From Candidatus Saccharimonadota bacterium (lineage in GTDB: Bacteria; Patescibacteriota; Gracilibacteria; Absconditabacterales; Absconditicoccaceae), in assembly GCA_000503875.1 (NCBI GenBank), contig CP006913.1, positions 60,001 to 92,000 of the forward strand: a DNA stretch of 32,000 nt. Direction: 5' to 3'. The translations under genes and the position numbers were made by a program. The notes beneath the pieces were generated by a model. It was not told the origin of the DNA and searched no databases. It saw only the letters and a program-made list of their open reading frames with translations. Below are positions 1-32,000 of the stretch, one piece after another; position 1 is the first letter of the stretch, and the number at the start of each line of letters is the position of its first letter.

Positions 1-112
1 AAAAGAAATAACAATACCAATTCCTGTCATGTAAATTTTCGCTCACCAGATGGTAAGATAGGGATACATACTATCAATTAACAATTAAAAGCTAACAGCT
101 AAGCACCAAAAA

Positions 113-1615
113 CTAACGTAAGAATTCAATAATTTTTGTTTCTCTAATTCCTGTGATTCTAATAATTCCAGGGTAATCAAGTTGGCTATCTATTTTTTCT
201 CCAATAGTTTTGAGAAGTTTTTCAAGTTCGAGATCTGAAATTTCTTTTGGATTTACATACACCATAATTTCTCTACCAGCTTGCATGATATGTACTTTAT
301 CTATACCAGGAATTTCATTAATAAGTTTTTCGAGTTCTCCCATTTTTTCAATGAAGAGTTCTTTTGTATTAAATCTAGCTCCAGGTCTAGAAGCAGACAT
401 AGCGTCAGCAGCAGTAACGATCCAAGCATAAGGATTATCGATAGGAACATCGTAGTGATGTGCTTCTGCAGCATTAACAATAATTGGATCCATTCCAAAT
501 TTTCTAAGAACATCAGCTCCAATTTTTGCATGAGATTCACCTGTATTAGCGATAATTTTTCCAATATCATGAAGTAATCAAGCCTTTTTTGCAAGTAAGG
601 TATCCAAACCAAATTCACTTGCGATAGCTTCACAGATTTTTGCTACTTCAACACTGTGTTGCCACAAGTTTTGACCATAACTAAATCTGAGATAATATTG
701 ACCAATCATTTTTACAATTTCAGGTTTCATCATAGGAATATTGAGTACAGTCAACGCTTCTTTTCCTTTTTCTGTATATAACATATCCAAATCACTAACT
801 ACTTGATTATATGTTTTTTCAATATAGAAAGGATTTATTTTCCCGTCTTTAACCAATCTTTCAAGTGTTGTTGCCGCAATATATCTTTTTTCACTATCAA
901 AAGAAGATAGTCTAACTACAAGAGGAGTATCATCAACAATCAATTCCACACCAGTCATTTTTTCAAAATATGAAATATTCCTTCCTTCTCTTCCGATCAA
1001 TTTTCCTTTGAAATCTTCGTTAGGAAGATCAACTGTTTTAGTAGTAAATTCACTTACCGAATCAACAGCAACCCTAGGAAGTGCCTTACTAATAATCATA
1101 GCTGCTTCTTTATCAGCTTCCTCTTTTTTGATATTTTTAAGTTTTTCAATAAAGGTCGTAAAATCATTTTGATATTCTTTTTCAATCTGATCCATCAATT
1201 GTTTTTTTGCTTCTTCTTTGCTAAGTTTTGCCATTTCAGCAAGCTTATTTACTTGTTCGTTAATTTTTTCTTCTAGATCTTTTTGTTTATCGTTGAGTTT
1301 TCCTTTTTCTTGCTCTAATTTTTCTAATTTTTCATCCATTTTTTCTTCTCTAGCAAGCAATCTATTCTGAATAACTTCCATTTTTTGTAATCTTTGGTCT
1401 TCGATTCTTTGTGCTTTTTCTTCAGCTTGTTCCATTAATTTTTCTACTTTTTTCTTTGCTTCTTCAACCATTTCTTCCTCTAATTCTTTAGCTTTATTCA
1501 TTCTTTCTTTAAATTGGATTGCTTTTTGAGTAAGGGTTCTTTTATAACCATAAAATCCTGCTGCTCACCCAAATCCTAATGCAAGCAGGTATCCAAGAAT
1601 AACAAATATGTTCAT
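113..1615 (-). CDS. rny: Ribonuclease Y (TM anchor + coiled coil + KH + HD), 500 aa under code 25
   Basis: Track ORFs 113..493 and 578..1501 share a frame. They are split only by TGA at 578-580, which sits in the HD motif A-G-LLHDIGK. Reading through a further TGA extends the frame to ATG 1613-1615 and adds the TM helix MNIFVILGYLLALGFGGAAGFYGY. The KH motif GREGRNISYFEKMTG and the HD region HSVEVA...HHYD are present. The stop is TAG at 113-115. Confidence 0.93.
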
Positions 1616-1656
1616 CGGTTTTTCAATATATTGAGATAAAAAAATCTATAGTAAAA

Positions 1657-1674
1657 TGTCCCTAAAAAGGGCAC
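1657..1674 (-). terminator. Possible weak intrinsic terminator downstream of gatA
   Basis: On the minus strand the sequence reads GTGCCCT-TTTT-AGGGACA followed by TTTTAC. The stem is about 6 bp with one bulge. It lies between the gatA stop (1736) and the rny start (1615). Confidence 0.3.
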
Positions 1675-1735
1675 GCAAATAAATATAGGATTTCAGTTGA
1701 GAAATGCAACGGGAAAATAATATTGTAGGAAATAT

Positions 1736-3151
1736 TTAATTTAATTTTTCCAAGATTCATCATAATTCTAACAGTTTTTCTTCTTGCCGTCTATCAGTCA
1801 TTAACTGGATTCCCATTGGTAACATTTCACCATTTTCTTCTATCATTCCTCATGGAATAGACATTGCTGGAATTCCTGCCATATTAGCCGGAATAGTGTA
1901 CATATCTTCCAAATACATAGTCAATGGATCATTGATTTTTTCTCCGATTTTTCCTGGGAGAGTAGGCGTTGTAGGGGTTATGATTGCATCATACTGTTCG
2001 AAGATCTTTGAAAAATCGGCCTTGAGTTGTTCTCTTGCTTGCTGGGCTTTGAGATAATATCCCTCATAATTCGCAGAACTCAAAACAAAAGTTCCAAGCA
2101 AGATTCTTCTTTTGGTTTCTTCTCCAAATCCTTCAGATCTTATATGTTTATAATAATCAAGAATATCTGGATATTTGGTTGTGTCATCTTGAAGTCCAAA
2201 TCTAATTCCATCAAATCTCGCTAGGTTGGTACTAACTTCAGCTGGCATCAAGGTATAATACATCGGAACTGCATATCCCATAATAGGCAAATCTATCTCT
2301 TCTATTTCCCATCAAAGCCCCTTAAGTTTTTTTATATATTCAAGAAATCTGGTTTTTATTCTCGGATCCAATCCTTCACCAAGTGCTTCTTTTGGCAACG
2401 CGAGTTTTGGTTTTTTTACGTCATTTTTATATGTCGGCTGTTGCCAAGTATCAGCTTCTGGGCAGCTTTGAGCATCGTGGGTATCGTAACCAGCAATCGC
2501 CTTCAACAAGATTCCAGCATCTTCAACAGTTTTGGTAATTACTCACACTTGATCCAAGCTAGAAGCCATAGATTGTACTCCATATCTAGAAACTCTTCCA
2601 TAGGTAGGTTTCAATCCTACGATCCCACAAAATGATGCAGGTTGGCGGACGCTCCCTCCGGTATCAGTTCCCAGTGCTGCAATGCAGAGATCTGCAGCTA
2701 CCGCTGCAGTGCTTCCGCCACTTGATCCTCCTGGTACACGGTTAATCCCGTGAGGGTTGATGGTTTTCCCAAAGTATGATGTCTCGGTACTAGAGCCCAT
2801 CGCAAATTCATCCATGTTGGTCTTCCCGACCATCAACCCTCCGTTTTTCTCGAGGGTCTCAAAACAGGTCGCACTATAAGGACTAACAAAATCCTTCATC
2901 ATCTTCGACCCACACGAACTAATATATCCCTTAGTCAAAATAATGTCTTTGAGTCCGATAGGGGCTCCATGCAAAGGTTTTGAAATCAAATCGTCGATAT
3001 GTGAATTTACATAGTCTTCATGAAATCTAACAAAGGAAAAAGTCTGACTATTTTTTTCTTTGGCTTTATTTAGATAATGATTAATAACATTTTTGGCATC
3101 TAGAGTTCAGTCGTTAATTCAATCAATATATTGTTTCAAGGTAAGATTCAT
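1736..3151 (-). CDS. gatA: Glu-tRNA(Gln) amidotransferase subunit A (amidase-signature enzyme), 471 aa
   Basis: Joins track ORFs 1850..2290, 2312..2509 and 2543..2989, all in one frame, through TGA codons. One of these is the TGA at 2543-2545 inside [15 protein letters not shown]. The amidase signature [16 protein letters not shown] and the motif PIGLKD are present. The N-terminus is [27 protein letters not shown] from ATG 3149-3151. The true stop is TAA at 1736-1738, after ...[27 protein letters not shown]. Confidence 0.85.
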
Positions 3152-3177
3152 GATTTTTTCAAAAAATAAAAAATTAT

Positions 3178-3201
3178 AAAAAAAGTGATCTTTCGATCAC
3201 C
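3178..3201 (-). terminator. Rho-independent terminator ending the long minus-strand unit
   Basis: On the minus strand the sequence is GTGATC-GAAA-GATCAC (perfect 6-bp stem, GAAA tetraloop) followed by a T7 run. It lies 32 nt after the TAA of the 3233..3607 gene. A TATAAT hexamer (complement of 3173-3178) overlaps the T-run and could be the gatA promoter. Confidence 0.6.
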
Positions 3202-3232
3202 TTTGTAGTTATTTTGCTAGTAAGTTTCAAGT

Positions 3233-3607
3233 TTATTTAAATAATTGGAAAAGAATGTTTGATGAAGAGCTTGTTGTTTTTATTGGAGTTGTAGTAGTTT
3301 TTGTTGTAGTGGTTTTGGTGATAGTAGTTTTTGTTGTTGGTTGAACTATTACTGGTTCTTGTATTTCAGGGTCCGTAACAATAATTTTCTTCTCTTCAAT
3401 AATTTCAGAAACATCTCCCAAACTTTCTTCAGAGTCAGAAACAACATTATCTTTAACAGATTTTAATGATTCTACTGTTTCTTGAGTTGTTGTAACAAAA
3501 TCTTCCTTGAGTTCATCAGCTCATTTTCTATCAATTAACCAATAAATTCCATAAGCAATTCATAAGATAATTACAATAAATAAGATTCTTTTCAAGAGAG
3601 TAGACAT
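3233..3607 (-). CDS. Small single-pass membrane protein with Thr/Ser-rich (mucin-like) C-terminal tail, 124 aa
   Basis: Track ORF 3233..3421 extends through two TGAs to ATG 3605-3607. The N-terminus is MSTLLKRILFIVIILGIAYGIYWLIDRK (TM helix). An acidic linker follows, then TTKTTITKTTTTKTTTTPIKTTSSSS. The stop is TAA at 3233-3235. Confidence 0.6.
3292..3337 (-). repeat. 16-bp exact direct repeat (TAGTAGTTTTTGTTGT, offset 30 bp) underlying the Thr-Lys tail
   Basis: Identical 16-mers occur at 3292-3307 and 3322-3337. The offset is 10 codons, and they encode the repeated (T)TTKTT units. Confidence 0.7.
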
Positions 3608-3632
3608 CTTTTTTTTAGTGAAAAAATAAATG

Positions 3633-5150
3633 TTATTTTCAATGATCATATAAATCAATTTCTATCATATTACCAATGTTTTCTTGGTGTGTTTCTTCTT
3701 GTTTTTTTACTATAAAAGAGAAGGTAAAAATACTTCATTTTCATAATTCACTTTTTACAGTAATATCTCCGCCCATATGTTGACTAATTTTTTTTGATAA
3801 CGATAGTCCTATTCAAGTTCATCAGTATTCTCTAGTGCTTGAATTATCAACCTGTCTAAATCTTTCAAATATAATATCTTGTTTGTCTAATGGAATTCAT
3901 ATTCCCGTATCTTCAACTGTTATATAAATTTTTTGAATACCATCTATTTCTTCTATTTTTGGACAAGCGATCAAAATACATCATTCCTTCGTGAATTTTA
4001 TAGCATTTCAGATAAGATTGTTAAGGACTTGTTGTATTTTTATTTCATCTCATAAAACAATATCATTTAAATTATAAATATCCTTGTCTATTATAATAGA
4101 AATATTAGAACTACTTTTGTTTATAGAATGATCTTGTAATTCGACGACATCAGTAATAATGCTTTTTATTGATATTGGTTTCTCAATTAAAGAGCTCATA
4201 CCAGCTTCTAATTTAGCCATATCTAAAATATTGTTAATTAGTTTTAATAAATCATAACCAGCTTGATTTATTTTACTTAAGAATAATTTATTCTTTTCAT
4301 TTGATTCTTGTCTCAAAAGAATATCGGAGAATCATATAATTCAATTTAAAGGAGTTCTTAGTTCATGGGACATATTTGCTAGAAAATCATCTTTTAATGT
4401 AGATGTTTCTTCTGCTTTTCTCGCAAGCTCTTCGGCCAATTGTTTTTGCTCTTCAAGAATAGTCTGTTGTTCAATAAGTGATGTAATATCTATAGCAACA
4501 CCCATAATACGTTTTTGTCCATGTTCTACAATCGGCGTTTTTTTGAGTATTATAATATGTTCCCCATCTTCAAGTGGTAAAGAGATTATCTCTTCAAGAG
4601 TTTCTTGATCATCGTTTTCTTCAACAGTATCCAGAGAATTTTTATTTGAGGCTAATAAACGATTACGTATATCATCAGAAAGAAGAGGAAACAATTCTTC
4701 ATCAGTTTTATCTAAGATTTCTTCACTTCTTTTTCCAATCATTCTAGCGAAACTCTCATTTACTCTTGTATAAGTATTATCATAACTCATTATATAGAAT
4801 CAAATTCCAGGAATGTTTTTGAGTAATAGTTCAAGATTTTCTATGTTGAGTTCAAATTGTGTGGCCTGTTCTCTAGATTCTTTCAAACATTTTTTAAGAT
4901 CATTATTGTTTTTTTGCAGATGTTTATTGATATAATATCCAACAGCCGCACTTATCCCAGCCAATCACATAGTCTCTAAAGGACGAAATCAACTACTTTC
5001 GATTCATTGAAATACTATATCAGCACCAGGAATAGAACAAAGCGCAAGGTATATTTTTGTTTGTGAAGAAAGTGAAATATTTTGTATTTTATTTATTTTT
5101 TTCTCAAGAAAAGTTGATCATTCAGCGTTATGTCTCATAATCTTCATCAT
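3633..5150 (-). CDS. Sensor histidine kinase (N-terminal hydrophobic segment, PAS-like region, HisKA, HATPase_c), 505 aa
   Basis: Joins track ORFs 4050..4316 and 4341..4790 with extensions on both sides. The H-box is [23 protein letters not shown], with the two Gly encoded by TGA at 4341-4343 and 4332-4334. The N box is QQVLNNLIGNAIKFT. The G boxes are VEDTGIGIP and GGTGIGLSLSKKISQHMGGDITVKSELGKGSIFTF. The start is ATG-ATG at 5145-5150. The stop is TAA at 3633-3635. Confidence 0.9.
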
Positions 5151-5213
5151 ATATAAAACTTTATCAATCAATAGAAGTTACTGATTAAAAAATTATTGTC
5201 AATCTTTTGTTGT

Positions 5214-8200
5214 TTATTTTTTATATACTTCAAGGGCTTTGGTAAATTCATCAGCACCTGGAGGGAGTTGTTGTCGTAGTTCTGGACTATATTCAATAAG
5301 TACAGAAGCTCAATTAAAAATCATATTTCTTCTTTGTGTCTTAATACTATTTTCTCCTCAACTTACATAAAACCATTTTGATAGCGTAGATCTTTTATTA
5401 TTTACAAGATTTTCTATTCATCATCCAATAAGAACTCATTTAACATGAAGACCACCAGCATCACACCACTTTTTATTTAGGTCTTTATTTATGATAGAAT
5501 CAGCAGAAAAATTACTTGCTACAAAGATTCCTTTTACTGTTTGTGGTTTAGTACATGTACTATTTGAACTTTCATTAAATGAAATTGTTCAGTTTTGGAC
5601 AATAAACATACCGTTGACAGAAATATCTCCCTTGATTTCAAGATTTGCATCTTTTATAATCAGAGTGAAAGGTTTTGTTATATTTGTAGAGTTTTCTATA
5701 GTAATAGTAGTTCAATTACCTTTTCCATATAAGATATAAATATCCTTATTAGGTACTTTTTTCGCAGATGTTATTCAATCTCTTTCTAGGTTTTCTGGGT
5801 ATTTTGTAGTAGATACAGCTAGTTTTTCCATTCTATAAACAAAATTTTCAATCATTGGATTGATTACACCAAATCCGGCATATTCGCTTTCAGACAATAC
5901 CATTACACTAGCAAGATCAGTTTTGTTTACTAAAGGATCTCATTTTAACATTTCTTTAAAATTTTTGAGATCGATAGTTGTTGCTTTTGGTGTTATCCCA
6001 AAGGCACTCTTTTGTACAAGATATGGTTTGGTAATAGTGAAGTTAGTTTCACATGCATTTTGTAATTCTGTTTCTTCCCAATCACAACCATTCTCATCAC
6101 AAGCACAATATTCATAAGTTACTTTATCCAAACGAATTTTATGTTCTCCCAAAATATTTTCATCAAAAATTCTAGATGAAGCGAGTGTGTCAAAATTTAT
6201 ATAATAGTTTCCAAAAGCATTTCTCCAATACTCAGGATAAAAATTTTTGAAAAGTAAATCTTTGTCAAGTTGTGTATCAGAACAATCAATATTATTAAAT
6301 ATTTCTTCAGAATCTTCTCCAGGTTGTTGTAATGAGAATCAACATTTCATAGTAGATTTTTTAATTTTATTCTCATTATCTTCATCACATTTTGAAGAAG
6401 AAATAATATTGCTTGTATCATAAATTCTCCACCAGAAAGGCATAATTTCATTGTTTTGGACAGAGATATTAGCATTTCCTATAGAAAGACAAGATCCAGC
6501 AGGTTCATCAAGAGTACATCCTCTTTTACAACCATTTCCTTCTCATCTAGTTTCCCCTCAATCACATTGTTCATATCATTCTCTTTCTCCATTTCCACAA
6601 ATACCTACGAATCCTTCATCCAAAATAACATCATCGTCATCGCATTCAATTCAATTTATAGAACAGCTAATATTCATTTCATGTTCATCAAAATCATCTT
6701 CATCATATTTACATGTATATGTCATATGATCACCATTTTTACTATCTCCATCACCATTACCACAATCAATTTCAAGGGTAGCTTCAGAGTCCTCATTGTC
6801 TATAGAACATTCTACTTTTACTGTTCATTCTTCTTCATCAGCATCAAAAATAACAACATTAGATTCTAACCCTAATTCACAAGAAAGTACAGAACGTTTA
6901 CAAGCTTCATTAGTATTATCATTTCCTACAGTACAAGAAATTCTTGATCTTTCAGCTTCATTAGTATTATCATAGCTACATGTTGTAGAGAAGAAACCAA
7001 AAGGATCGGCAAATCAAGTCCCAGAATCTCAATTACCACAATCAATAGTTACAGGAGTAAATGTATTGGTATATTGACCAAGACATCTTGCAATAACTCT
7101 TGTAGAGCTGCTATTTTCAGGAGTTATATGCAAATCAACACAACTAGGATCTTTTAATGTGATAACAGCGTCGCTACAATCACCAGTTACACCATTAATT
7201 ACAACACAAGCTCTATTTGTTATACGTTTAGTGACTAAAGTACAAACATTTTGAATTTTTTCACAATCTTGATCTAGATTAGTAACTCCTTGTCCATCAA
7301 GTTCACATTCTTCATTTCTTGTTAATTCACCATCTCCACATACATAAGGTTCGTCTATAGTAAATGTTCTAGAAATTCAAGTATTATTGTAGGCTATTTC
7401 AATAGTAGGAGAAAGTGGAGTAAAATTTCTATAAGCAATACGTCCAGTAAGAGTAATTGATCCTTGTTGGTTAACTCAGATTGATAAGTTTTGATTATAT
7501 GTTTCAAAAGTAAGTGCTCAAGGATTTCTTACTGTAATGGTTGTGTTAGCTGGTACATTACCATTGTTTACATAAGAAATAGTAAATTGAATTAAATCCC
7601 CAGAAACAGCTTGAAGAGGGGAATTCAATAACGGCTTTGTTCGATTAAAAGCAGAAATAGTAAAAGCAATATTATCATACGCAGCCACTGTTCATGTAAT
7701 AAGAGAAATATCATTTCCTGTAGTTACTTGCGCTGAAGGAGTAGAAATACGAGCTTGACTAGAAAATTCTGTTCCAGCACTAAGAAATTGTCTGAGTGTT
7801 CAAGTTACTACAAGCATTCCCGTAGATCCTGCTGAAATTGATTTTCCTAGATTCCATTCTGTTTGAGTTGCTTCGATGCTAGATGGTAATGCAAAATTAA
7901 CCATAGGATTCCAAGCAGATGCAAATCAACTATTTCCATAAGTTATAATATAAGTAACGGTATCTCCCATTTTAAATCCACTAAACGGCAACATAATATG
8001 ATTAATATATACGTCAGCCAATCCTGGAAGGTCATTGGTAATTGCAAATTTATTGTTAGTAAGATCTAGATCTATCCCTGTAAAAGAAACTTCTCCAGAA
8101 AGACTAATACTCGTACCTTGCATAGGATAATCATTTAAAATCGAAGTATACGAAATAGTTTTTTCTTCGCCTCCAGCAAGCATTATTCCACTCAAAATAG

Positions 8201-9686
8201 TGGTTGTTTGTGAACTTTGATTTGCTGATGGATAGAGATTCAAAGTTATATTATTGGCTGTTTTTTCTCCTTTATTTGACAATTTAATATTGTAAGTAAG
8301 TGTTGTTCATTTATTTATAGTAACTAATTCATTAGTCAAATTTGCTTCTATAGCAACATCAGCACTTTTTACAAAGGTATAGCACAATCATGATAAGCTA
8401 TTATTATTTCACGTAGATGTTTCATTACTTGCACCAATAGTTCAAGAAAAACAAAATCTGGTTCCTATTGGATAATTTTGGTTTACTAATCACGTAACAA
8501 CCACAGTATTTATTGTTTCTGGCTCAAGGTCAGGAAGCGAAAATACAGTAGCAATTTGGTTAGTTCCACTAATAAGTGCAGTTAAAGAAACATTTTCGGC
8601 TCTTGCATTTCCTTTATTGGTATAGGTCATAGAATATCATAGTTCCTCTCCATTTGCCTCAGGTTCAGAGGAAATTTTTTGGAGATTTTCCAAGATAATA
8701 TCTATTACAGTTGGTAATGTATATGAAGTAACAGCAATATTATCAGAAAAGATTAATTCACGACCAGCTTGGATACTTCCAGTAGTAGTAATTACAGATC
8801 CAGCAGGAGGTGTTGATAATAATGGTGCAGCAAGTTTATATGCTTTGCTTGCTCCTGGAGCCAATGATCACAAATCCCAAGAGTAAATTCATTTACTTAC
8901 TTGTGAAGTAGTCAATTTGTCTTCCTGATAAGTGAGAATTGGTTCTCCCAAAAAATTTCCCAGAGCACTTGTAAGTTTTACAGCATCAGTACTTTCTTTA
9001 GATCCATTATTTGTTACAAGTATTTCATAAAGAGCTTGTTGTTGAGAAAATATTGGTTTAGGATCAATAATATTTTGTGTTATACTATAATTTGCGGTAG
9101 GAAGAATATAAGTAACGGGTTCATTTATACATGTAGAAGACCCAAAAGTTCTAAGACAAGCACTAGTTTCTATTCTATCAAATAATAAAGAAGAAGATAC
9201 AATTTCTCCTGTTACAATAATGTTTTTTGTTTCCGATACATTAATAAAATATTTTGGATTAATAAATCCATTTTGTAAAGCAATCAATCCTCAATTACTC
9301 AATCAATCTGAAGTAAGTTCAAGTATTCTTATTCTAGGATTATTATATGCGGGTGGTAATCTTAATTCAAAATATTTTGGGATAAGATTGTTTTGTATAG
9401 TAAATTTGAAAGTAACAATGCTTCCAGAAACAGCAAAAGAAGAAACAACTCTATTTTTTATAAGCGTATTATTTGCTAAACACGTAGTATTATGAGGAAT
9501 ACGAAGAGAATTTTTTGTACAAGAACAAAATCCATCAGGATTATTACAAGATTGGTATTCCTGACAAATAAAATTTCCCTCTGCATTTTGTGTACAATCG
9601 GTATATTCTAAGTCCTGCGCAAAAATTACTCCAGAAGCCAAGAGTCCAATAAGTACAGTAATACTACCAAAGATTTGTTTTTTCAT
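5214..9686 (-). CDS. Giant secreted surface protein, 1,490 aa: Cys-rich N-terminus, DUF11-like repeat region, Cys/Asp-rich modules with CGDG/CGNG...ECD repeats, unknown C-terminal domain
   Basis: I checked every codon of this frame from 5217 to 9686. There is no TAA or TAG, and there are more than 30 in-frame TGAs. It unites track ORFs 5940..6152, 7926..8282, 8637..8864, 8889..9287 and 9303..9725. The signal peptide is MKKQIFGSITVLIGLLASGVIFA-QD from ATG 9684-9686. DUF11-like strings such as GDLIQFTISYVNNGNVPANTTITV occur. Cys-rich repeats include CGDGELTRNEECELDG and CGNGEREGYEQCDGGETRGEGNGCKRGC. The stop is TAA at 5214-5216. Confidence 0.85.
6903..6973 (-). repeat. Exact 20-bp direct repeat (AGCTTCATTAGTATTATCAT, offset 51 bp) inside the giant surface-protein gene
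   Basis: The copies lie at 6903-6922 and 6954-6973. They encode two adjacent 17-aa units, each containing DNTNEA flanked by Cys (CSYDNTNEAERSRIS / CTVGNDNTNEACKRSVLS). Confidence 0.8.
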
Positions 9687-9709
9687 TCGTATATGAAATA
9701 GGTAAAGGT

Positions 9710-11563
9710 TTATTTGATGGTTCATTTAATTGTTATAGTTTTTTCTTCGAATCCTTGTAAACCACTTATTTCCCAAACAAGAACAGGACGTTCATTGATA
9801 TTTCTTGGAGCAGGATCTGAGTTCAGAAACCTCAAAGAATCTGGCCAAAAATCCTTAATTATAAAAGGTCCAACAGCTGTTGATCATAGATTTCTATAAG
9901 TAATGCTATATTCAACTTCATCTCCAGGTCCATAACCAAACGTAGTAACTTTCTTTTCGATATCTATTCACGCCATTGATTGTACAATAGAAACGCTAGC
10001 ACTTGTTGGTATTTGCTTATCTCCTCCAGCGTCTGTGTAATAAATTTTTCCTGTATTACTATATGTCTTTCCTGCACAACTTGGATTAGTACTTGCCTGT
10101 CCAGAAAAATTTATAATAAATGTTTGATTTGCTGGTAATCATCATAGAGGCCAATCTGTCAAAGTTCCATTTGAATTTGGTGTTACAGAAGGTGTTGATT
10201 GAGAACTTCCTGTTACAAAAGAGAAACAATCTGGCCACATATCTTGTACGCGAACATTGGTAATAGTACTCGTTGTACCATTATTAACTCTGATAGTAAA
10301 ACCAACTGTTTGTCATAATTGAACACTACTTGGAGTAGCTGTTTTGGAAATAGTTACCTCACCGCCAACAGAACATAGTACTTGTTCGTTTGTATATCAA
10401 TTAAGAGGTGTTCAGTTACTTATTGCTGACCAGAATGCATGATTTCGTCCGTCATTACAAGAATTAAATTTTGCGGTAATACGTATATATCCGTTTTGTC
10501 CTGCAGATAAGCTAAATCATGTATAGAGAACTACAAAATTTCAGCTTGCATTAGAACCAGTTTTGAAATAAGTAGGTCAAGTAACTCATACAATTTCACT
10601 AGAAATATATTCAAATCCACTTGGAAGAAAATAATCTTCAATAGCAATATTTTGTACTGTTTGTGTTGATGGGTTTGAGATATTTATTCTAAATTCAACA
10701 GTATCTCATGGGGTATGTAATTGAGAATTAACAAGAATTTTATCAACTACAAGACTTCCCGTTTCTGTCCCACTTCAAATTCCTGTACAATCAGTTTTAC
10801 ATTTTCCTGCTTGTCCATTTTGTGCTCAATCATCGCAGACTTCATTTGGTTTAATCGAATTTCCATGCCAAAGCAAAAATATTCATCATTGAGTTGTGAT
10901 TCATCAATTTCCATCACTTGTTCCTGTTTGTTTATCAATCACACCATCACCACATCTTGCTACATAATAATTAGTACAAGATATTTTTTTGGTAATGCTT
11001 GGATTTATTATTACGTTTAATGTTCCATTATGAAGAGAAAGGTCATTAGCTCTTATATAATAATAATTTAATAAGACGCCATTTGCATTTTGGACAATAG
11101 ATCTTTCGTTGTTAAATGTTACAAATTGTCCTGCAGCTTGATTTCTTGTTGTATTTGCAGATCATAATAAAGTGGCTCCAGTAGCGTCAACAGTCAATAT
11201 ATTAGAACTATCTGAATCTATGGTTGTAGATGGTACAAAATTGGAAACGTAAGGAAATTTAATATTACCAACAAAAGTAGATTGATTATATCCTCTTACG
11301 TACGTTTCTGTTTTATCAAAAACATAGCTTACAGGTCATTTTGGTTGACCAACACGAAGATATACAGGAGATCAACTATAAAAAGCTAGATCTTGGGTTA
11401 TATCACAAGTTCAATTGTAAATAGTTGTTTCTCGGTTTAATGTTCTGTTTTCGTTTGAACTACTTGGAACATCACCAATTACATTACTAGCAAATGTTAT
11501 GTTAGTTAATCAAACTATCATACTTATAATTAATATTGCTTTGTAATAATTTGTCTTTATCAT
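9710..11563 (-). CDS. Secreted protein, 617 aa: N-terminal unknown domain, CGDG...CDDG Cys-rich module, three DUF11-like repeats
   Basis: The frame was checked codon by codon from 9713 to 11560. It has no TAA or TAG and many TGAs, so the standard-code track shows no ORF in this frame at all. The signal peptide is MIKTNYYKAILIISMIVGLTNITFA-SN. The Cys-rich module is YYVARCGDGVIDK...NEVCDDGAQNGQAGKCKTDC. The DUF11-like repeats are LVVDKILVNSQLHTPGDTVEFRINISNPSTQTVQNIAIEDYFLPSGFEYIS, VTISKTATPSSVQLGQTVGFTIRVNNGTTSTITNVRVQDMWPDCFSFV and IDIEKKVTTFGYGPGDEVEYSITYRNLGSTAVGPFIIKDFWPDSLRFL. The stop is TAA at 9710-9712. Confidence 0.85.
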
Positions 11564-11592
11564 GACAAGGGAAATAAGGGTAAAAGATGTTA

Positions 11593-12672
11593 TTAGTTAA
11601 TAAATACTTCGACAAATGCTTCAGTAAACGTTGGAAGACAAATACTACTACAGAAATGAAAACTTGGATCGTCTCCATTTATCATTCAGTCAGTATCATT
11701 TTCTGTGTCTCCATCATCACATTCTTCAAAACTCATATCATTTGTATCACCATTATAATAAGTTCCAGCTGGCTGTAAAGTTTCATCTCCACATTTCTCT
11801 TTTGATCAGCCAAATCAACTACATGTAGCATTACAGCATCCAAGCGTTCCATTTACACAAGCTGCGCCAGTTTCTGTATTGGAATCACATTTTTCTGCTG
11901 TAAAACCTGTATTTGTCCATACAACAAATCATTGAGCTGTTTGTATTCCTTGTTTTCCATTTGTACTATTTCATCATTCTTTATTCGGATCATCAATTAC
12001 TTTGTCTCAACAAGTTGCCACATAAAAGTTCATACAAATAGTATTTTTAGGTGATGGATTAAATGCGCTGTTGATTTTATAGTTCCAAAGATGCACTCCA
12101 TTGTTTTCATCAAACCATTTGTAAGAAGAGGTTGTCTGTGCTGTTTTGGAGCCTATTTGTTGTTTTGAAATTTGAGCATTTATTTGTGCACTTACTCAAG
12201 TTCTAGTCATTCATCCTGTAGTAGTATACATAGCAGCAAACTGTCTTGCAAATTTTACTTTACTTACTCCTTCTGGTTTTACATTTGAAATATACATAAA
12301 ATTTGGAATAAGTTGGTTAGCTTCGGTTGCAGTAGGGGATGAAGATAGTACTCCATAAGGATTCCAAAGATATATTTTGCTAATATATGGCATATTTTCT
12401 GGTGTATCTGCAATAGGTACTCCAGCAGTTGTTGGATGATTATTGAGATATCGATCTGAAGATTCTCCATCTTTAACAAGGATTCCATATGATATACTTT
12501 GTCCAATATAATGTGCAAGATTTTTATTTTCCTGACATTGTTGAGAAAGTGTATCGCTTATATGTTGATCTACAGGATTATAAGCAAAAACACGAGAAAA
12601 ACCGAAGGTTAAGCTCATGAGTATAACACTATATCACAATATATTTCTAGTCTTTCATATTAAATATTTCAT
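11593..12672 (-). CDS. Secreted Cys-rich protein, 359 aa, paralogous in its central module to the 9710..11563 product
   Basis: Track ORF 12211..12618 extends upstream through two TGAs to ATG 12670-12672, giving MKYLIGKTRNILGYSVILMSLTFGFSRVFA-YN. It extends downstream through multiple TGAs to TAA at 11593-11595, and I checked that frame codon by codon. It contains NFYVATCGDKVIDD..., CVNGTLGCCNATC and FEECDDGDTENDTDG...FCSSIC. Confidence 0.8.
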
Positions 12673-12718
12673 AAAAGAATTTTGTTAGAAGATAATAATT
12701 TTTGTTATGGAATTATAA

Positions 12719-15700
12719 TTATTTTTTCTTTTTCTTTCTCAAATCTTCATTTCATGTTCCTACACCTGTTCAGAAAGATTTAGTTCAGCTTAATGGAGCA
12801 TTTCCATTTCATGGAATTAGTTCGTTAGTAATATCTCCTCATACAGGGATTTCTGTTCCTGTAAAGATAATATTTTCTGTATTTCCGTTCAAAAATTCTT
12901 GGAAAGCAGCCAGGTCATCTGGAATAAATATAGTTTGATTTCCATTTCCATCAATACGTGTATACGACAACCCATCTTCATTTAGCACAAATTGATCTTC
13001 TGGTTGTACCTCAAGTGTGATATCTTTTTCTTCTACAACTTCAGTAGTTACTTTATCTTCTTTTGGTTTTTGTTTTACAAAAGTAAAACTTACTTCTCTA
13101 GTGGCTTTTTGTGCCATATTTGCTCTATTAAGTGTTCCTGTGGTATTGGTTCGAAGTCAAACCATCGGTGGCATAACAGATATTGTTTCATCTATAGGCT
13201 TAGTATTTTTTTCTGTAATTTCAATATTTTCTGGTACAAATCCTATGGATTCATTTGCACATTCTTTGAGTAAATAGAATGTTCGATCTACGTTCAACTT
13301 AATAGTATATATTTTATTATTAATGTCAATAGTAACTTCATTCGGAATCTTATTGGATTTGTTATCTAATGTATATTCAAAAAGAGATTTTATTTTTGTT
13401 CGATTAAGTTTATCAAACAGATTTTGAGGAAGAGTAGGATTGGTCTTCAACATAGCATTGAGCGTATTCTTAAATATTTGTTGTTCTTGTATATTTTTTT
13501 CAAAGTTTGATAAAAACCAATCTCTAGGACGTGTGTCGTTTTCATTTATCTTGGACATATATGTTTTATTTGTTTTTAATACATTGGTATATCCTGGCAA
13601 AGTCATTGATCGATTTTTCGCTTCTTGGTTTGCTCCATTTCTATATCGTGCAGTATATCCAAATATTGGTGCATCTGTCGGTATATCGAAAGGAGTGTGC
13701 TTGTTATCAATAAATTGTTGTCTGAGAGCGTCAATACCGATTTCAGTTGGTACCTTTGAAGATGGACCACTAATTGTCTTTCGTCTATCACCACGTCATG
13801 TTAAAGTATTTACAATATCTCTATGATTATTAAATTTTCCATCATAATTATCTGCAAAAACACTCTTCACATGGTTTACGATTTGCGTTTTTTCCAAAGA
13901 AGTTCATGAAAAAAGTTTAGTTTTCAATGTTGTAATATCTGCGTTGATAGTATAATTTGGTATTTTTTCCAAAAGTTTTATCAAACTTATAGCTGTTTGA
14001 TCTATATTTCTAGAACTAATTCCACTTGCCAAGAAATTTTCAAAATCCATATCCTTTGGATTATCAAGTTTTTTTAATTCAGATTTTATATTTGTTATAG
14101 ACTGTTCAAATGACGTAGTAAGTCTATTGACTGCCTTTATCTCGTATTTACTAACAATATTTGCTTGTTCTTTATAGATAAGTGTATGTTCTCCATTTGT
14201 TGCGTCAGAAAGTGTTTTGGTATATGGAGAAACACTTCCATCTATAGTTACTGTTGTGCGCAAAGGAATATCTGTCAAATCTGCTATAGCGATATTGTTC
14301 TTATCATAGTAAGTAATTTTATTGTTTTGTACCACTACTTTTTCTATAGGAAATAATGAATATTTGTTTTTGAGCGTTGTAATTTTATTATTTAAAGATT
14401 TTTGAATATCAAGAGTCTGATCTGCCAATTCTTTATCTCATAACCAATCTTTTGGAACAGCTCTTCCAATCTTCAATTGAAGATCTTCTTTTTCTGTTTT
14501 CACATCACCAATATTGAGAACATGAATATTGTCTGTTCCTTGTTTTCTTTGCATATGACGAATTGCTATAGATACGGGAATTTGAATAGCTTTTTCATTG
14601 GTCCCTTCTTGAGTAACCTCTTTCAAATATCCTTTTAATGCAGGGTCTATATTGATATTAATATTTCCTTTTTGATACAATGCCTTTGGTAAGATAAAAT
14701 ATTTTCCATCAGAAGACAAAGAAATATTATACTTATTAATAAGTGTTGTTTCGCTATTTACAATTTTTTCTACCTTATCAATAGTTAATGCCTTATTGAG
14801 ATAATCAACAGTACCTTGATGGTTTTCAATATTCTTAAATTCATTTCAAAATCCAGTAGTTTCAGCCATATTATTGCGTTGAATACTTTCTTGGGTATCT
14901 TTGAAATATAAGTTCTTGTATTTTGCTATTTGAACACAAACTGTTGGTATAGGGTAGTATCAAGCCAAAAATTGAACTCACAATGAAGCATTACTAAAAT
15001 GCCAGCGATTGAGTCCCAAAATTTGTTCGTTAGTTCGATTAGTTACATAAAAGTCAGCAACTAATGATGAAAAATGACCAATATTTTCTTGAATACTTTT
15101 ACGATCATTATCGGTAAATCCAAAATAAGTTAGAGCTGTATACATATTATTAGCTGCTTTTTCTATAGTTTCTATATCAGAATTTCCAAATTGTTTTTGA
15201 AGAATTCTTTTAAAAAGTTTGATACTATCAGATTTGCTTCCATCCAATTGATCATAATTTTTGATAAATTCTTGTATTATTGGTTTTACTCAACTTCTTA
15301 TATATTCAGATTGTTCTTCGATTCCTCTCATTTTATCAACACCAAATCCAGCGGTAATTCAAATAGCAGGAATTATACCTCCAATAAGAGTAAGATTTGG
15401 TCCTAATGATACTTTTTTAGCAGAAGAAGCATCAAGGTTTTTCTTATTTTTATTGGTAATCCATTTTTCTGCTCAACCACCAATACTTGCAACAGGTATA
15501 AATCCATTTACAAGCCCCAAAGATGCTCCTGTATATATTGCTGTATTTTCGTCCAAATTAAAATTCTTGTTTCGCGCAAGATGTACACCAAGAACAGAAG
15601 GCGTATCACCTACAAAACCAGTTCCCACATTGATGCTAAGTCCTTGAAGAAGATTATCCAAAGAAACACGAACTCCCGCACCTAATCATTGTTGTTTTGC

Positions 15701-17890
15701 TTGAATCAACGGTGTTGCTATAGCTTGGAAAAGCCCTTCTTTGATGATAGGATCCACATCATATTGTTGTAACTGGTCATCAATATAGGCATGGATTGTT
15801 TTTTTATCTTGATCATTTAAATCATCGATCATTTCTGAATAATGTTTAAACGCATTATTTCATTGTGTCAAAAGAAGATCAGTATCAAGCGGTGATTCCA
15901 AAAGTACTGTTTGTATAAATTTAACAAATCCAGGATCTCTAAATTCGCCAATAAAACTATCAAGCTTTGTAGAATAATCAGCTTGGCTTCCAATTGTATT
16001 TAATATTTTTGCATAATTTTTGAAATTTTTTGTATTTGCATGACTTGTTGCAACATTAATCAGATTTGAGAGAACATTTTCTTCTCAAACTTCATCTATA
16101 GCAGTAGCATAATATGAACGTAATTGTAATCCTGTTCTTACCGCACCATCACCAAAATCAATTCTACCATCTCTATTGAGATCAGTAAGTATATTTACAA
16201 ATTTGTTTTGTTTTTCTTCTAGAGTACCAACTTCTTTTGATGCTTCATAGGTATGTTTAGCATTGGCATATTGTTCGATATTTGTTCCAAGGCGGGTTGC
16301 ATTGAAAAAATGGAGAAATGCTGCTTTTCCATCCGATAATTCATCTATTCCTATATCGCCTGATAGCACTTCATATAAATGATTTTTCTTGCCATCATTA
16401 TCCATAGCTGGTTCTAATTGTTCTACAAGGAAAGTAATAAATTTAGCTTCTTCACCTCTACCTTTCATTACTTCATCTTCATATCATTCTGATCTACTTT
16501 CTTCTACTCTTTTCATATTACTTTCAATTACTTTATTTATATTTAGTTTTTCATTTCGTCTAGACAATTCTTTTGCTGCTTTTTTATCCAAAGATCTAGA
16601 TGTTTTTTCAAGAATATCAAAAGCTTTTCCATGAGTATTTAATGTTCTTTGAAACATATTTCTATTTTCTTTTGCTAATCATGATTCTTTTCTAGATTTA
16701 GCATTATTAATTGTATTATAGATTTCTACAAAGGTAGTATTTGGATTTTTGATAAATTCCTCGGTGAAAAGTTTGATTACACGAGAAAAATATGGATAAT
16801 CATTTGATGGTTTCATAGCGGTAGTAAATAGAACACCAAGTTTAGCTATATTTTCTTCTTCCCCTGATCGGTCAGCATCTGGTCATTGTTGAAAATATAT
16901 TTTTTTAACCTCTTTGATGGCATCTCCAAATGAGTCTAATCAGATATCGGTAATTGTTTTTCTTAGTTCTTTTAGGAGTTTTTTTTCTGATCCTGTAGGT
17001 TTAAAGTTTTGATCAACGAGAAGTAAAGATGCTTCCTTTCCAGAAAGAATTTTTTTGAGAGCTCTTTTGTCTGGTGTATTTTCTGGTAGATCTCAGTCAT
17101 CTTCATCTATATCAAGATAAGATTCTCCTTTATAAAGAATAACATCATTGATAGGGTTGTATATTTTTTCATTAGTTTTTTTGTCTGTGTAATATTGTTG
17201 AATATTTTTATCTAACGCATCAAACAAATTAGTATTGTTAGAATTATTTTCTACAAGTTTATCCTTGTTGTTTGTTTTATTATTTAAATCGTCATCCTTT
17301 TTTAGTCCAGCATTTATTCCTGCTCAATGATATCGACCGTATCACGCAAGATTACCGTCTGTGCTATTATTTGAATTAGAAACAGCACCAAGAACTTCAT
17401 CTTTTAAATAGTTAAGTTCCAATTTGGAAAGATCTATAACGGTCTCTGTTTCAGCAGATATTGTTTCTCTAAAAGCTTCGAAAACTGTTTTAAAAGAGCC
17501 AATTGCATTTGATAAATCTAAATTGTGTTTATATTCTTCTATTTTTTGAGGATTTTGAATGTCTTGTAAAAATCATTTAAACAATGTTTCTATTGCAGAT
17601 TTTTTTTCTTCCTTACTGCTTTGTCCATTTAAAATATCTTTTATAATGTCTTTTTTTTCTATCATATATGCATCAAAAAGCGTATCTGTTATCGTATCCA
17701 AAGATTTAATTTTATCAGAAATTTTAGCATCAAGGTTTTTATCCTTAAACTTTTCGTCAAAGTGAATATTATCGACGGATTGTCCTTTGTCCTTATCCCC
17801 GATAATCTTCTTTAACCAGTCAAGTTCCTGTCTAGTGTTGCCAGTTTCTCTTGAAGGGAGATATTCATTGGCTGAGTAAGTGGTTCCCAT
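12719..17890 (-). CDS. Giant orphan protein, about 1,723 aa, no recognisable signal peptide or known domain
   Basis: Track ORFs 12839..13117, 13157..13606, 13904..14428, 14438..14719, 14978..15247, 15473..15661, 16085..16468 and 17573..17965 all share one frame. I checked every gap between them, and they contain only TGA, never TAA or TAG. A frame open for about 1,700 codons in AT-rich DNA is not expected by chance. The start is placed at ATG 17888-17890 (MGTTYSANEY...). In-frame alternatives are ATG near 17938 and TTG at 17965. The stop is TAA at 12719-12721, after a KKKKK tail. Confidence 0.8.
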
Positions 17891-18045
17891 AATGCGTTGT
17901 ATAAATAAATAGAATATACTAAATCGTAATTGAAACATTGCACATAAAACTTGTGCGGTATACAAATCTAATAATACTCTAAAACAAAAAAACAGCTAAA
18001 AAAACCCAAAAATTCTATAAAATGATAAACCATTTTTTAAAAAAA

Positions 18046-18053
18046 ATTATACA
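18046..18053 (-). promoter_or_regulatory. Candidate extended -10 promoter (TGTATAAT) for the giant-gene unit
   Basis: The complement of 18046-18053 reads TGTATAAT, a perfect TGnTATAAT. It lies in the A-tract-rich divergent intergenic region, about 155 nt upstream of ATG 17890. Confidence 0.4.
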
Positions 18054-18092
18054 ATATCAAAAACAACAAACAAAAAAATACGAAAAACAATC

Positions 18093-18120
18093 TTGACTTT
18101 ATTGTTTAGATTGTTATAAG
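18093..18120 (+). promoter_or_regulatory. Candidate sigma70-type promoter for the 18155..19665 gene pair
   Basis: TTGACT (18093-18098), a 16-nt spacer that includes TG at 18112-18113, then TATAAG (18115-18120). It lies 35 nt upstream of ATG 18155. Confidence 0.5.
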
Positions 18121-18154
18121 AACAAAATCAGATTTTTATTTGTGTCAAAAAGTC

Positions 18155-19165
18155 ATGGTGAAAAAAACTTTGGGAAAAAGTATCTTATTTGTTACGATGA
18201 TAGGGCTTATTTTCTGATGAATAACCAAAGCTGATACAACAATCAAAACGTTTTTTGGTATGTCATGTGAGATTACAAGAATACCTGTTTCTTGAATCTC
18301 CGCAAAAACAATATTTGATCCAAGTCAGTATACAGATGAATTAGCGGCTCTTACTAAAAAATGATACAATAGAATTGATCTTATAAAAGAATTTGTTAAT
18401 GGGGATCAAATGATCAAAGTATTGTTGGGAGAAAAATGTAATCTCCCTGTGTTGAGGATTAATCAAGAAGAATCCGTTAATGATATTTGAATTGATCATA
18501 TTGAAAAAAGAGGAAACAGTTTATTAATGTATGGTGCCAAAGATTGATATGCAACATTGATTGCATGTGATTTAGCTACATTGAAATGAAATTCATACAA
18601 ACCTTTTGACGCCGAGAAACAATCAGTTTCTATAATTTCAACTCCCACTGTAGATTCGACATCATCAACAACAATCCAACAATGAACAAAAGATTTCGAT
18701 AGCAAAACATCGCAATTGTTACAAACACCGTTAGTGTTGGAAAAAAAGAATGTTCATCCTCAGGATGCTTTTCTTTTAATGAAGCAACCAGTATCAAAAA
18801 TAATTACATTTTTTGGAGGGAACTGGAAGCGTGACAGAAAAATATTAGCTGAAACATTAAATATAGCAAATTATATATGAACAAAAGAACAAAATCTTCA
18901 GATTAGAAGCTATCTACTTTCTTATATAACTATTCAATTTGAGGCAATAGAAACTACGGAAATTGAGCTATCGGTACAAGAATACCAGTCAGCTCAACAA
19001 AAAGTTGTTTCTGATCTTGCCAAAATGCGAGGATATACACGAAAGTATGACAGGCGAGTTCTTTTTCAAGAAATAGGCGAAGATATTTCTTCGTATAAAT
19101 GAACAAGAAATCAAAACATAAAAATAAGAAACTATTTATTAACAAAAACCAAAACTAAAAATTAA
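18155..19165 (+). CDS. Hypothetical secreted or membrane-anchored protein, 336 aa
   Basis: The plus frame was checked line by line. It has 10 in-frame TGAs and no TAA or TAG until 19163-19165, so the standard-code track shows no plus-strand ORF here. The N-terminus is MVKKTLGKSILFVTMIGLIFGGITKA-DT (signal or anchor). I recognised no domain. Confidence 0.75.
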
Positions 19166-19170
19166 ACTAT

Positions 19171-19665
19171 ATGTCAACATCAATCATTTATGATCAAGGG
19201 AGCTCAAAAGATATGATCCCTTTTGTTGGTCTTTTCGCTGATAAGGAAGAAGTACGCAAAAAACTTCTTGAAATATGTGAATTAGATTCTGCGCTGGATA
19301 CTACTGCAAAAATTCCTGCAGTAAACAATCCAACATTTGTCTTTATTTCTGGAAATTCTAGATTTGAAGATTCAAAATATTTGAAGAAATTTTACAATGA
19401 TCTTCTTGAATTAATCAAGGATCAATGGGTAAAGGCAGATCAAAATCTGATTTTGGTAGTGATATTGGAATATTTTAATTCAGGATCGGGTAAAACAATA
19501 GGAGATCTTTTTACTGAATTAAATAACTTTTTTGGAAACCGCTTCCATATAGTATGGTTAGCGGATGATGAGAATTATGTAGGCGCTGGAGAGGATTATA
19601 AAGAAATCTTAGAGAAAGAATCTTTTTTAATCGAAGAGGTTATTATAAAGCCAAAGAAAAAATAA
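19171..19665 (+). CDS. SiaC/DUF1987-like protein with an N-terminal extension of about 50 aa, 164 aa
   Basis: Intact track ORF with no TGA, starting 5 nt after the upstream stop. The pattern FVFISGNSRFEDSKYLKKFYNDLLELI...LILVVILEYFNSGSGKTIGDLFTEL...HIVWLADDENYVGAGEDYKEIL...FLIEE matches my recollection of the DUF1987 consensus (I.G.S.PE..FY.P...W....L.YFNTSS.K......L....V.W.Y..D.D....GE.F....F). The family assignment is from memory, not from a search. Confidence 0.8.
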   Translation: MSTSIIYDQGSSKDMIPFVGLFADKEEVRKKLLEICELDSALDTTAKIPAVNNPTFVFISGNSRFEDSKYLKKFYNDLLELIKDQWVKADQNLILVVILEYFNSGSGKTIGDLFTELNNFFGNRFHIVWLADDENYVGAGEDYKEILEKESFLIEEVIIKPKKK

Positions 19666-19673
19666 GAGAATTT

Positions 19674-19706
19674 AAAAGGAAGTTGTATTAACTTCCTTTT
19701 TTTTTG
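19674..19706. terminator. Hairpin terminator shared by convergent genes
   Basis: AAAAGGAAGTT (19674-19684), loop GTATT, AACTTCCTTTT (19690-19700), then a T-run on the plus strand. The TAA of the convergent minus-strand gene (19688-19690) lies in the loop/stem. Confidence 0.7.
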
Positions 19707-20149
19707 TTTTTTTGAGCTATGAGATTATCTAGTATAGCATTTGCAACAGACATTTCTTTTTGAGCATCAAACATATCTTCTATTTGTTGTTCGTCTGTTA
19801 AATTTCCTTTGTTAGCAATATTTGACCTAAAGATTCTATTAGATAATCAAAACCAGGCATCAGCTTTCGGATAGTTATTTAGTTTTTTATAAAAACGTTT
19901 GTTTAATGTTTCTTCATTTTCTTTTGATGGTATAGTAGGTACAGCCATATCAAGTATAGGTATATAGATTCCTCTATTTGCTTCATCAGACATAGTAAAT
20001 GCATCCATAACATCTTGATGAATGTTATTGAAATTTTCTAAATGTTCTATAGCAGATCTTCTCAAGAGAGATGCTAAATGTTGAAAAGATCTTTGTTGTT
20101 TTTCATTTAAACGAATATGAGATGATGGGGTATTATTAGGTAAATTCAT
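19688..20149 (-). CDS. Hypothetical protein, 153 aa
   Basis: Track ORF 19847..20149 extends through TGA at 19847-19849 to TAA at 19688-19690 (...ADAWF-G-LSNRIFRSNIANKGNLTDEQQIEDMF...AQKNKKKGS). It starts 14 nt after the ftsK stop, so it is probably co-transcribed. Confidence 0.65.
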
Positions 20150-20163
20150 GTGTTATAATAATT

Positions 20164-22299
20164 CTATAAAAATATATCTCTAGGTTTTGCTCAATCTTGT
20201 GGTCCAATGAGACCTCTTTCTTCCATTTGATCCATAATTCTCGCTGCACGAGCAAACCCTACTCAAAGTTTCCTTTGTAAAAGAGTTGCAGAGGCTTTCC
20301 TTGTTTCTGAAATCACTTGGATAGCTTGTTCTATAAGTTCATCATCATCTCAATTACCACCTCCAAAAAGATTATCTCATGTTTCAAATTTACTTTCTAG
20401 CATTTGGACGATTTCTGGGTTATAGATATCTTCTTCAGTAAGTCAACCCATGTATTTATTTTTGAGCGTTTGAACCACTTTTTCGATTTCTTCAGTAGAG
20501 ACAAAAGGCGCTTGAATTCTAATTGGATGTTTAGTAGAAGGATCTATATAGAGCATATCTCCTTTTCAAAGTAATGTTTCTGCTCATTTTCTGCCCAAAA
20601 TTGTTCTACTATCAATCTCAGAAACAACACCAAATGCCATTCTTGTAGGAATATTTGCTTTGATAAGCCCAGTAATAACATTTACTGAAGGTCTTTGCGT
20701 AGCTACAATCAGGTGAATTCACACAGCACGGGCTTTTTGGGCTATACGCGTGATACATGTTTCTACATCTTTTTTATTACCAGACATCATCATATCTGCC
20801 AATTCATCTATAACAAATACAATACGATACATTTTTTCTCCAATAATTTTACTATTATATTCATCAATATTTTTGACTCTTTTTTCTTTGAGAATTGAAT
20901 ATCTTTTCTCCATTTCATTAACCGACCACTTCAAAAGTTTCAATGCTTTTTCTGATTCAAATACAATAGGCGCCAATAGATAAGGTAGTCCTGAATATAA
21001 TTCTAATTCAACTTGTTTAGGGTCAACCATCAGAAATTTTAATTCAGAAGGTGTATTTTGATACATAAGACTCAAAATAAAATCATTTACTCCAACTGAT
21101 TTTCCAGATCATGTTGCTCCCGCAACAAGAAGATGTGGCATAGATTCCAATGTTTTGATAATAATGGAACCATCAATTGCTTTACCAAGCGTCAAATTTG
21201 TATCAGAACTTTTGGTTGCATCTTGAAATTCATTTGTGGAAAGAATATCTGCCACTTTTACCATAGATGGTTTTGGATTTGGAATTTGGATTCCCACGCA
21301 ATCTGTTCATGGGATCGGTGCTATTATTCTAAGTGATTTAGATTTCAAAGAAAGAGCGATATCATTAGTTAGTCATTCAATAGTAGCTATCTTAATTCAC
21401 GATTCTGGTTTAATTCTTATTTGGACTATAGATGGTCATATATCAAATCATTCAATCAGAATAGGCACATTAAATTCTAATAGTTTACTTTGTAAGGATT
21501 TTGCTTTTTCCATAAGGAATGCTTCATCAATGGCTATTTTTTGGTCTCCAGCTTCCAGAATATTTAGCATAAATGTTGGTTTCTCTCCAGAGAAACTAAT
21601 CATAGGTCTTGGTTTTCTTTCTTTTTCTTGAAGTTTTTCGTCTATTTTTCTTTTGAGAAGAGTTGATACAAAAGAGCGAGATATATTTTGAGGAGTATAT
21701 TCTTCTTCATCATCATCTTCGTCAATTTTTTGTTTTGGAATTTTTTTTGCAATGTCATGATCTTGCTGTCTAATTGGTTTGTTTGGTTTTAGCTCTTCTT
21801 TAATATTGATATTTATTCTTGGCAACGAGAAATTGAAGGCATACAAAAGCCGCCCCACCAAGAGAATTAATAAAATAATAATAAACACTTTAACCGCCAA
21901 AGCATTGCTTCCAAAGACAGTATCCAAAAGATAAATCAGTGGCCAGGAAATATATCATCAAAGTTTTTCGTACTGTGTAGAATCTCAATCTATGATAGGG
22001 AAATTCAAAACAGCGGAAATTAAAATCATTATAACAAGAAATTGTTTTATCAAGAGCTTAATAAGATGTCCTTTGGACAAAATCATTATTCCTACAAAAA
22101 TACAAAGTCCAAAAAAAAGGAGTAATCCAATTTCACCAAATGGTATACTAGCGTATTCTTTTAAAAAAACAAAAAGAGGAGAGCTTTCTGCCAAATAAAA
22201 TGAAAAAAAGAATATTCATCCCAACGCGATGAAAGAAACTCAGAGTTTATATTTGTTGAGAATTATGCTTTTGCTTTTTCTTCTTTTCCCCAAAACATC
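20164..22299 (-). CDS. ftsK: DNA translocase FtsK (N-terminal TM domain, acidic linker, RecA-like motor, gamma winged helix), 711 aa
   Basis: Track ORFs 20719..21075, 21109..21297, 21448..21927 and 21985..22194 share a frame, and all gaps were checked. The Walker A is [17 protein letters not shown], with the Gly encoded by TGA at 21109-21111. Also present are [22 protein letters not shown] and the gamma domain [26 protein letters not shown]. The stop is TAG at 20164-20166. The start at ATG 22297-22299 is the first ATG after the upstream TAG and is moderately certain. Confidence 0.9.
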
Positions 22300-22363
22300 A
22301 CAAAAAAAATAAAGAGTAATAGGTAATATGTATCTATTTTTTAAAAATTTTCAACATGAAATG

Positions 22364-23350
22364 TTATTCAGCGCTTTCTACCTCCTTAAGCTGTTGGCAA
22401 ACTGACCTAAAAGTACATCAGATGCATTTTTTTCCACTACTGGTTCTCGTAAATGCGGTATGGTTTAGTGGTTGGTTTCTCTCGGCATCTTGTTCTACAA
22501 GGAATTGCTTTTGATATTCAACATCTTCCAAAATTTTTGTGATAATATTGTCTATATCTTCTTGTTGAATAGTTCCTGATTTTTCGTGCAATGATGGGAG
22601 ATAAACTTCGTAAACATCGATATGACGATTTTCAATTTGAGTATTTTTTTGTTTTAATAAAATTTTGAGTGCATACATACGTAATTGATCAGTAATTCCA
22701 GAGACATCTAGACTCTCTTTTCCTGATTTCCAATCTAAGATAAGGTAATTATTATCACCAAACATCAATCAAAAATCTGGACTTGCCAATATAGATATAT
22801 TTTCGAGTCATGGAATATGGCGTACATCAACTTTCATCATTTCAAAATTCGGACGACGAGGATCTTCTATATAAATATGATGTCATTTACGAAATCGTTG
22901 TTCAATACGTTTGTGGTAATCACTTGCTATAAATGCTTCAAGATTGGCAACAATTTTTTGGATAACTGGAGCAAGAGCGCTATCGTCAATTTCTTTATAG
23001 AAATGTTCTGATAATCAAAATTCTACAAAATCTGTATAATCATTGGCTTTTGATATAGCAAATGTTTCTTCCATTCCTTTACTAACAAGATCAATAATAG
23101 CGTTTTTATTTGGAATAGGTCCATTATCTAGAATATGTTTTTTGAGTTCAAAAAGATACAAAGAAAGTATTTTATGGGTCATTTCTCACATCCACATATC
23201 CAAGCTTTTGAGCTTTCTAAGAATTTTAGTGGTTTTCCAAAGTTCAGGATATTTTCTTTTGAGTCCATCACTGTAATAGGTAAAAAAATATTTCTTTTGA
23301 CAATATTCCAAAACCGTAATTCTAGTGTTTGACCAAGAAAGTGATGTCAT
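22364..23350 (-). CDS. PD-(D/E)XK nuclease, Cas4/RecB-like, with 4-Cys (Fe-S type) cluster, 328 aa
   Basis: Track ORF 22418..22768 was extended in both directions, and the frame was checked codon by codon. The N-terminus is MTSLSWSNTRITVLEYCQKKYFFTYY (first Cys). The nuclease core is SPDFG...YLILDWKSGK...QLRMYAL. The C-terminus is GKKCI-G-CTFRSVC (CxxCx5C, with the Gly encoded by TGA at 22418-22420). The stop is TAA at 22364-22366. Confidence 0.75.
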
Positions 23351-23440
23351 GGCGATAGAGAGAAAGATAAATTATCATAAAGAATAGAAAATCTAGAGGC
23401 TTTTGCAAGGAAAAGTCAGAAATAAAAAAGTTTTTTTTAC

Positions 23441-23485
23441 TTGAAAAAAAAACCAATTATCGTATACAATGTCAAATGTGACATT
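23441..23485 (+). promoter_or_regulatory. Candidate ppdK promoter with an overlapping perfect inverted repeat
   Basis: TTGAAA (23441-23446), a spacer of 16-18 nt, then TATACA/TACAAT (23463-23470). Immediately overlapping is AATGTCA (23468-23474), N4, TGACATT (23479-23485), a perfect 7-bp inverted repeat. It ends 34 nt upstream of ATG 23519. Confidence 0.4.
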
Positions 23486-23518
23486 CGTCAGATTTTTTTA
23501 TTTGCTTAGAAAAAACAT

Positions 23519-26152
23519 ATGTGCTTGTTTAAAAAGAAAAAAAAGTATGTATATTCCTTTGATGAAGCTAGAGGAATAGGAAAAGACATACTTGGTGGAA
23601 AAGGAGCAAATCTCGCTGAAATGGTATCTATGGGATTACCAATCCCTCAAGGATTTACAATCTCTACGGAAGCTTGTGATTTATACTACAAAAACAACAA
23701 AAGTAATTCTCAAGAAGTTTTGGCTGAAATAGAAGCAAAACTCCAAAAATTAGAAAAACAAACAGGTAAAAAACTTGGAGATTCTCAAGATCCTCTTTTG
23801 GTTTCTGTAAGATCTGGAGCAAAAGATTCTATGCCTGGAATGATGGATACTGTTTTGAATCTAGGACTTAACGATGAATCTGTTGAAGGACTTATCAAAA
23901 AAACAAACAATCCAAGATTTGCATGGGATAGTTATAGAAGATTTATCCAAATGTTCGGTGATGTGGTAATGGAAGTTCCTCACCACGATTTTGAACATGC
24001 ATTGCAATCAGTTAAAACAGAAAAATGAGTAAAATTAGATACAGAACTTGACACAGAAGATCTTAAAAAAGTTGTGAAACTCTATAAAGAAGCTGTTCAA
24101 AAAGCTACAGGAAAAATGTTTCCAAATAGCGGAAGAGAACAATTGGAAATGTCTATTAACGCCGTTTTCGGTTCTTGGAATAATGACAGAGCTATTATTT
24201 ATAGAAAATTAAATGATATCAAAGGATTGCTTGGAACTGCAGTAAATGTACAAGCAATGGTATTTGGAAATATGGGAGAAACTTCAGGTACGGGAGTATG
24301 TTTTACCAGAAATCCATCAACCGGAGAAAATAAATTTTACGGAGAATATTTGATGAATGCACAAGGTGAAGACGTAGTTGCAGGTATCAGAACGCCATTA
24401 GAAATCGCTGAACTTGATAAACAAATGCCAGATTGCTACAAAGAATTAGTAGAAATCTATCATGGGTTAGAAAAACATTACAAAGATATGCAAGATATGG
24501 AATTTACTATTCAAGAAGGTAAACTCTACATCCTTCAAACAAGAAATGGAAAAAGAACTGCTGCTGCAGCTGTTAAAATGGCTGTTGATATGGTAGCTGA
24601 AGGATTGATTGATGAAAAGACAGCAATCTTGAGAGTGAAACCAGAACAATTAGATGCTTTGCTTCACAAACAAATTGAAGCTAGTGGAAAGAAAACAGCA
24701 GATCTTTTGACAAAAGGACTTCCAGCATCACCAGGTGCTGCGGTTGGACAAATCGTTTTTACTGCTGAAGCTGCTCATGATCGAGCTGAAGAAGGTAAAA
24801 AAGTAGTTCTTGTAAGAACGGAAACATCACCAGAAGACATTCAAGGAATGCATGCATCTCAAGGTATCTTGACAGCTAGAGGAGGTATGACCTCTCATGC
24901 TGCTGTAGTTGCAAGAGGAATGGGAAAATGTTGTGTTGCTGGAGCAAGTGAAATTACAGTAGATGAAAAAGCCAAAACACTTATTATCAATGGAAAAACA
25001 TATAATGAAGGAGATATGATGACTTTGGACGGTTCAACAGGAGAAGTTTTTGCTGGAGCACTCAAAGTAGTAGACCCTGAATTAAGTGGTGATTTCGGTA
25101 CTTTGATGTCATGGGCAGACAAATATAGAACAATGGGAGTGAGAACAAATGCTGATACTCCACATGATGCTGAAGTTGCGAGAAAATTCGGTGCTGAAGG
25201 TATCGGACTTTGTAGAACAGAACACATGTTCTTCGCTGAAGATAGAATTAAAGCAGTTAGAGAAATGATCTTGTCTGATAATCTTGATGGAAGAAAGAAG
25301 GCGCTTGCAAAATTGCTTCCTTTCCAAAAAGAAGATTTCGTAGGATTATTTAGAGCTATGGAAGGTTTCCCAGTAACAATCAGATTTTTGGATCCTCCTT
25401 TGCATGAATTCTTGCCAACTGCAGAAGAAGATATCGTGGAACTTTCAAAAGAGATGAATGTTGATCTTAATAAGCTTAAGGAAAGAATTGATAGTCTTCA
25501 TGAGTTCAACCCAATGCTTGGACACAGAGGATGTAGATTGGTTATTACCTATCCAGAAATTGGAGAAATGCAAACAGAAGCAGTGATTTCAGCTGCATGC
25601 GAACTTGCAAAAGAAGGTAAAAAAATAATTCCTGAAATAATGATTCCATTGGTTGGATTCAAACAAGAATTAGATTTTAATCTGAATATTGTTCATAGAG
25701 TCGCTAAAGAAACTATGGCTAAATACAATACAACGATCGAATACAAAGTAGGAACTATGATCGAAGTACCTAGAGGTGCAGTTACTGCTGATAAGATTGC
25801 TGAATCAGCTGAATTCTTCTCATTCGGAACAAATGACCTTACACAAATGAGTCTTGGTTTCTCAAGAGATGATGCAGGTAAATTTATCAAAGAATATGTA
25901 AACCAAAATATCTTCGAAAAGGATCCATTCCAAACATTGGATCAAGAAGGAGTAGGTGAACTAGTAAAGATGGCTGTAGAAAAAGGTAGAAAAACAAGAC
26001 CAAACATCAAACTAGGAATCTGTGGTGAACATGGCGGAGATCCAGAGTCAGTTAAATTTTGTCATAGAATCGGATTGACGTATGTAAGTTGCTCTCCATT
26101 TAGAGTACCTATCGCAAGATTAGCAGCCGCACACGCAGCATTAAATAAATAA
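23519..26152 (+). CDS. ppdK: Pyruvate, phosphate dikinase, 877 aa
   Basis: Track ORFs 23519..24028 and 24074..26152 share a frame and are split by a single TGA (24026-24028). That codon falls at ...[18 protein letters not shown], where Clostridium symbiosum PPDK has EEK-G-VHFDTDLTADDLK as I recall it. Also present are [10 protein letters not shown], the catalytic [22 protein letters not shown], and [12 protein letters not shown]...[10 protein letters not shown]. The stop is TAA at 26150-26152. Confidence 0.97.
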
Positions 26153-26165
26153 TAAAATAACAAAA

Positions 26166-26193
26166 AAAAGACGCCCGTAAGGACGTCTTTTTT
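26166..26193. terminator. Bidirectional intrinsic terminator between convergent ppdK and dnaK
   Basis: AAAAGACGCC, loop CGTAA, GGACGTCTTTT (stem with one bulged base). It is flanked by an A8 run upstream and a T6 run downstream, so both strands see a hairpin followed by a U-tract. Confidence 0.75.
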
Positions 26194-26206
26194 CTATAAA
26201 ACTATT

Positions 26207-28096
<1,890 letters not shown>

Positions 28097-28145
28097 AATA
28101 AAATATAATAAATAAAAAGGGTGTCACGAAAACATAACGCGTGCT

Positions 28146-28173
28146 ATATTAATTATTTTTTTTGAAATTTCAA
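28146..28173 (-). promoter_or_regulatory. Candidate dnaK promoter whose -35 lies within a 12-bp perfect palindrome
   Basis: On the minus strand: TTGAAA (complement of 28168-28173), a 16-nt spacer, then TAATAT (complement of 28146-28151). The -35 is half of the palindrome TTGAAATTTCAA (28162-28173). Confidence 0.35.
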
Positions 28174-28315
28174 GTTTTTTGTCACTTTTTTGACTTGGGT
28201 GCTATATCTTTTATTATATTATAAAAAAACAGAGTATTAATAATTGACAAAACCACAATAAAATCTGACTTTAAAACCTAGATATACATATTTACAAAAA
28301 TAGACTTGACTTTTG

Positions 28316-28324
28316 TGCTAAAAT
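28316..28324 (+). promoter_or_regulatory. Candidate extended -10 element (TGCTAAAAT) upstream of the 28384 gene
   Basis: The TGnTAAAAT motif lies about 60 nt upstream of ATG 28384. Related TGCTATAT(T/C) motifs occur at 28142-28150 and 28200-28208. Confidence 0.3.
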
Positions 28325-28383
28325 AAATAAATTATAAATCGAGGTAGTTAAATAAAAGTGTAAACTAAAAAAATTGACAAGAT

Positions 28384-28971
28384 ATGAAGAAACTAATGTA
28401 TTTGGTTTCCACATTGATTATAATCAGTTTGGTAACCCCTGTTTTTGCACAGGTAGAAGCAACAGACACCACAGGATGGGCTACTGCAATTAATTGGTCT
28501 AACAATTCAAAAAGAGACCTAAAGAAGCAAGTTAGCAAAAAAATGAACGAAGAATTAAAGAAGTACGCTGAAAAGTGGACTAAAGAATTCCTTGATCAAC
28601 CTAGGAAAACGGCCATTGAAAAAGTAGCAATTGATTTAAAAATCATTGCCGAACAATTCCATAAATTATATGCTGCAGCCTCAGCTGCATATATATTAGG
28701 AAAAAAGGGTTACTTCCAGAAGGAAGAAGTTGAGCCATTTCCTTTCGATCCTCGAGAAGAAGTTGATAAAGAAAATTATCTTATCGGCGAATTCTTATAC
28801 GAAGAGAGAGAAGGTTTGCGCTATTATATTAGCCAAGGGAATAGAGGTCTTTCAAACTACCTCGATGCCCCATCTTACTTAGTGACGGGAAATCGTAAAG
28901 TCAAAGGTGGTCAACAGATCATCAATGAATACGCAGCCCAGATCGTAAGAAGGTGGGAAAATGCTTATTAG
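28384..28971 (+). CDS. Hypothetical secreted protein, 195 aa
   Basis: Intact track ORF with no TGA. The signal peptide is MKKLMYLVSTLIIISLVTPVFA-QVEA. It is followed by a GC-rich hairpin terminator. I recognised no domain. Confidence 0.8.
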   Translation: MKKLMYLVSTLIIISLVTPVFAQVEATDTTGWATAINWSNNSKRDLKKQVSKKMNEELKKYAEKWTKEFLDQPRKTAIEKVAIDLKIIAEQFHKLYAAASAAYILGKKGYFQKEEVEPFPFDPREEVDKENYLIGEFLYEEREGLRYYISQGNRGLSNYLDAPSYLVTGNRKVKGGQQIINEYAAQIVRRWENAY

Positions 28972-28989
28972 ATTCTATTCCTTTTTTTT

Positions 28990-29018
28990 GAAGCCCGTCC
29001 ATTATTTGGACGGGCTTT
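28990..29018. terminator. Hairpin terminator between the convergent 28384..28971 and patatin genes
   Basis: GAAGCCCGTCC (28990-29000), loop ATTATTT, GGACGGGCTTT (29008-29018). There is a T8 run just upstream on the plus strand and TTTCT downstream. The patatin stop (29026-29028) lies 8 nt away. Confidence 0.65.
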
Positions 29019-29025
29019 CTCGTAT

Positions 29026-29802
29026 CTAAAATTTTTTCATTCCATCTTCATATCACATATCAAAAATAGTTTTCATTTTCTTTTTATTAGTACTCAAAAC
29101 AGGAATATCTAAATCTCTATAAAATAAATTATCTACCAAATCAAATTTTTCACTATCTCTAGCTCTCATCAATATTTCATAACTCAATGAAAGATTATCA
29201 AGAATCGAAGCTGTTTTTTGATTTTCTATAAATTTATTGAGAAATATTCAAATAATATGATTAGATGGATGGTCTTTCTTTGCTAGGTCTACAGGAAAAT
29301 TGTTGATAAGACCTCCATCCATCAGTGTATTTCATTCAAACGAAATTGGCGGAAAGACGCCCGGAATAGACATACTTCCAAGGAGAGGAATAATCAGATT
29401 GTCTTTTTTATAAAGTATATATTTACCCTTATTACAATCTGTCACTCCAATAGCCAAAGGAATTGTTAATTCTCAAAAACTTTTGGGTAAGTCTTCTACA
29501 AAGATTTTGTGTATAAAGTCATTTTTTAATAGGCTTTTTTTGGAAAGGAGATTTAGTGTTTTGAATCCAAAAAGTGATGTTTTAGAAAATCTTTCAAAGA
29601 TCCAATCCGCAGAATATCCAGCACTTCGATAAGCGCCCAAAATGGCTCCTGCACTAACGCCATAGAGCATAGAAATATTTTTTTTCATACCACGTTCTTC
29701 TAGTGCTTTCAAAATTCCTAATGCATAAAATCATCTTACTCCGCCTCAAGAAATAACCAAGGTATAACGTTTTTTTCAAAATAATTTATGAAGAAGGTGC
29801 AT
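29026..29802 (-). CDS. Patatin-like phospholipase, 258 aa
   Basis: Track ORF 29473..29712 was extended in both directions. The oxyanion motif is VIS-G-GGVR-G-FYALG, with both flanking Gly encoded by TGA (29746-29748 and 29731-29733). The nucleophile elbow is G-V-S-A-G-A. The catalytic Asp motif is LMDGGLINNFPV. The start is ATG 29800-29802. The stop is TAG at 29026-29028. Confidence 0.88.
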
Positions 29803-29817
29803 CAAAAAAATTAGAAT

Positions 29818-30867
29818 TTAAAGCATATGTTCTTGTTGCAAAATCCCAACCACACCAATCATAGCTGCATTATCAGTTGAATATATTTTTTTAGTAGGTT
29901 TAACCAAAGAAAAATTCAGATTTATATAATTTTTATGTTTAATTAATCCATTAGCATATTCCCAAAGTCTATCATTTGCAGAAACTCATCATGAAATCCC
30001 CAAAGTTTTTGCTCCATATTTAAGTCAGGCTCTCGCCAGTTTCTTTGCCAATACCTCAACAACAGATTCTTGAAATTCATAAGCAATCTCACAAATCAGA
30101 TCTTCTGTCAGCGCTATATTTTGTTGTTCAAAATTTTTTAATAAGATGGAAACTTGGCTTTTCATTCACGAAAAACTAAAATCAAAGGATTCTTTCGCAA
30201 GAAAAATTCTTTTAAAACTAACGGCATTATCCAATATATCGCATTTGTTACATTCTACATATTCCAGAAGTTTTGTTTTATGCTTTTGAGCCATTTCTCC
30301 AATCCAAACTCATCCTGGGTAAGGACCGCCAAGCATCCTTGAAACCTTATCAAAACATTCACCAGCTGCATCGTCCAATGTTTTTCCTAGATGTTCTATG
30401 TGAAATTTATTTTGGTCCTCCGTGATAAAATATAAATCATTATGTCCACCACTTGCTGTGAGGACAACCATAGGAAATTCAATATCAGTTTTGTTTCTTT
30501 CCAAAAGTAAGGAAAAAATATGTCCATAAATATGGTTCACTTCGTATAAAGGTTTATTATATCGCTTGGCAAGAGTCGCTCCGACAGCTTTCCCTACCAC
30601 GAGTGATCCAGGAAGTCCTGGGTGGGTAGTTACACTGATAGTATCCACATTCTCGATTTCTCCCCACCCAACTGCGTGTAACACTCACAATATTTTTTCG
30701 CTATGTAATCTCGAAGCAATTTCAGGCATTACTCAACCATATTTTTGATGATCAGGCACTTGAGAGTAAGCGAGGAGTTGGTCAACAGAAAAATGATCTC
30801 CATCAAAGGAAATTATCCCAATCGATGTATCGTCACAGCTTGTTTCTATTGCCAAGGTTTTGATCAT
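29818..30867 (-). CDS. tsaD: tRNA N6-adenosine threonylcarbamoyltransferase TsaD, 349 aa
   Basis: Track ORF 30310..30684 was extended in both directions. The N-terminus is MIKTLAIETSCDDTSIGI. Also present are YG-G-VMPEIASRLH (TGA at 30733-30735), VTTHPGLPGSLVVG, HIYGHIF, ASGGHN, FSFSGMKS, GISGGVSAN and STDNAAMIG. The stop is TAA at 29818-29820, 15 nt before the patatin start. Confidence 0.92.
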
Positions 30868-30970
30868 GGTATTAATGTTTATATATTGAAACATATTAAG
30901 TTGATTTTTATTTATTCGCTCCGCTGGGATACTTTTTGCTACCAGGTCAAAAAGTAACCAAAAACCCCTC

Positions 30971-31013
30971 GTGAGCTGTTACATTTTCTTAACCTAAAAA
31001 TGTAAACGCTCAC
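30971..31013 (-). terminator. Long-stem intrinsic terminator downstream of the nrdG-like gene
   Basis: GTGAGCTGTTACATTTT (30971-30987), a loop of about 8 nt, then AAAATGTAAACGCTCAC, giving 15 of 17 paired positions. On the minus strand it is followed by GAGGGGTTTTTGG. It begins about 20 nt after the TAA at 31034-31036. Confidence 0.6.
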
Positions 31014-31033
31014 CTATTTTAATAGTTTGTTTC

Positions 31034-31744
31034 TTACTTCCTAATTCCAACATGATCTACATATTTTTCTGCGATGATTTTAAATTCTTCGAGTTCTTCT
31101 TCATTAAACGGTTGTCCTCAGAAATTAGGATCCAAGGTATTCCCTCCGATATAGTTTTGTAAATAATAATGTTTTGCTCCTCTAATAAAATGCGCCATAC
31201 TTTCGATATCATCAGCGGTATGCATACCTTTGATTACGGTTGTTCTATATTCATATTCTATATTTCCTTCCAATAACATCTGTAATAACTTTTGATAGCT
31301 CAAGAAAAATTCTGGTTTTTGTGGTAAACCAACAGCATCGTCATAACTATAAATAGCATGTTTGAGATCGATCGCAACATAATCCAAAATTCCATCCTGA
31401 ATCATTCTTTTGACTATTTTATAATCTCTTCCGTTTGTATCGAGTTTTACTTTAAATCCCATAGATTTAATTCTTTTTGCAACATCATACAAATCTGTCT
31501 GCAATGTAGGTTCTCAACCACAAATACTAACTCCATCCAAAAATCATTTTCTGCTTTCCAAAAAATTGAAAAAAACTTCTTCAGGAATAAGGTCATTTTT
31601 GAAGAGCATCATTTTTTCTGGAAGCACACATTCTGGATTATGACAAAAATGACAACGAAAATTACATCATTGCGTAAAAATAACACAAGCTATGTGTCAT
31701 GGATAGTCGACTAATGTTGATTTTTGGATTCAGGCTATATGCAT
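31034..31744 (-). CDS. nrdG: Radical-SAM activating enzyme, anaerobic ribonucleotide reductase activase (NrdG) family, 236 aa
   Basis: Track ORF 31118..31504 was extended in both directions through TGAs. The N-terminus is MHIAGIQKSTLVDYPGHIACVIFTQGCNFRCHFCHNPE (CxxxCxxC radical-SAM cluster in the NrdG-type context). Also present are GVSICGGEPT and KLDTNG. The stop is TAA at 31034-31036. Confidence 0.75.
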
Positions 31745-31795
31745 AATTTCTTTGTAAGGATTGCTATGTTATCTTCAATCTAAAATCCTGTTTTT

Positions 31796-32000
31796 TTATA
31801 TAGAGCTTGCTATGATTTTTATCCTTTCGATAGCTTTATCAATATTTCTCATTCCCTGTCCTACAGGATAGAAGGTAGGATATACCTTATATTTTATTCA
31901 ATGTATTTCAAATTGTTCATAATCATTTTTTTGATAGTCAGAAACCTTGATATTTTTTCTCAGCAACAAAGAACTTACTTGATTCCCAAACGAAACAATA
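31796..32000 (-). CDS. 3' end of an unidentified gene (last 67 codons plus stop); the 5' part lies beyond the window
   Basis: The minus frame is open from the window edge to TAA at 31796-31798, with one TGA. It reads ...IVSFGNQVSSLLLRKNIKVSDYQKNDYEQFEIHGIKYKVYPTFYPVGQGMRNIDKAIERIKIIASSI. I recognised no motif. Confidence 0.5.

Follow-up and report, generated by a model that had tools for sequence, protein, structure and literature searches.

Glycine at UGA and tryptophan at CGA, probably also CGG, in a 32,000-nucleotide stretch of an SR1 bacterial genome

Known codes with sense UGA and the origin of the window

NCBI translation table 25 exists for the SR1/Gracilibacteria lineage, and the tRNA(UCA) of this code would be expected to carry the glycine identity elements G1:C72, C2:G71, G3:C70 and U73; tryptophan identity in tRNA(UCG) and tRNA(CCG) would be marked by G73 and the lack of A20. 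The code that table 25 gives for candidate division SR1 and Gracilibacteria was reportedly described by Campbell et al. and by Rinke et al. in 2013. That UGA is read as glycine is already known for the very genome considered here, having been published in 2013 together with a tRNA(UCA) gene in RAAC1 (Kantor et al. 2013, PMC3812714). Codetta assigned UGA to glycine and CGA to tryptophan, and returned '?' for CGG, for both GCA_000503875.1 and GCA_003543185.1 (Shulgina and Eddy 2021, PMC8629427); the same study took the presence of release factor 2 (RF2) as the marker of non-reassigned Gracilibacteria, and the GTDB species of the genome is UBA5124 sp000503875, in Absconditabacterales. The code of Mycoplasma and Spiroplasma (table 4) likewise has a sense UGA in small AT-rich genomes and restores the lengths of open reading frames (ORFs) equally well, but it places tryptophan at UGA where glycine stands here, and it uses an anticodon-changed tRNA-Trp, in contrast to the separate tRNA(UCA) described in the literature for this lineage (PMC3812714).

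The DNA analysed, referred to below as the window, is a single stretch of 32,000 nucleotides with a GC content of 32%. The preliminary description had placed it in a Gracilibacteria/Absconditabacteria-type genome, and two protein matches bore this out and sharpened it to candidate division SR1 (Absconditabacteria) bacterium RAAC1_SR1_1. When both of its TGA codons were read as glycine, the RNase Y of the window was 100% identical to AHB40884.1 of RAAC1_SR1_1, while the DUF1987-family protein matched AHB40893.1 of the same genome and HCY21446.1 of GCA_003543185.1 exactly; as the latter gene contains no TGA, it provides an anchor for the source that is independent of the code. The locus-tag numbers of both RAAC1_SR1_1 proteins fit the gene order of the window, which corresponds approximately to genes G0069 to G0087, and independent assemblies contain the same sequence. 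The RAAC1_SR1_1 genome is closed, at 1.18 Mb. We are close to certain that the window is a stretch of the RAAC1_SR1_1 chromosome or of an essentially identical population genome, in which UGA is an ordinary glycine codon, only UAA and UAG are stops, and CGA, and probably CGG, specify tryptophan. With regard to UGA, it shares with the RAAC1_SR1_1 version of table 25 (Kantor et al. 2013) the glycine assignment, termination at UAA and UAG only, an AT-rich genome and the organism itself.

Open reading frames and the residues opposite TGA

When only TAA and TAG were counted as stops, 19 ORFs spanned 96.6% of the window (Table 1). Their 10,025 codons contain 181 in-frame TGA and neither TAA nor TAG, against approximately 580 TAA or TAG expected in random sequence of the same composition, and TGA makes up about a quarter of the glycine codons of the window. 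As had been claimed, every one of the 19 genes terminates at TAA or TAG (15 TAA and 4 TAG). The earlier estimate of about 14 kb of coding sequence hidden by the standard code also proved accurate, with 14,250 nt of these genes lying outside in-frame table 11 ORFs of at least 60 aa. The ORF at 12719..17938 was left out of the Pfam and NCBIfam scans; its equivalent gene call has no Pfam match in the precomputed table for the contig.

Table 1. Genes of the window read with TGA as a sense codon
Product	Position	Strand	Length (aa)	TGA	CGA or CGG	Stop	Profile matches and remarks
RNase Y	113..1615	-	500	2		TAG	TIGR03319, 469 bits with Gly (cut-off 454)
GatA	1736..3151	-	471	7	1 CGG	TAA	TIGR00132, 538 bits with Gly, 530 with Trp
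Small membrane or Thr-rich protein	3233..3649	-	138	2		TAA	Open only with sense TGA; no Pfam match
Sensor histidine kinase	3633..5150	-	505	17 (of 33 Gly codons)		TAA	BarA-type profile, 241 bits with Gly, 197 with Trp
Large DUF11-repeat protein, Cys-rich C-terminal half	5214..9725	-	1,503	33	3 CGA	TAA	Pfam DUF11, E = 1.4e-14
DUF11-repeat protein	9710..11563	-	617	24	2 CGA	TAA	Pfam DUF11, E = 1.1e-27
Cys-rich protein	11593..12672	-	359	11	1 CGA	TAA	Open only with sense TGA; no Pfam match
Protein of 1,739 aa	12719..17938	-	1,739	26	12 CGA	TAA	>1,700 codons without TAA/TAG
Hypothetical protein	18155..19165	+	336	10	3 CGA	TAA	No Pfam match
SiaC/DUF1987-family protein	19171..19665	+	164	0		TAA	Pfam SiaC, E = 3.7e-12
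Hypothetical protein	19688..20149	-	153	1		TAA	
FtsK DNA translocase	20164..22086	-	640	17	1 CGG	TAG	388 bits with Gly, 357 with Trp; length from first ATG, true start may be upstream
PD-(D/E)XK nuclease family protein	22364..23350	-	328	6	1 CGA	TAA	Pfam PDDEXK_1, E = 2.7e-11
Pyruvate, phosphate dikinase (PPDK)	23519..26152	+	877	1 (of 76 Gly codons)	CGA 24782-24784	TAA	TIGR01828, 1,428 bits
DnaK	26207..28096	-	629	4 (of 50 Gly codons)		TAA	PRK00290, 845 bits
Hypothetical protein	28384..28971	+	195	0	1 CGA	TAG	No Pfam match
Patatin-like phospholipase	29026..29802	-	258	7	CGA 29626-29628	TAG	
TsaD	29818..30894	-	358	7	1 CGA	TAA	TIGR03723, 294 bits with Gly, 267 with Trp
Anaerobic ribonucleotide reductase activase NrdG	31034..31744	-	236	6		TAA	TIGR02495, 190 bits with Gly, 169 with Trp

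The preliminary description had named ten TGA codons as falling on invariant glycines, and all ten were found to be TGA in the frame of the gene concerned and in the motif context quoted for it. In solved structures, glycine stands opposite the TGA (x) of DnaK GIDLxTTNS (28067-28069), GatA SLDQVx (residue 203, 2543-2545) and TsaD YGxVMPE (30733-30735) in 3/3 cases each, and the same holds for the TGA of DnaK DNKSLxTF and for that at residue 280 of GatA. The TGA in the FtsK Walker A motif (21109-21111) is opposite glycine in 3/3 solved structures and in 77/77 standard-code homologues, and both TGA codons of the patatin motif xGGVRx (29746-29748 and 29731-29733) are opposite glycine in 4/4 solved structures. 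The claim of invariance was slightly overstated at the first of the two histidine-kinase H-box sites (4341-4343 and 4332-4334), where three solved homologues have G/G, G/G and V/G. In the best solved homologue of this kinase, 7z8n, all 11 aligned TGA codons are opposite glycine, as are 5/7 in that of TsaD and 3/3 of those of NrdG that could be aligned with a PFL-activase structure. At the PPDK site EKxVKLD (24026-24028), the PPDK of Clostridium symbiosum has glycine, the four alignments listed all being variants of this one protein, and the closest related genome has GGT. RNase Y had no match among solved-structure homologues; at its TGA (578-580), a relative whose TGA codons were rendered as tryptophan by its source has glycine in AGLLHDIGK.

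Taken over the best solved homologues, 49 sites could be aligned to TGA, of which 35 are glycine and none tryptophan (binomial P of about 1e-28 against a 7.5% background), with summed BLOSUM62 scores of +189 for glycine and -109 for tryptophan. The roughly 29% of aligned TGA sites that are opposite a residue other than glycine in the best homologue are matched by similar behaviour of glycine sites encoded by GGN. Among the 77 standard-code FtsK homologues, the mean frequency of glycine was 0.63 in TGA columns, 0.57 in GGN columns and 0.034 in the others, while that of tryptophan in the TGA columns was 0.0, giving log2-odds of +32.6 for glycine and -51.9 for tryptophan; seven of these columns are glycine in 76 or 77 of the 77 homologues. 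Replacing tryptophan with glycine at TGA raised the NCBIfam scores of five proteins by about 8, 44, 32, 27 and 22 bits (Table 1), or by 132 bits taken together. At the TGA sites of the window, three related genomes (L004 to L006) have TGA in 40 cases and GGN in 20, but TGG in none. The FtsK genes of two more distant relatives without the recoding (L007 and L008; 45-48% identity, GC 42%) contain no in-frame TGA and have glycine at 9/12 and 10/13 of the sites aligned to TGA in the window. The glycine reading of UGA in the preliminary description is therefore upheld by solved structures, by standard-code homologues, by profile scores and by the interchange of TGA with GGN in relatives, and the tryptophan columns that would have spoken against it did not appear at any of the 49 sites.

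In the mechanism suggested by the literature, UGA would be decoded by a dedicated tRNA-Gly with the anticodon UCA, charged by GlyRS, and RF2 would be absent, leaving RF1 alone to terminate translation at UAA and UAG. No tRNA gene was found in the window, in about 10 kb on either side of it, or in the related loci searched (L001 and L004 to L008).

Other readings of TGA

If UGA specified tryptophan, a reading found in Mollicutes and in several endosymbionts of insects, the preliminary description would err in the amino acid alone. The low GC content would suit this code, under which the ORFs open equally well; moreover, public pipelines applied table 4 to this and related genomes, and two of the resulting proteins, P0003 and P0136, have W at TGA sites. 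However, the alignments already refute this reading, as the solved homologues and the FtsK columns hold no tryptophan at these positions, the profile scores fall when W is put in place of G, and relatives exchange TGA with GGN and never with TGG, leaving tryptophan with a negligible probability. The standard code, with TGA as genuine stops in the pseudogenes of a decayed genome or as assembly errors, is poorer still and may be given practically no credence. Its one point of support is that the near-identical metagenome-assembled genome (MAG) GCA_003543185.1 was annotated in GenBank with table 11, which yielded short fragments only. Against it, the frames are broken by TGA alone, with the complete lack of TAA and TAG described above; independent assemblies agree on the sequence; and TGA codons lie on catalytic glycines of essential genes and are either kept or exchanged with GGN in related species. 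Frame statistics and conservation together already refute it.

A dual role for UGA, mostly glycine with termination in some contexts, or ambiguity with UGG through U34 wobble, is very unlikely. Shulgina and Eddy noted that tRNA(UCA) could potentially decode UGA and UGG ambiguously (PMC8629427), and the avoidance of TGA in PPDK and DnaK would also be in keeping with it. Nevertheless, none of the 19 genes needs a TGA terminator, alignments continue past TGA codons near C-termini, for example in GatA, and no positive sign of termination was seen at any TGA. With UGA as an ordinary glycine codon, its use is uneven: TGA accounts for 5/126 glycine codons in PPDK and DnaK and for 176/611 elsewhere (Fisher P = 4.6e-11). 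This strong avoidance in two genes that are both expected to be highly expressed suggests that the decoding of TGA is less efficient than that of GGA or GGT. The low use of TGA in PPDK could instead result from this gene being richer in GC or of foreign origin, rather than from its expression level.

CGA and CGG codons and consequences for annotation

Table 25, which had been proposed for the whole window, holds for UGA but not for CGA and probably not for CGG: it keeps both as arginine, which makes no difference to UGA but is contradicted for this genome by Codetta and by the present alignments, in which CGA stands opposite TGG in relatives and encodes a tryptophan of ThrRS. The window contains 26 CGA and 2 CGG in its 10,025 codons, so that 28 codons are affected, and the published frequencies for this genome are 25.7 and 1.6 per 10,000 codons, respectively (PMC8629427). 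In the small sample available from related genomes, CGA was opposite TGG five times and opposite an arginine codon once; residue 44 of the 617-residue DUF11-repeat protein (11432-11434) and residue 59 of the patatin-like phospholipase are both TGG in the closest related genome. CGA encodes the invariant W of the GAYWRGD motif in ThrRS, a gene that lies 7 kb outside the window on the same contig, and a FtsK column that is 95% W in the 77 homologues is CGA in one of the related genomes (L006). This agrees with the code described for Absconditabacterales, in which CGA is likewise tryptophan, CGA and CGG are rare, and AGA is the main arginine codon (Shulgina and Eddy 2021, PMC8629427), as seen in the window and its flanks.

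CGG was opposite TGG twice in related genomes. One of the only two CGG codons of the window, residue 79 of FtsK (21850-21852), is TGG in two related genomes and CGA in a third. In solved structures, the residues opposite the other, residue 455 of GatA (1787-1789), are W, F and F; of 120 SR1-lineage sequences, 65 have W in this column and 51 have R, and W occurs in the eight closest SR1-lineage GatA sequences among the matches listed, with copies of this gene excluded. The genome carries one tRNA(UCG) and one tRNA(CCG), which were inferred to bear tryptophan identity elements, as well as a gene for tRNA(CCA), and CGG, given as '?' by Codetta here, was called arginine for a sister species that belongs to the same GTDB genus (Shulgina and Eddy 2021, PMC8629427). 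We consider it fairly likely that CGG also specifies tryptophan in this genome, which would make three reassigned codons (UGA for glycine, CGA and CGG for tryptophan), with a meaning of CGG that may differ between very close relatives. That study left CGG uninferred; both CGG codons of the window are consistent with tryptophan, which would be a small extension with n=2.

For this lineage, glycine at UGA became textbook knowledge in 2013, so that the value of the finding is a practical one. Annotation that does not read TGA as glycine loses or fragments about half of the coding sequence, and table 25 still renders the roughly 28 tryptophan codons of the window as arginine. Many wrong versions are present in public databases, among them the table 11 fragments of GCA_003543185.1 in GenBank, and many copies derived from metagenomes, for which table 4 put W in the place of G; these copies can contaminate alignments and profiles. 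Read by eye, the proteins at 5214..9725, 9710..11563, 11593..12672 and 28384..28971 have a signal-peptide-like N-terminus.

Translation of UGA as glycine

Read with the standard bacterial code, the window (GC 32%) is fragmented, the two strands together giving 46 ORFs of 100 aa or more. When only TAA and TAG were taken as stops, long ORFs were obtained, the longest of 1,759 codons, and 19 genes (stop-to-stop ORFs) covered 96.6% of the window. Read from the first ATG, these genes comprise 10,025 codons, of which 181 are internal TGA and none is an internal TAA or TAG, while about 580 TAA/TAG would be expected by chance over the same number of codons in random sequence of this composition. UGA is thus found in frame inside conserved genes and only UAA and UAG as gene ends, a pattern expected under code 25. 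The preliminary description had stated that every gene terminates at TAA or TAG, and 15 TAA and four TAG ends were indeed counted. Its ten coordinates all proved to be in-frame TGA codons of the gene named, each within the peptide quoted, and the "about 14 kb" that it held to be largely hidden by the standard code came to 14,250 nt of the 19 genes that no in-frame table-11 ORF of 60 aa or more covers.

As to layout, minus-strand genes and short runs of genes in the same direction account for 17 of the 19; intergenic spacers are very short, and gene ends overlap in several places, for example at 9710-9725. No Rfam family reached its gathering score in the window.

Eight of the window proteins, with X placed at each TGA, were aligned to sequences of solved structures (see table). 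In the pooled alignments 35 of the 49 aligned TGA faced Gly and none faced Trp (binomial P ~1e-28 at a background Gly of 7.5%), the summed BLOSUM62 score at these sites favouring Gly (+189) over Trp (-109). RNase Y found no match among solved structures, and support for its cited TGA comes instead from relatives and from its profile score. The TGA codons within motifs had been described as falling on invariant Gly. Gly was faced at every such site that aligned to a structure, but invariance did not hold throughout, the first histidine-kinase site being Val in one of three homologues; the PPDK site likewise faced Gly, in alignments that offered a single distinct homologue.

Features of the window and glycine at aligned TGA codons
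Feature	Coordinates	Gly opposite TGA/aligned TGA (best solved homologue)	TGA/Gly codons	Remark
GatA		2/5
FtsK		8/14
PPDK	23519-26152	1/1	1/76
DnaK	26207-28096	2/3	4/50
Histidine kinase		11/11	17/33
Patatin		3/5
TsaD		5/7
NrdG-type activase		3/3
GatA CGG, residue 455	1787-1789			solved structures show W, F, F
Three consecutive proteins	5214-12672			signal-peptide-like N-termini, read by eye
617-aa DUF11 protein CGA, residue 44	11432-11434			opposite TGG
1,739-aa protein	12719-17938
Hypothetical protein with internal repeat	18155-19165
164-aa ORF	19171-19665			without TGA
FtsK Trp codon	20926-20928			CGA in L006
FtsK CGG, residue 79	21850-21852			TGG in L005 and L004, CGA in L006
PPDK CGA	24782-24784
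Patatin CGA, residue 59	29626-29628			opposite TGG

A scan of species-representative genomes for FtsK gave 80 loci, of which the 77 with the standard code were aligned. In the columns holding a window TGA the mean Gly frequency was 0.63 and that of Trp 0.0, and 7 of 13 such columns were Gly in 76 or 77 of the 77 sequences. Among control columns, GGN positions gave a mean Gly frequency of 0.57 and all others 0.034. Since the TGA columns are as rich in Gly as those of GGN and contain no Trp, TGA acts here like an ordinary Gly codon. The log2-odds over the TGA columns were +32.6 for Gly, -24.3 for Ser as the next best residue and -51.9 for Trp. A local BLAST of the genes of a 51 kb region against the standard-code ORFs flanking the 77 FtsK loci returned three matches only, and a wider census of columns was therefore too thin to use.

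Profile HMMs, proposed beforehand as a check on the Gly reading, gave the same answer. With TGA as Gly, NCBIfam equivalog models scored RNase Y at 469 bits (cut-off 454), GatA at 538 (481), PPDK at 1,428 (843), DnaK at 845 (648) and NrdG at 190 (131). Gly outscored Trp by 132 bits over five proteins, replacement by Trp costing GatA 8 bits, the histidine kinase 44, FtsK 32, TsaD 27 and NrdG 22.

Lineage and extent of the recoding

The 164-aa ORF was found on an NCBI contig (DPJE01000004.1) of a near-identical MAG, GCA_003543185.1, and in two Logan assemblies; the window does not differ from the Logan contigs (100% identity) and matches the NCBI contig at 99.995% over 20.5 kb. The protein matches AHB40893.1 exactly (P148_SR1C00001G0078, on a 1,177,760-bp contig of the SR1 bacterium RAAC1_SR1_1), and RNase Y with Gly at both TGA is 100% identical to AHB40884.1 (G0069). 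RNase Y is the first gene and the 164-aa protein the tenth, in agreement with locus tags G0069 and G0078. By these two matches the Gracilibacteria/Absconditabacteria-type lineage of the preliminary description can be sharpened to RAAC1_SR1_1.

In-frame TGA also occurs in the three closest species-representative genomes, at loci L005 (88% FtsK identity to the window), L004 and L006 (both 67%). At window TGA sites the orthologues in these genomes have TGA in 40 cases, GGN in 20 and other codons in 8, with no TGG at all, and across all aligned gene pairs TGA was paired with Gly codons 162 times. In the more distant L007 and L008 (45-48% identity, GC 42%) FtsK has no in-frame TGA, and Gly stands at 9/12 and 10/13, respectively, of the window's aligned TGA sites. 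The recoding is thus limited to one clade, which agrees with the published record.

L004-L006 are titled 'uncultured Candidatus Peribacteria bacterium' despite TGA at Gly sites and their FtsK identity to the window, and the label looks wrong; L007 bears the same title and L008 just 'uncultured bacterium'. A lineage outside SR1, at which the Peribacteria labels hint, was ruled out by the RAAC1_SR1_1 protein matches. In L005 the FtsK orthologue forms two ORFs (L005_2 and L005_9) even with TGA as sense, which could be due to a frameshift, to faulty assembly or to true disruption of the gene.

Reading UGA as Trp, as in table 4, also keeps the frames open, but it was contradicted in every alignment test and is refuted. 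The standard code could be retained if the interrupted genes were pseudogenes or products of assembly error, a reading refuted by the complete lack of in-frame TAA and TAG, by the identity of independent assemblies and by the conservation of the TGA sites. That UGA might carry a dual meaning is most improbable; nothing in the window calls for such a reading. The assignment of UGA to Gly is therefore correct, upheld by structures, FtsK columns, profile scores and the interchange of TGA with GGN. It is also already known for this very genome, since Kantor et al. 2013 (PMC3812714) describe RAAC1_SR1_1 as a closed genome of 1.18 Mb (GC 0.31) that uses UGA for Gly, in which table 11 splits genes, and which carries a tRNA(UCA) gene that hardly differs from its counterparts in other SR1 genomes. 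Papers citing the earlier work credit Campbell et al. 2013 and Rinke et al. 2013 with UGA=Gly in SR1 and Gracilibacteria.

CGA and, probably, CGG as tryptophan codons

While UGA=Gly stood, table 25 as proposed is not the full code of this genome, in which CGA and probably CGG are read as Trp. The window holds 26 CGA and two CGG codons, and Trp coded by TGG makes up just 0.5% of codons. Within the recoded clade TGG was the partner of CGA in five pairings and of CGG in two, and an Arg codon was the partner just once, whereas AGA had an Arg or Lys partner in 293 of 347 pairings. Individual sites are listed in the table; the FtsK Trp that is replaced by CGA in L006 occupies a column with 95% Trp among the 77 homologues. 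At the GatA CGG, 65 of 120 SR1-lineage sequences have W and 51 have R, these R residues plausibly stemming from CGR codons that their sources read as Arg, and W is present in all eight of the closest sequences among the matches listed, copies of the gene left out. The ThrRS gene, located on the same contig at 7 kb from the window, has CGA for the invariant Trp of GAYWRGD and TGA at both flanking Gly. RelA/SpoT, also in the flanks, has CGA at what we take to be the W of the 'DWL' motif of its relatives.

Judged from sequence comparison, this interchange with TGG and the Trp or aromatic columns argue that CGA, and probably CGG, act as Trp rather than Arg codons, in agreement with the reassignment published for Absconditabacterales. 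Shulgina and Eddy 2021 (Figure 4 source data, PMC8629427) give UGA=Gly, CGA=Trp and CGG='?' for both GCA_000503875.1, the RAAC1_SR1_1 assembly, and GCA_003543185.1, and codon frequencies in the window agree with theirs. CGG was thus left uninferred there, whereas both of its occurrences here are Trp-like (n=2), and these two codons, which weakly suggest CGG=Trp, are the sole increment over the published code.

Decoding, neighbouring genes and public copies

ARAGORN found no tRNA genes in the window, in its 10 kb flanks (L084 and L085, obtained through table-11 ORF fragments) or in loci L001 and L004-L008. According to published work, UGA would be decoded by a tRNA-Gly(UCA) dedicated to it, RF2 would have been lost, leaving RF1 to end genes at UAA and UAG, and tRNA(UCG) and tRNA(CCG) of Trp identity would read CGA and CGG.

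TGA accounts for 4% of Gly codons in PPDK and DnaK together (5/126) against 29% elsewhere (176/611; Fisher P = 4.6e-11). This avoidance may be an expression-linked codon bias and fits less efficient decoding in highly expressed genes, or it could stem from composition or gene origin. PPDK has a GC of 36%, above that of the window.

The practical value of these results is a warning that public databases contain mistranslated versions of these proteins. The MAG GCA_003543185.1 was annotated with table 11, giving RNase Y as pieces of 307 and 150 aa, and table 4 underlies the Logan and ENA proteins and some of those from NCBI MAGs (P0003 and P0136 are examples of table-4 copies), with W where the protein has G. 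In GatA, one column occupied by Gly in solved structures is W in 71 of 120 database sequences and G in 48.

Of the three consecutive proteins listed in the table, the first two contain DUF11 repeats, and a Cys-rich module, marked by a C-G-D-G/K motif (YVCGDGEL, VARCGDGVI, VATCGDKVI), is common to all three. For the 1,739-aa protein that follows, the precomputed table for the equivalent gene gives no Pfam entry. Together these genes may form a cell-surface cluster of an episymbiotic or predatory lineage. The flanks, about -8,150 to -770 and +32,830 to +41,410 in window coordinates, encode RlmN, adenylate kinase, TruD, NrdD, RelA/SpoT and ThrRS, all with in-frame TGA, and NrdD adjoins the NrdG activase at the window end. 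Near its C-terminal half, the hypothetical protein upstream of the 164-aa ORF repeats a sequence internally (YIxTKEQNLQIRSYLL and YKxTRNQNIKIRNYLL), with one TGA-Gly in each copy and three CGA codons between the copies.

What the first reader, a model, noticed from the sequence alone, without database searches (positions are those of the whole stretch)
3178..18053. About 14.9 kb single-strand unit: orphan giant protein, three Sec-signal Cys-rich/DUF11-like proteins, PAS histidine kinase and Thr-rich membrane protein
Six consecutive minus-strand genes are separated by only 46, 29, 23, 63 and 25 nt, and I saw no hairpin terminator in any gap. The block is bounded upstream by a perfect extended -10 (TGTATAAT, 18046-18053) and downstream by a GAAA-tetraloop terminator (3178-3201).

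The content is a 1,723-aa cytoplasmic-looking giant, three exported adhesin-like proteins and a membrane sensor kinase. That looks like a dedicated cell-surface or host-interaction module. Code-25 CPR bacteria are reported to be epibiotic or predatory and rich in giant surface proteins, so this may be an attachment or predation apparatus. Its parts have no assigned function.
Basis: partly seen in the sequence, partly recalled or inferred. Interest (0 to 1): 0.8.

Follow-up and report, generated by a model that had tools for sequence, protein, structure and literature searches.

The report
Conserved giant-plus-adhesin operon in code-25 bacteria
This stretch encodes a gene set found in many relatives of this UGA-recoded candidate-phyla bacterium: a very fast-evolving giant protein with no export signal, always followed by one to three exported, cysteine-rich adhesin-like proteins, which most likely build a cell-surface attachment structure, although the giant's role is still unknown.

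Summary
The described genes are real. Under code 25 (UGA = Gly) there are six minus-strand genes with gaps of 46/29/23/63/25 nt. No gap holds a significant hairpin, and a conserved terminator closes the block. The "perfect extended -10" is overstated.

The six genes are not one evolutionary unit. Across about 23 related loci the invariant core is the giant (1594-1861 aa, no signal peptide) followed by 1-3 Sec-exported Cys-rich proteins. The histidine kinase occurs only in the window's own narrow clade. The small Thr-rich membrane protein belongs to the local FtsK-GatA frame.

The giant is not an orphan. It has at least 22 homologs defined by a C-terminal signature (G[YF]TAxYR ... FYLLxxCxNES), but it matches no Pfam, NCBIfam, PHROGs or PDB entry. 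The giant and the N-domain of p359 are hypervariable: 16-38% identity where FtsK is 93-94%. The termini of the exported proteins are nearly invariant. p617 and p1490 carry CLIPPER/DUF11 adhesin-stalk domains.

The best reading is a surface attachment fibre with swappable specificity cassettes. How the giant contributes is unresolved. The adhesin part is a known kind; the obligatory pairing with the giant appears undescribed.

The parts
12719..17890 (-). Giant protein gene (1723 aa). It has no signal peptide, is acidic, and has only 2 Cys. It is the first gene and an invariant member of the conserved module.
   Evidence: ORF under code 25. Full-length homologs at 80% and 51% identity. Type A versus type B profiles align at hhalign probability 100%, E 4.5e-41, collinear over 1293 columns. 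An HMM finds giants directly upstream of the adhesin genes in 22 of 23 informative loci. dN/dS is 0.19. No hit in Pfam, NCBIfam, PHROGs or PDB.
13160..13795 (-). Family-defining C-terminal domain of the giant (aa 1366-1577). It carries the signature motifs GYTARYR (13640-13660) and FYLLKECANES (13247-13279), which includes the invariant Cys1544.
   Evidence: These are the only residues that stay at least 90% identical across 22 giants. The two motifs recur at a fixed spacing of 106-130 aa in 17 of the 22 giants examined. The AF2 model is low-confidence (pLDDT 51). A profile search against PDB found nothing.
15311..15685 (-). Gly-rich hydrophobic hairpin-like repeats in the giant (aa 736-860; SLGxxxxGxIPxxS type). 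Found only in type A giants.
   Evidence: KD19 reaches 1.88 here. The segment is invariant among type A giants. It is absent from type B giants, whose KD19 maximum is 1.37 or less.
16148..16183 (-). DxNxDGxID Ca2+-binding-type loop in the giant (aa 570-581, DLNRDGRIDFGD). Found only in type A giants.
   Evidence: In the exhaustive phmmer search, the only hits outside the family matched this loop in proteins with FG-GAP, dockerin or EF-hand domains. The loop is deleted in type B giants.
11593..12672 (-). p359: exported protein with a hypervariable N-terminal beta-sandwich (aa ~30-220), a conserved Cys-rich CGDG module, and an invariant terminal peptide LPTFTEAFVEVFIN (11596-11637).
   Evidence: The family has 19 members and a conserved C-terminus. 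The N-domain is 16-38% identical between lineages while the last 150 aa are 59-77% identical, apart from the L003 outlier. The AF2 N-domain has pLDDT 65-83. Foldseek found no match.
9710..11563 (-). p617: exported protein with a conserved mature N-terminus (NVIGDVPSSSNE) and N-domain, the Cys-rich CGDG module shared with p359, and three CLIPPER/DUF11 repeats (9713-10756).
   Evidence: Pfam DUF11 1.1e-27, three stretches. NCBIfam TIGR01451 and TIGR04226 (isopeptide-forming fimbrial domain), both above cutoff. It shares 36% identity over 110 aa with p359. The CLIPPER part is mosaic between loci.
5214..9686 (-). p1490: exported protein with 42 Cys. It has CLIPPER/CARDB repeats, a Cys-rich middle region, and a conserved ~430-aa C-terminal module (5217-6506) ending ...LPPGADEFTKALEVYKK. 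It is an invariant member of the module.
   Evidence: Pfam DUF11 1.3e-14 and CARDB. The C-module was found in 33 metagenome loci at 28-51% identity. The terminal peptide is nearly invariant. No PDB or phage relative was found.
3633..5150 (-). PAS-HisKA-HATPase_c histidine kinase. This is a lineage-specific accessory gene, not part of the conserved core.
   Evidence: Pfam domains. Present only in W, L001/2, L008 and L010. The N-terminal segments are weakly hydrophobic. No response regulator lies in the window.
3233..3607 (-). Small protein with an N-terminal TM helix, a Thr-rich tail and a conserved ...SSSNILFQLFK end. It is the last gene before the terminator and is confined to the FtsK-GatA-frame clade.
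   Evidence: KD19 is 2.31. Homologs occur only in the GC-30% clade, plus L012 and L037. No family matched.
3181..3204 (-). Intrinsic terminator (10-bp stem, GAAA loop, U7) that closes the unit 30 nt before gatA.
   Evidence: dG -11.5 kcal/mol, z -3.4. It is conserved with compensatory changes in 7 loci.
18046..18053 (-). TGTATAAT: a TATAAT hexamer with an abutting TG in the 264-nt divergent intergenic region. It is a candidate -10 element only.
   Evidence: The sequence is present. It is not the canonical TGnTATAAT, and promoter-like matches are at chance level.

Best explanation
The window carries one copy of a module that is widespread in UGA=Gly (code 25) Patescibacteria.

SHOWN. The invariant core is a ~1600-1860-aa acidic protein without a signal peptide (the 'giant'). 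It is followed directly, on the same strand, by one to three Sec-exported Cys-rich proteins. These exported proteins are built from shared modules: a CGDG-type Cys-rich module, CLIPPER/DUF11 Ig-like stalk repeats, and a ~430-aa C-terminal module with a nearly invariant terminal peptide. In the window the exported part is split into three genes (p359, p617, p1490). In other lineages it is two genes, or one fused gene. The parts evolve at very different rates. The giant and the N-domain of p359 are replaced or diverge as a cassette. The C-terminus of p359, the N-terminus of p617 and the C-terminus of p1490 stay conserved.

INFERRED. The exported proteins assemble, through their conserved termini, into a disulfide-stabilised (possibly also isopeptide-stabilised) fibre or adhesin complex on the monoderm cell surface. 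That structure mediates contact with a host or prey cell or another surface. The hypervariable parts set specificity, or escape recognition, and are exchanged by recombination. The genes from the giant to the small membrane protein are probably co-transcribed and end at the conserved terminator.

MOST SPECULATIVE. The giant experiences the same diversifying pressure. It is therefore probably exposed too, exported by a Sec-independent route. It may dock through its conserved C-terminal domain (G[YF]TAxYR ... FYLLxxCxNES) to the conserved terminal peptides of the exported proteins.

The histidine kinase is a recent insertion in one clade. At most it is a local regulator.
For: Code 25.

Synteny. 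The order giant, ~350 aa, CLIPPER ~610-930 aa, CLIPPER/Cys-rich ~1250-1510 aa is seen in W, L001-L011. This includes two loci outside the FtsK-GatA frame. In 13 distinct JGI loci with upstream sequence, a giant-family ORF lies directly upstream in 12 by HMM (E from 0 to 5e-39) and in the remaining one by position only. There are 4-, 3- and 2-gene forms. All loci read UGA as sense.

Shared modules. p359 and p617 are 36% identical over 110 aa. The p359C and p617N HMMs hit the fused single adhesins.

Adhesin architecture. DUF11/CLIPPER scores above the Pfam and NCBIfam cutoffs, and TIGR04226 scores 40 bits against a cutoff of 30. CLIPPER is a documented stalk domain of fibrillar adhesins.

Rates. 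dN/dS is 0.11-0.40 for block genes against 0.02-0.04 for FtsK and PD-(D/E)XK, at equal dS. The giant is 24-28% and p359-N 21-29% identical between W and lineages whose FtsK is 93-94% identical. p359-C, p617-N and p1490-C mostly stay at 43-77%. The p617 CLIPPER region is mosaic.

Conserved termini.

Operon structure. Core gaps are 20-53 nt and do not fold in any FtsK-GatA-frame locus. The terminator is conserved with compensatory changes.

No phage relatives were found.
Against: No experimental or expression data exist, so co-transcription, export and assembly are all inferred.

None of the exported proteins has a recognisable anchor (LPXTG plus TM, a C-terminal TM segment, or a wall-binding domain). 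How the proteins stay on the cell is unknown.

No recognised adhesive tip domain was found. The p359 beta-sandwich matched nothing.

The isopeptide triad is recognisable only in one CLIPPER repeat.

The giant has no signal peptide, and outside type A it has no TM-like segment. On sequence alone it looks cytoplasmic. Its average dN/dS of 0.19 shows purifying selection, not positive selection.

The giant and p359-N are physically adjacent. Their co-variation can therefore be explained by linkage within one recombination tract, not by a shared function.

The distant loci L007 and L011 have 70-107-nt gaps with hairpins (-12 to -14 kcal/mol) before the last gene.
Confidence: 0.5

Rival explanations
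1. The module is the same, but the giant stays in the cytoplasm. There it acts as a scaffold, anchor or assembly platform for the surface adhesins. This would resemble the large acidic cytadherence-accessory proteins (HMW1/2/3) that organise the adhesins of the Mycoplasma pneumoniae attachment organelle (own knowledge; analogy only).
For: No giant has a signal peptide. Type B giants have no TM-like segment (KD19 at most 1.37), carry a net charge of -31 to -55, and have few Cys, while the exported partners are Cys-rich. The giants end in low-complexity G/T/P/D-rich tails. Adjacency is strictly conserved.
Against: A cytoplasmic scaffold would not be expected to be the most variable gene of the locus: about 25% identity where FtsK is 94% identical. 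It would also not be expected to undergo type replacement. No membrane-spanning partner that could link it to the outside is conserved across the family; the small TM protein is clade-specific. There is no homology to any cytoskeletal or HMW family.
Confidence: 0.25
2. All six genes form one dedicated apparatus in which the PAS histidine kinase senses contact and regulates the adhesins, and the Thr-rich membrane protein is a structural part.
For: In the window, L001, L008 and L010 the kinase sits between p1490 and the small gene. Its gaps are 23-72 nt, with no significant hairpin in the window's own gap (z -0.77), and the block shares one terminator. Kinase dN/dS (0.17) is similar to that of the block genes.
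Against: The kinase is absent from L003/5, L006, L007, L009 and every informative metagenome locus. In L003 the small gene follows p1490 after 23 nt. No response regulator is nearby. The small protein occurs only in the FtsK-GatA clade. The kinase N-terminus is weakly hydrophobic.
Confidence: 0.12
3. The module is not mainly for attachment. It is a variable protective or decoy surface coat, or a phage-receptor locus, whose diversification is driven by phages or by host immunity. A related version is a defence or polymorphic-toxin island in which the giant is the effector.
For: The locus shows hypervariability with cassette replacement inside a conserved chromosomal frame, and its neighbours (SiaC-like, p153) are also hypervariable. 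These patterns are typical of loci under balancing or diversifying selection.
Against: There are no nuclease, ATPase, toxin or immunity domains. The NCBIfam CBASS-lipase hit scores 14.9 bits against a cutoff of 200. There is no PHROGs or viral relative. CLIPPER stalks are typical of adhesins. PADLOC was not run.
Confidence: 0.1
4. The genes are neighbours by chance or by operon hitch-hiking, and the giant is functionally unrelated to the exported proteins.
For: No direct evidence of interaction exists. The block's GC content is like the rest of the window.
Against: Adjacency and orientation are kept in about 23 loci. These span GC 29-43%, three gene-number variants and at least three different genomic contexts. 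Gaps in the core are 20-53 nt.
Confidence: 0.03

Closest known systems
Fibrillar adhesins with CLIPPER (DUF11, PF01345) stalks (bioRxiv 10.1101/2025.04.25.650565; solved domain PDB 9IFR)
   Same: p617 and p1490 have an N-terminal Sec-type signal. They carry tandem CLIPPER/DUF11 repeats above the Pfam and NCBIfam cutoffs, flanked by non-repeat end domains. The only PDB sequence hit for p617 is 9IFR, and the isopeptide Lys and Asp positions align.
   Different: There is no recognisable anchor (LPXTG, TM or OmpA-like) and no known adhesive head domain. The adhesin is split into two or three polypeptides that share a Cys-rich module and have invariant termini. It is always preceded by a giant gene without an export signal. 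The isopeptide triad is not verifiable in most repeats.
Sortase-assembled Gram-positive pili (RrgB/SpaA-type pilins; TIGR04226)
   Same: The operon has several exported subunits with Ig-like, isopeptide-type domains. p617 exceeds the TIGR04226 cutoff (40.4 bits against 30). The conserved subunit termini suggest ordered assembly.
   Different: There is no sortase gene in the block and no LPXTG-TM-basic tail. The 'LPTFTE...' of p359 is the extreme C-terminus with nothing after it. Assembly by transpeptidation is therefore unsupported.
Giant membrane or surface proteins of Vampirococcus lugosii (Absconditabacteria), proposed to mediate prey attachment (PMC8080830)
   Same: The organism type is the same (code-25 CPR). 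Large proteins carry DUF11 and other adhesion domains, and the proposed role in host recognition and fixation is the same.
   Different: That paper describes individual giant proteins inferred to be membrane-located. It does not describe a conserved operon pairing a domain-less giant that lacks a signal peptide with exported Cys-rich/CLIPPER proteins. Homology to the Vampirococcus proteins was not tested here because no sequences were available.
Mycoplasma pneumoniae attachment-organelle proteins: adhesins P1/P30/P40-P90 plus cytoplasmic HMW1-3 (own knowledge; functional analogy only)
   Same: A reduced-genome, host-dependent bacterium couples surface adhesins with very large, acidic, low-complexity-tailed proteins that lack signal peptides and are needed for adhesin function.
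   Different: No sequence or domain similarity was detected (Pfam negative). The envelope is different, since CPR bacteria have peptidoglycan. The giant here is hypervariable.
Phage tail modules (tape-measure protein plus distal tail or fibre proteins)
   Same: A very long first gene, with Gly-rich hydrophobic segments in type A giants, is followed by several fibre-like proteins that have conserved assembly ends and variable distal parts.
   Different: The downstream proteins have Sec signal peptides. There are no PHROGs hits for the giant, p359 or p1490, and no relatives in IMG/VR or GenBank phages. No other phage genes are present, and the chromosomal position between ftsK and gatA is fixed.

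Membership tests
Fibrillar adhesin with CLIPPER/DUF11 stalk | Tandem CLIPPER (PF01345 / TIGR01451) domains scoring above the curated cutoffs | tested here: met
   p617 scores 97.1 bits (cutoff 24.6) with 3 stretches, and TIGR01451 scores 91 bits. p1490 scores 55 bits, and TIGR01451 scores 41 bits. p359 has none.
Fibrillar adhesin with CLIPPER/DUF11 stalk | N-terminal secretion signal | tested here: met
   p359, p617 and p1490 each have a basic n-region, a hydrophobic h-region (KD19 1.8-2.3 for p617 and p1490) and a ...FA| site. These features are conserved in all homologs. This rests on sequence inspection; SignalP was not run.
Fibrillar adhesin with CLIPPER/DUF11 stalk | Intramolecular isopeptide triad (Lys / Asp-Glu / Asn) in the stalk domains | tested here: inconclusive
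   The Lys and Asp of p617 repeat 2 align with the 9IFR isopeptide Lys and catalytic Asp region, but at E 0.2. A crude K..D.P..N pattern is found only in that repeat. No confident structure is available.
Fibrillar adhesin with CLIPPER/DUF11 stalk | Cell-envelope anchor or sorting domain (LPXTG, C-terminal TM, OmpA-like, and similar) | tested here: not met
   No such domain was found in Pfam or NCBIfam. The C-termini are hydrophilic or amphipathic conserved peptides with no TM segment.
Sortase-dependent pilus | LPXTG motif followed by a hydrophobic segment and a basic tail, plus a sortase gene in the locus | tested here: not met
   p359 ends ...LPTFTEAFVEVFIN with nothing after it. p617 and p1490 have no LPXTG at their C-termini. 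None of the six block products matches a sortase.
Two-component sensor histidine kinase, as a dedicated part of the module | HisKA plus HATPase_c catalytic core | tested here: met
   HisKA 6.4e-20, HATPase_c 4.9e-29, PAS_4 2.6e-5.
Two-component sensor histidine kinase, as a dedicated part of the module | Conserved association with the module and a cognate response regulator nearby | tested here: not met
   The kinase is present only in W, L001/2, L008 and L010, out of about 27 loci informative for the downstream side. There is no response regulator among the window's genes.
Phage tail / tape-measure module | Homology to phage structural families, or presence in viral genomes | tested here: not met
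   PHROGs gave 0 families for the giant, p359 and p1490. IMG/VR scans were negative, and GenBank phage tblastn searches were negative.
Myxococcus-type cysteine-rich repeat proteins (TIGR02232 / PF13948), recalled from the CGDGxxxxxEECDDG motif | A match to the curated repeat model | tested here: not met
   Neither model was reported for p359, p617 or p1490 at E up to 0.01 (Pfam) or up to 1 (NCBIfam). The resemblance is at motif level only.
New 'giant' family defined here | 1594-1861 aa where full length, no signal peptide, and the C-terminal signature G[YF]TAxYR ... (106-130 aa) ... FYLLxxCxNES | tested here: met
   In the window protein the motifs are at aa 1411 and 1538, a spacing of 127 aa. 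Both motifs were found in 17 of 22 giants examined. Profile-profile comparison gave probability 100%.
Known anti-phage defence systems (PADLOC) | A match to a defence-system protein model | not tested
   The PADLOC library was not scanned. NCBIfam gave only a sub-threshold CBASS-lipase hit (14.9 bits against 200).

The most novel reading that the evidence does not exclude
The giant would be the payload, and not merely a component, of a two-partner host-contact system unique to code-25 Patescibacteria. It would be a hypervariable protein without a Sec signal that is exported or delivered by an unknown route. It would dock through its conserved C-terminal domain (G[YF]TAxYR ... FYLLxxCxNES) onto the invariant terminal peptides of a dedicated Cys-rich/CLIPPER fibre. 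It would then act directly on the host or prey envelope. Type A variants carry a Ca2+ loop and Gly-rich hydrophobic hairpins that could insert into a membrane. Whole giant-plus-tip cassettes would be swapped between strains to change target range.
Probability: 0.2. Interest if true: 0.85.

Novelty: new variant of a known kind. Interest (0 to 1): 0.62.

Why it matters
Gracilibacteria and Absconditabacteria are thought to live as epibionts or predators, and the molecules that mediate host contact are essentially unknown beyond type IV pili.

This analysis turns a single-genome curiosity into a defined, recognisable locus. It gives a signature for finding the giant family: two motifs at a fixed spacing. 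It defines the exported partners and their invariant termini. It maps which parts are conserved (candidate assembly interfaces) and which are swapped (candidate specificity determinants).

That makes host-range determinants of these uncultured bacteria directly testable in the two cultured relatives and in metagenomic population data.

It also has a practical side. Gene callers and databases mistranslate or miss these genes. Database entries carry W at UGA positions, and the giant is left uncalled in one NCBI assembly. As a result the family is invisible to routine annotation.

Tried and rejected
(1) Table 11 gene calls give fragmented ORFs. They were replaced by code 25 calls.

(2) A profile of the giant core could not be submitted to the exhaustive HMMER search. 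An alignment with full-length P-ids exceeded 1200 profile positions. Only a 132-aa TGA-free fragment could be searched, so the statement that no relatives exist outside the family rests on that fragment.

(3) The alignment-mode word-index search (A3) returned nothing at all, not even the known relatives. I treat it as uninformative.

(4) The first metagenome scan with the giant centre found nothing because the two chosen peptides are specific to type A. The GTDB scan found only one locus for the same reason. It therefore does not measure distribution.

(5) The AF2 model of the giant C-domain was too poor to use (pLDDT 51). The AF2 model of p359 gave a moderate beta-sandwich, but Foldseek found no match (best E 0.23, TM below 0.25).

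(6) PDB profile searches with the giant core, the giant C-domain and the p1490 C-module found no significant hit: none for the core and the p1490 C-module, and only two non-significant hits (E 0.29 and 0.52) for the giant C-domain.

(7) I suspected a peptidoglycan-binding repeat in the L033 giant. Pfam did not support it, so I rejected it.

(8) Phage or tape-measure origin was rejected.

(9) The hairpin in the 63-nt gap is not significant.

(10) The Myxococcus Cys-rich repeat and the CBASS-lipase hits did not meet their cutoffs.

(11) The supplements of the Vampirococcus paper held no searchable table of its giant proteins.

(12) L043's 1830-aa upstream ORF could not be shown to be a giant homolog. 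The HMM was not significant and the motifs are absent. It is counted by position only.

Full report
GENETIC CODE AND GENES

Table 11 ORF calls are fragmented. Reading TGA as sense raises the number of ORFs of at least 150 aa from 9 to 33. UGA falls on invariant glycines of DnaK (IGIDLGTTNS), the FtsK Walker A motif (GATGSGKS) and NrdG (GGEPT). The window therefore uses code 25, which marks Gracilibacteria and Absconditabacteria.

The finding's six minus-strand genes are real:
- giant, 12719-17890, 1723 aa
- p359, 11593-12672
- p617, 9710-11563
- p1490, 5214-9686
- histidine kinase, 3633-5150
- small Thr-rich TM protein, 3233-3607

The gaps are 46, 29, 23, 63 and 25 nt. The flanking genes are housekeeping: RNase Y, GatA, FtsK, a PD-(D/E)XK protein, PPDK, DnaK, TsaD and NrdG. 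No Rfam family and no tRNA gene lies in the window.

BOUNDARIES

The terminator at 3204-3181 is sound, at -11.5 kcal/mol with z -3.4. It is conserved, with compensatory stem substitutions, in all seven loci that share the FtsK-GatA frame.

No gap contains a significant hairpin. The 63-nt gap folds at -8.7 kcal/mol, but 40 of 200 shuffles fold as well.

The 'perfect extended -10' is overstated. TGTATAAT lacks the spacer base of TGnTATAAT. The canonical motif occurs at chance frequency (3 found, 3.3 expected), and none lies upstream of the giant. Promoter-like sites in the block equal the shuffle expectation. Co-transcription is therefore inferred from spacing and conservation. It has not been shown.

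WHAT THE PRODUCTS ARE

p617 has three CLIPPER/DUF11 repeats. It also passes the NCBIfam cutoff for the isopeptide-forming fimbrial domain TIGR04226. p1490 has DUF11 and CARDB repeats. The kinase has PAS, HisKA and HATPase_c. DUF11 was recently renamed CLIPPER and shown to be a CnaA-like stalk domain of fibrillar adhesins, often isopeptide-bonded (bioRxiv 10.1101/2025.04.25.650565).

p359 and p617 share a Cys-rich CGDG module, 36% identical over 110 aa.

The giant, p359 and the C-terminal 430 aa of p1490 match nothing in Pfam, NCBIfam, PHROGs or PDB sequences. The AF2 model of p359 shows a moderately confident N-terminal beta-sandwich with no Foldseek match. The AF2 model of the giant's conserved C-domain was too poor to use.

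The giant's three close homologs (80%, 51% and 51% identity) lie in the same gene order. So does the single GTDB representative that was found.

Searching with p359 found 19 family members. Their contigs show the same four-gene order, and two of them (L007, L011) lie in unrelated genomic contexts.

Searching JGI metagenomes with the p1490 C-module gave 33 loci, all reading UGA as sense. Every locus with enough upstream sequence has a large ORF without a signal peptide directly upstream on the same strand. The giant HMM confirms 12 of 13 distinct JGI loci. The thirteenth (L043) is counted by position only.

The number of exported genes varies:
- four-gene form: L012/13, L022, L025, L028
- three-gene form: L014/15, L021, L027, L029
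- two-gene form, with a single fused adhesin that carries the p617N-like and p359-like modules plus p1490C: L031, L033, L034, L039

The histidine kinase is present only in W, L001/2, L008 and L010. The small TM protein and the SiaC-like neighbour are confined to the GC-30% FtsK-GatA clade.

So the evolutionary unit is the giant plus 1-3 exported proteins, not the six genes.

THE GIANT FAMILY

BLAST aligns type A giants (W, L001, L003-5) with type B giants (L006-9, L011) only at their ends. Profile-profile comparison, however, gives probability 100%, E 4.5e-41, collinear over 1293 columns at 22% identity.

Across 22 giants, the positions that stay at least 90% identical cluster in the C-terminal region. 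Two signature motifs, G[YF]TAxYR and FYLLxxCxNES, recur 106-130 aa apart and about 100-190 aa from the C-terminus.

The Ca2+-type loop and the Gly-rich hydrophobic hairpins are specific to type A. Type B giants have no TM-like segment. No giant has a signal peptide. All are acidic and end in low-complexity tails.

An exhaustive phmmer search of a 132-aa conserved fragment against 1.84 billion representatives found only the family's own representative, plus three proteins that matched only the Ca2+ loop.

EVOLUTIONARY PATTERN

dN/dS is 0.19 for the giant in two independent close pairs. The other block genes range from 0.07 to 0.40. FtsK and PD-(D/E)XK are at 0.02-0.04, at similar dS. The giant is therefore a real, constrained gene that evolves fast.

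Between lineages whose FtsK is 93-94% identical, the giant is 24-38% identical and the p359 N-domain 16-38%. Both fall into the same four groups. p359-C, p617-N and p1490-C mostly remain at 43-77%. The p617 CLIPPER region is mosaic: L001-L008 is 70% while W-L001 is 54%.

The extreme C-termini of p359 (LPTFTEAFVEVFIN) and p1490 (...LPPGADEFTKALEVYKK), and the mature N-terminus of p617 (NVIGDVP...), are nearly invariant.

The resulting picture is one of conserved assembly ends and exchangeable distal or specificity parts, sitting in a fixed chromosomal slot.

INTERPRETATION

The best-supported reading (confidence about 0.5) is a cell-surface fibre or adhesin complex. It would be built from the exported Cys-rich/CLIPPER proteins and used for contact with a host, prey or substrate, with cassette-like variation of the specificity parts.

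Three things remain unexplained. No anchor is recognisable. The isopeptide triad is inconclusive. The location and role of the giant are open. Its sequence looks cytoplasmic, yet it is the most variable gene in the locus. I rank an exposed or exported partner slightly above a cytoplasmic scaffold.

Phage origin is rejected. I found no description of this operon in the searchable literature. That is absence of evidence within the library searched, not proof that it has never been described.

LIMITS

All functional statements are inferences from sequence. The restricted tools could not take code-25 proteins, so the giant could not be modelled whole or searched with a full profile. The GTDB scan used patterns specific to type A and does not measure distribution. 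Taxonomic placement rests on the genetic code. The only named genome is labelled 'Ca. Peribacteria' despite reading UGA as sense.

Noticed in passing
window 18155-19165 (+): This divergent neighbour (336 aa, signal peptide) has two C-terminal ~45-aa repeats that match a region of PHROG 2307, an L-alanyl-D-glutamate peptidase family (E 1.1e-5). It has no Pfam hit. It is present only in W, L001 and L008, so it is another clade-specific insertion next to the module. It could be a wall-binding or lytic protein.
   Followed up: partly
window 19171-19665 (+): This is a SiaC-family (PF09345, E 3.7e-12) regulatory-phosphoprotein-like gene, divergent from the giant. It is only 25-40% identical between loci whose FtsK is more than 90% identical. 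No SiaA, SiaB or SiaD partners are nearby. It is confined to the FtsK-GatA clade.
   Followed up: partly
window 19688-20149 (-): This 153-aa ORF directly downstream of ftsK is also hypervariable (26-41% identity between close relatives) and has no family. The variable zone therefore extends from here through the giant to the N-domain of p359.
   Followed up: no
P0001-P0025; loci L001-L011: Public protein-database entries for these loci carry Trp at every in-frame UGA, meaning they were translated with code 4 and not code 25. Exact-sequence look-ups therefore report 'translates_to_query: no', and identities are underestimated by about 3%.
   Followed up: yes
L006 5100-9947 (GCA_964586005.1, CAZPFR010000010.1): The deposited annotation leaves the 4.8-kb giant ORF uncalled; only a 93-aa antisense gene is listed there. 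It also splits ftsK. In addition, the giant contains a masked run of N.
   Followed up: partly
L005 (CAZUIS010000002.1): The record title says 'uncultured Candidatus Peribacteria bacterium' (NCBI phylum Peregrinibacteriota). The locus clearly reads UGA as sense and is near-identical to L003. The taxonomic label is probably imprecise.
   Followed up: partly
window 3152-3232 (-), and the same gap in L001, L003, L006, L008, L009, L010: The terminator before gatA shows compensatory base changes across loci, for example GGUGAUC/GAUCACU against GAUGGUC/GAUCGUC. A TATAAT sits inside its U-tail about 20 nt before the gatA start, so one short region may both end the upstream unit and start gatA transcription.
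   Followed up: partly
L003/L005 8370-9452 and 9479-11320: In this lineage p359 has lost the invariant LPTFTEAFVEVFIN tail; it ends ...EKNTEPETFPEELG. The p617 N-domain is also an outlier, at 38-45% identity where other loci are 56-75%. This suggests the two conserved interfaces changed together.
   Followed up: no
L007 17868-20144: In the distant loci, a NosD/beta-helix protein (758 aa, signal peptide) follows the module in place of the kinase and small-protein pair. The p617|p1490 gaps are 70-107 nt with hairpins of -12 to -14 kcal/mol, which could be internal attenuators.
   Followed up: no
window 28384-28971 (+): This is a 195-aa exported protein with a signal peptide and no family match, lying between dnaK and a patatin-like gene.
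   Followed up: no

What the first reader, a model, noticed from the sequence alone, without database searches (positions are those of the whole stretch)
12719..17890. 1,723-aa orphan protein with no signal peptide, poorly represented in standard-code annotation
The frame is open with respect to TAA/TAG for about 5.2 kb in AT-rich DNA, and I checked every gap between the eight track fragments. It contains many UGA-Gly codons. I recognised no catalytic or structural domain. The sequence is Lys/Asn/Asp/Glu-rich with long predicted helical stretches, has an internal Gly-rich hydrophobic core, and ends in GTGVGTGNEDLRKKKKK. Standard pipelines would report eight or more unrelated small ORFs here. 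It heads the surface-protein unit, so it may be a scaffold, a secretion substrate of a non-Sec route, or an effector.
Basis: partly seen in the sequence, partly recalled or inferred. Interest (0 to 1): 0.7.

Follow-up and report, generated by a model that had tools for sequence, protein, structure and literature searches.

The report
Giant recoded partner of surface adhesins
A real 1,723-residue gene, hidden from standard annotation because UGA encodes glycine here, belongs to an unnamed family of giant signal-peptide-less proteins that always sit next to secreted adhesin genes in tiny parasitic bacteria and carry a predicted porin-like array of membrane-type beta-hairpins.

Summary
TGA is Gly (code 25). 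Four orthologs (51-80% identity) are full length and free of TAA/TAG, with dN/dS about 0.19.

It is not a strict orphan. An exhaustive HMMER search finds about 50 clusters, many of 1,300-2,140 aa. None carries a name or a Pfam, NCBIfam or PDB match. Every member whose DNA I read uses TGA as a sense codon.

Every member lacks a signal peptide. Each is followed on the same strand by a signal-peptide gene that, wherever it is complete, is a Cys-rich DUF11/CLIPPER fibrillar-adhesin gene. The window has three such genes; distant members have one fused gene.

A 37-sequence AlphaFold model (pLDDT 78) shows helical domains around long beta-hairpins. The hairpins are duplicated, Gly-rich, strictly amphipathic and uncharged except at the turns. 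Foldseek gives only weak matches, mostly outer-membrane-type barrels.

Best reading (about 0.45): a membrane-inserting beta-hairpin or barrel partner (anchor, conduit or pore) of the adhesin fibre in a lineage whose cultivated relative has a single membrane. Export route and target membrane are unknown.

The parts
12719..17890 (-). Giant CDS: 1,723 aa plus TAA stop, 26 in-frame TGA (=Gly), no signal peptide, 2 Cys
   Evidence: Open frame and start. Full-length orthologs at 80/51/51/51% identity. dN/dS 0.19-0.31, and below 0.4 in every 150-codon window of the shared body; 0.38-0.46 only in the last ~20 codons. TGA aligns with Gly.
16148..16183 (-). EF-hand/dockerin-like loop DLNRDGRIDFGD (aa 570-581) between two predicted helices. 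D570 and D581 are invariant in 23 family members
   Evidence: Invariant columns. Family alignment. The 12-residue EF-loop pattern matches in the 5 close orthologs only, and the full PROSITE pattern is not met. Helix-loop-helix in the model.
15335..15688 (-). Gly-rich amphipathic beta-hairpin array, strands b1-b7 (aa 735-852; hairpins A, B, C)
   Evidence: AF2 strands. Strict aliphatic / Gly-Ser-Asn alternation, invariant G739/758/768/788/844/848 and P799, no charge inside strands. Hairpin repeat homology: B vs C P=3e-4, A vs C P=0.004.
15008..15334 (-). Helical insertion between strands b7 and b8 (aa 853-961); starts with the conserved GIExQY motif
   Evidence: AF2 helices with pLDDT about 80-93. 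Family alignment.
14897..15001 (-). Fourth hairpin (D), strands b8-b9 (aa 964-998): HFSNASLGVQFLAGYYPIPTVCVQIAKYKNLYFKD
   Evidence: AF2. hhalign against hairpin B gives P=1.4e-5, probability 80%. Best-conserved 50-aa block of the family.
13082..13309 (-). C-terminal long strands b10-b13 (aa 1528-1603), including the family-invariant motif LL.ECANES.G (C1544, N1546; nt 13247-13264)
   Evidence: AF2 strands of 14-26 residues, pLDDT about 80-88. Invariant C and N in 23 members.
12722..12853 (-). Gly-rich low-complexity tail ending in RKKKKK (aa 1680-1723). A Gly/Asp/Asn-rich tail occurs in most relatives examined; the basic end occurs only in the closer ones
   Evidence: Tails listed. Highest dN/dS of the gene. 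No RTX GGxGxD repeat.
17891..18110 (-). Conserved non-coding upstream region: palindrome-containing block, extended -10-like TGTATAAT, then a ~110-nt conserved leader
   Evidence: A 5-locus DNA alignment has long invariant blocks although dS between the subgroups exceeds 1.2. Indels and a TAG rule out coding. No Rfam hit. No covariation. The motifs occur only at this orthologous site.
11593..12672 (-). Partner 1: 359-aa secreted Cys-rich protein (signal peptide, 3.3% Cys), 46 nt downstream of the giant gene
   Evidence: Ortholog in all 5 close loci. Its N-terminal domain is homologous to the N-termini of partner 2 and of the fused L006 partner.
9710..11563 (-). Partner 2: 617-aa secreted protein with 3 DUF11/CLIPPER repeats and an RrgB-type isopeptide fimbrial domain
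   Evidence: Pfam DUF11 at 1e-27. NCBIfam TIGR01451 and TIGR04226, 40.4 bits against a cut-off of 30. No LPXTG or C-terminal anchor.
5214..9686 (-). Partner 3: 1,490-aa secreted Cys-rich DUF11/CLIPPER protein with a conserved C-terminal domain of unknown function (the ORF's first ATG is 9725; the likely start is 9686, MKKQIFG...)
   Evidence: Pfam. Homologous at 27-37% identity to the single large partner next to distant giants in L006, L012 and L014. No minus-strand terminator between the four genes; gaps of 46/29/23 nt.

Best explanation
The ORF is a real protein-coding gene of a code-25 (UGA = Gly) Gracilibacteria/Absconditabacteria-type bacterium. It belongs to an unnamed family of giant (about 1,450-2,150 aa), Cys-poor proteins without signal peptides, so far seen only with TGA used as a sense codon.

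The family is the constant first gene of a conserved module. The following gene or genes encode Sec-exported, Cys-rich DUF11/CLIPPER fibrillar-adhesin proteins that have no cell anchor of their own.

The conserved core of the giant protein is an array of at least four duplicated beta-hairpins, joined by four or five long C-terminal strands. Large aliphatic residues alternate with Gly/Ser/Asn, and charge is confined to the turns.

Proposed mechanism (inferred): this array forms a porin-like beta-sheet or barrel that embeds in a membrane, while the helical domains and the Lys-rich loops stay on one side. The giant protein would then be the membrane-embedded partner of the adhesin fibre at the contact with a host or prey cell. 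It could act as an anchor or base, a conduit, or a pore inserted into the prey envelope.

Shown: gene reality, genetic code, family, synteny, hairpin repeats, amphipathic pattern.
Inferred: membrane insertion, physical coupling to the adhesins, export by a non-Sec route.

My confidence by layer: real gene above 0.97; functional coupling to the adhesin genes about 0.85; membrane-inserting beta-hairpin/barrel mechanism about 0.45.
For: Real gene:
- Open frame with chance probability about 1e-48.
- Four full-length orthologs without TAA/TAG.
- dN/dS 0.19 for close pairs, and below 0.4 in every 150-codon window of the shared body.

Code 25:
- TGA on invariant Gly of DnaK, FtsK and the histidine kinase.
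- 259 of 328 TGA pairs align with GGN or TGA, none with TGG.
- Across subfamilies TGA aligns with Gly 38% of the time against a 7% background.

Family:
- Exhaustive HMMER finds 50 clusters at E<=1e-3 and 31 at E<=1e-10.
- All 13 relatives whose DNA I decoded read through with 13-121 sense TGA.

Module:
- Giant gene plus signal-peptide partner on the same strand in every locus whose contig extends past the giant gene. L008 ends at the giant gene and is uninformative.
- Partners next to giants only 24-27% identical to the target are still homologous to the window's 1,503-aa protein.
- No terminator and gaps of 23-46 nt.
- Partners lack LPXTG or a C-terminal anchor.
- CLIPPER domains are stalks of fibrillar adhesins that normally carry an anchor (PMC12617251).

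Beta-hairpin core:
- AF2 with 37 sequences: pLDDT 78, pTM 0.57, strands of 12-26 residues.
- Family columns show dyad alternation, invariant glycines, zero charge in strand interiors and K/D/E at turns.
- Hairpins are homologous repeats: P=1.4e-5 and 3e-4, against P>=0.0085 for control pairs.
- Foldseek's best local matches are outer-membrane-type barrels: KdgM TM-score 0.45, designed TM barrel 0.51, FhaC, BamA, and a cyanophage OMP-like barrel at probability 0.97.

Lineage biology: the cultivated code-25 relative Vampirococcus is an epibiotic predator with a single membrane, a fibrous envelope and giant DUF11 membrane proteins (PMC8080830).
Against: - No Foldseek match is significant (best E 0.18-0.29). 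I could not inspect coordinates, so barrel closure and a hydrophobic belt are unverified.
- The model was built on an ortholog 51% identical to the target, whose database sequence has Trp at 16 Gly (TGA) positions.
- The C-terminal strands are more polar (22-27% charged) than typical transmembrane strands.
- Seven strands precede the helical insertion. That odd number complicates a simple topology with all soluble domains on one side.
- There is no signal peptide, no alpha-helical TM segment and no secretion gene beside it in the window. How the protein would reach a membrane from outside is unknown.
- Transmembrane beta-barrels are not known in cytoplasmic membranes.
- The very low Cys content fits a cytoplasmic protein equally well.
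- There is no expression or localisation data for any member.
Confidence: 0.45

Rival explanations
1. Soluble scaffold or assembly factor. The giant protein never enters a membrane. The Gly-rich hairpins form the buried core of a large soluble beta-sandwich or barrel wrapped by the helical domains. The protein acts in the cytoplasm or at the inner face of the membrane, as a chaperone, organiser or regulator for making and exporting the co-transcribed adhesins.
For: - No signal peptide in any member, and no alpha-helical TM segment.
- Cys 0.1% against 1.6-3.4% in the exported partners.
- pTM 0.57 suggests one compact multi-domain body.
- GFP-like soluble barrels also appear in the weak Foldseek list.
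- No secretion genes adjacent in the window.
Against: - The non-aliphatic face of the strands is Gly/Ser/Asn with essentially no charge across sequences only about 20% identical. That is atypical for a solvent-exposed sheet face.
- Outer-membrane-type barrels have much higher Foldseek probabilities (0.4-0.97) than the GFP-type hits (about 0.06).
- The EF-hand/dockerin-like Ca loop suggests an extracytoplasmic setting, though only weakly.
Confidence: 0.3
2. Free prey-directed pore-forming toxin or effector. The protein is released (by lysis, a holin or another non-Sec route) and acts on the prey membrane independently of the adhesins. On this reading the gene linkage reflects only co-regulation of a predation regulon.
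For: - Giant size, no signal peptide and a central Gly-rich amphipathic hairpin block recall beta-pore-forming toxins and the delivery region of large clostridial toxins (my own knowledge of those families; hairpin data).
- A basic C-terminal tail is conserved among the closer orthologs.
- Relatives are predators that disrupt the prey envelope (PMC8080830).
Against: - No Pfam match to any toxin, pore or enzymatic domain in 23 members.
- No structural match to aerolysin, haemolysin or MACPF folds.
- The strict conservation of gene order with adhesins, down to a fused single partner, argues for a physical partnership.
- At least four hairpins per chain differs from the one or two per protomer of known beta-PFTs.
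Confidence: 0.12
3. Phage or mobile-element structural protein, for example a tape-measure-like protein: long, helical, with a Gly-rich hydrophobic middle and no signal peptide.
For: Only a superficial resemblance in length and composition.
Against: - No PHROGs hit in 5 members, and BFVD gives nothing significant.
- Neighbours are chromosomal housekeeping genes: FtsK, GatA, DnaK and PPDK in the window, and ribosomal operons in L012 and L014.
- No phage genes in any of the 14 loci.
- The chromosomal position is stably conserved among orthologs.
Confidence: 0.02
4. Not a functional gene: a chance open frame, a pseudogene or an assembly artefact.
For: None beyond the absence of known domains.
Against: - Chance probability about 1e-48.
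- Conserved length in independent assemblies from different samples.
- dN/dS 0.19.
- Conserved upstream region.
Confidence: 0.01

Closest known systems
Giant membrane/surface proteins of code-25 epibiotic predators (Vampirococcus lugosii; Moreira et al. 2021, PMC8080830)
   Same: Same kind of organism (UGA = Gly, reduced genome). Same size class (above 1,390 aa). Genomic association with DUF11 adhesion proteins. Presumed role at the fibrous host-contact envelope.
   Different: Those proteins were assigned recognisable interaction domains (WD40, PKD, DUF11, integrin, fibronectin) and a membrane location. This family has no known domain and no signal peptide, and its core is a beta-hairpin array. 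I could not test whether Vampirococcus encodes a member.
Outer-membrane beta-barrel proteins (porins such as KdgM and OmpA; Omp85/TpsB transporters such as FhaC and BamA)
   Same: Long antiparallel meander of amphipathic, Gly-rich strands with short turns on one side. Built from duplicated beta-beta hairpins. These are the best, though weak, structural neighbours. The TpsB/TpsA analogy holds loosely: a barrel protein encoded next to a large Sec-exported adhesin-type exoprotein.
   Different: No signal peptide and no terminal aromatic beta-signal. The strands are split into three segments inside 1,700 aa of other domains. The cultivated relative is monoderm. No significant sequence or structure match.
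Beta-pore-forming toxins and large Sec-independent toxins (alpha-haemolysin/aerolysin stems; TcdA/TcdB delivery region)
   Same: A soluble protein carrying Gly/Ser-rich amphipathic hairpins flanked by large domains. Giant size and lack of a signal peptide, as in large clostridial toxins (my own knowledge of those families).
   Different: No Pfam or fold match to any of them. No enzymatic or receptor-binding repeat domains. At least four hairpins per chain. Obligate linkage to adhesin genes.
Type I-secreted RTX adhesins and toxins
   Same: Giant, acidic, almost Cys-free, no N-terminal signal peptide, Gly-rich C-terminal region.
   Different: No GGxGxD nonapeptide in any of 11 members and no RTX-repeat family among the Pfam matches. 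No ABC transporter or membrane-fusion protein gene adjacent. The cultivated relative has no outer membrane.
CLIPPER/DUF11 fibrillar adhesins (PMC12617251)
   Same: The three downstream partner proteins are of this kind: signal peptide, CLIPPER stalk repeats, isopeptide-type fimbrial domain.
   Different: The giant protein itself has no CLIPPER domain. The partners lack the sorting or anchoring domain usual for such adhesins, which the giant protein may supply in trans (inference).

Membership tests
Genetic code 25 (UGA = Gly; Gracilibacteria/Absconditabacteria lineages) | In-frame TGA at positions where homologs have Gly, not Trp or a stop | tested here: met
   DnaK, FtsK and histidine-kinase invariant Gly sites. 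259 of 328 TGA pairs align with GGN/TGA and 0 with TGG. 38% Gly against a 7% background across subfamilies.
Genetic code 25 (UGA = Gly; Gracilibacteria/Absconditabacteria lineages) | tRNA-Gly with anticodon UCA in the genome | not testable with these tools
   No tRNA gene in the window or in the five ortholog-group loci scanned. The rest of the genome is not available.
Outer-membrane beta-barrel proteins | N-terminal Sec signal peptide | tested here: not met
   Polar N-terminus in the target and 10 relatives; maximum Kyte-Doolittle hydropathy (10-residue window) in the first 40 aa is -0.3 to 1.7.
Outer-membrane beta-barrel proteins | Amphipathic antiparallel strands of at least 10 residues with an aliphatic / small-polar dyad repeat | tested here: met
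   Strands b3-b9 are 12-18 residues. Their 180-degree (period-2) hydrophobic moment is about 0.3-1.1, and above 2 for the short strands b1-b2. It exceeds the 100-degree (helical) moment for most strands but not for b5, b8 or b9. Strand interiors are uncharged.
Outer-membrane beta-barrel proteins | Significant sequence or structure similarity to a known barrel family | tested here: not met
   No Pfam, NCBIfam or PDB-sequence hit. Foldseek best E 0.18-0.29, TM-scores up to 0.51 normalised to the target.
Outer-membrane beta-barrel proteins | Closed barrel with a hydrophobic belt; producer has an outer membrane and BAM | not testable with these tools
The cultivated relative Vampirococcus has a single membrane. 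The genome of this organism is not available.
Beta-pore-forming toxins | Known PFT fold or domain (aerolysin, leukocidin/haemolysin, MACPF/CDC, anthrax-PA type) | tested here: not met
   No Pfam match in 23 members. No such fold among the Foldseek hits.
RTX / type I secretion substrates | Tandem GGxGxD nonapeptide repeats near the C-terminus | tested here: not met
   0 matches in 11 members. No RTX-repeat family among the Pfam matches.
RTX / type I secretion substrates | Adjacent ABC transporter and membrane-fusion protein genes | tested here: not met
   None in the window or in any of the 14 loci.
EF-hand / dockerin-type Ca-binding loop | D-x-[DNS]-x-[DENSTG]-G-x-[ILV]-x-x-x-[DE] loop between two helices | tested here: inconclusive
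   The 12-residue pattern is met in the target and 4 close orthologs. Position 13 of PROSITE PS00018 is not met. Distant members keep D1, G6 and D12 only. The flanking helices are predicted. Ca binding is untested.
CLIPPER/DUF11 fibrillar adhesins | Signal peptide plus CLIPPER stalk repeats | tested here: not met
   Not met by the giant protein. Met by the downstream partners at 9710-11563 and 5214-9686.
Phage tape-measure or other phage structural proteins | PHROG/Pfam match and a phage gene neighbourhood | tested here: not met
   No PHROG hit. Housekeeping neighbours.

The most novel reading that the evidence does not exclude
A previously unrecognised class of envelope machine in monoderm, UGA-recoded CPR epibionts. 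A giant polypeptide without a signal peptide contributes a single-chain, porin-like beta-barrel built from duplicated Gly-rich hairpins. The barrel either spans the producer's only membrane or is planted in the prey's outer membrane. In both cases it is coupled to an isopeptide-stabilised adhesin fibre encoded downstream, forming the physical anchor or conduit through which these 'vampire' bacteria hold and tap their hosts. Either location would be without precedent: a beta-barrel in a cytoplasmic membrane, or a Sec-independent, fibre-tethered barrel delivered into another cell.
Probability: 0.2. Interest if true: 0.85.

Novelty: new variant of a known kind. Interest (0 to 1): 0.55.

Why it matters
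How Gracilibacteria/Absconditabacteria-type episymbionts attach to other cells and extract material from them is unknown. No communication bridge has been seen, and most of their giant envelope proteins are unannotated (PMC8080830).

This work turns a gene that standard pipelines shatter into about 27 pieces into a defined, testable candidate:
- a conserved two-component module (giant beta-hairpin protein plus CLIPPER adhesin), present across divergent members whose genes all use TGA as a sense codon
- mapped motifs: hairpins at aa 735-998, the ECANES turn, an EF-hand-like loop
- a usable structural model

There is also a practical warning. In the large protein collections searched here, this family was stored either with Trp at every UGA-Gly codon (code 4) or as code-11 fragments. 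That degrades homology search and structure prediction for the whole lineage.

Tried and rejected
- Translating the + strand at the given coordinates gave 48 TAA/TAG stops. The gene is on the minus strand.
- The alternative upstream start (ATG 17938) and the N-terminal extensions called in P0003 and L005 were rejected. The upstream region is conserved as DNA, with indels and a TAG, not as protein.
- Pfam, NCBIfam and PDB-sequence searches with the single protein, and Pfam and PDB again with 23 family members, found nothing above noise.
- PHROGs found nothing.
- PADLOC gave one weak Cas7 hit (E 7.7e-4) in one member only. I treat it as chance.
- Self-BLAST found no internal repeats. Only profile-profile comparison revealed the hairpin repeats.
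- The search for homologous proteins with the full-family profile and with a compact core profile returned only the close orthologs or a few fragments. Its 8,000-candidate word prefilter saturates on this Lys/Asn-rich protein.
- AlphaFold with a 3-sequence alignment failed, at pLDDT 39.
- Rfam and RNAalifold on the conserved leader gave no family, -3 kcal/mol and no covariation.
- A tRNA scan for tRNA-Gly(UCA) found none in the window or in the five ortholog-group loci scanned.
- A regex search found no RTX repeats.
- A type IV secretion link was considered because of the basic C-terminal tail. The Patescibacteria T4SS paper gives no connection, and no T4SS genes are nearby.
- Cluster look-up found no source name for any member.

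Full report
**1. The observation**

The window (32% G+C) is recoded throughout. With TAA and TAG as the only stops it resolves into long genes that carry many in-frame TGA codons. With the standard code it resolves only into short fragments.

The reported feature lies on the minus strand. The + strand frame over 12719-17890 contains 48 TAA/TAG. The minus strand is open from 17995 to 12719. From ATG 17890 (MGTTYSANEY...) to TAA 12719-12721 the product is 1,723 aa with 26 TGA codons.

This frame has one TAA/TAG, its own stop. The other two frames of that strand have 92 and 122. The chance of such an opening at this base composition is about 1e-48.

Under code 11 the frame splits into 27 pieces, 7 of them at least 100 aa long.

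**2. Genetic code**

TGA falls on invariant glycines of neighbouring housekeeping proteins: DnaK GIDL-G-TTNS, the FtsK Walker A AGAT-G-SGKS, and the histidine-kinase G-box.

Within the gene and its three closest orthologs, TGA aligns with GGN or TGA in 259 of 328 pairs and never with TGG. Across distant subfamilies TGA aligns with Gly 38% of the time against a 7% background, while TGG aligns with Trp or Phe. This is code 25. No tRNA gene is present in the window to confirm it independently.

**3. It is a real gene under selection**

The indexed protein search returned three full-length relatives of 1,703-1,738 aa at 80%, 51% and 51% identity. A scan of GTDB species representatives returned one more (L005, 51%). 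Its record is labelled 'Candidatus Peribacteria', but the locus clearly uses TGA as a sense codon.

None is interrupted by TAA/TAG. Nei-Gojobori dN/dS computed under code 25 is 0.19 for the two close pairs and 0.25-0.31 for the distant pairs, where dS is saturating. Every 150-codon window of the shared body is below 0.4. Only the last ~20 codons reach 0.38-0.46.

**4. Not a strict orphan**

Pfam, NCBIfam and PDB sequences give nothing. An exhaustive HMMER search of 1.84 billion cluster representatives, using a profile of the best-conserved ~1,190 residues, found 50 proteins at E<=1e-3 and 31 at E<=1e-10. About twenty of these are 1,300-2,140 aa long. The rest are short pieces that look like standard-code fragments.

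None of the 23 long members examined has a credible Pfam domain (one marginal DUF3848 hit in a single member). None of the 10 clusters looked up carries a name from any source. PHROGs, PADLOC and a family profile against PDB were also empty.

I decoded 13 relatives from their DNA. All read through under code 25, with 13-121 sense TGA codons. The stored database sequences had Trp at those positions, meaning they were called with code 4.

**5. A conserved gene module**

In the window the giant gene is followed on the same strand by three genes, at gaps of 46, 29 and 23 nt and with no terminator-like site between them:
- a 359-aa Cys-rich protein
- a 617-aa protein with three DUF11/CLIPPER repeats and an RrgB-type isopeptide fimbrial domain
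- a 1,490-aa Cys-rich CLIPPER protein with a conserved C-terminal domain of unknown function

All three have signal peptides. The same order holds in all five orthologous loci.

Next to distant family members (24-27% identical giants) the downstream gene is one large signal-peptide protein of 1,511-1,781 aa. It is homologous to the window's partners and in L006 visibly combines all three. The shorter contigs L007, L009, L010, L011 and L013 all show a downstream signal-peptide gene cut by the contig end.

Giants have 0.1-0.5% Cys and partners 1.6-3.4%. CLIPPER domains are stalks of exported fibrillar adhesins that normally also carry a sorting or anchoring domain (PMC12617251). These partners have neither LPXTG nor a C-terminal hydrophobic anchor.

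The surrounding genes are housekeeping: FtsK, GatA, DnaK and PPDK in the window, and ribosomal operons in L012 and L014. The module is therefore chromosomal, not phage or plasmid cargo. In one sub-branch (L008, L013) a prepilin peptidase gene lies immediately upstream.

**6. Anatomy of the protein**

AlphaFold with three sequences was useless, at pLDDT 39. A second job used 37 family members, with an ortholog fragment equivalent to target aa 540-1620 as the query. It reached pLDDT 78 and pTM 0.57.

Mapped to the target, the model shows:
- helices at aa 541-725, containing an EF-hand/dockerin-like loop DLNRDGRIDFGD (570-581; D570 and D581 are invariant in 23 members)
- seven strands at 737-852
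- a helical insertion at 853-961
- two strands at 964-998
- small beta domains at 1064-1250
- a helical domain at 1260-1510
- four or five long strands at 1528-1603, around the family-invariant turn LL.ECANES.G

The first 540 residues were not modelled at useful confidence.

In the family alignment made from correctly decoded sequences, the strands at 735-852 and 964-998 alternate strictly between L/I/V/F and G/S/N/T. Glycines G739, G758, G768, G788, G844, G848 and G971, and P799, are invariant. Strand interiors carry essentially no charge, and Lys/Asp/Glu cluster at the turns.

Profile-profile comparison shows that the hairpins are homologous repeats. Hairpin B vs D gives P=1.4e-5, B vs C gives 3e-4 and A vs C gives 0.004. 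The helix-helix control gave P about 0.009, and comparisons between hairpins and other blocks gave P>=0.013.

Foldseek finds no significant neighbour in PDB or BFVD (best E 0.18-0.29). Among the weak matches, those with the highest Foldseek probabilities are outer-membrane-type barrels: KdgM, chitoporin, BtuB, FhaC, BamA, a designed transmembrane barrel and phage 'OMP-like beta-barrel' proteins. Target-normalised TM-scores reach 0.45-0.51 and probabilities up to 0.97.

**7. Interpretation**

Firmly shown:
- a genuine, selected gene read with UGA = Gly
- membership of a lineage-restricted, unannotated family
- obligate synteny with Sec-exported CLIPPER adhesin genes
- a duplicated, Gly-rich amphipathic beta-hairpin core

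Inferred: the hairpin array plus the C-terminal strands form a porin-like sheet or barrel that embeds in a membrane, making the giant protein the membrane-embedded partner (anchor, conduit or pore) of an adhesin fibre that lacks its own anchor. This fits the biology of the one well-described code-25 relative. Vampirococcus is an epibiotic predator with a single membrane, a thick fibrous envelope and giant DUF11-containing membrane proteins. No bridge to its prey has been observed (PMC8080830).

Weaknesses:
- All structural matches are non-significant.
- I could not inspect coordinates.
- The query sequence used for the model carried 16 Trp-for-Gly errors.
- The C-terminal strands are fairly polar.
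- The odd number of strands before the helical insertion complicates a simple topology.
- There is no signal peptide, no helical TM segment and no adjacent secretion system.

The main rival is a soluble cytoplasmic scaffold or assembly factor whose hairpins form a buried core. A free pore-forming toxin is a weaker rival. Phage-protein and non-gene readings are effectively excluded.

**8. Comparison with known systems**

The protein resembles outer-membrane barrels and Omp85/TpsB transporters in strand chemistry and hairpin duplication. With its Sec-exported adhesin partner it loosely resembles two-partner secretion. It fails their defining tests: no signal peptide, no significant similarity, and a presumably monoderm producer.

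It resembles beta-pore-forming toxins and large clostridial toxins in carrying amphipathic hairpins inside a large Sec-independent protein, but it has none of their folds or domains. It resembles RTX substrates in being giant, acidic, Cys-free and Gly-rich at the C-terminus, but it has no RTX repeats and no transporter genes. I therefore do not file it under any of these.

**9. Verdict**

The gene is not an orphan but the founding example, in this window, of an unnamed family.

Novelty: a new variant within the known theme of giant envelope or host-contact proteins of CPR episymbionts. I give about 20% chance that it is something categorically new, namely a single-chain porin-like barrel machine in or from a monoderm. 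Interest 0.55.

Noticed in passing
window 17891-18110 (minus strand); L001 5530-5749, L003 3018-3237, L004 1908-2127, L005 9755-9976: The roughly 200 nt upstream of the giant gene are far better conserved than synonymous sites (dS above 1.2 between subgroups). They contain a block AATAAAGTCAAGAT with an AACAAT..ATTGTT palindrome, an extended -10-like TGTATAAT, and a ~110-nt leader with invariant runs (AAAAATGGTTT, GAGTATTATT, TTTGTATAC). It is not coding (indels, and a TAG in the window). There is no Rfam family and no covariation. The motifs occur only at this site in the 14 loci. It is probably a promoter/operator plus 5' UTR shared with the divergent SiaC-side genes.
   Followed up: partly
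window 11593-12672, 9710-11563, 5214-9686; L006 5292-9827; L012 14449-19113; L014 15600-20945: The three downstream adhesin genes of the window correspond to one fused gene of 1,511-1,781 aa beside distant family members. The 359-aa and 617-aa proteins share a paralogous N-terminal domain followed by CGDG-type Cys-rich repeats. The C-terminal ~550 aa of the largest partner is conserved (27-37% identity) and matches no known family.
   Followed up: partly
L008 318-1148 and L013 9008-9871: In one sub-branch of the family, a type IV prepilin peptidase gene (A24_N_bact) lies immediately upstream of the giant gene on the same strand. This hints at a link to type IV pilus or pseudopilus machinery.
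   Followed up: no
window 19171-19665 (+) and 18155-19165 (+): A SiaC-family regulatory phosphoprotein gene (PF09345, E 4e-12) is divergently oriented to the giant gene in all five orthologous loci. In the window and L001, a 336-aa signal-peptide protein of unknown function is inserted between them, and its stop overlaps the SiaC start region.
   Followed up: no
database proteins P0001-P0061; L011 1299-7727; L014 10001-20945: The stored protein sequences of this family were called with code 4 (Trp at every TGA) or as short code-11 fragments. P0001 carries 34 wrong residues. The giant in L011 has 98 sense TGA codons, and the L014 giant and its partner have 121 each. The word-indexed homology search also saturates on these Lys/Asn-rich proteins and misses most of the family.
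   Followed up: yes
L005 (CAZUIS010000002.1): This MAG is labelled 'uncultured Candidatus Peribacteria bacterium' (Peregrinibacteriota). Every long gene in the locus nevertheless needs TGA as a sense codon (10-67 per gene), so the taxonomic label or the assumed code of that record deserves a check.
   Followed up: partly
window 5214-9725: The first ATG of the largest partner ORF (9725) adds 13 residues (MNHQINLYLFHIR) in front of a typical signal peptide. The likely true start is ATG 9686 (MKKQIFGSITVLIG...), as in the orthologs in L001 and L003.
   Followed up: yes
L008 1274-7159 (P0009), C-terminus: Unlike the Gly-rich tails of other members, this member ends in a hydrophobic, TM-helix-like stretch (…MILLAPLFLVMVTILLEV…). 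It could be a genuine membrane anchor in that sub-branch or a frameshift near the contig end.
   Followed up: no
window 29026-29802 (-) and 28384-28971 (+): Other possible host-interaction genes lie nearby: a 258-aa protein whose sequence looks patatin-like (my reading of the GxGxxG / GxSxG-type motifs; not scanned against Pfam) and a 195-aa signal-peptide protein without any Pfam match.
   Followed up: no
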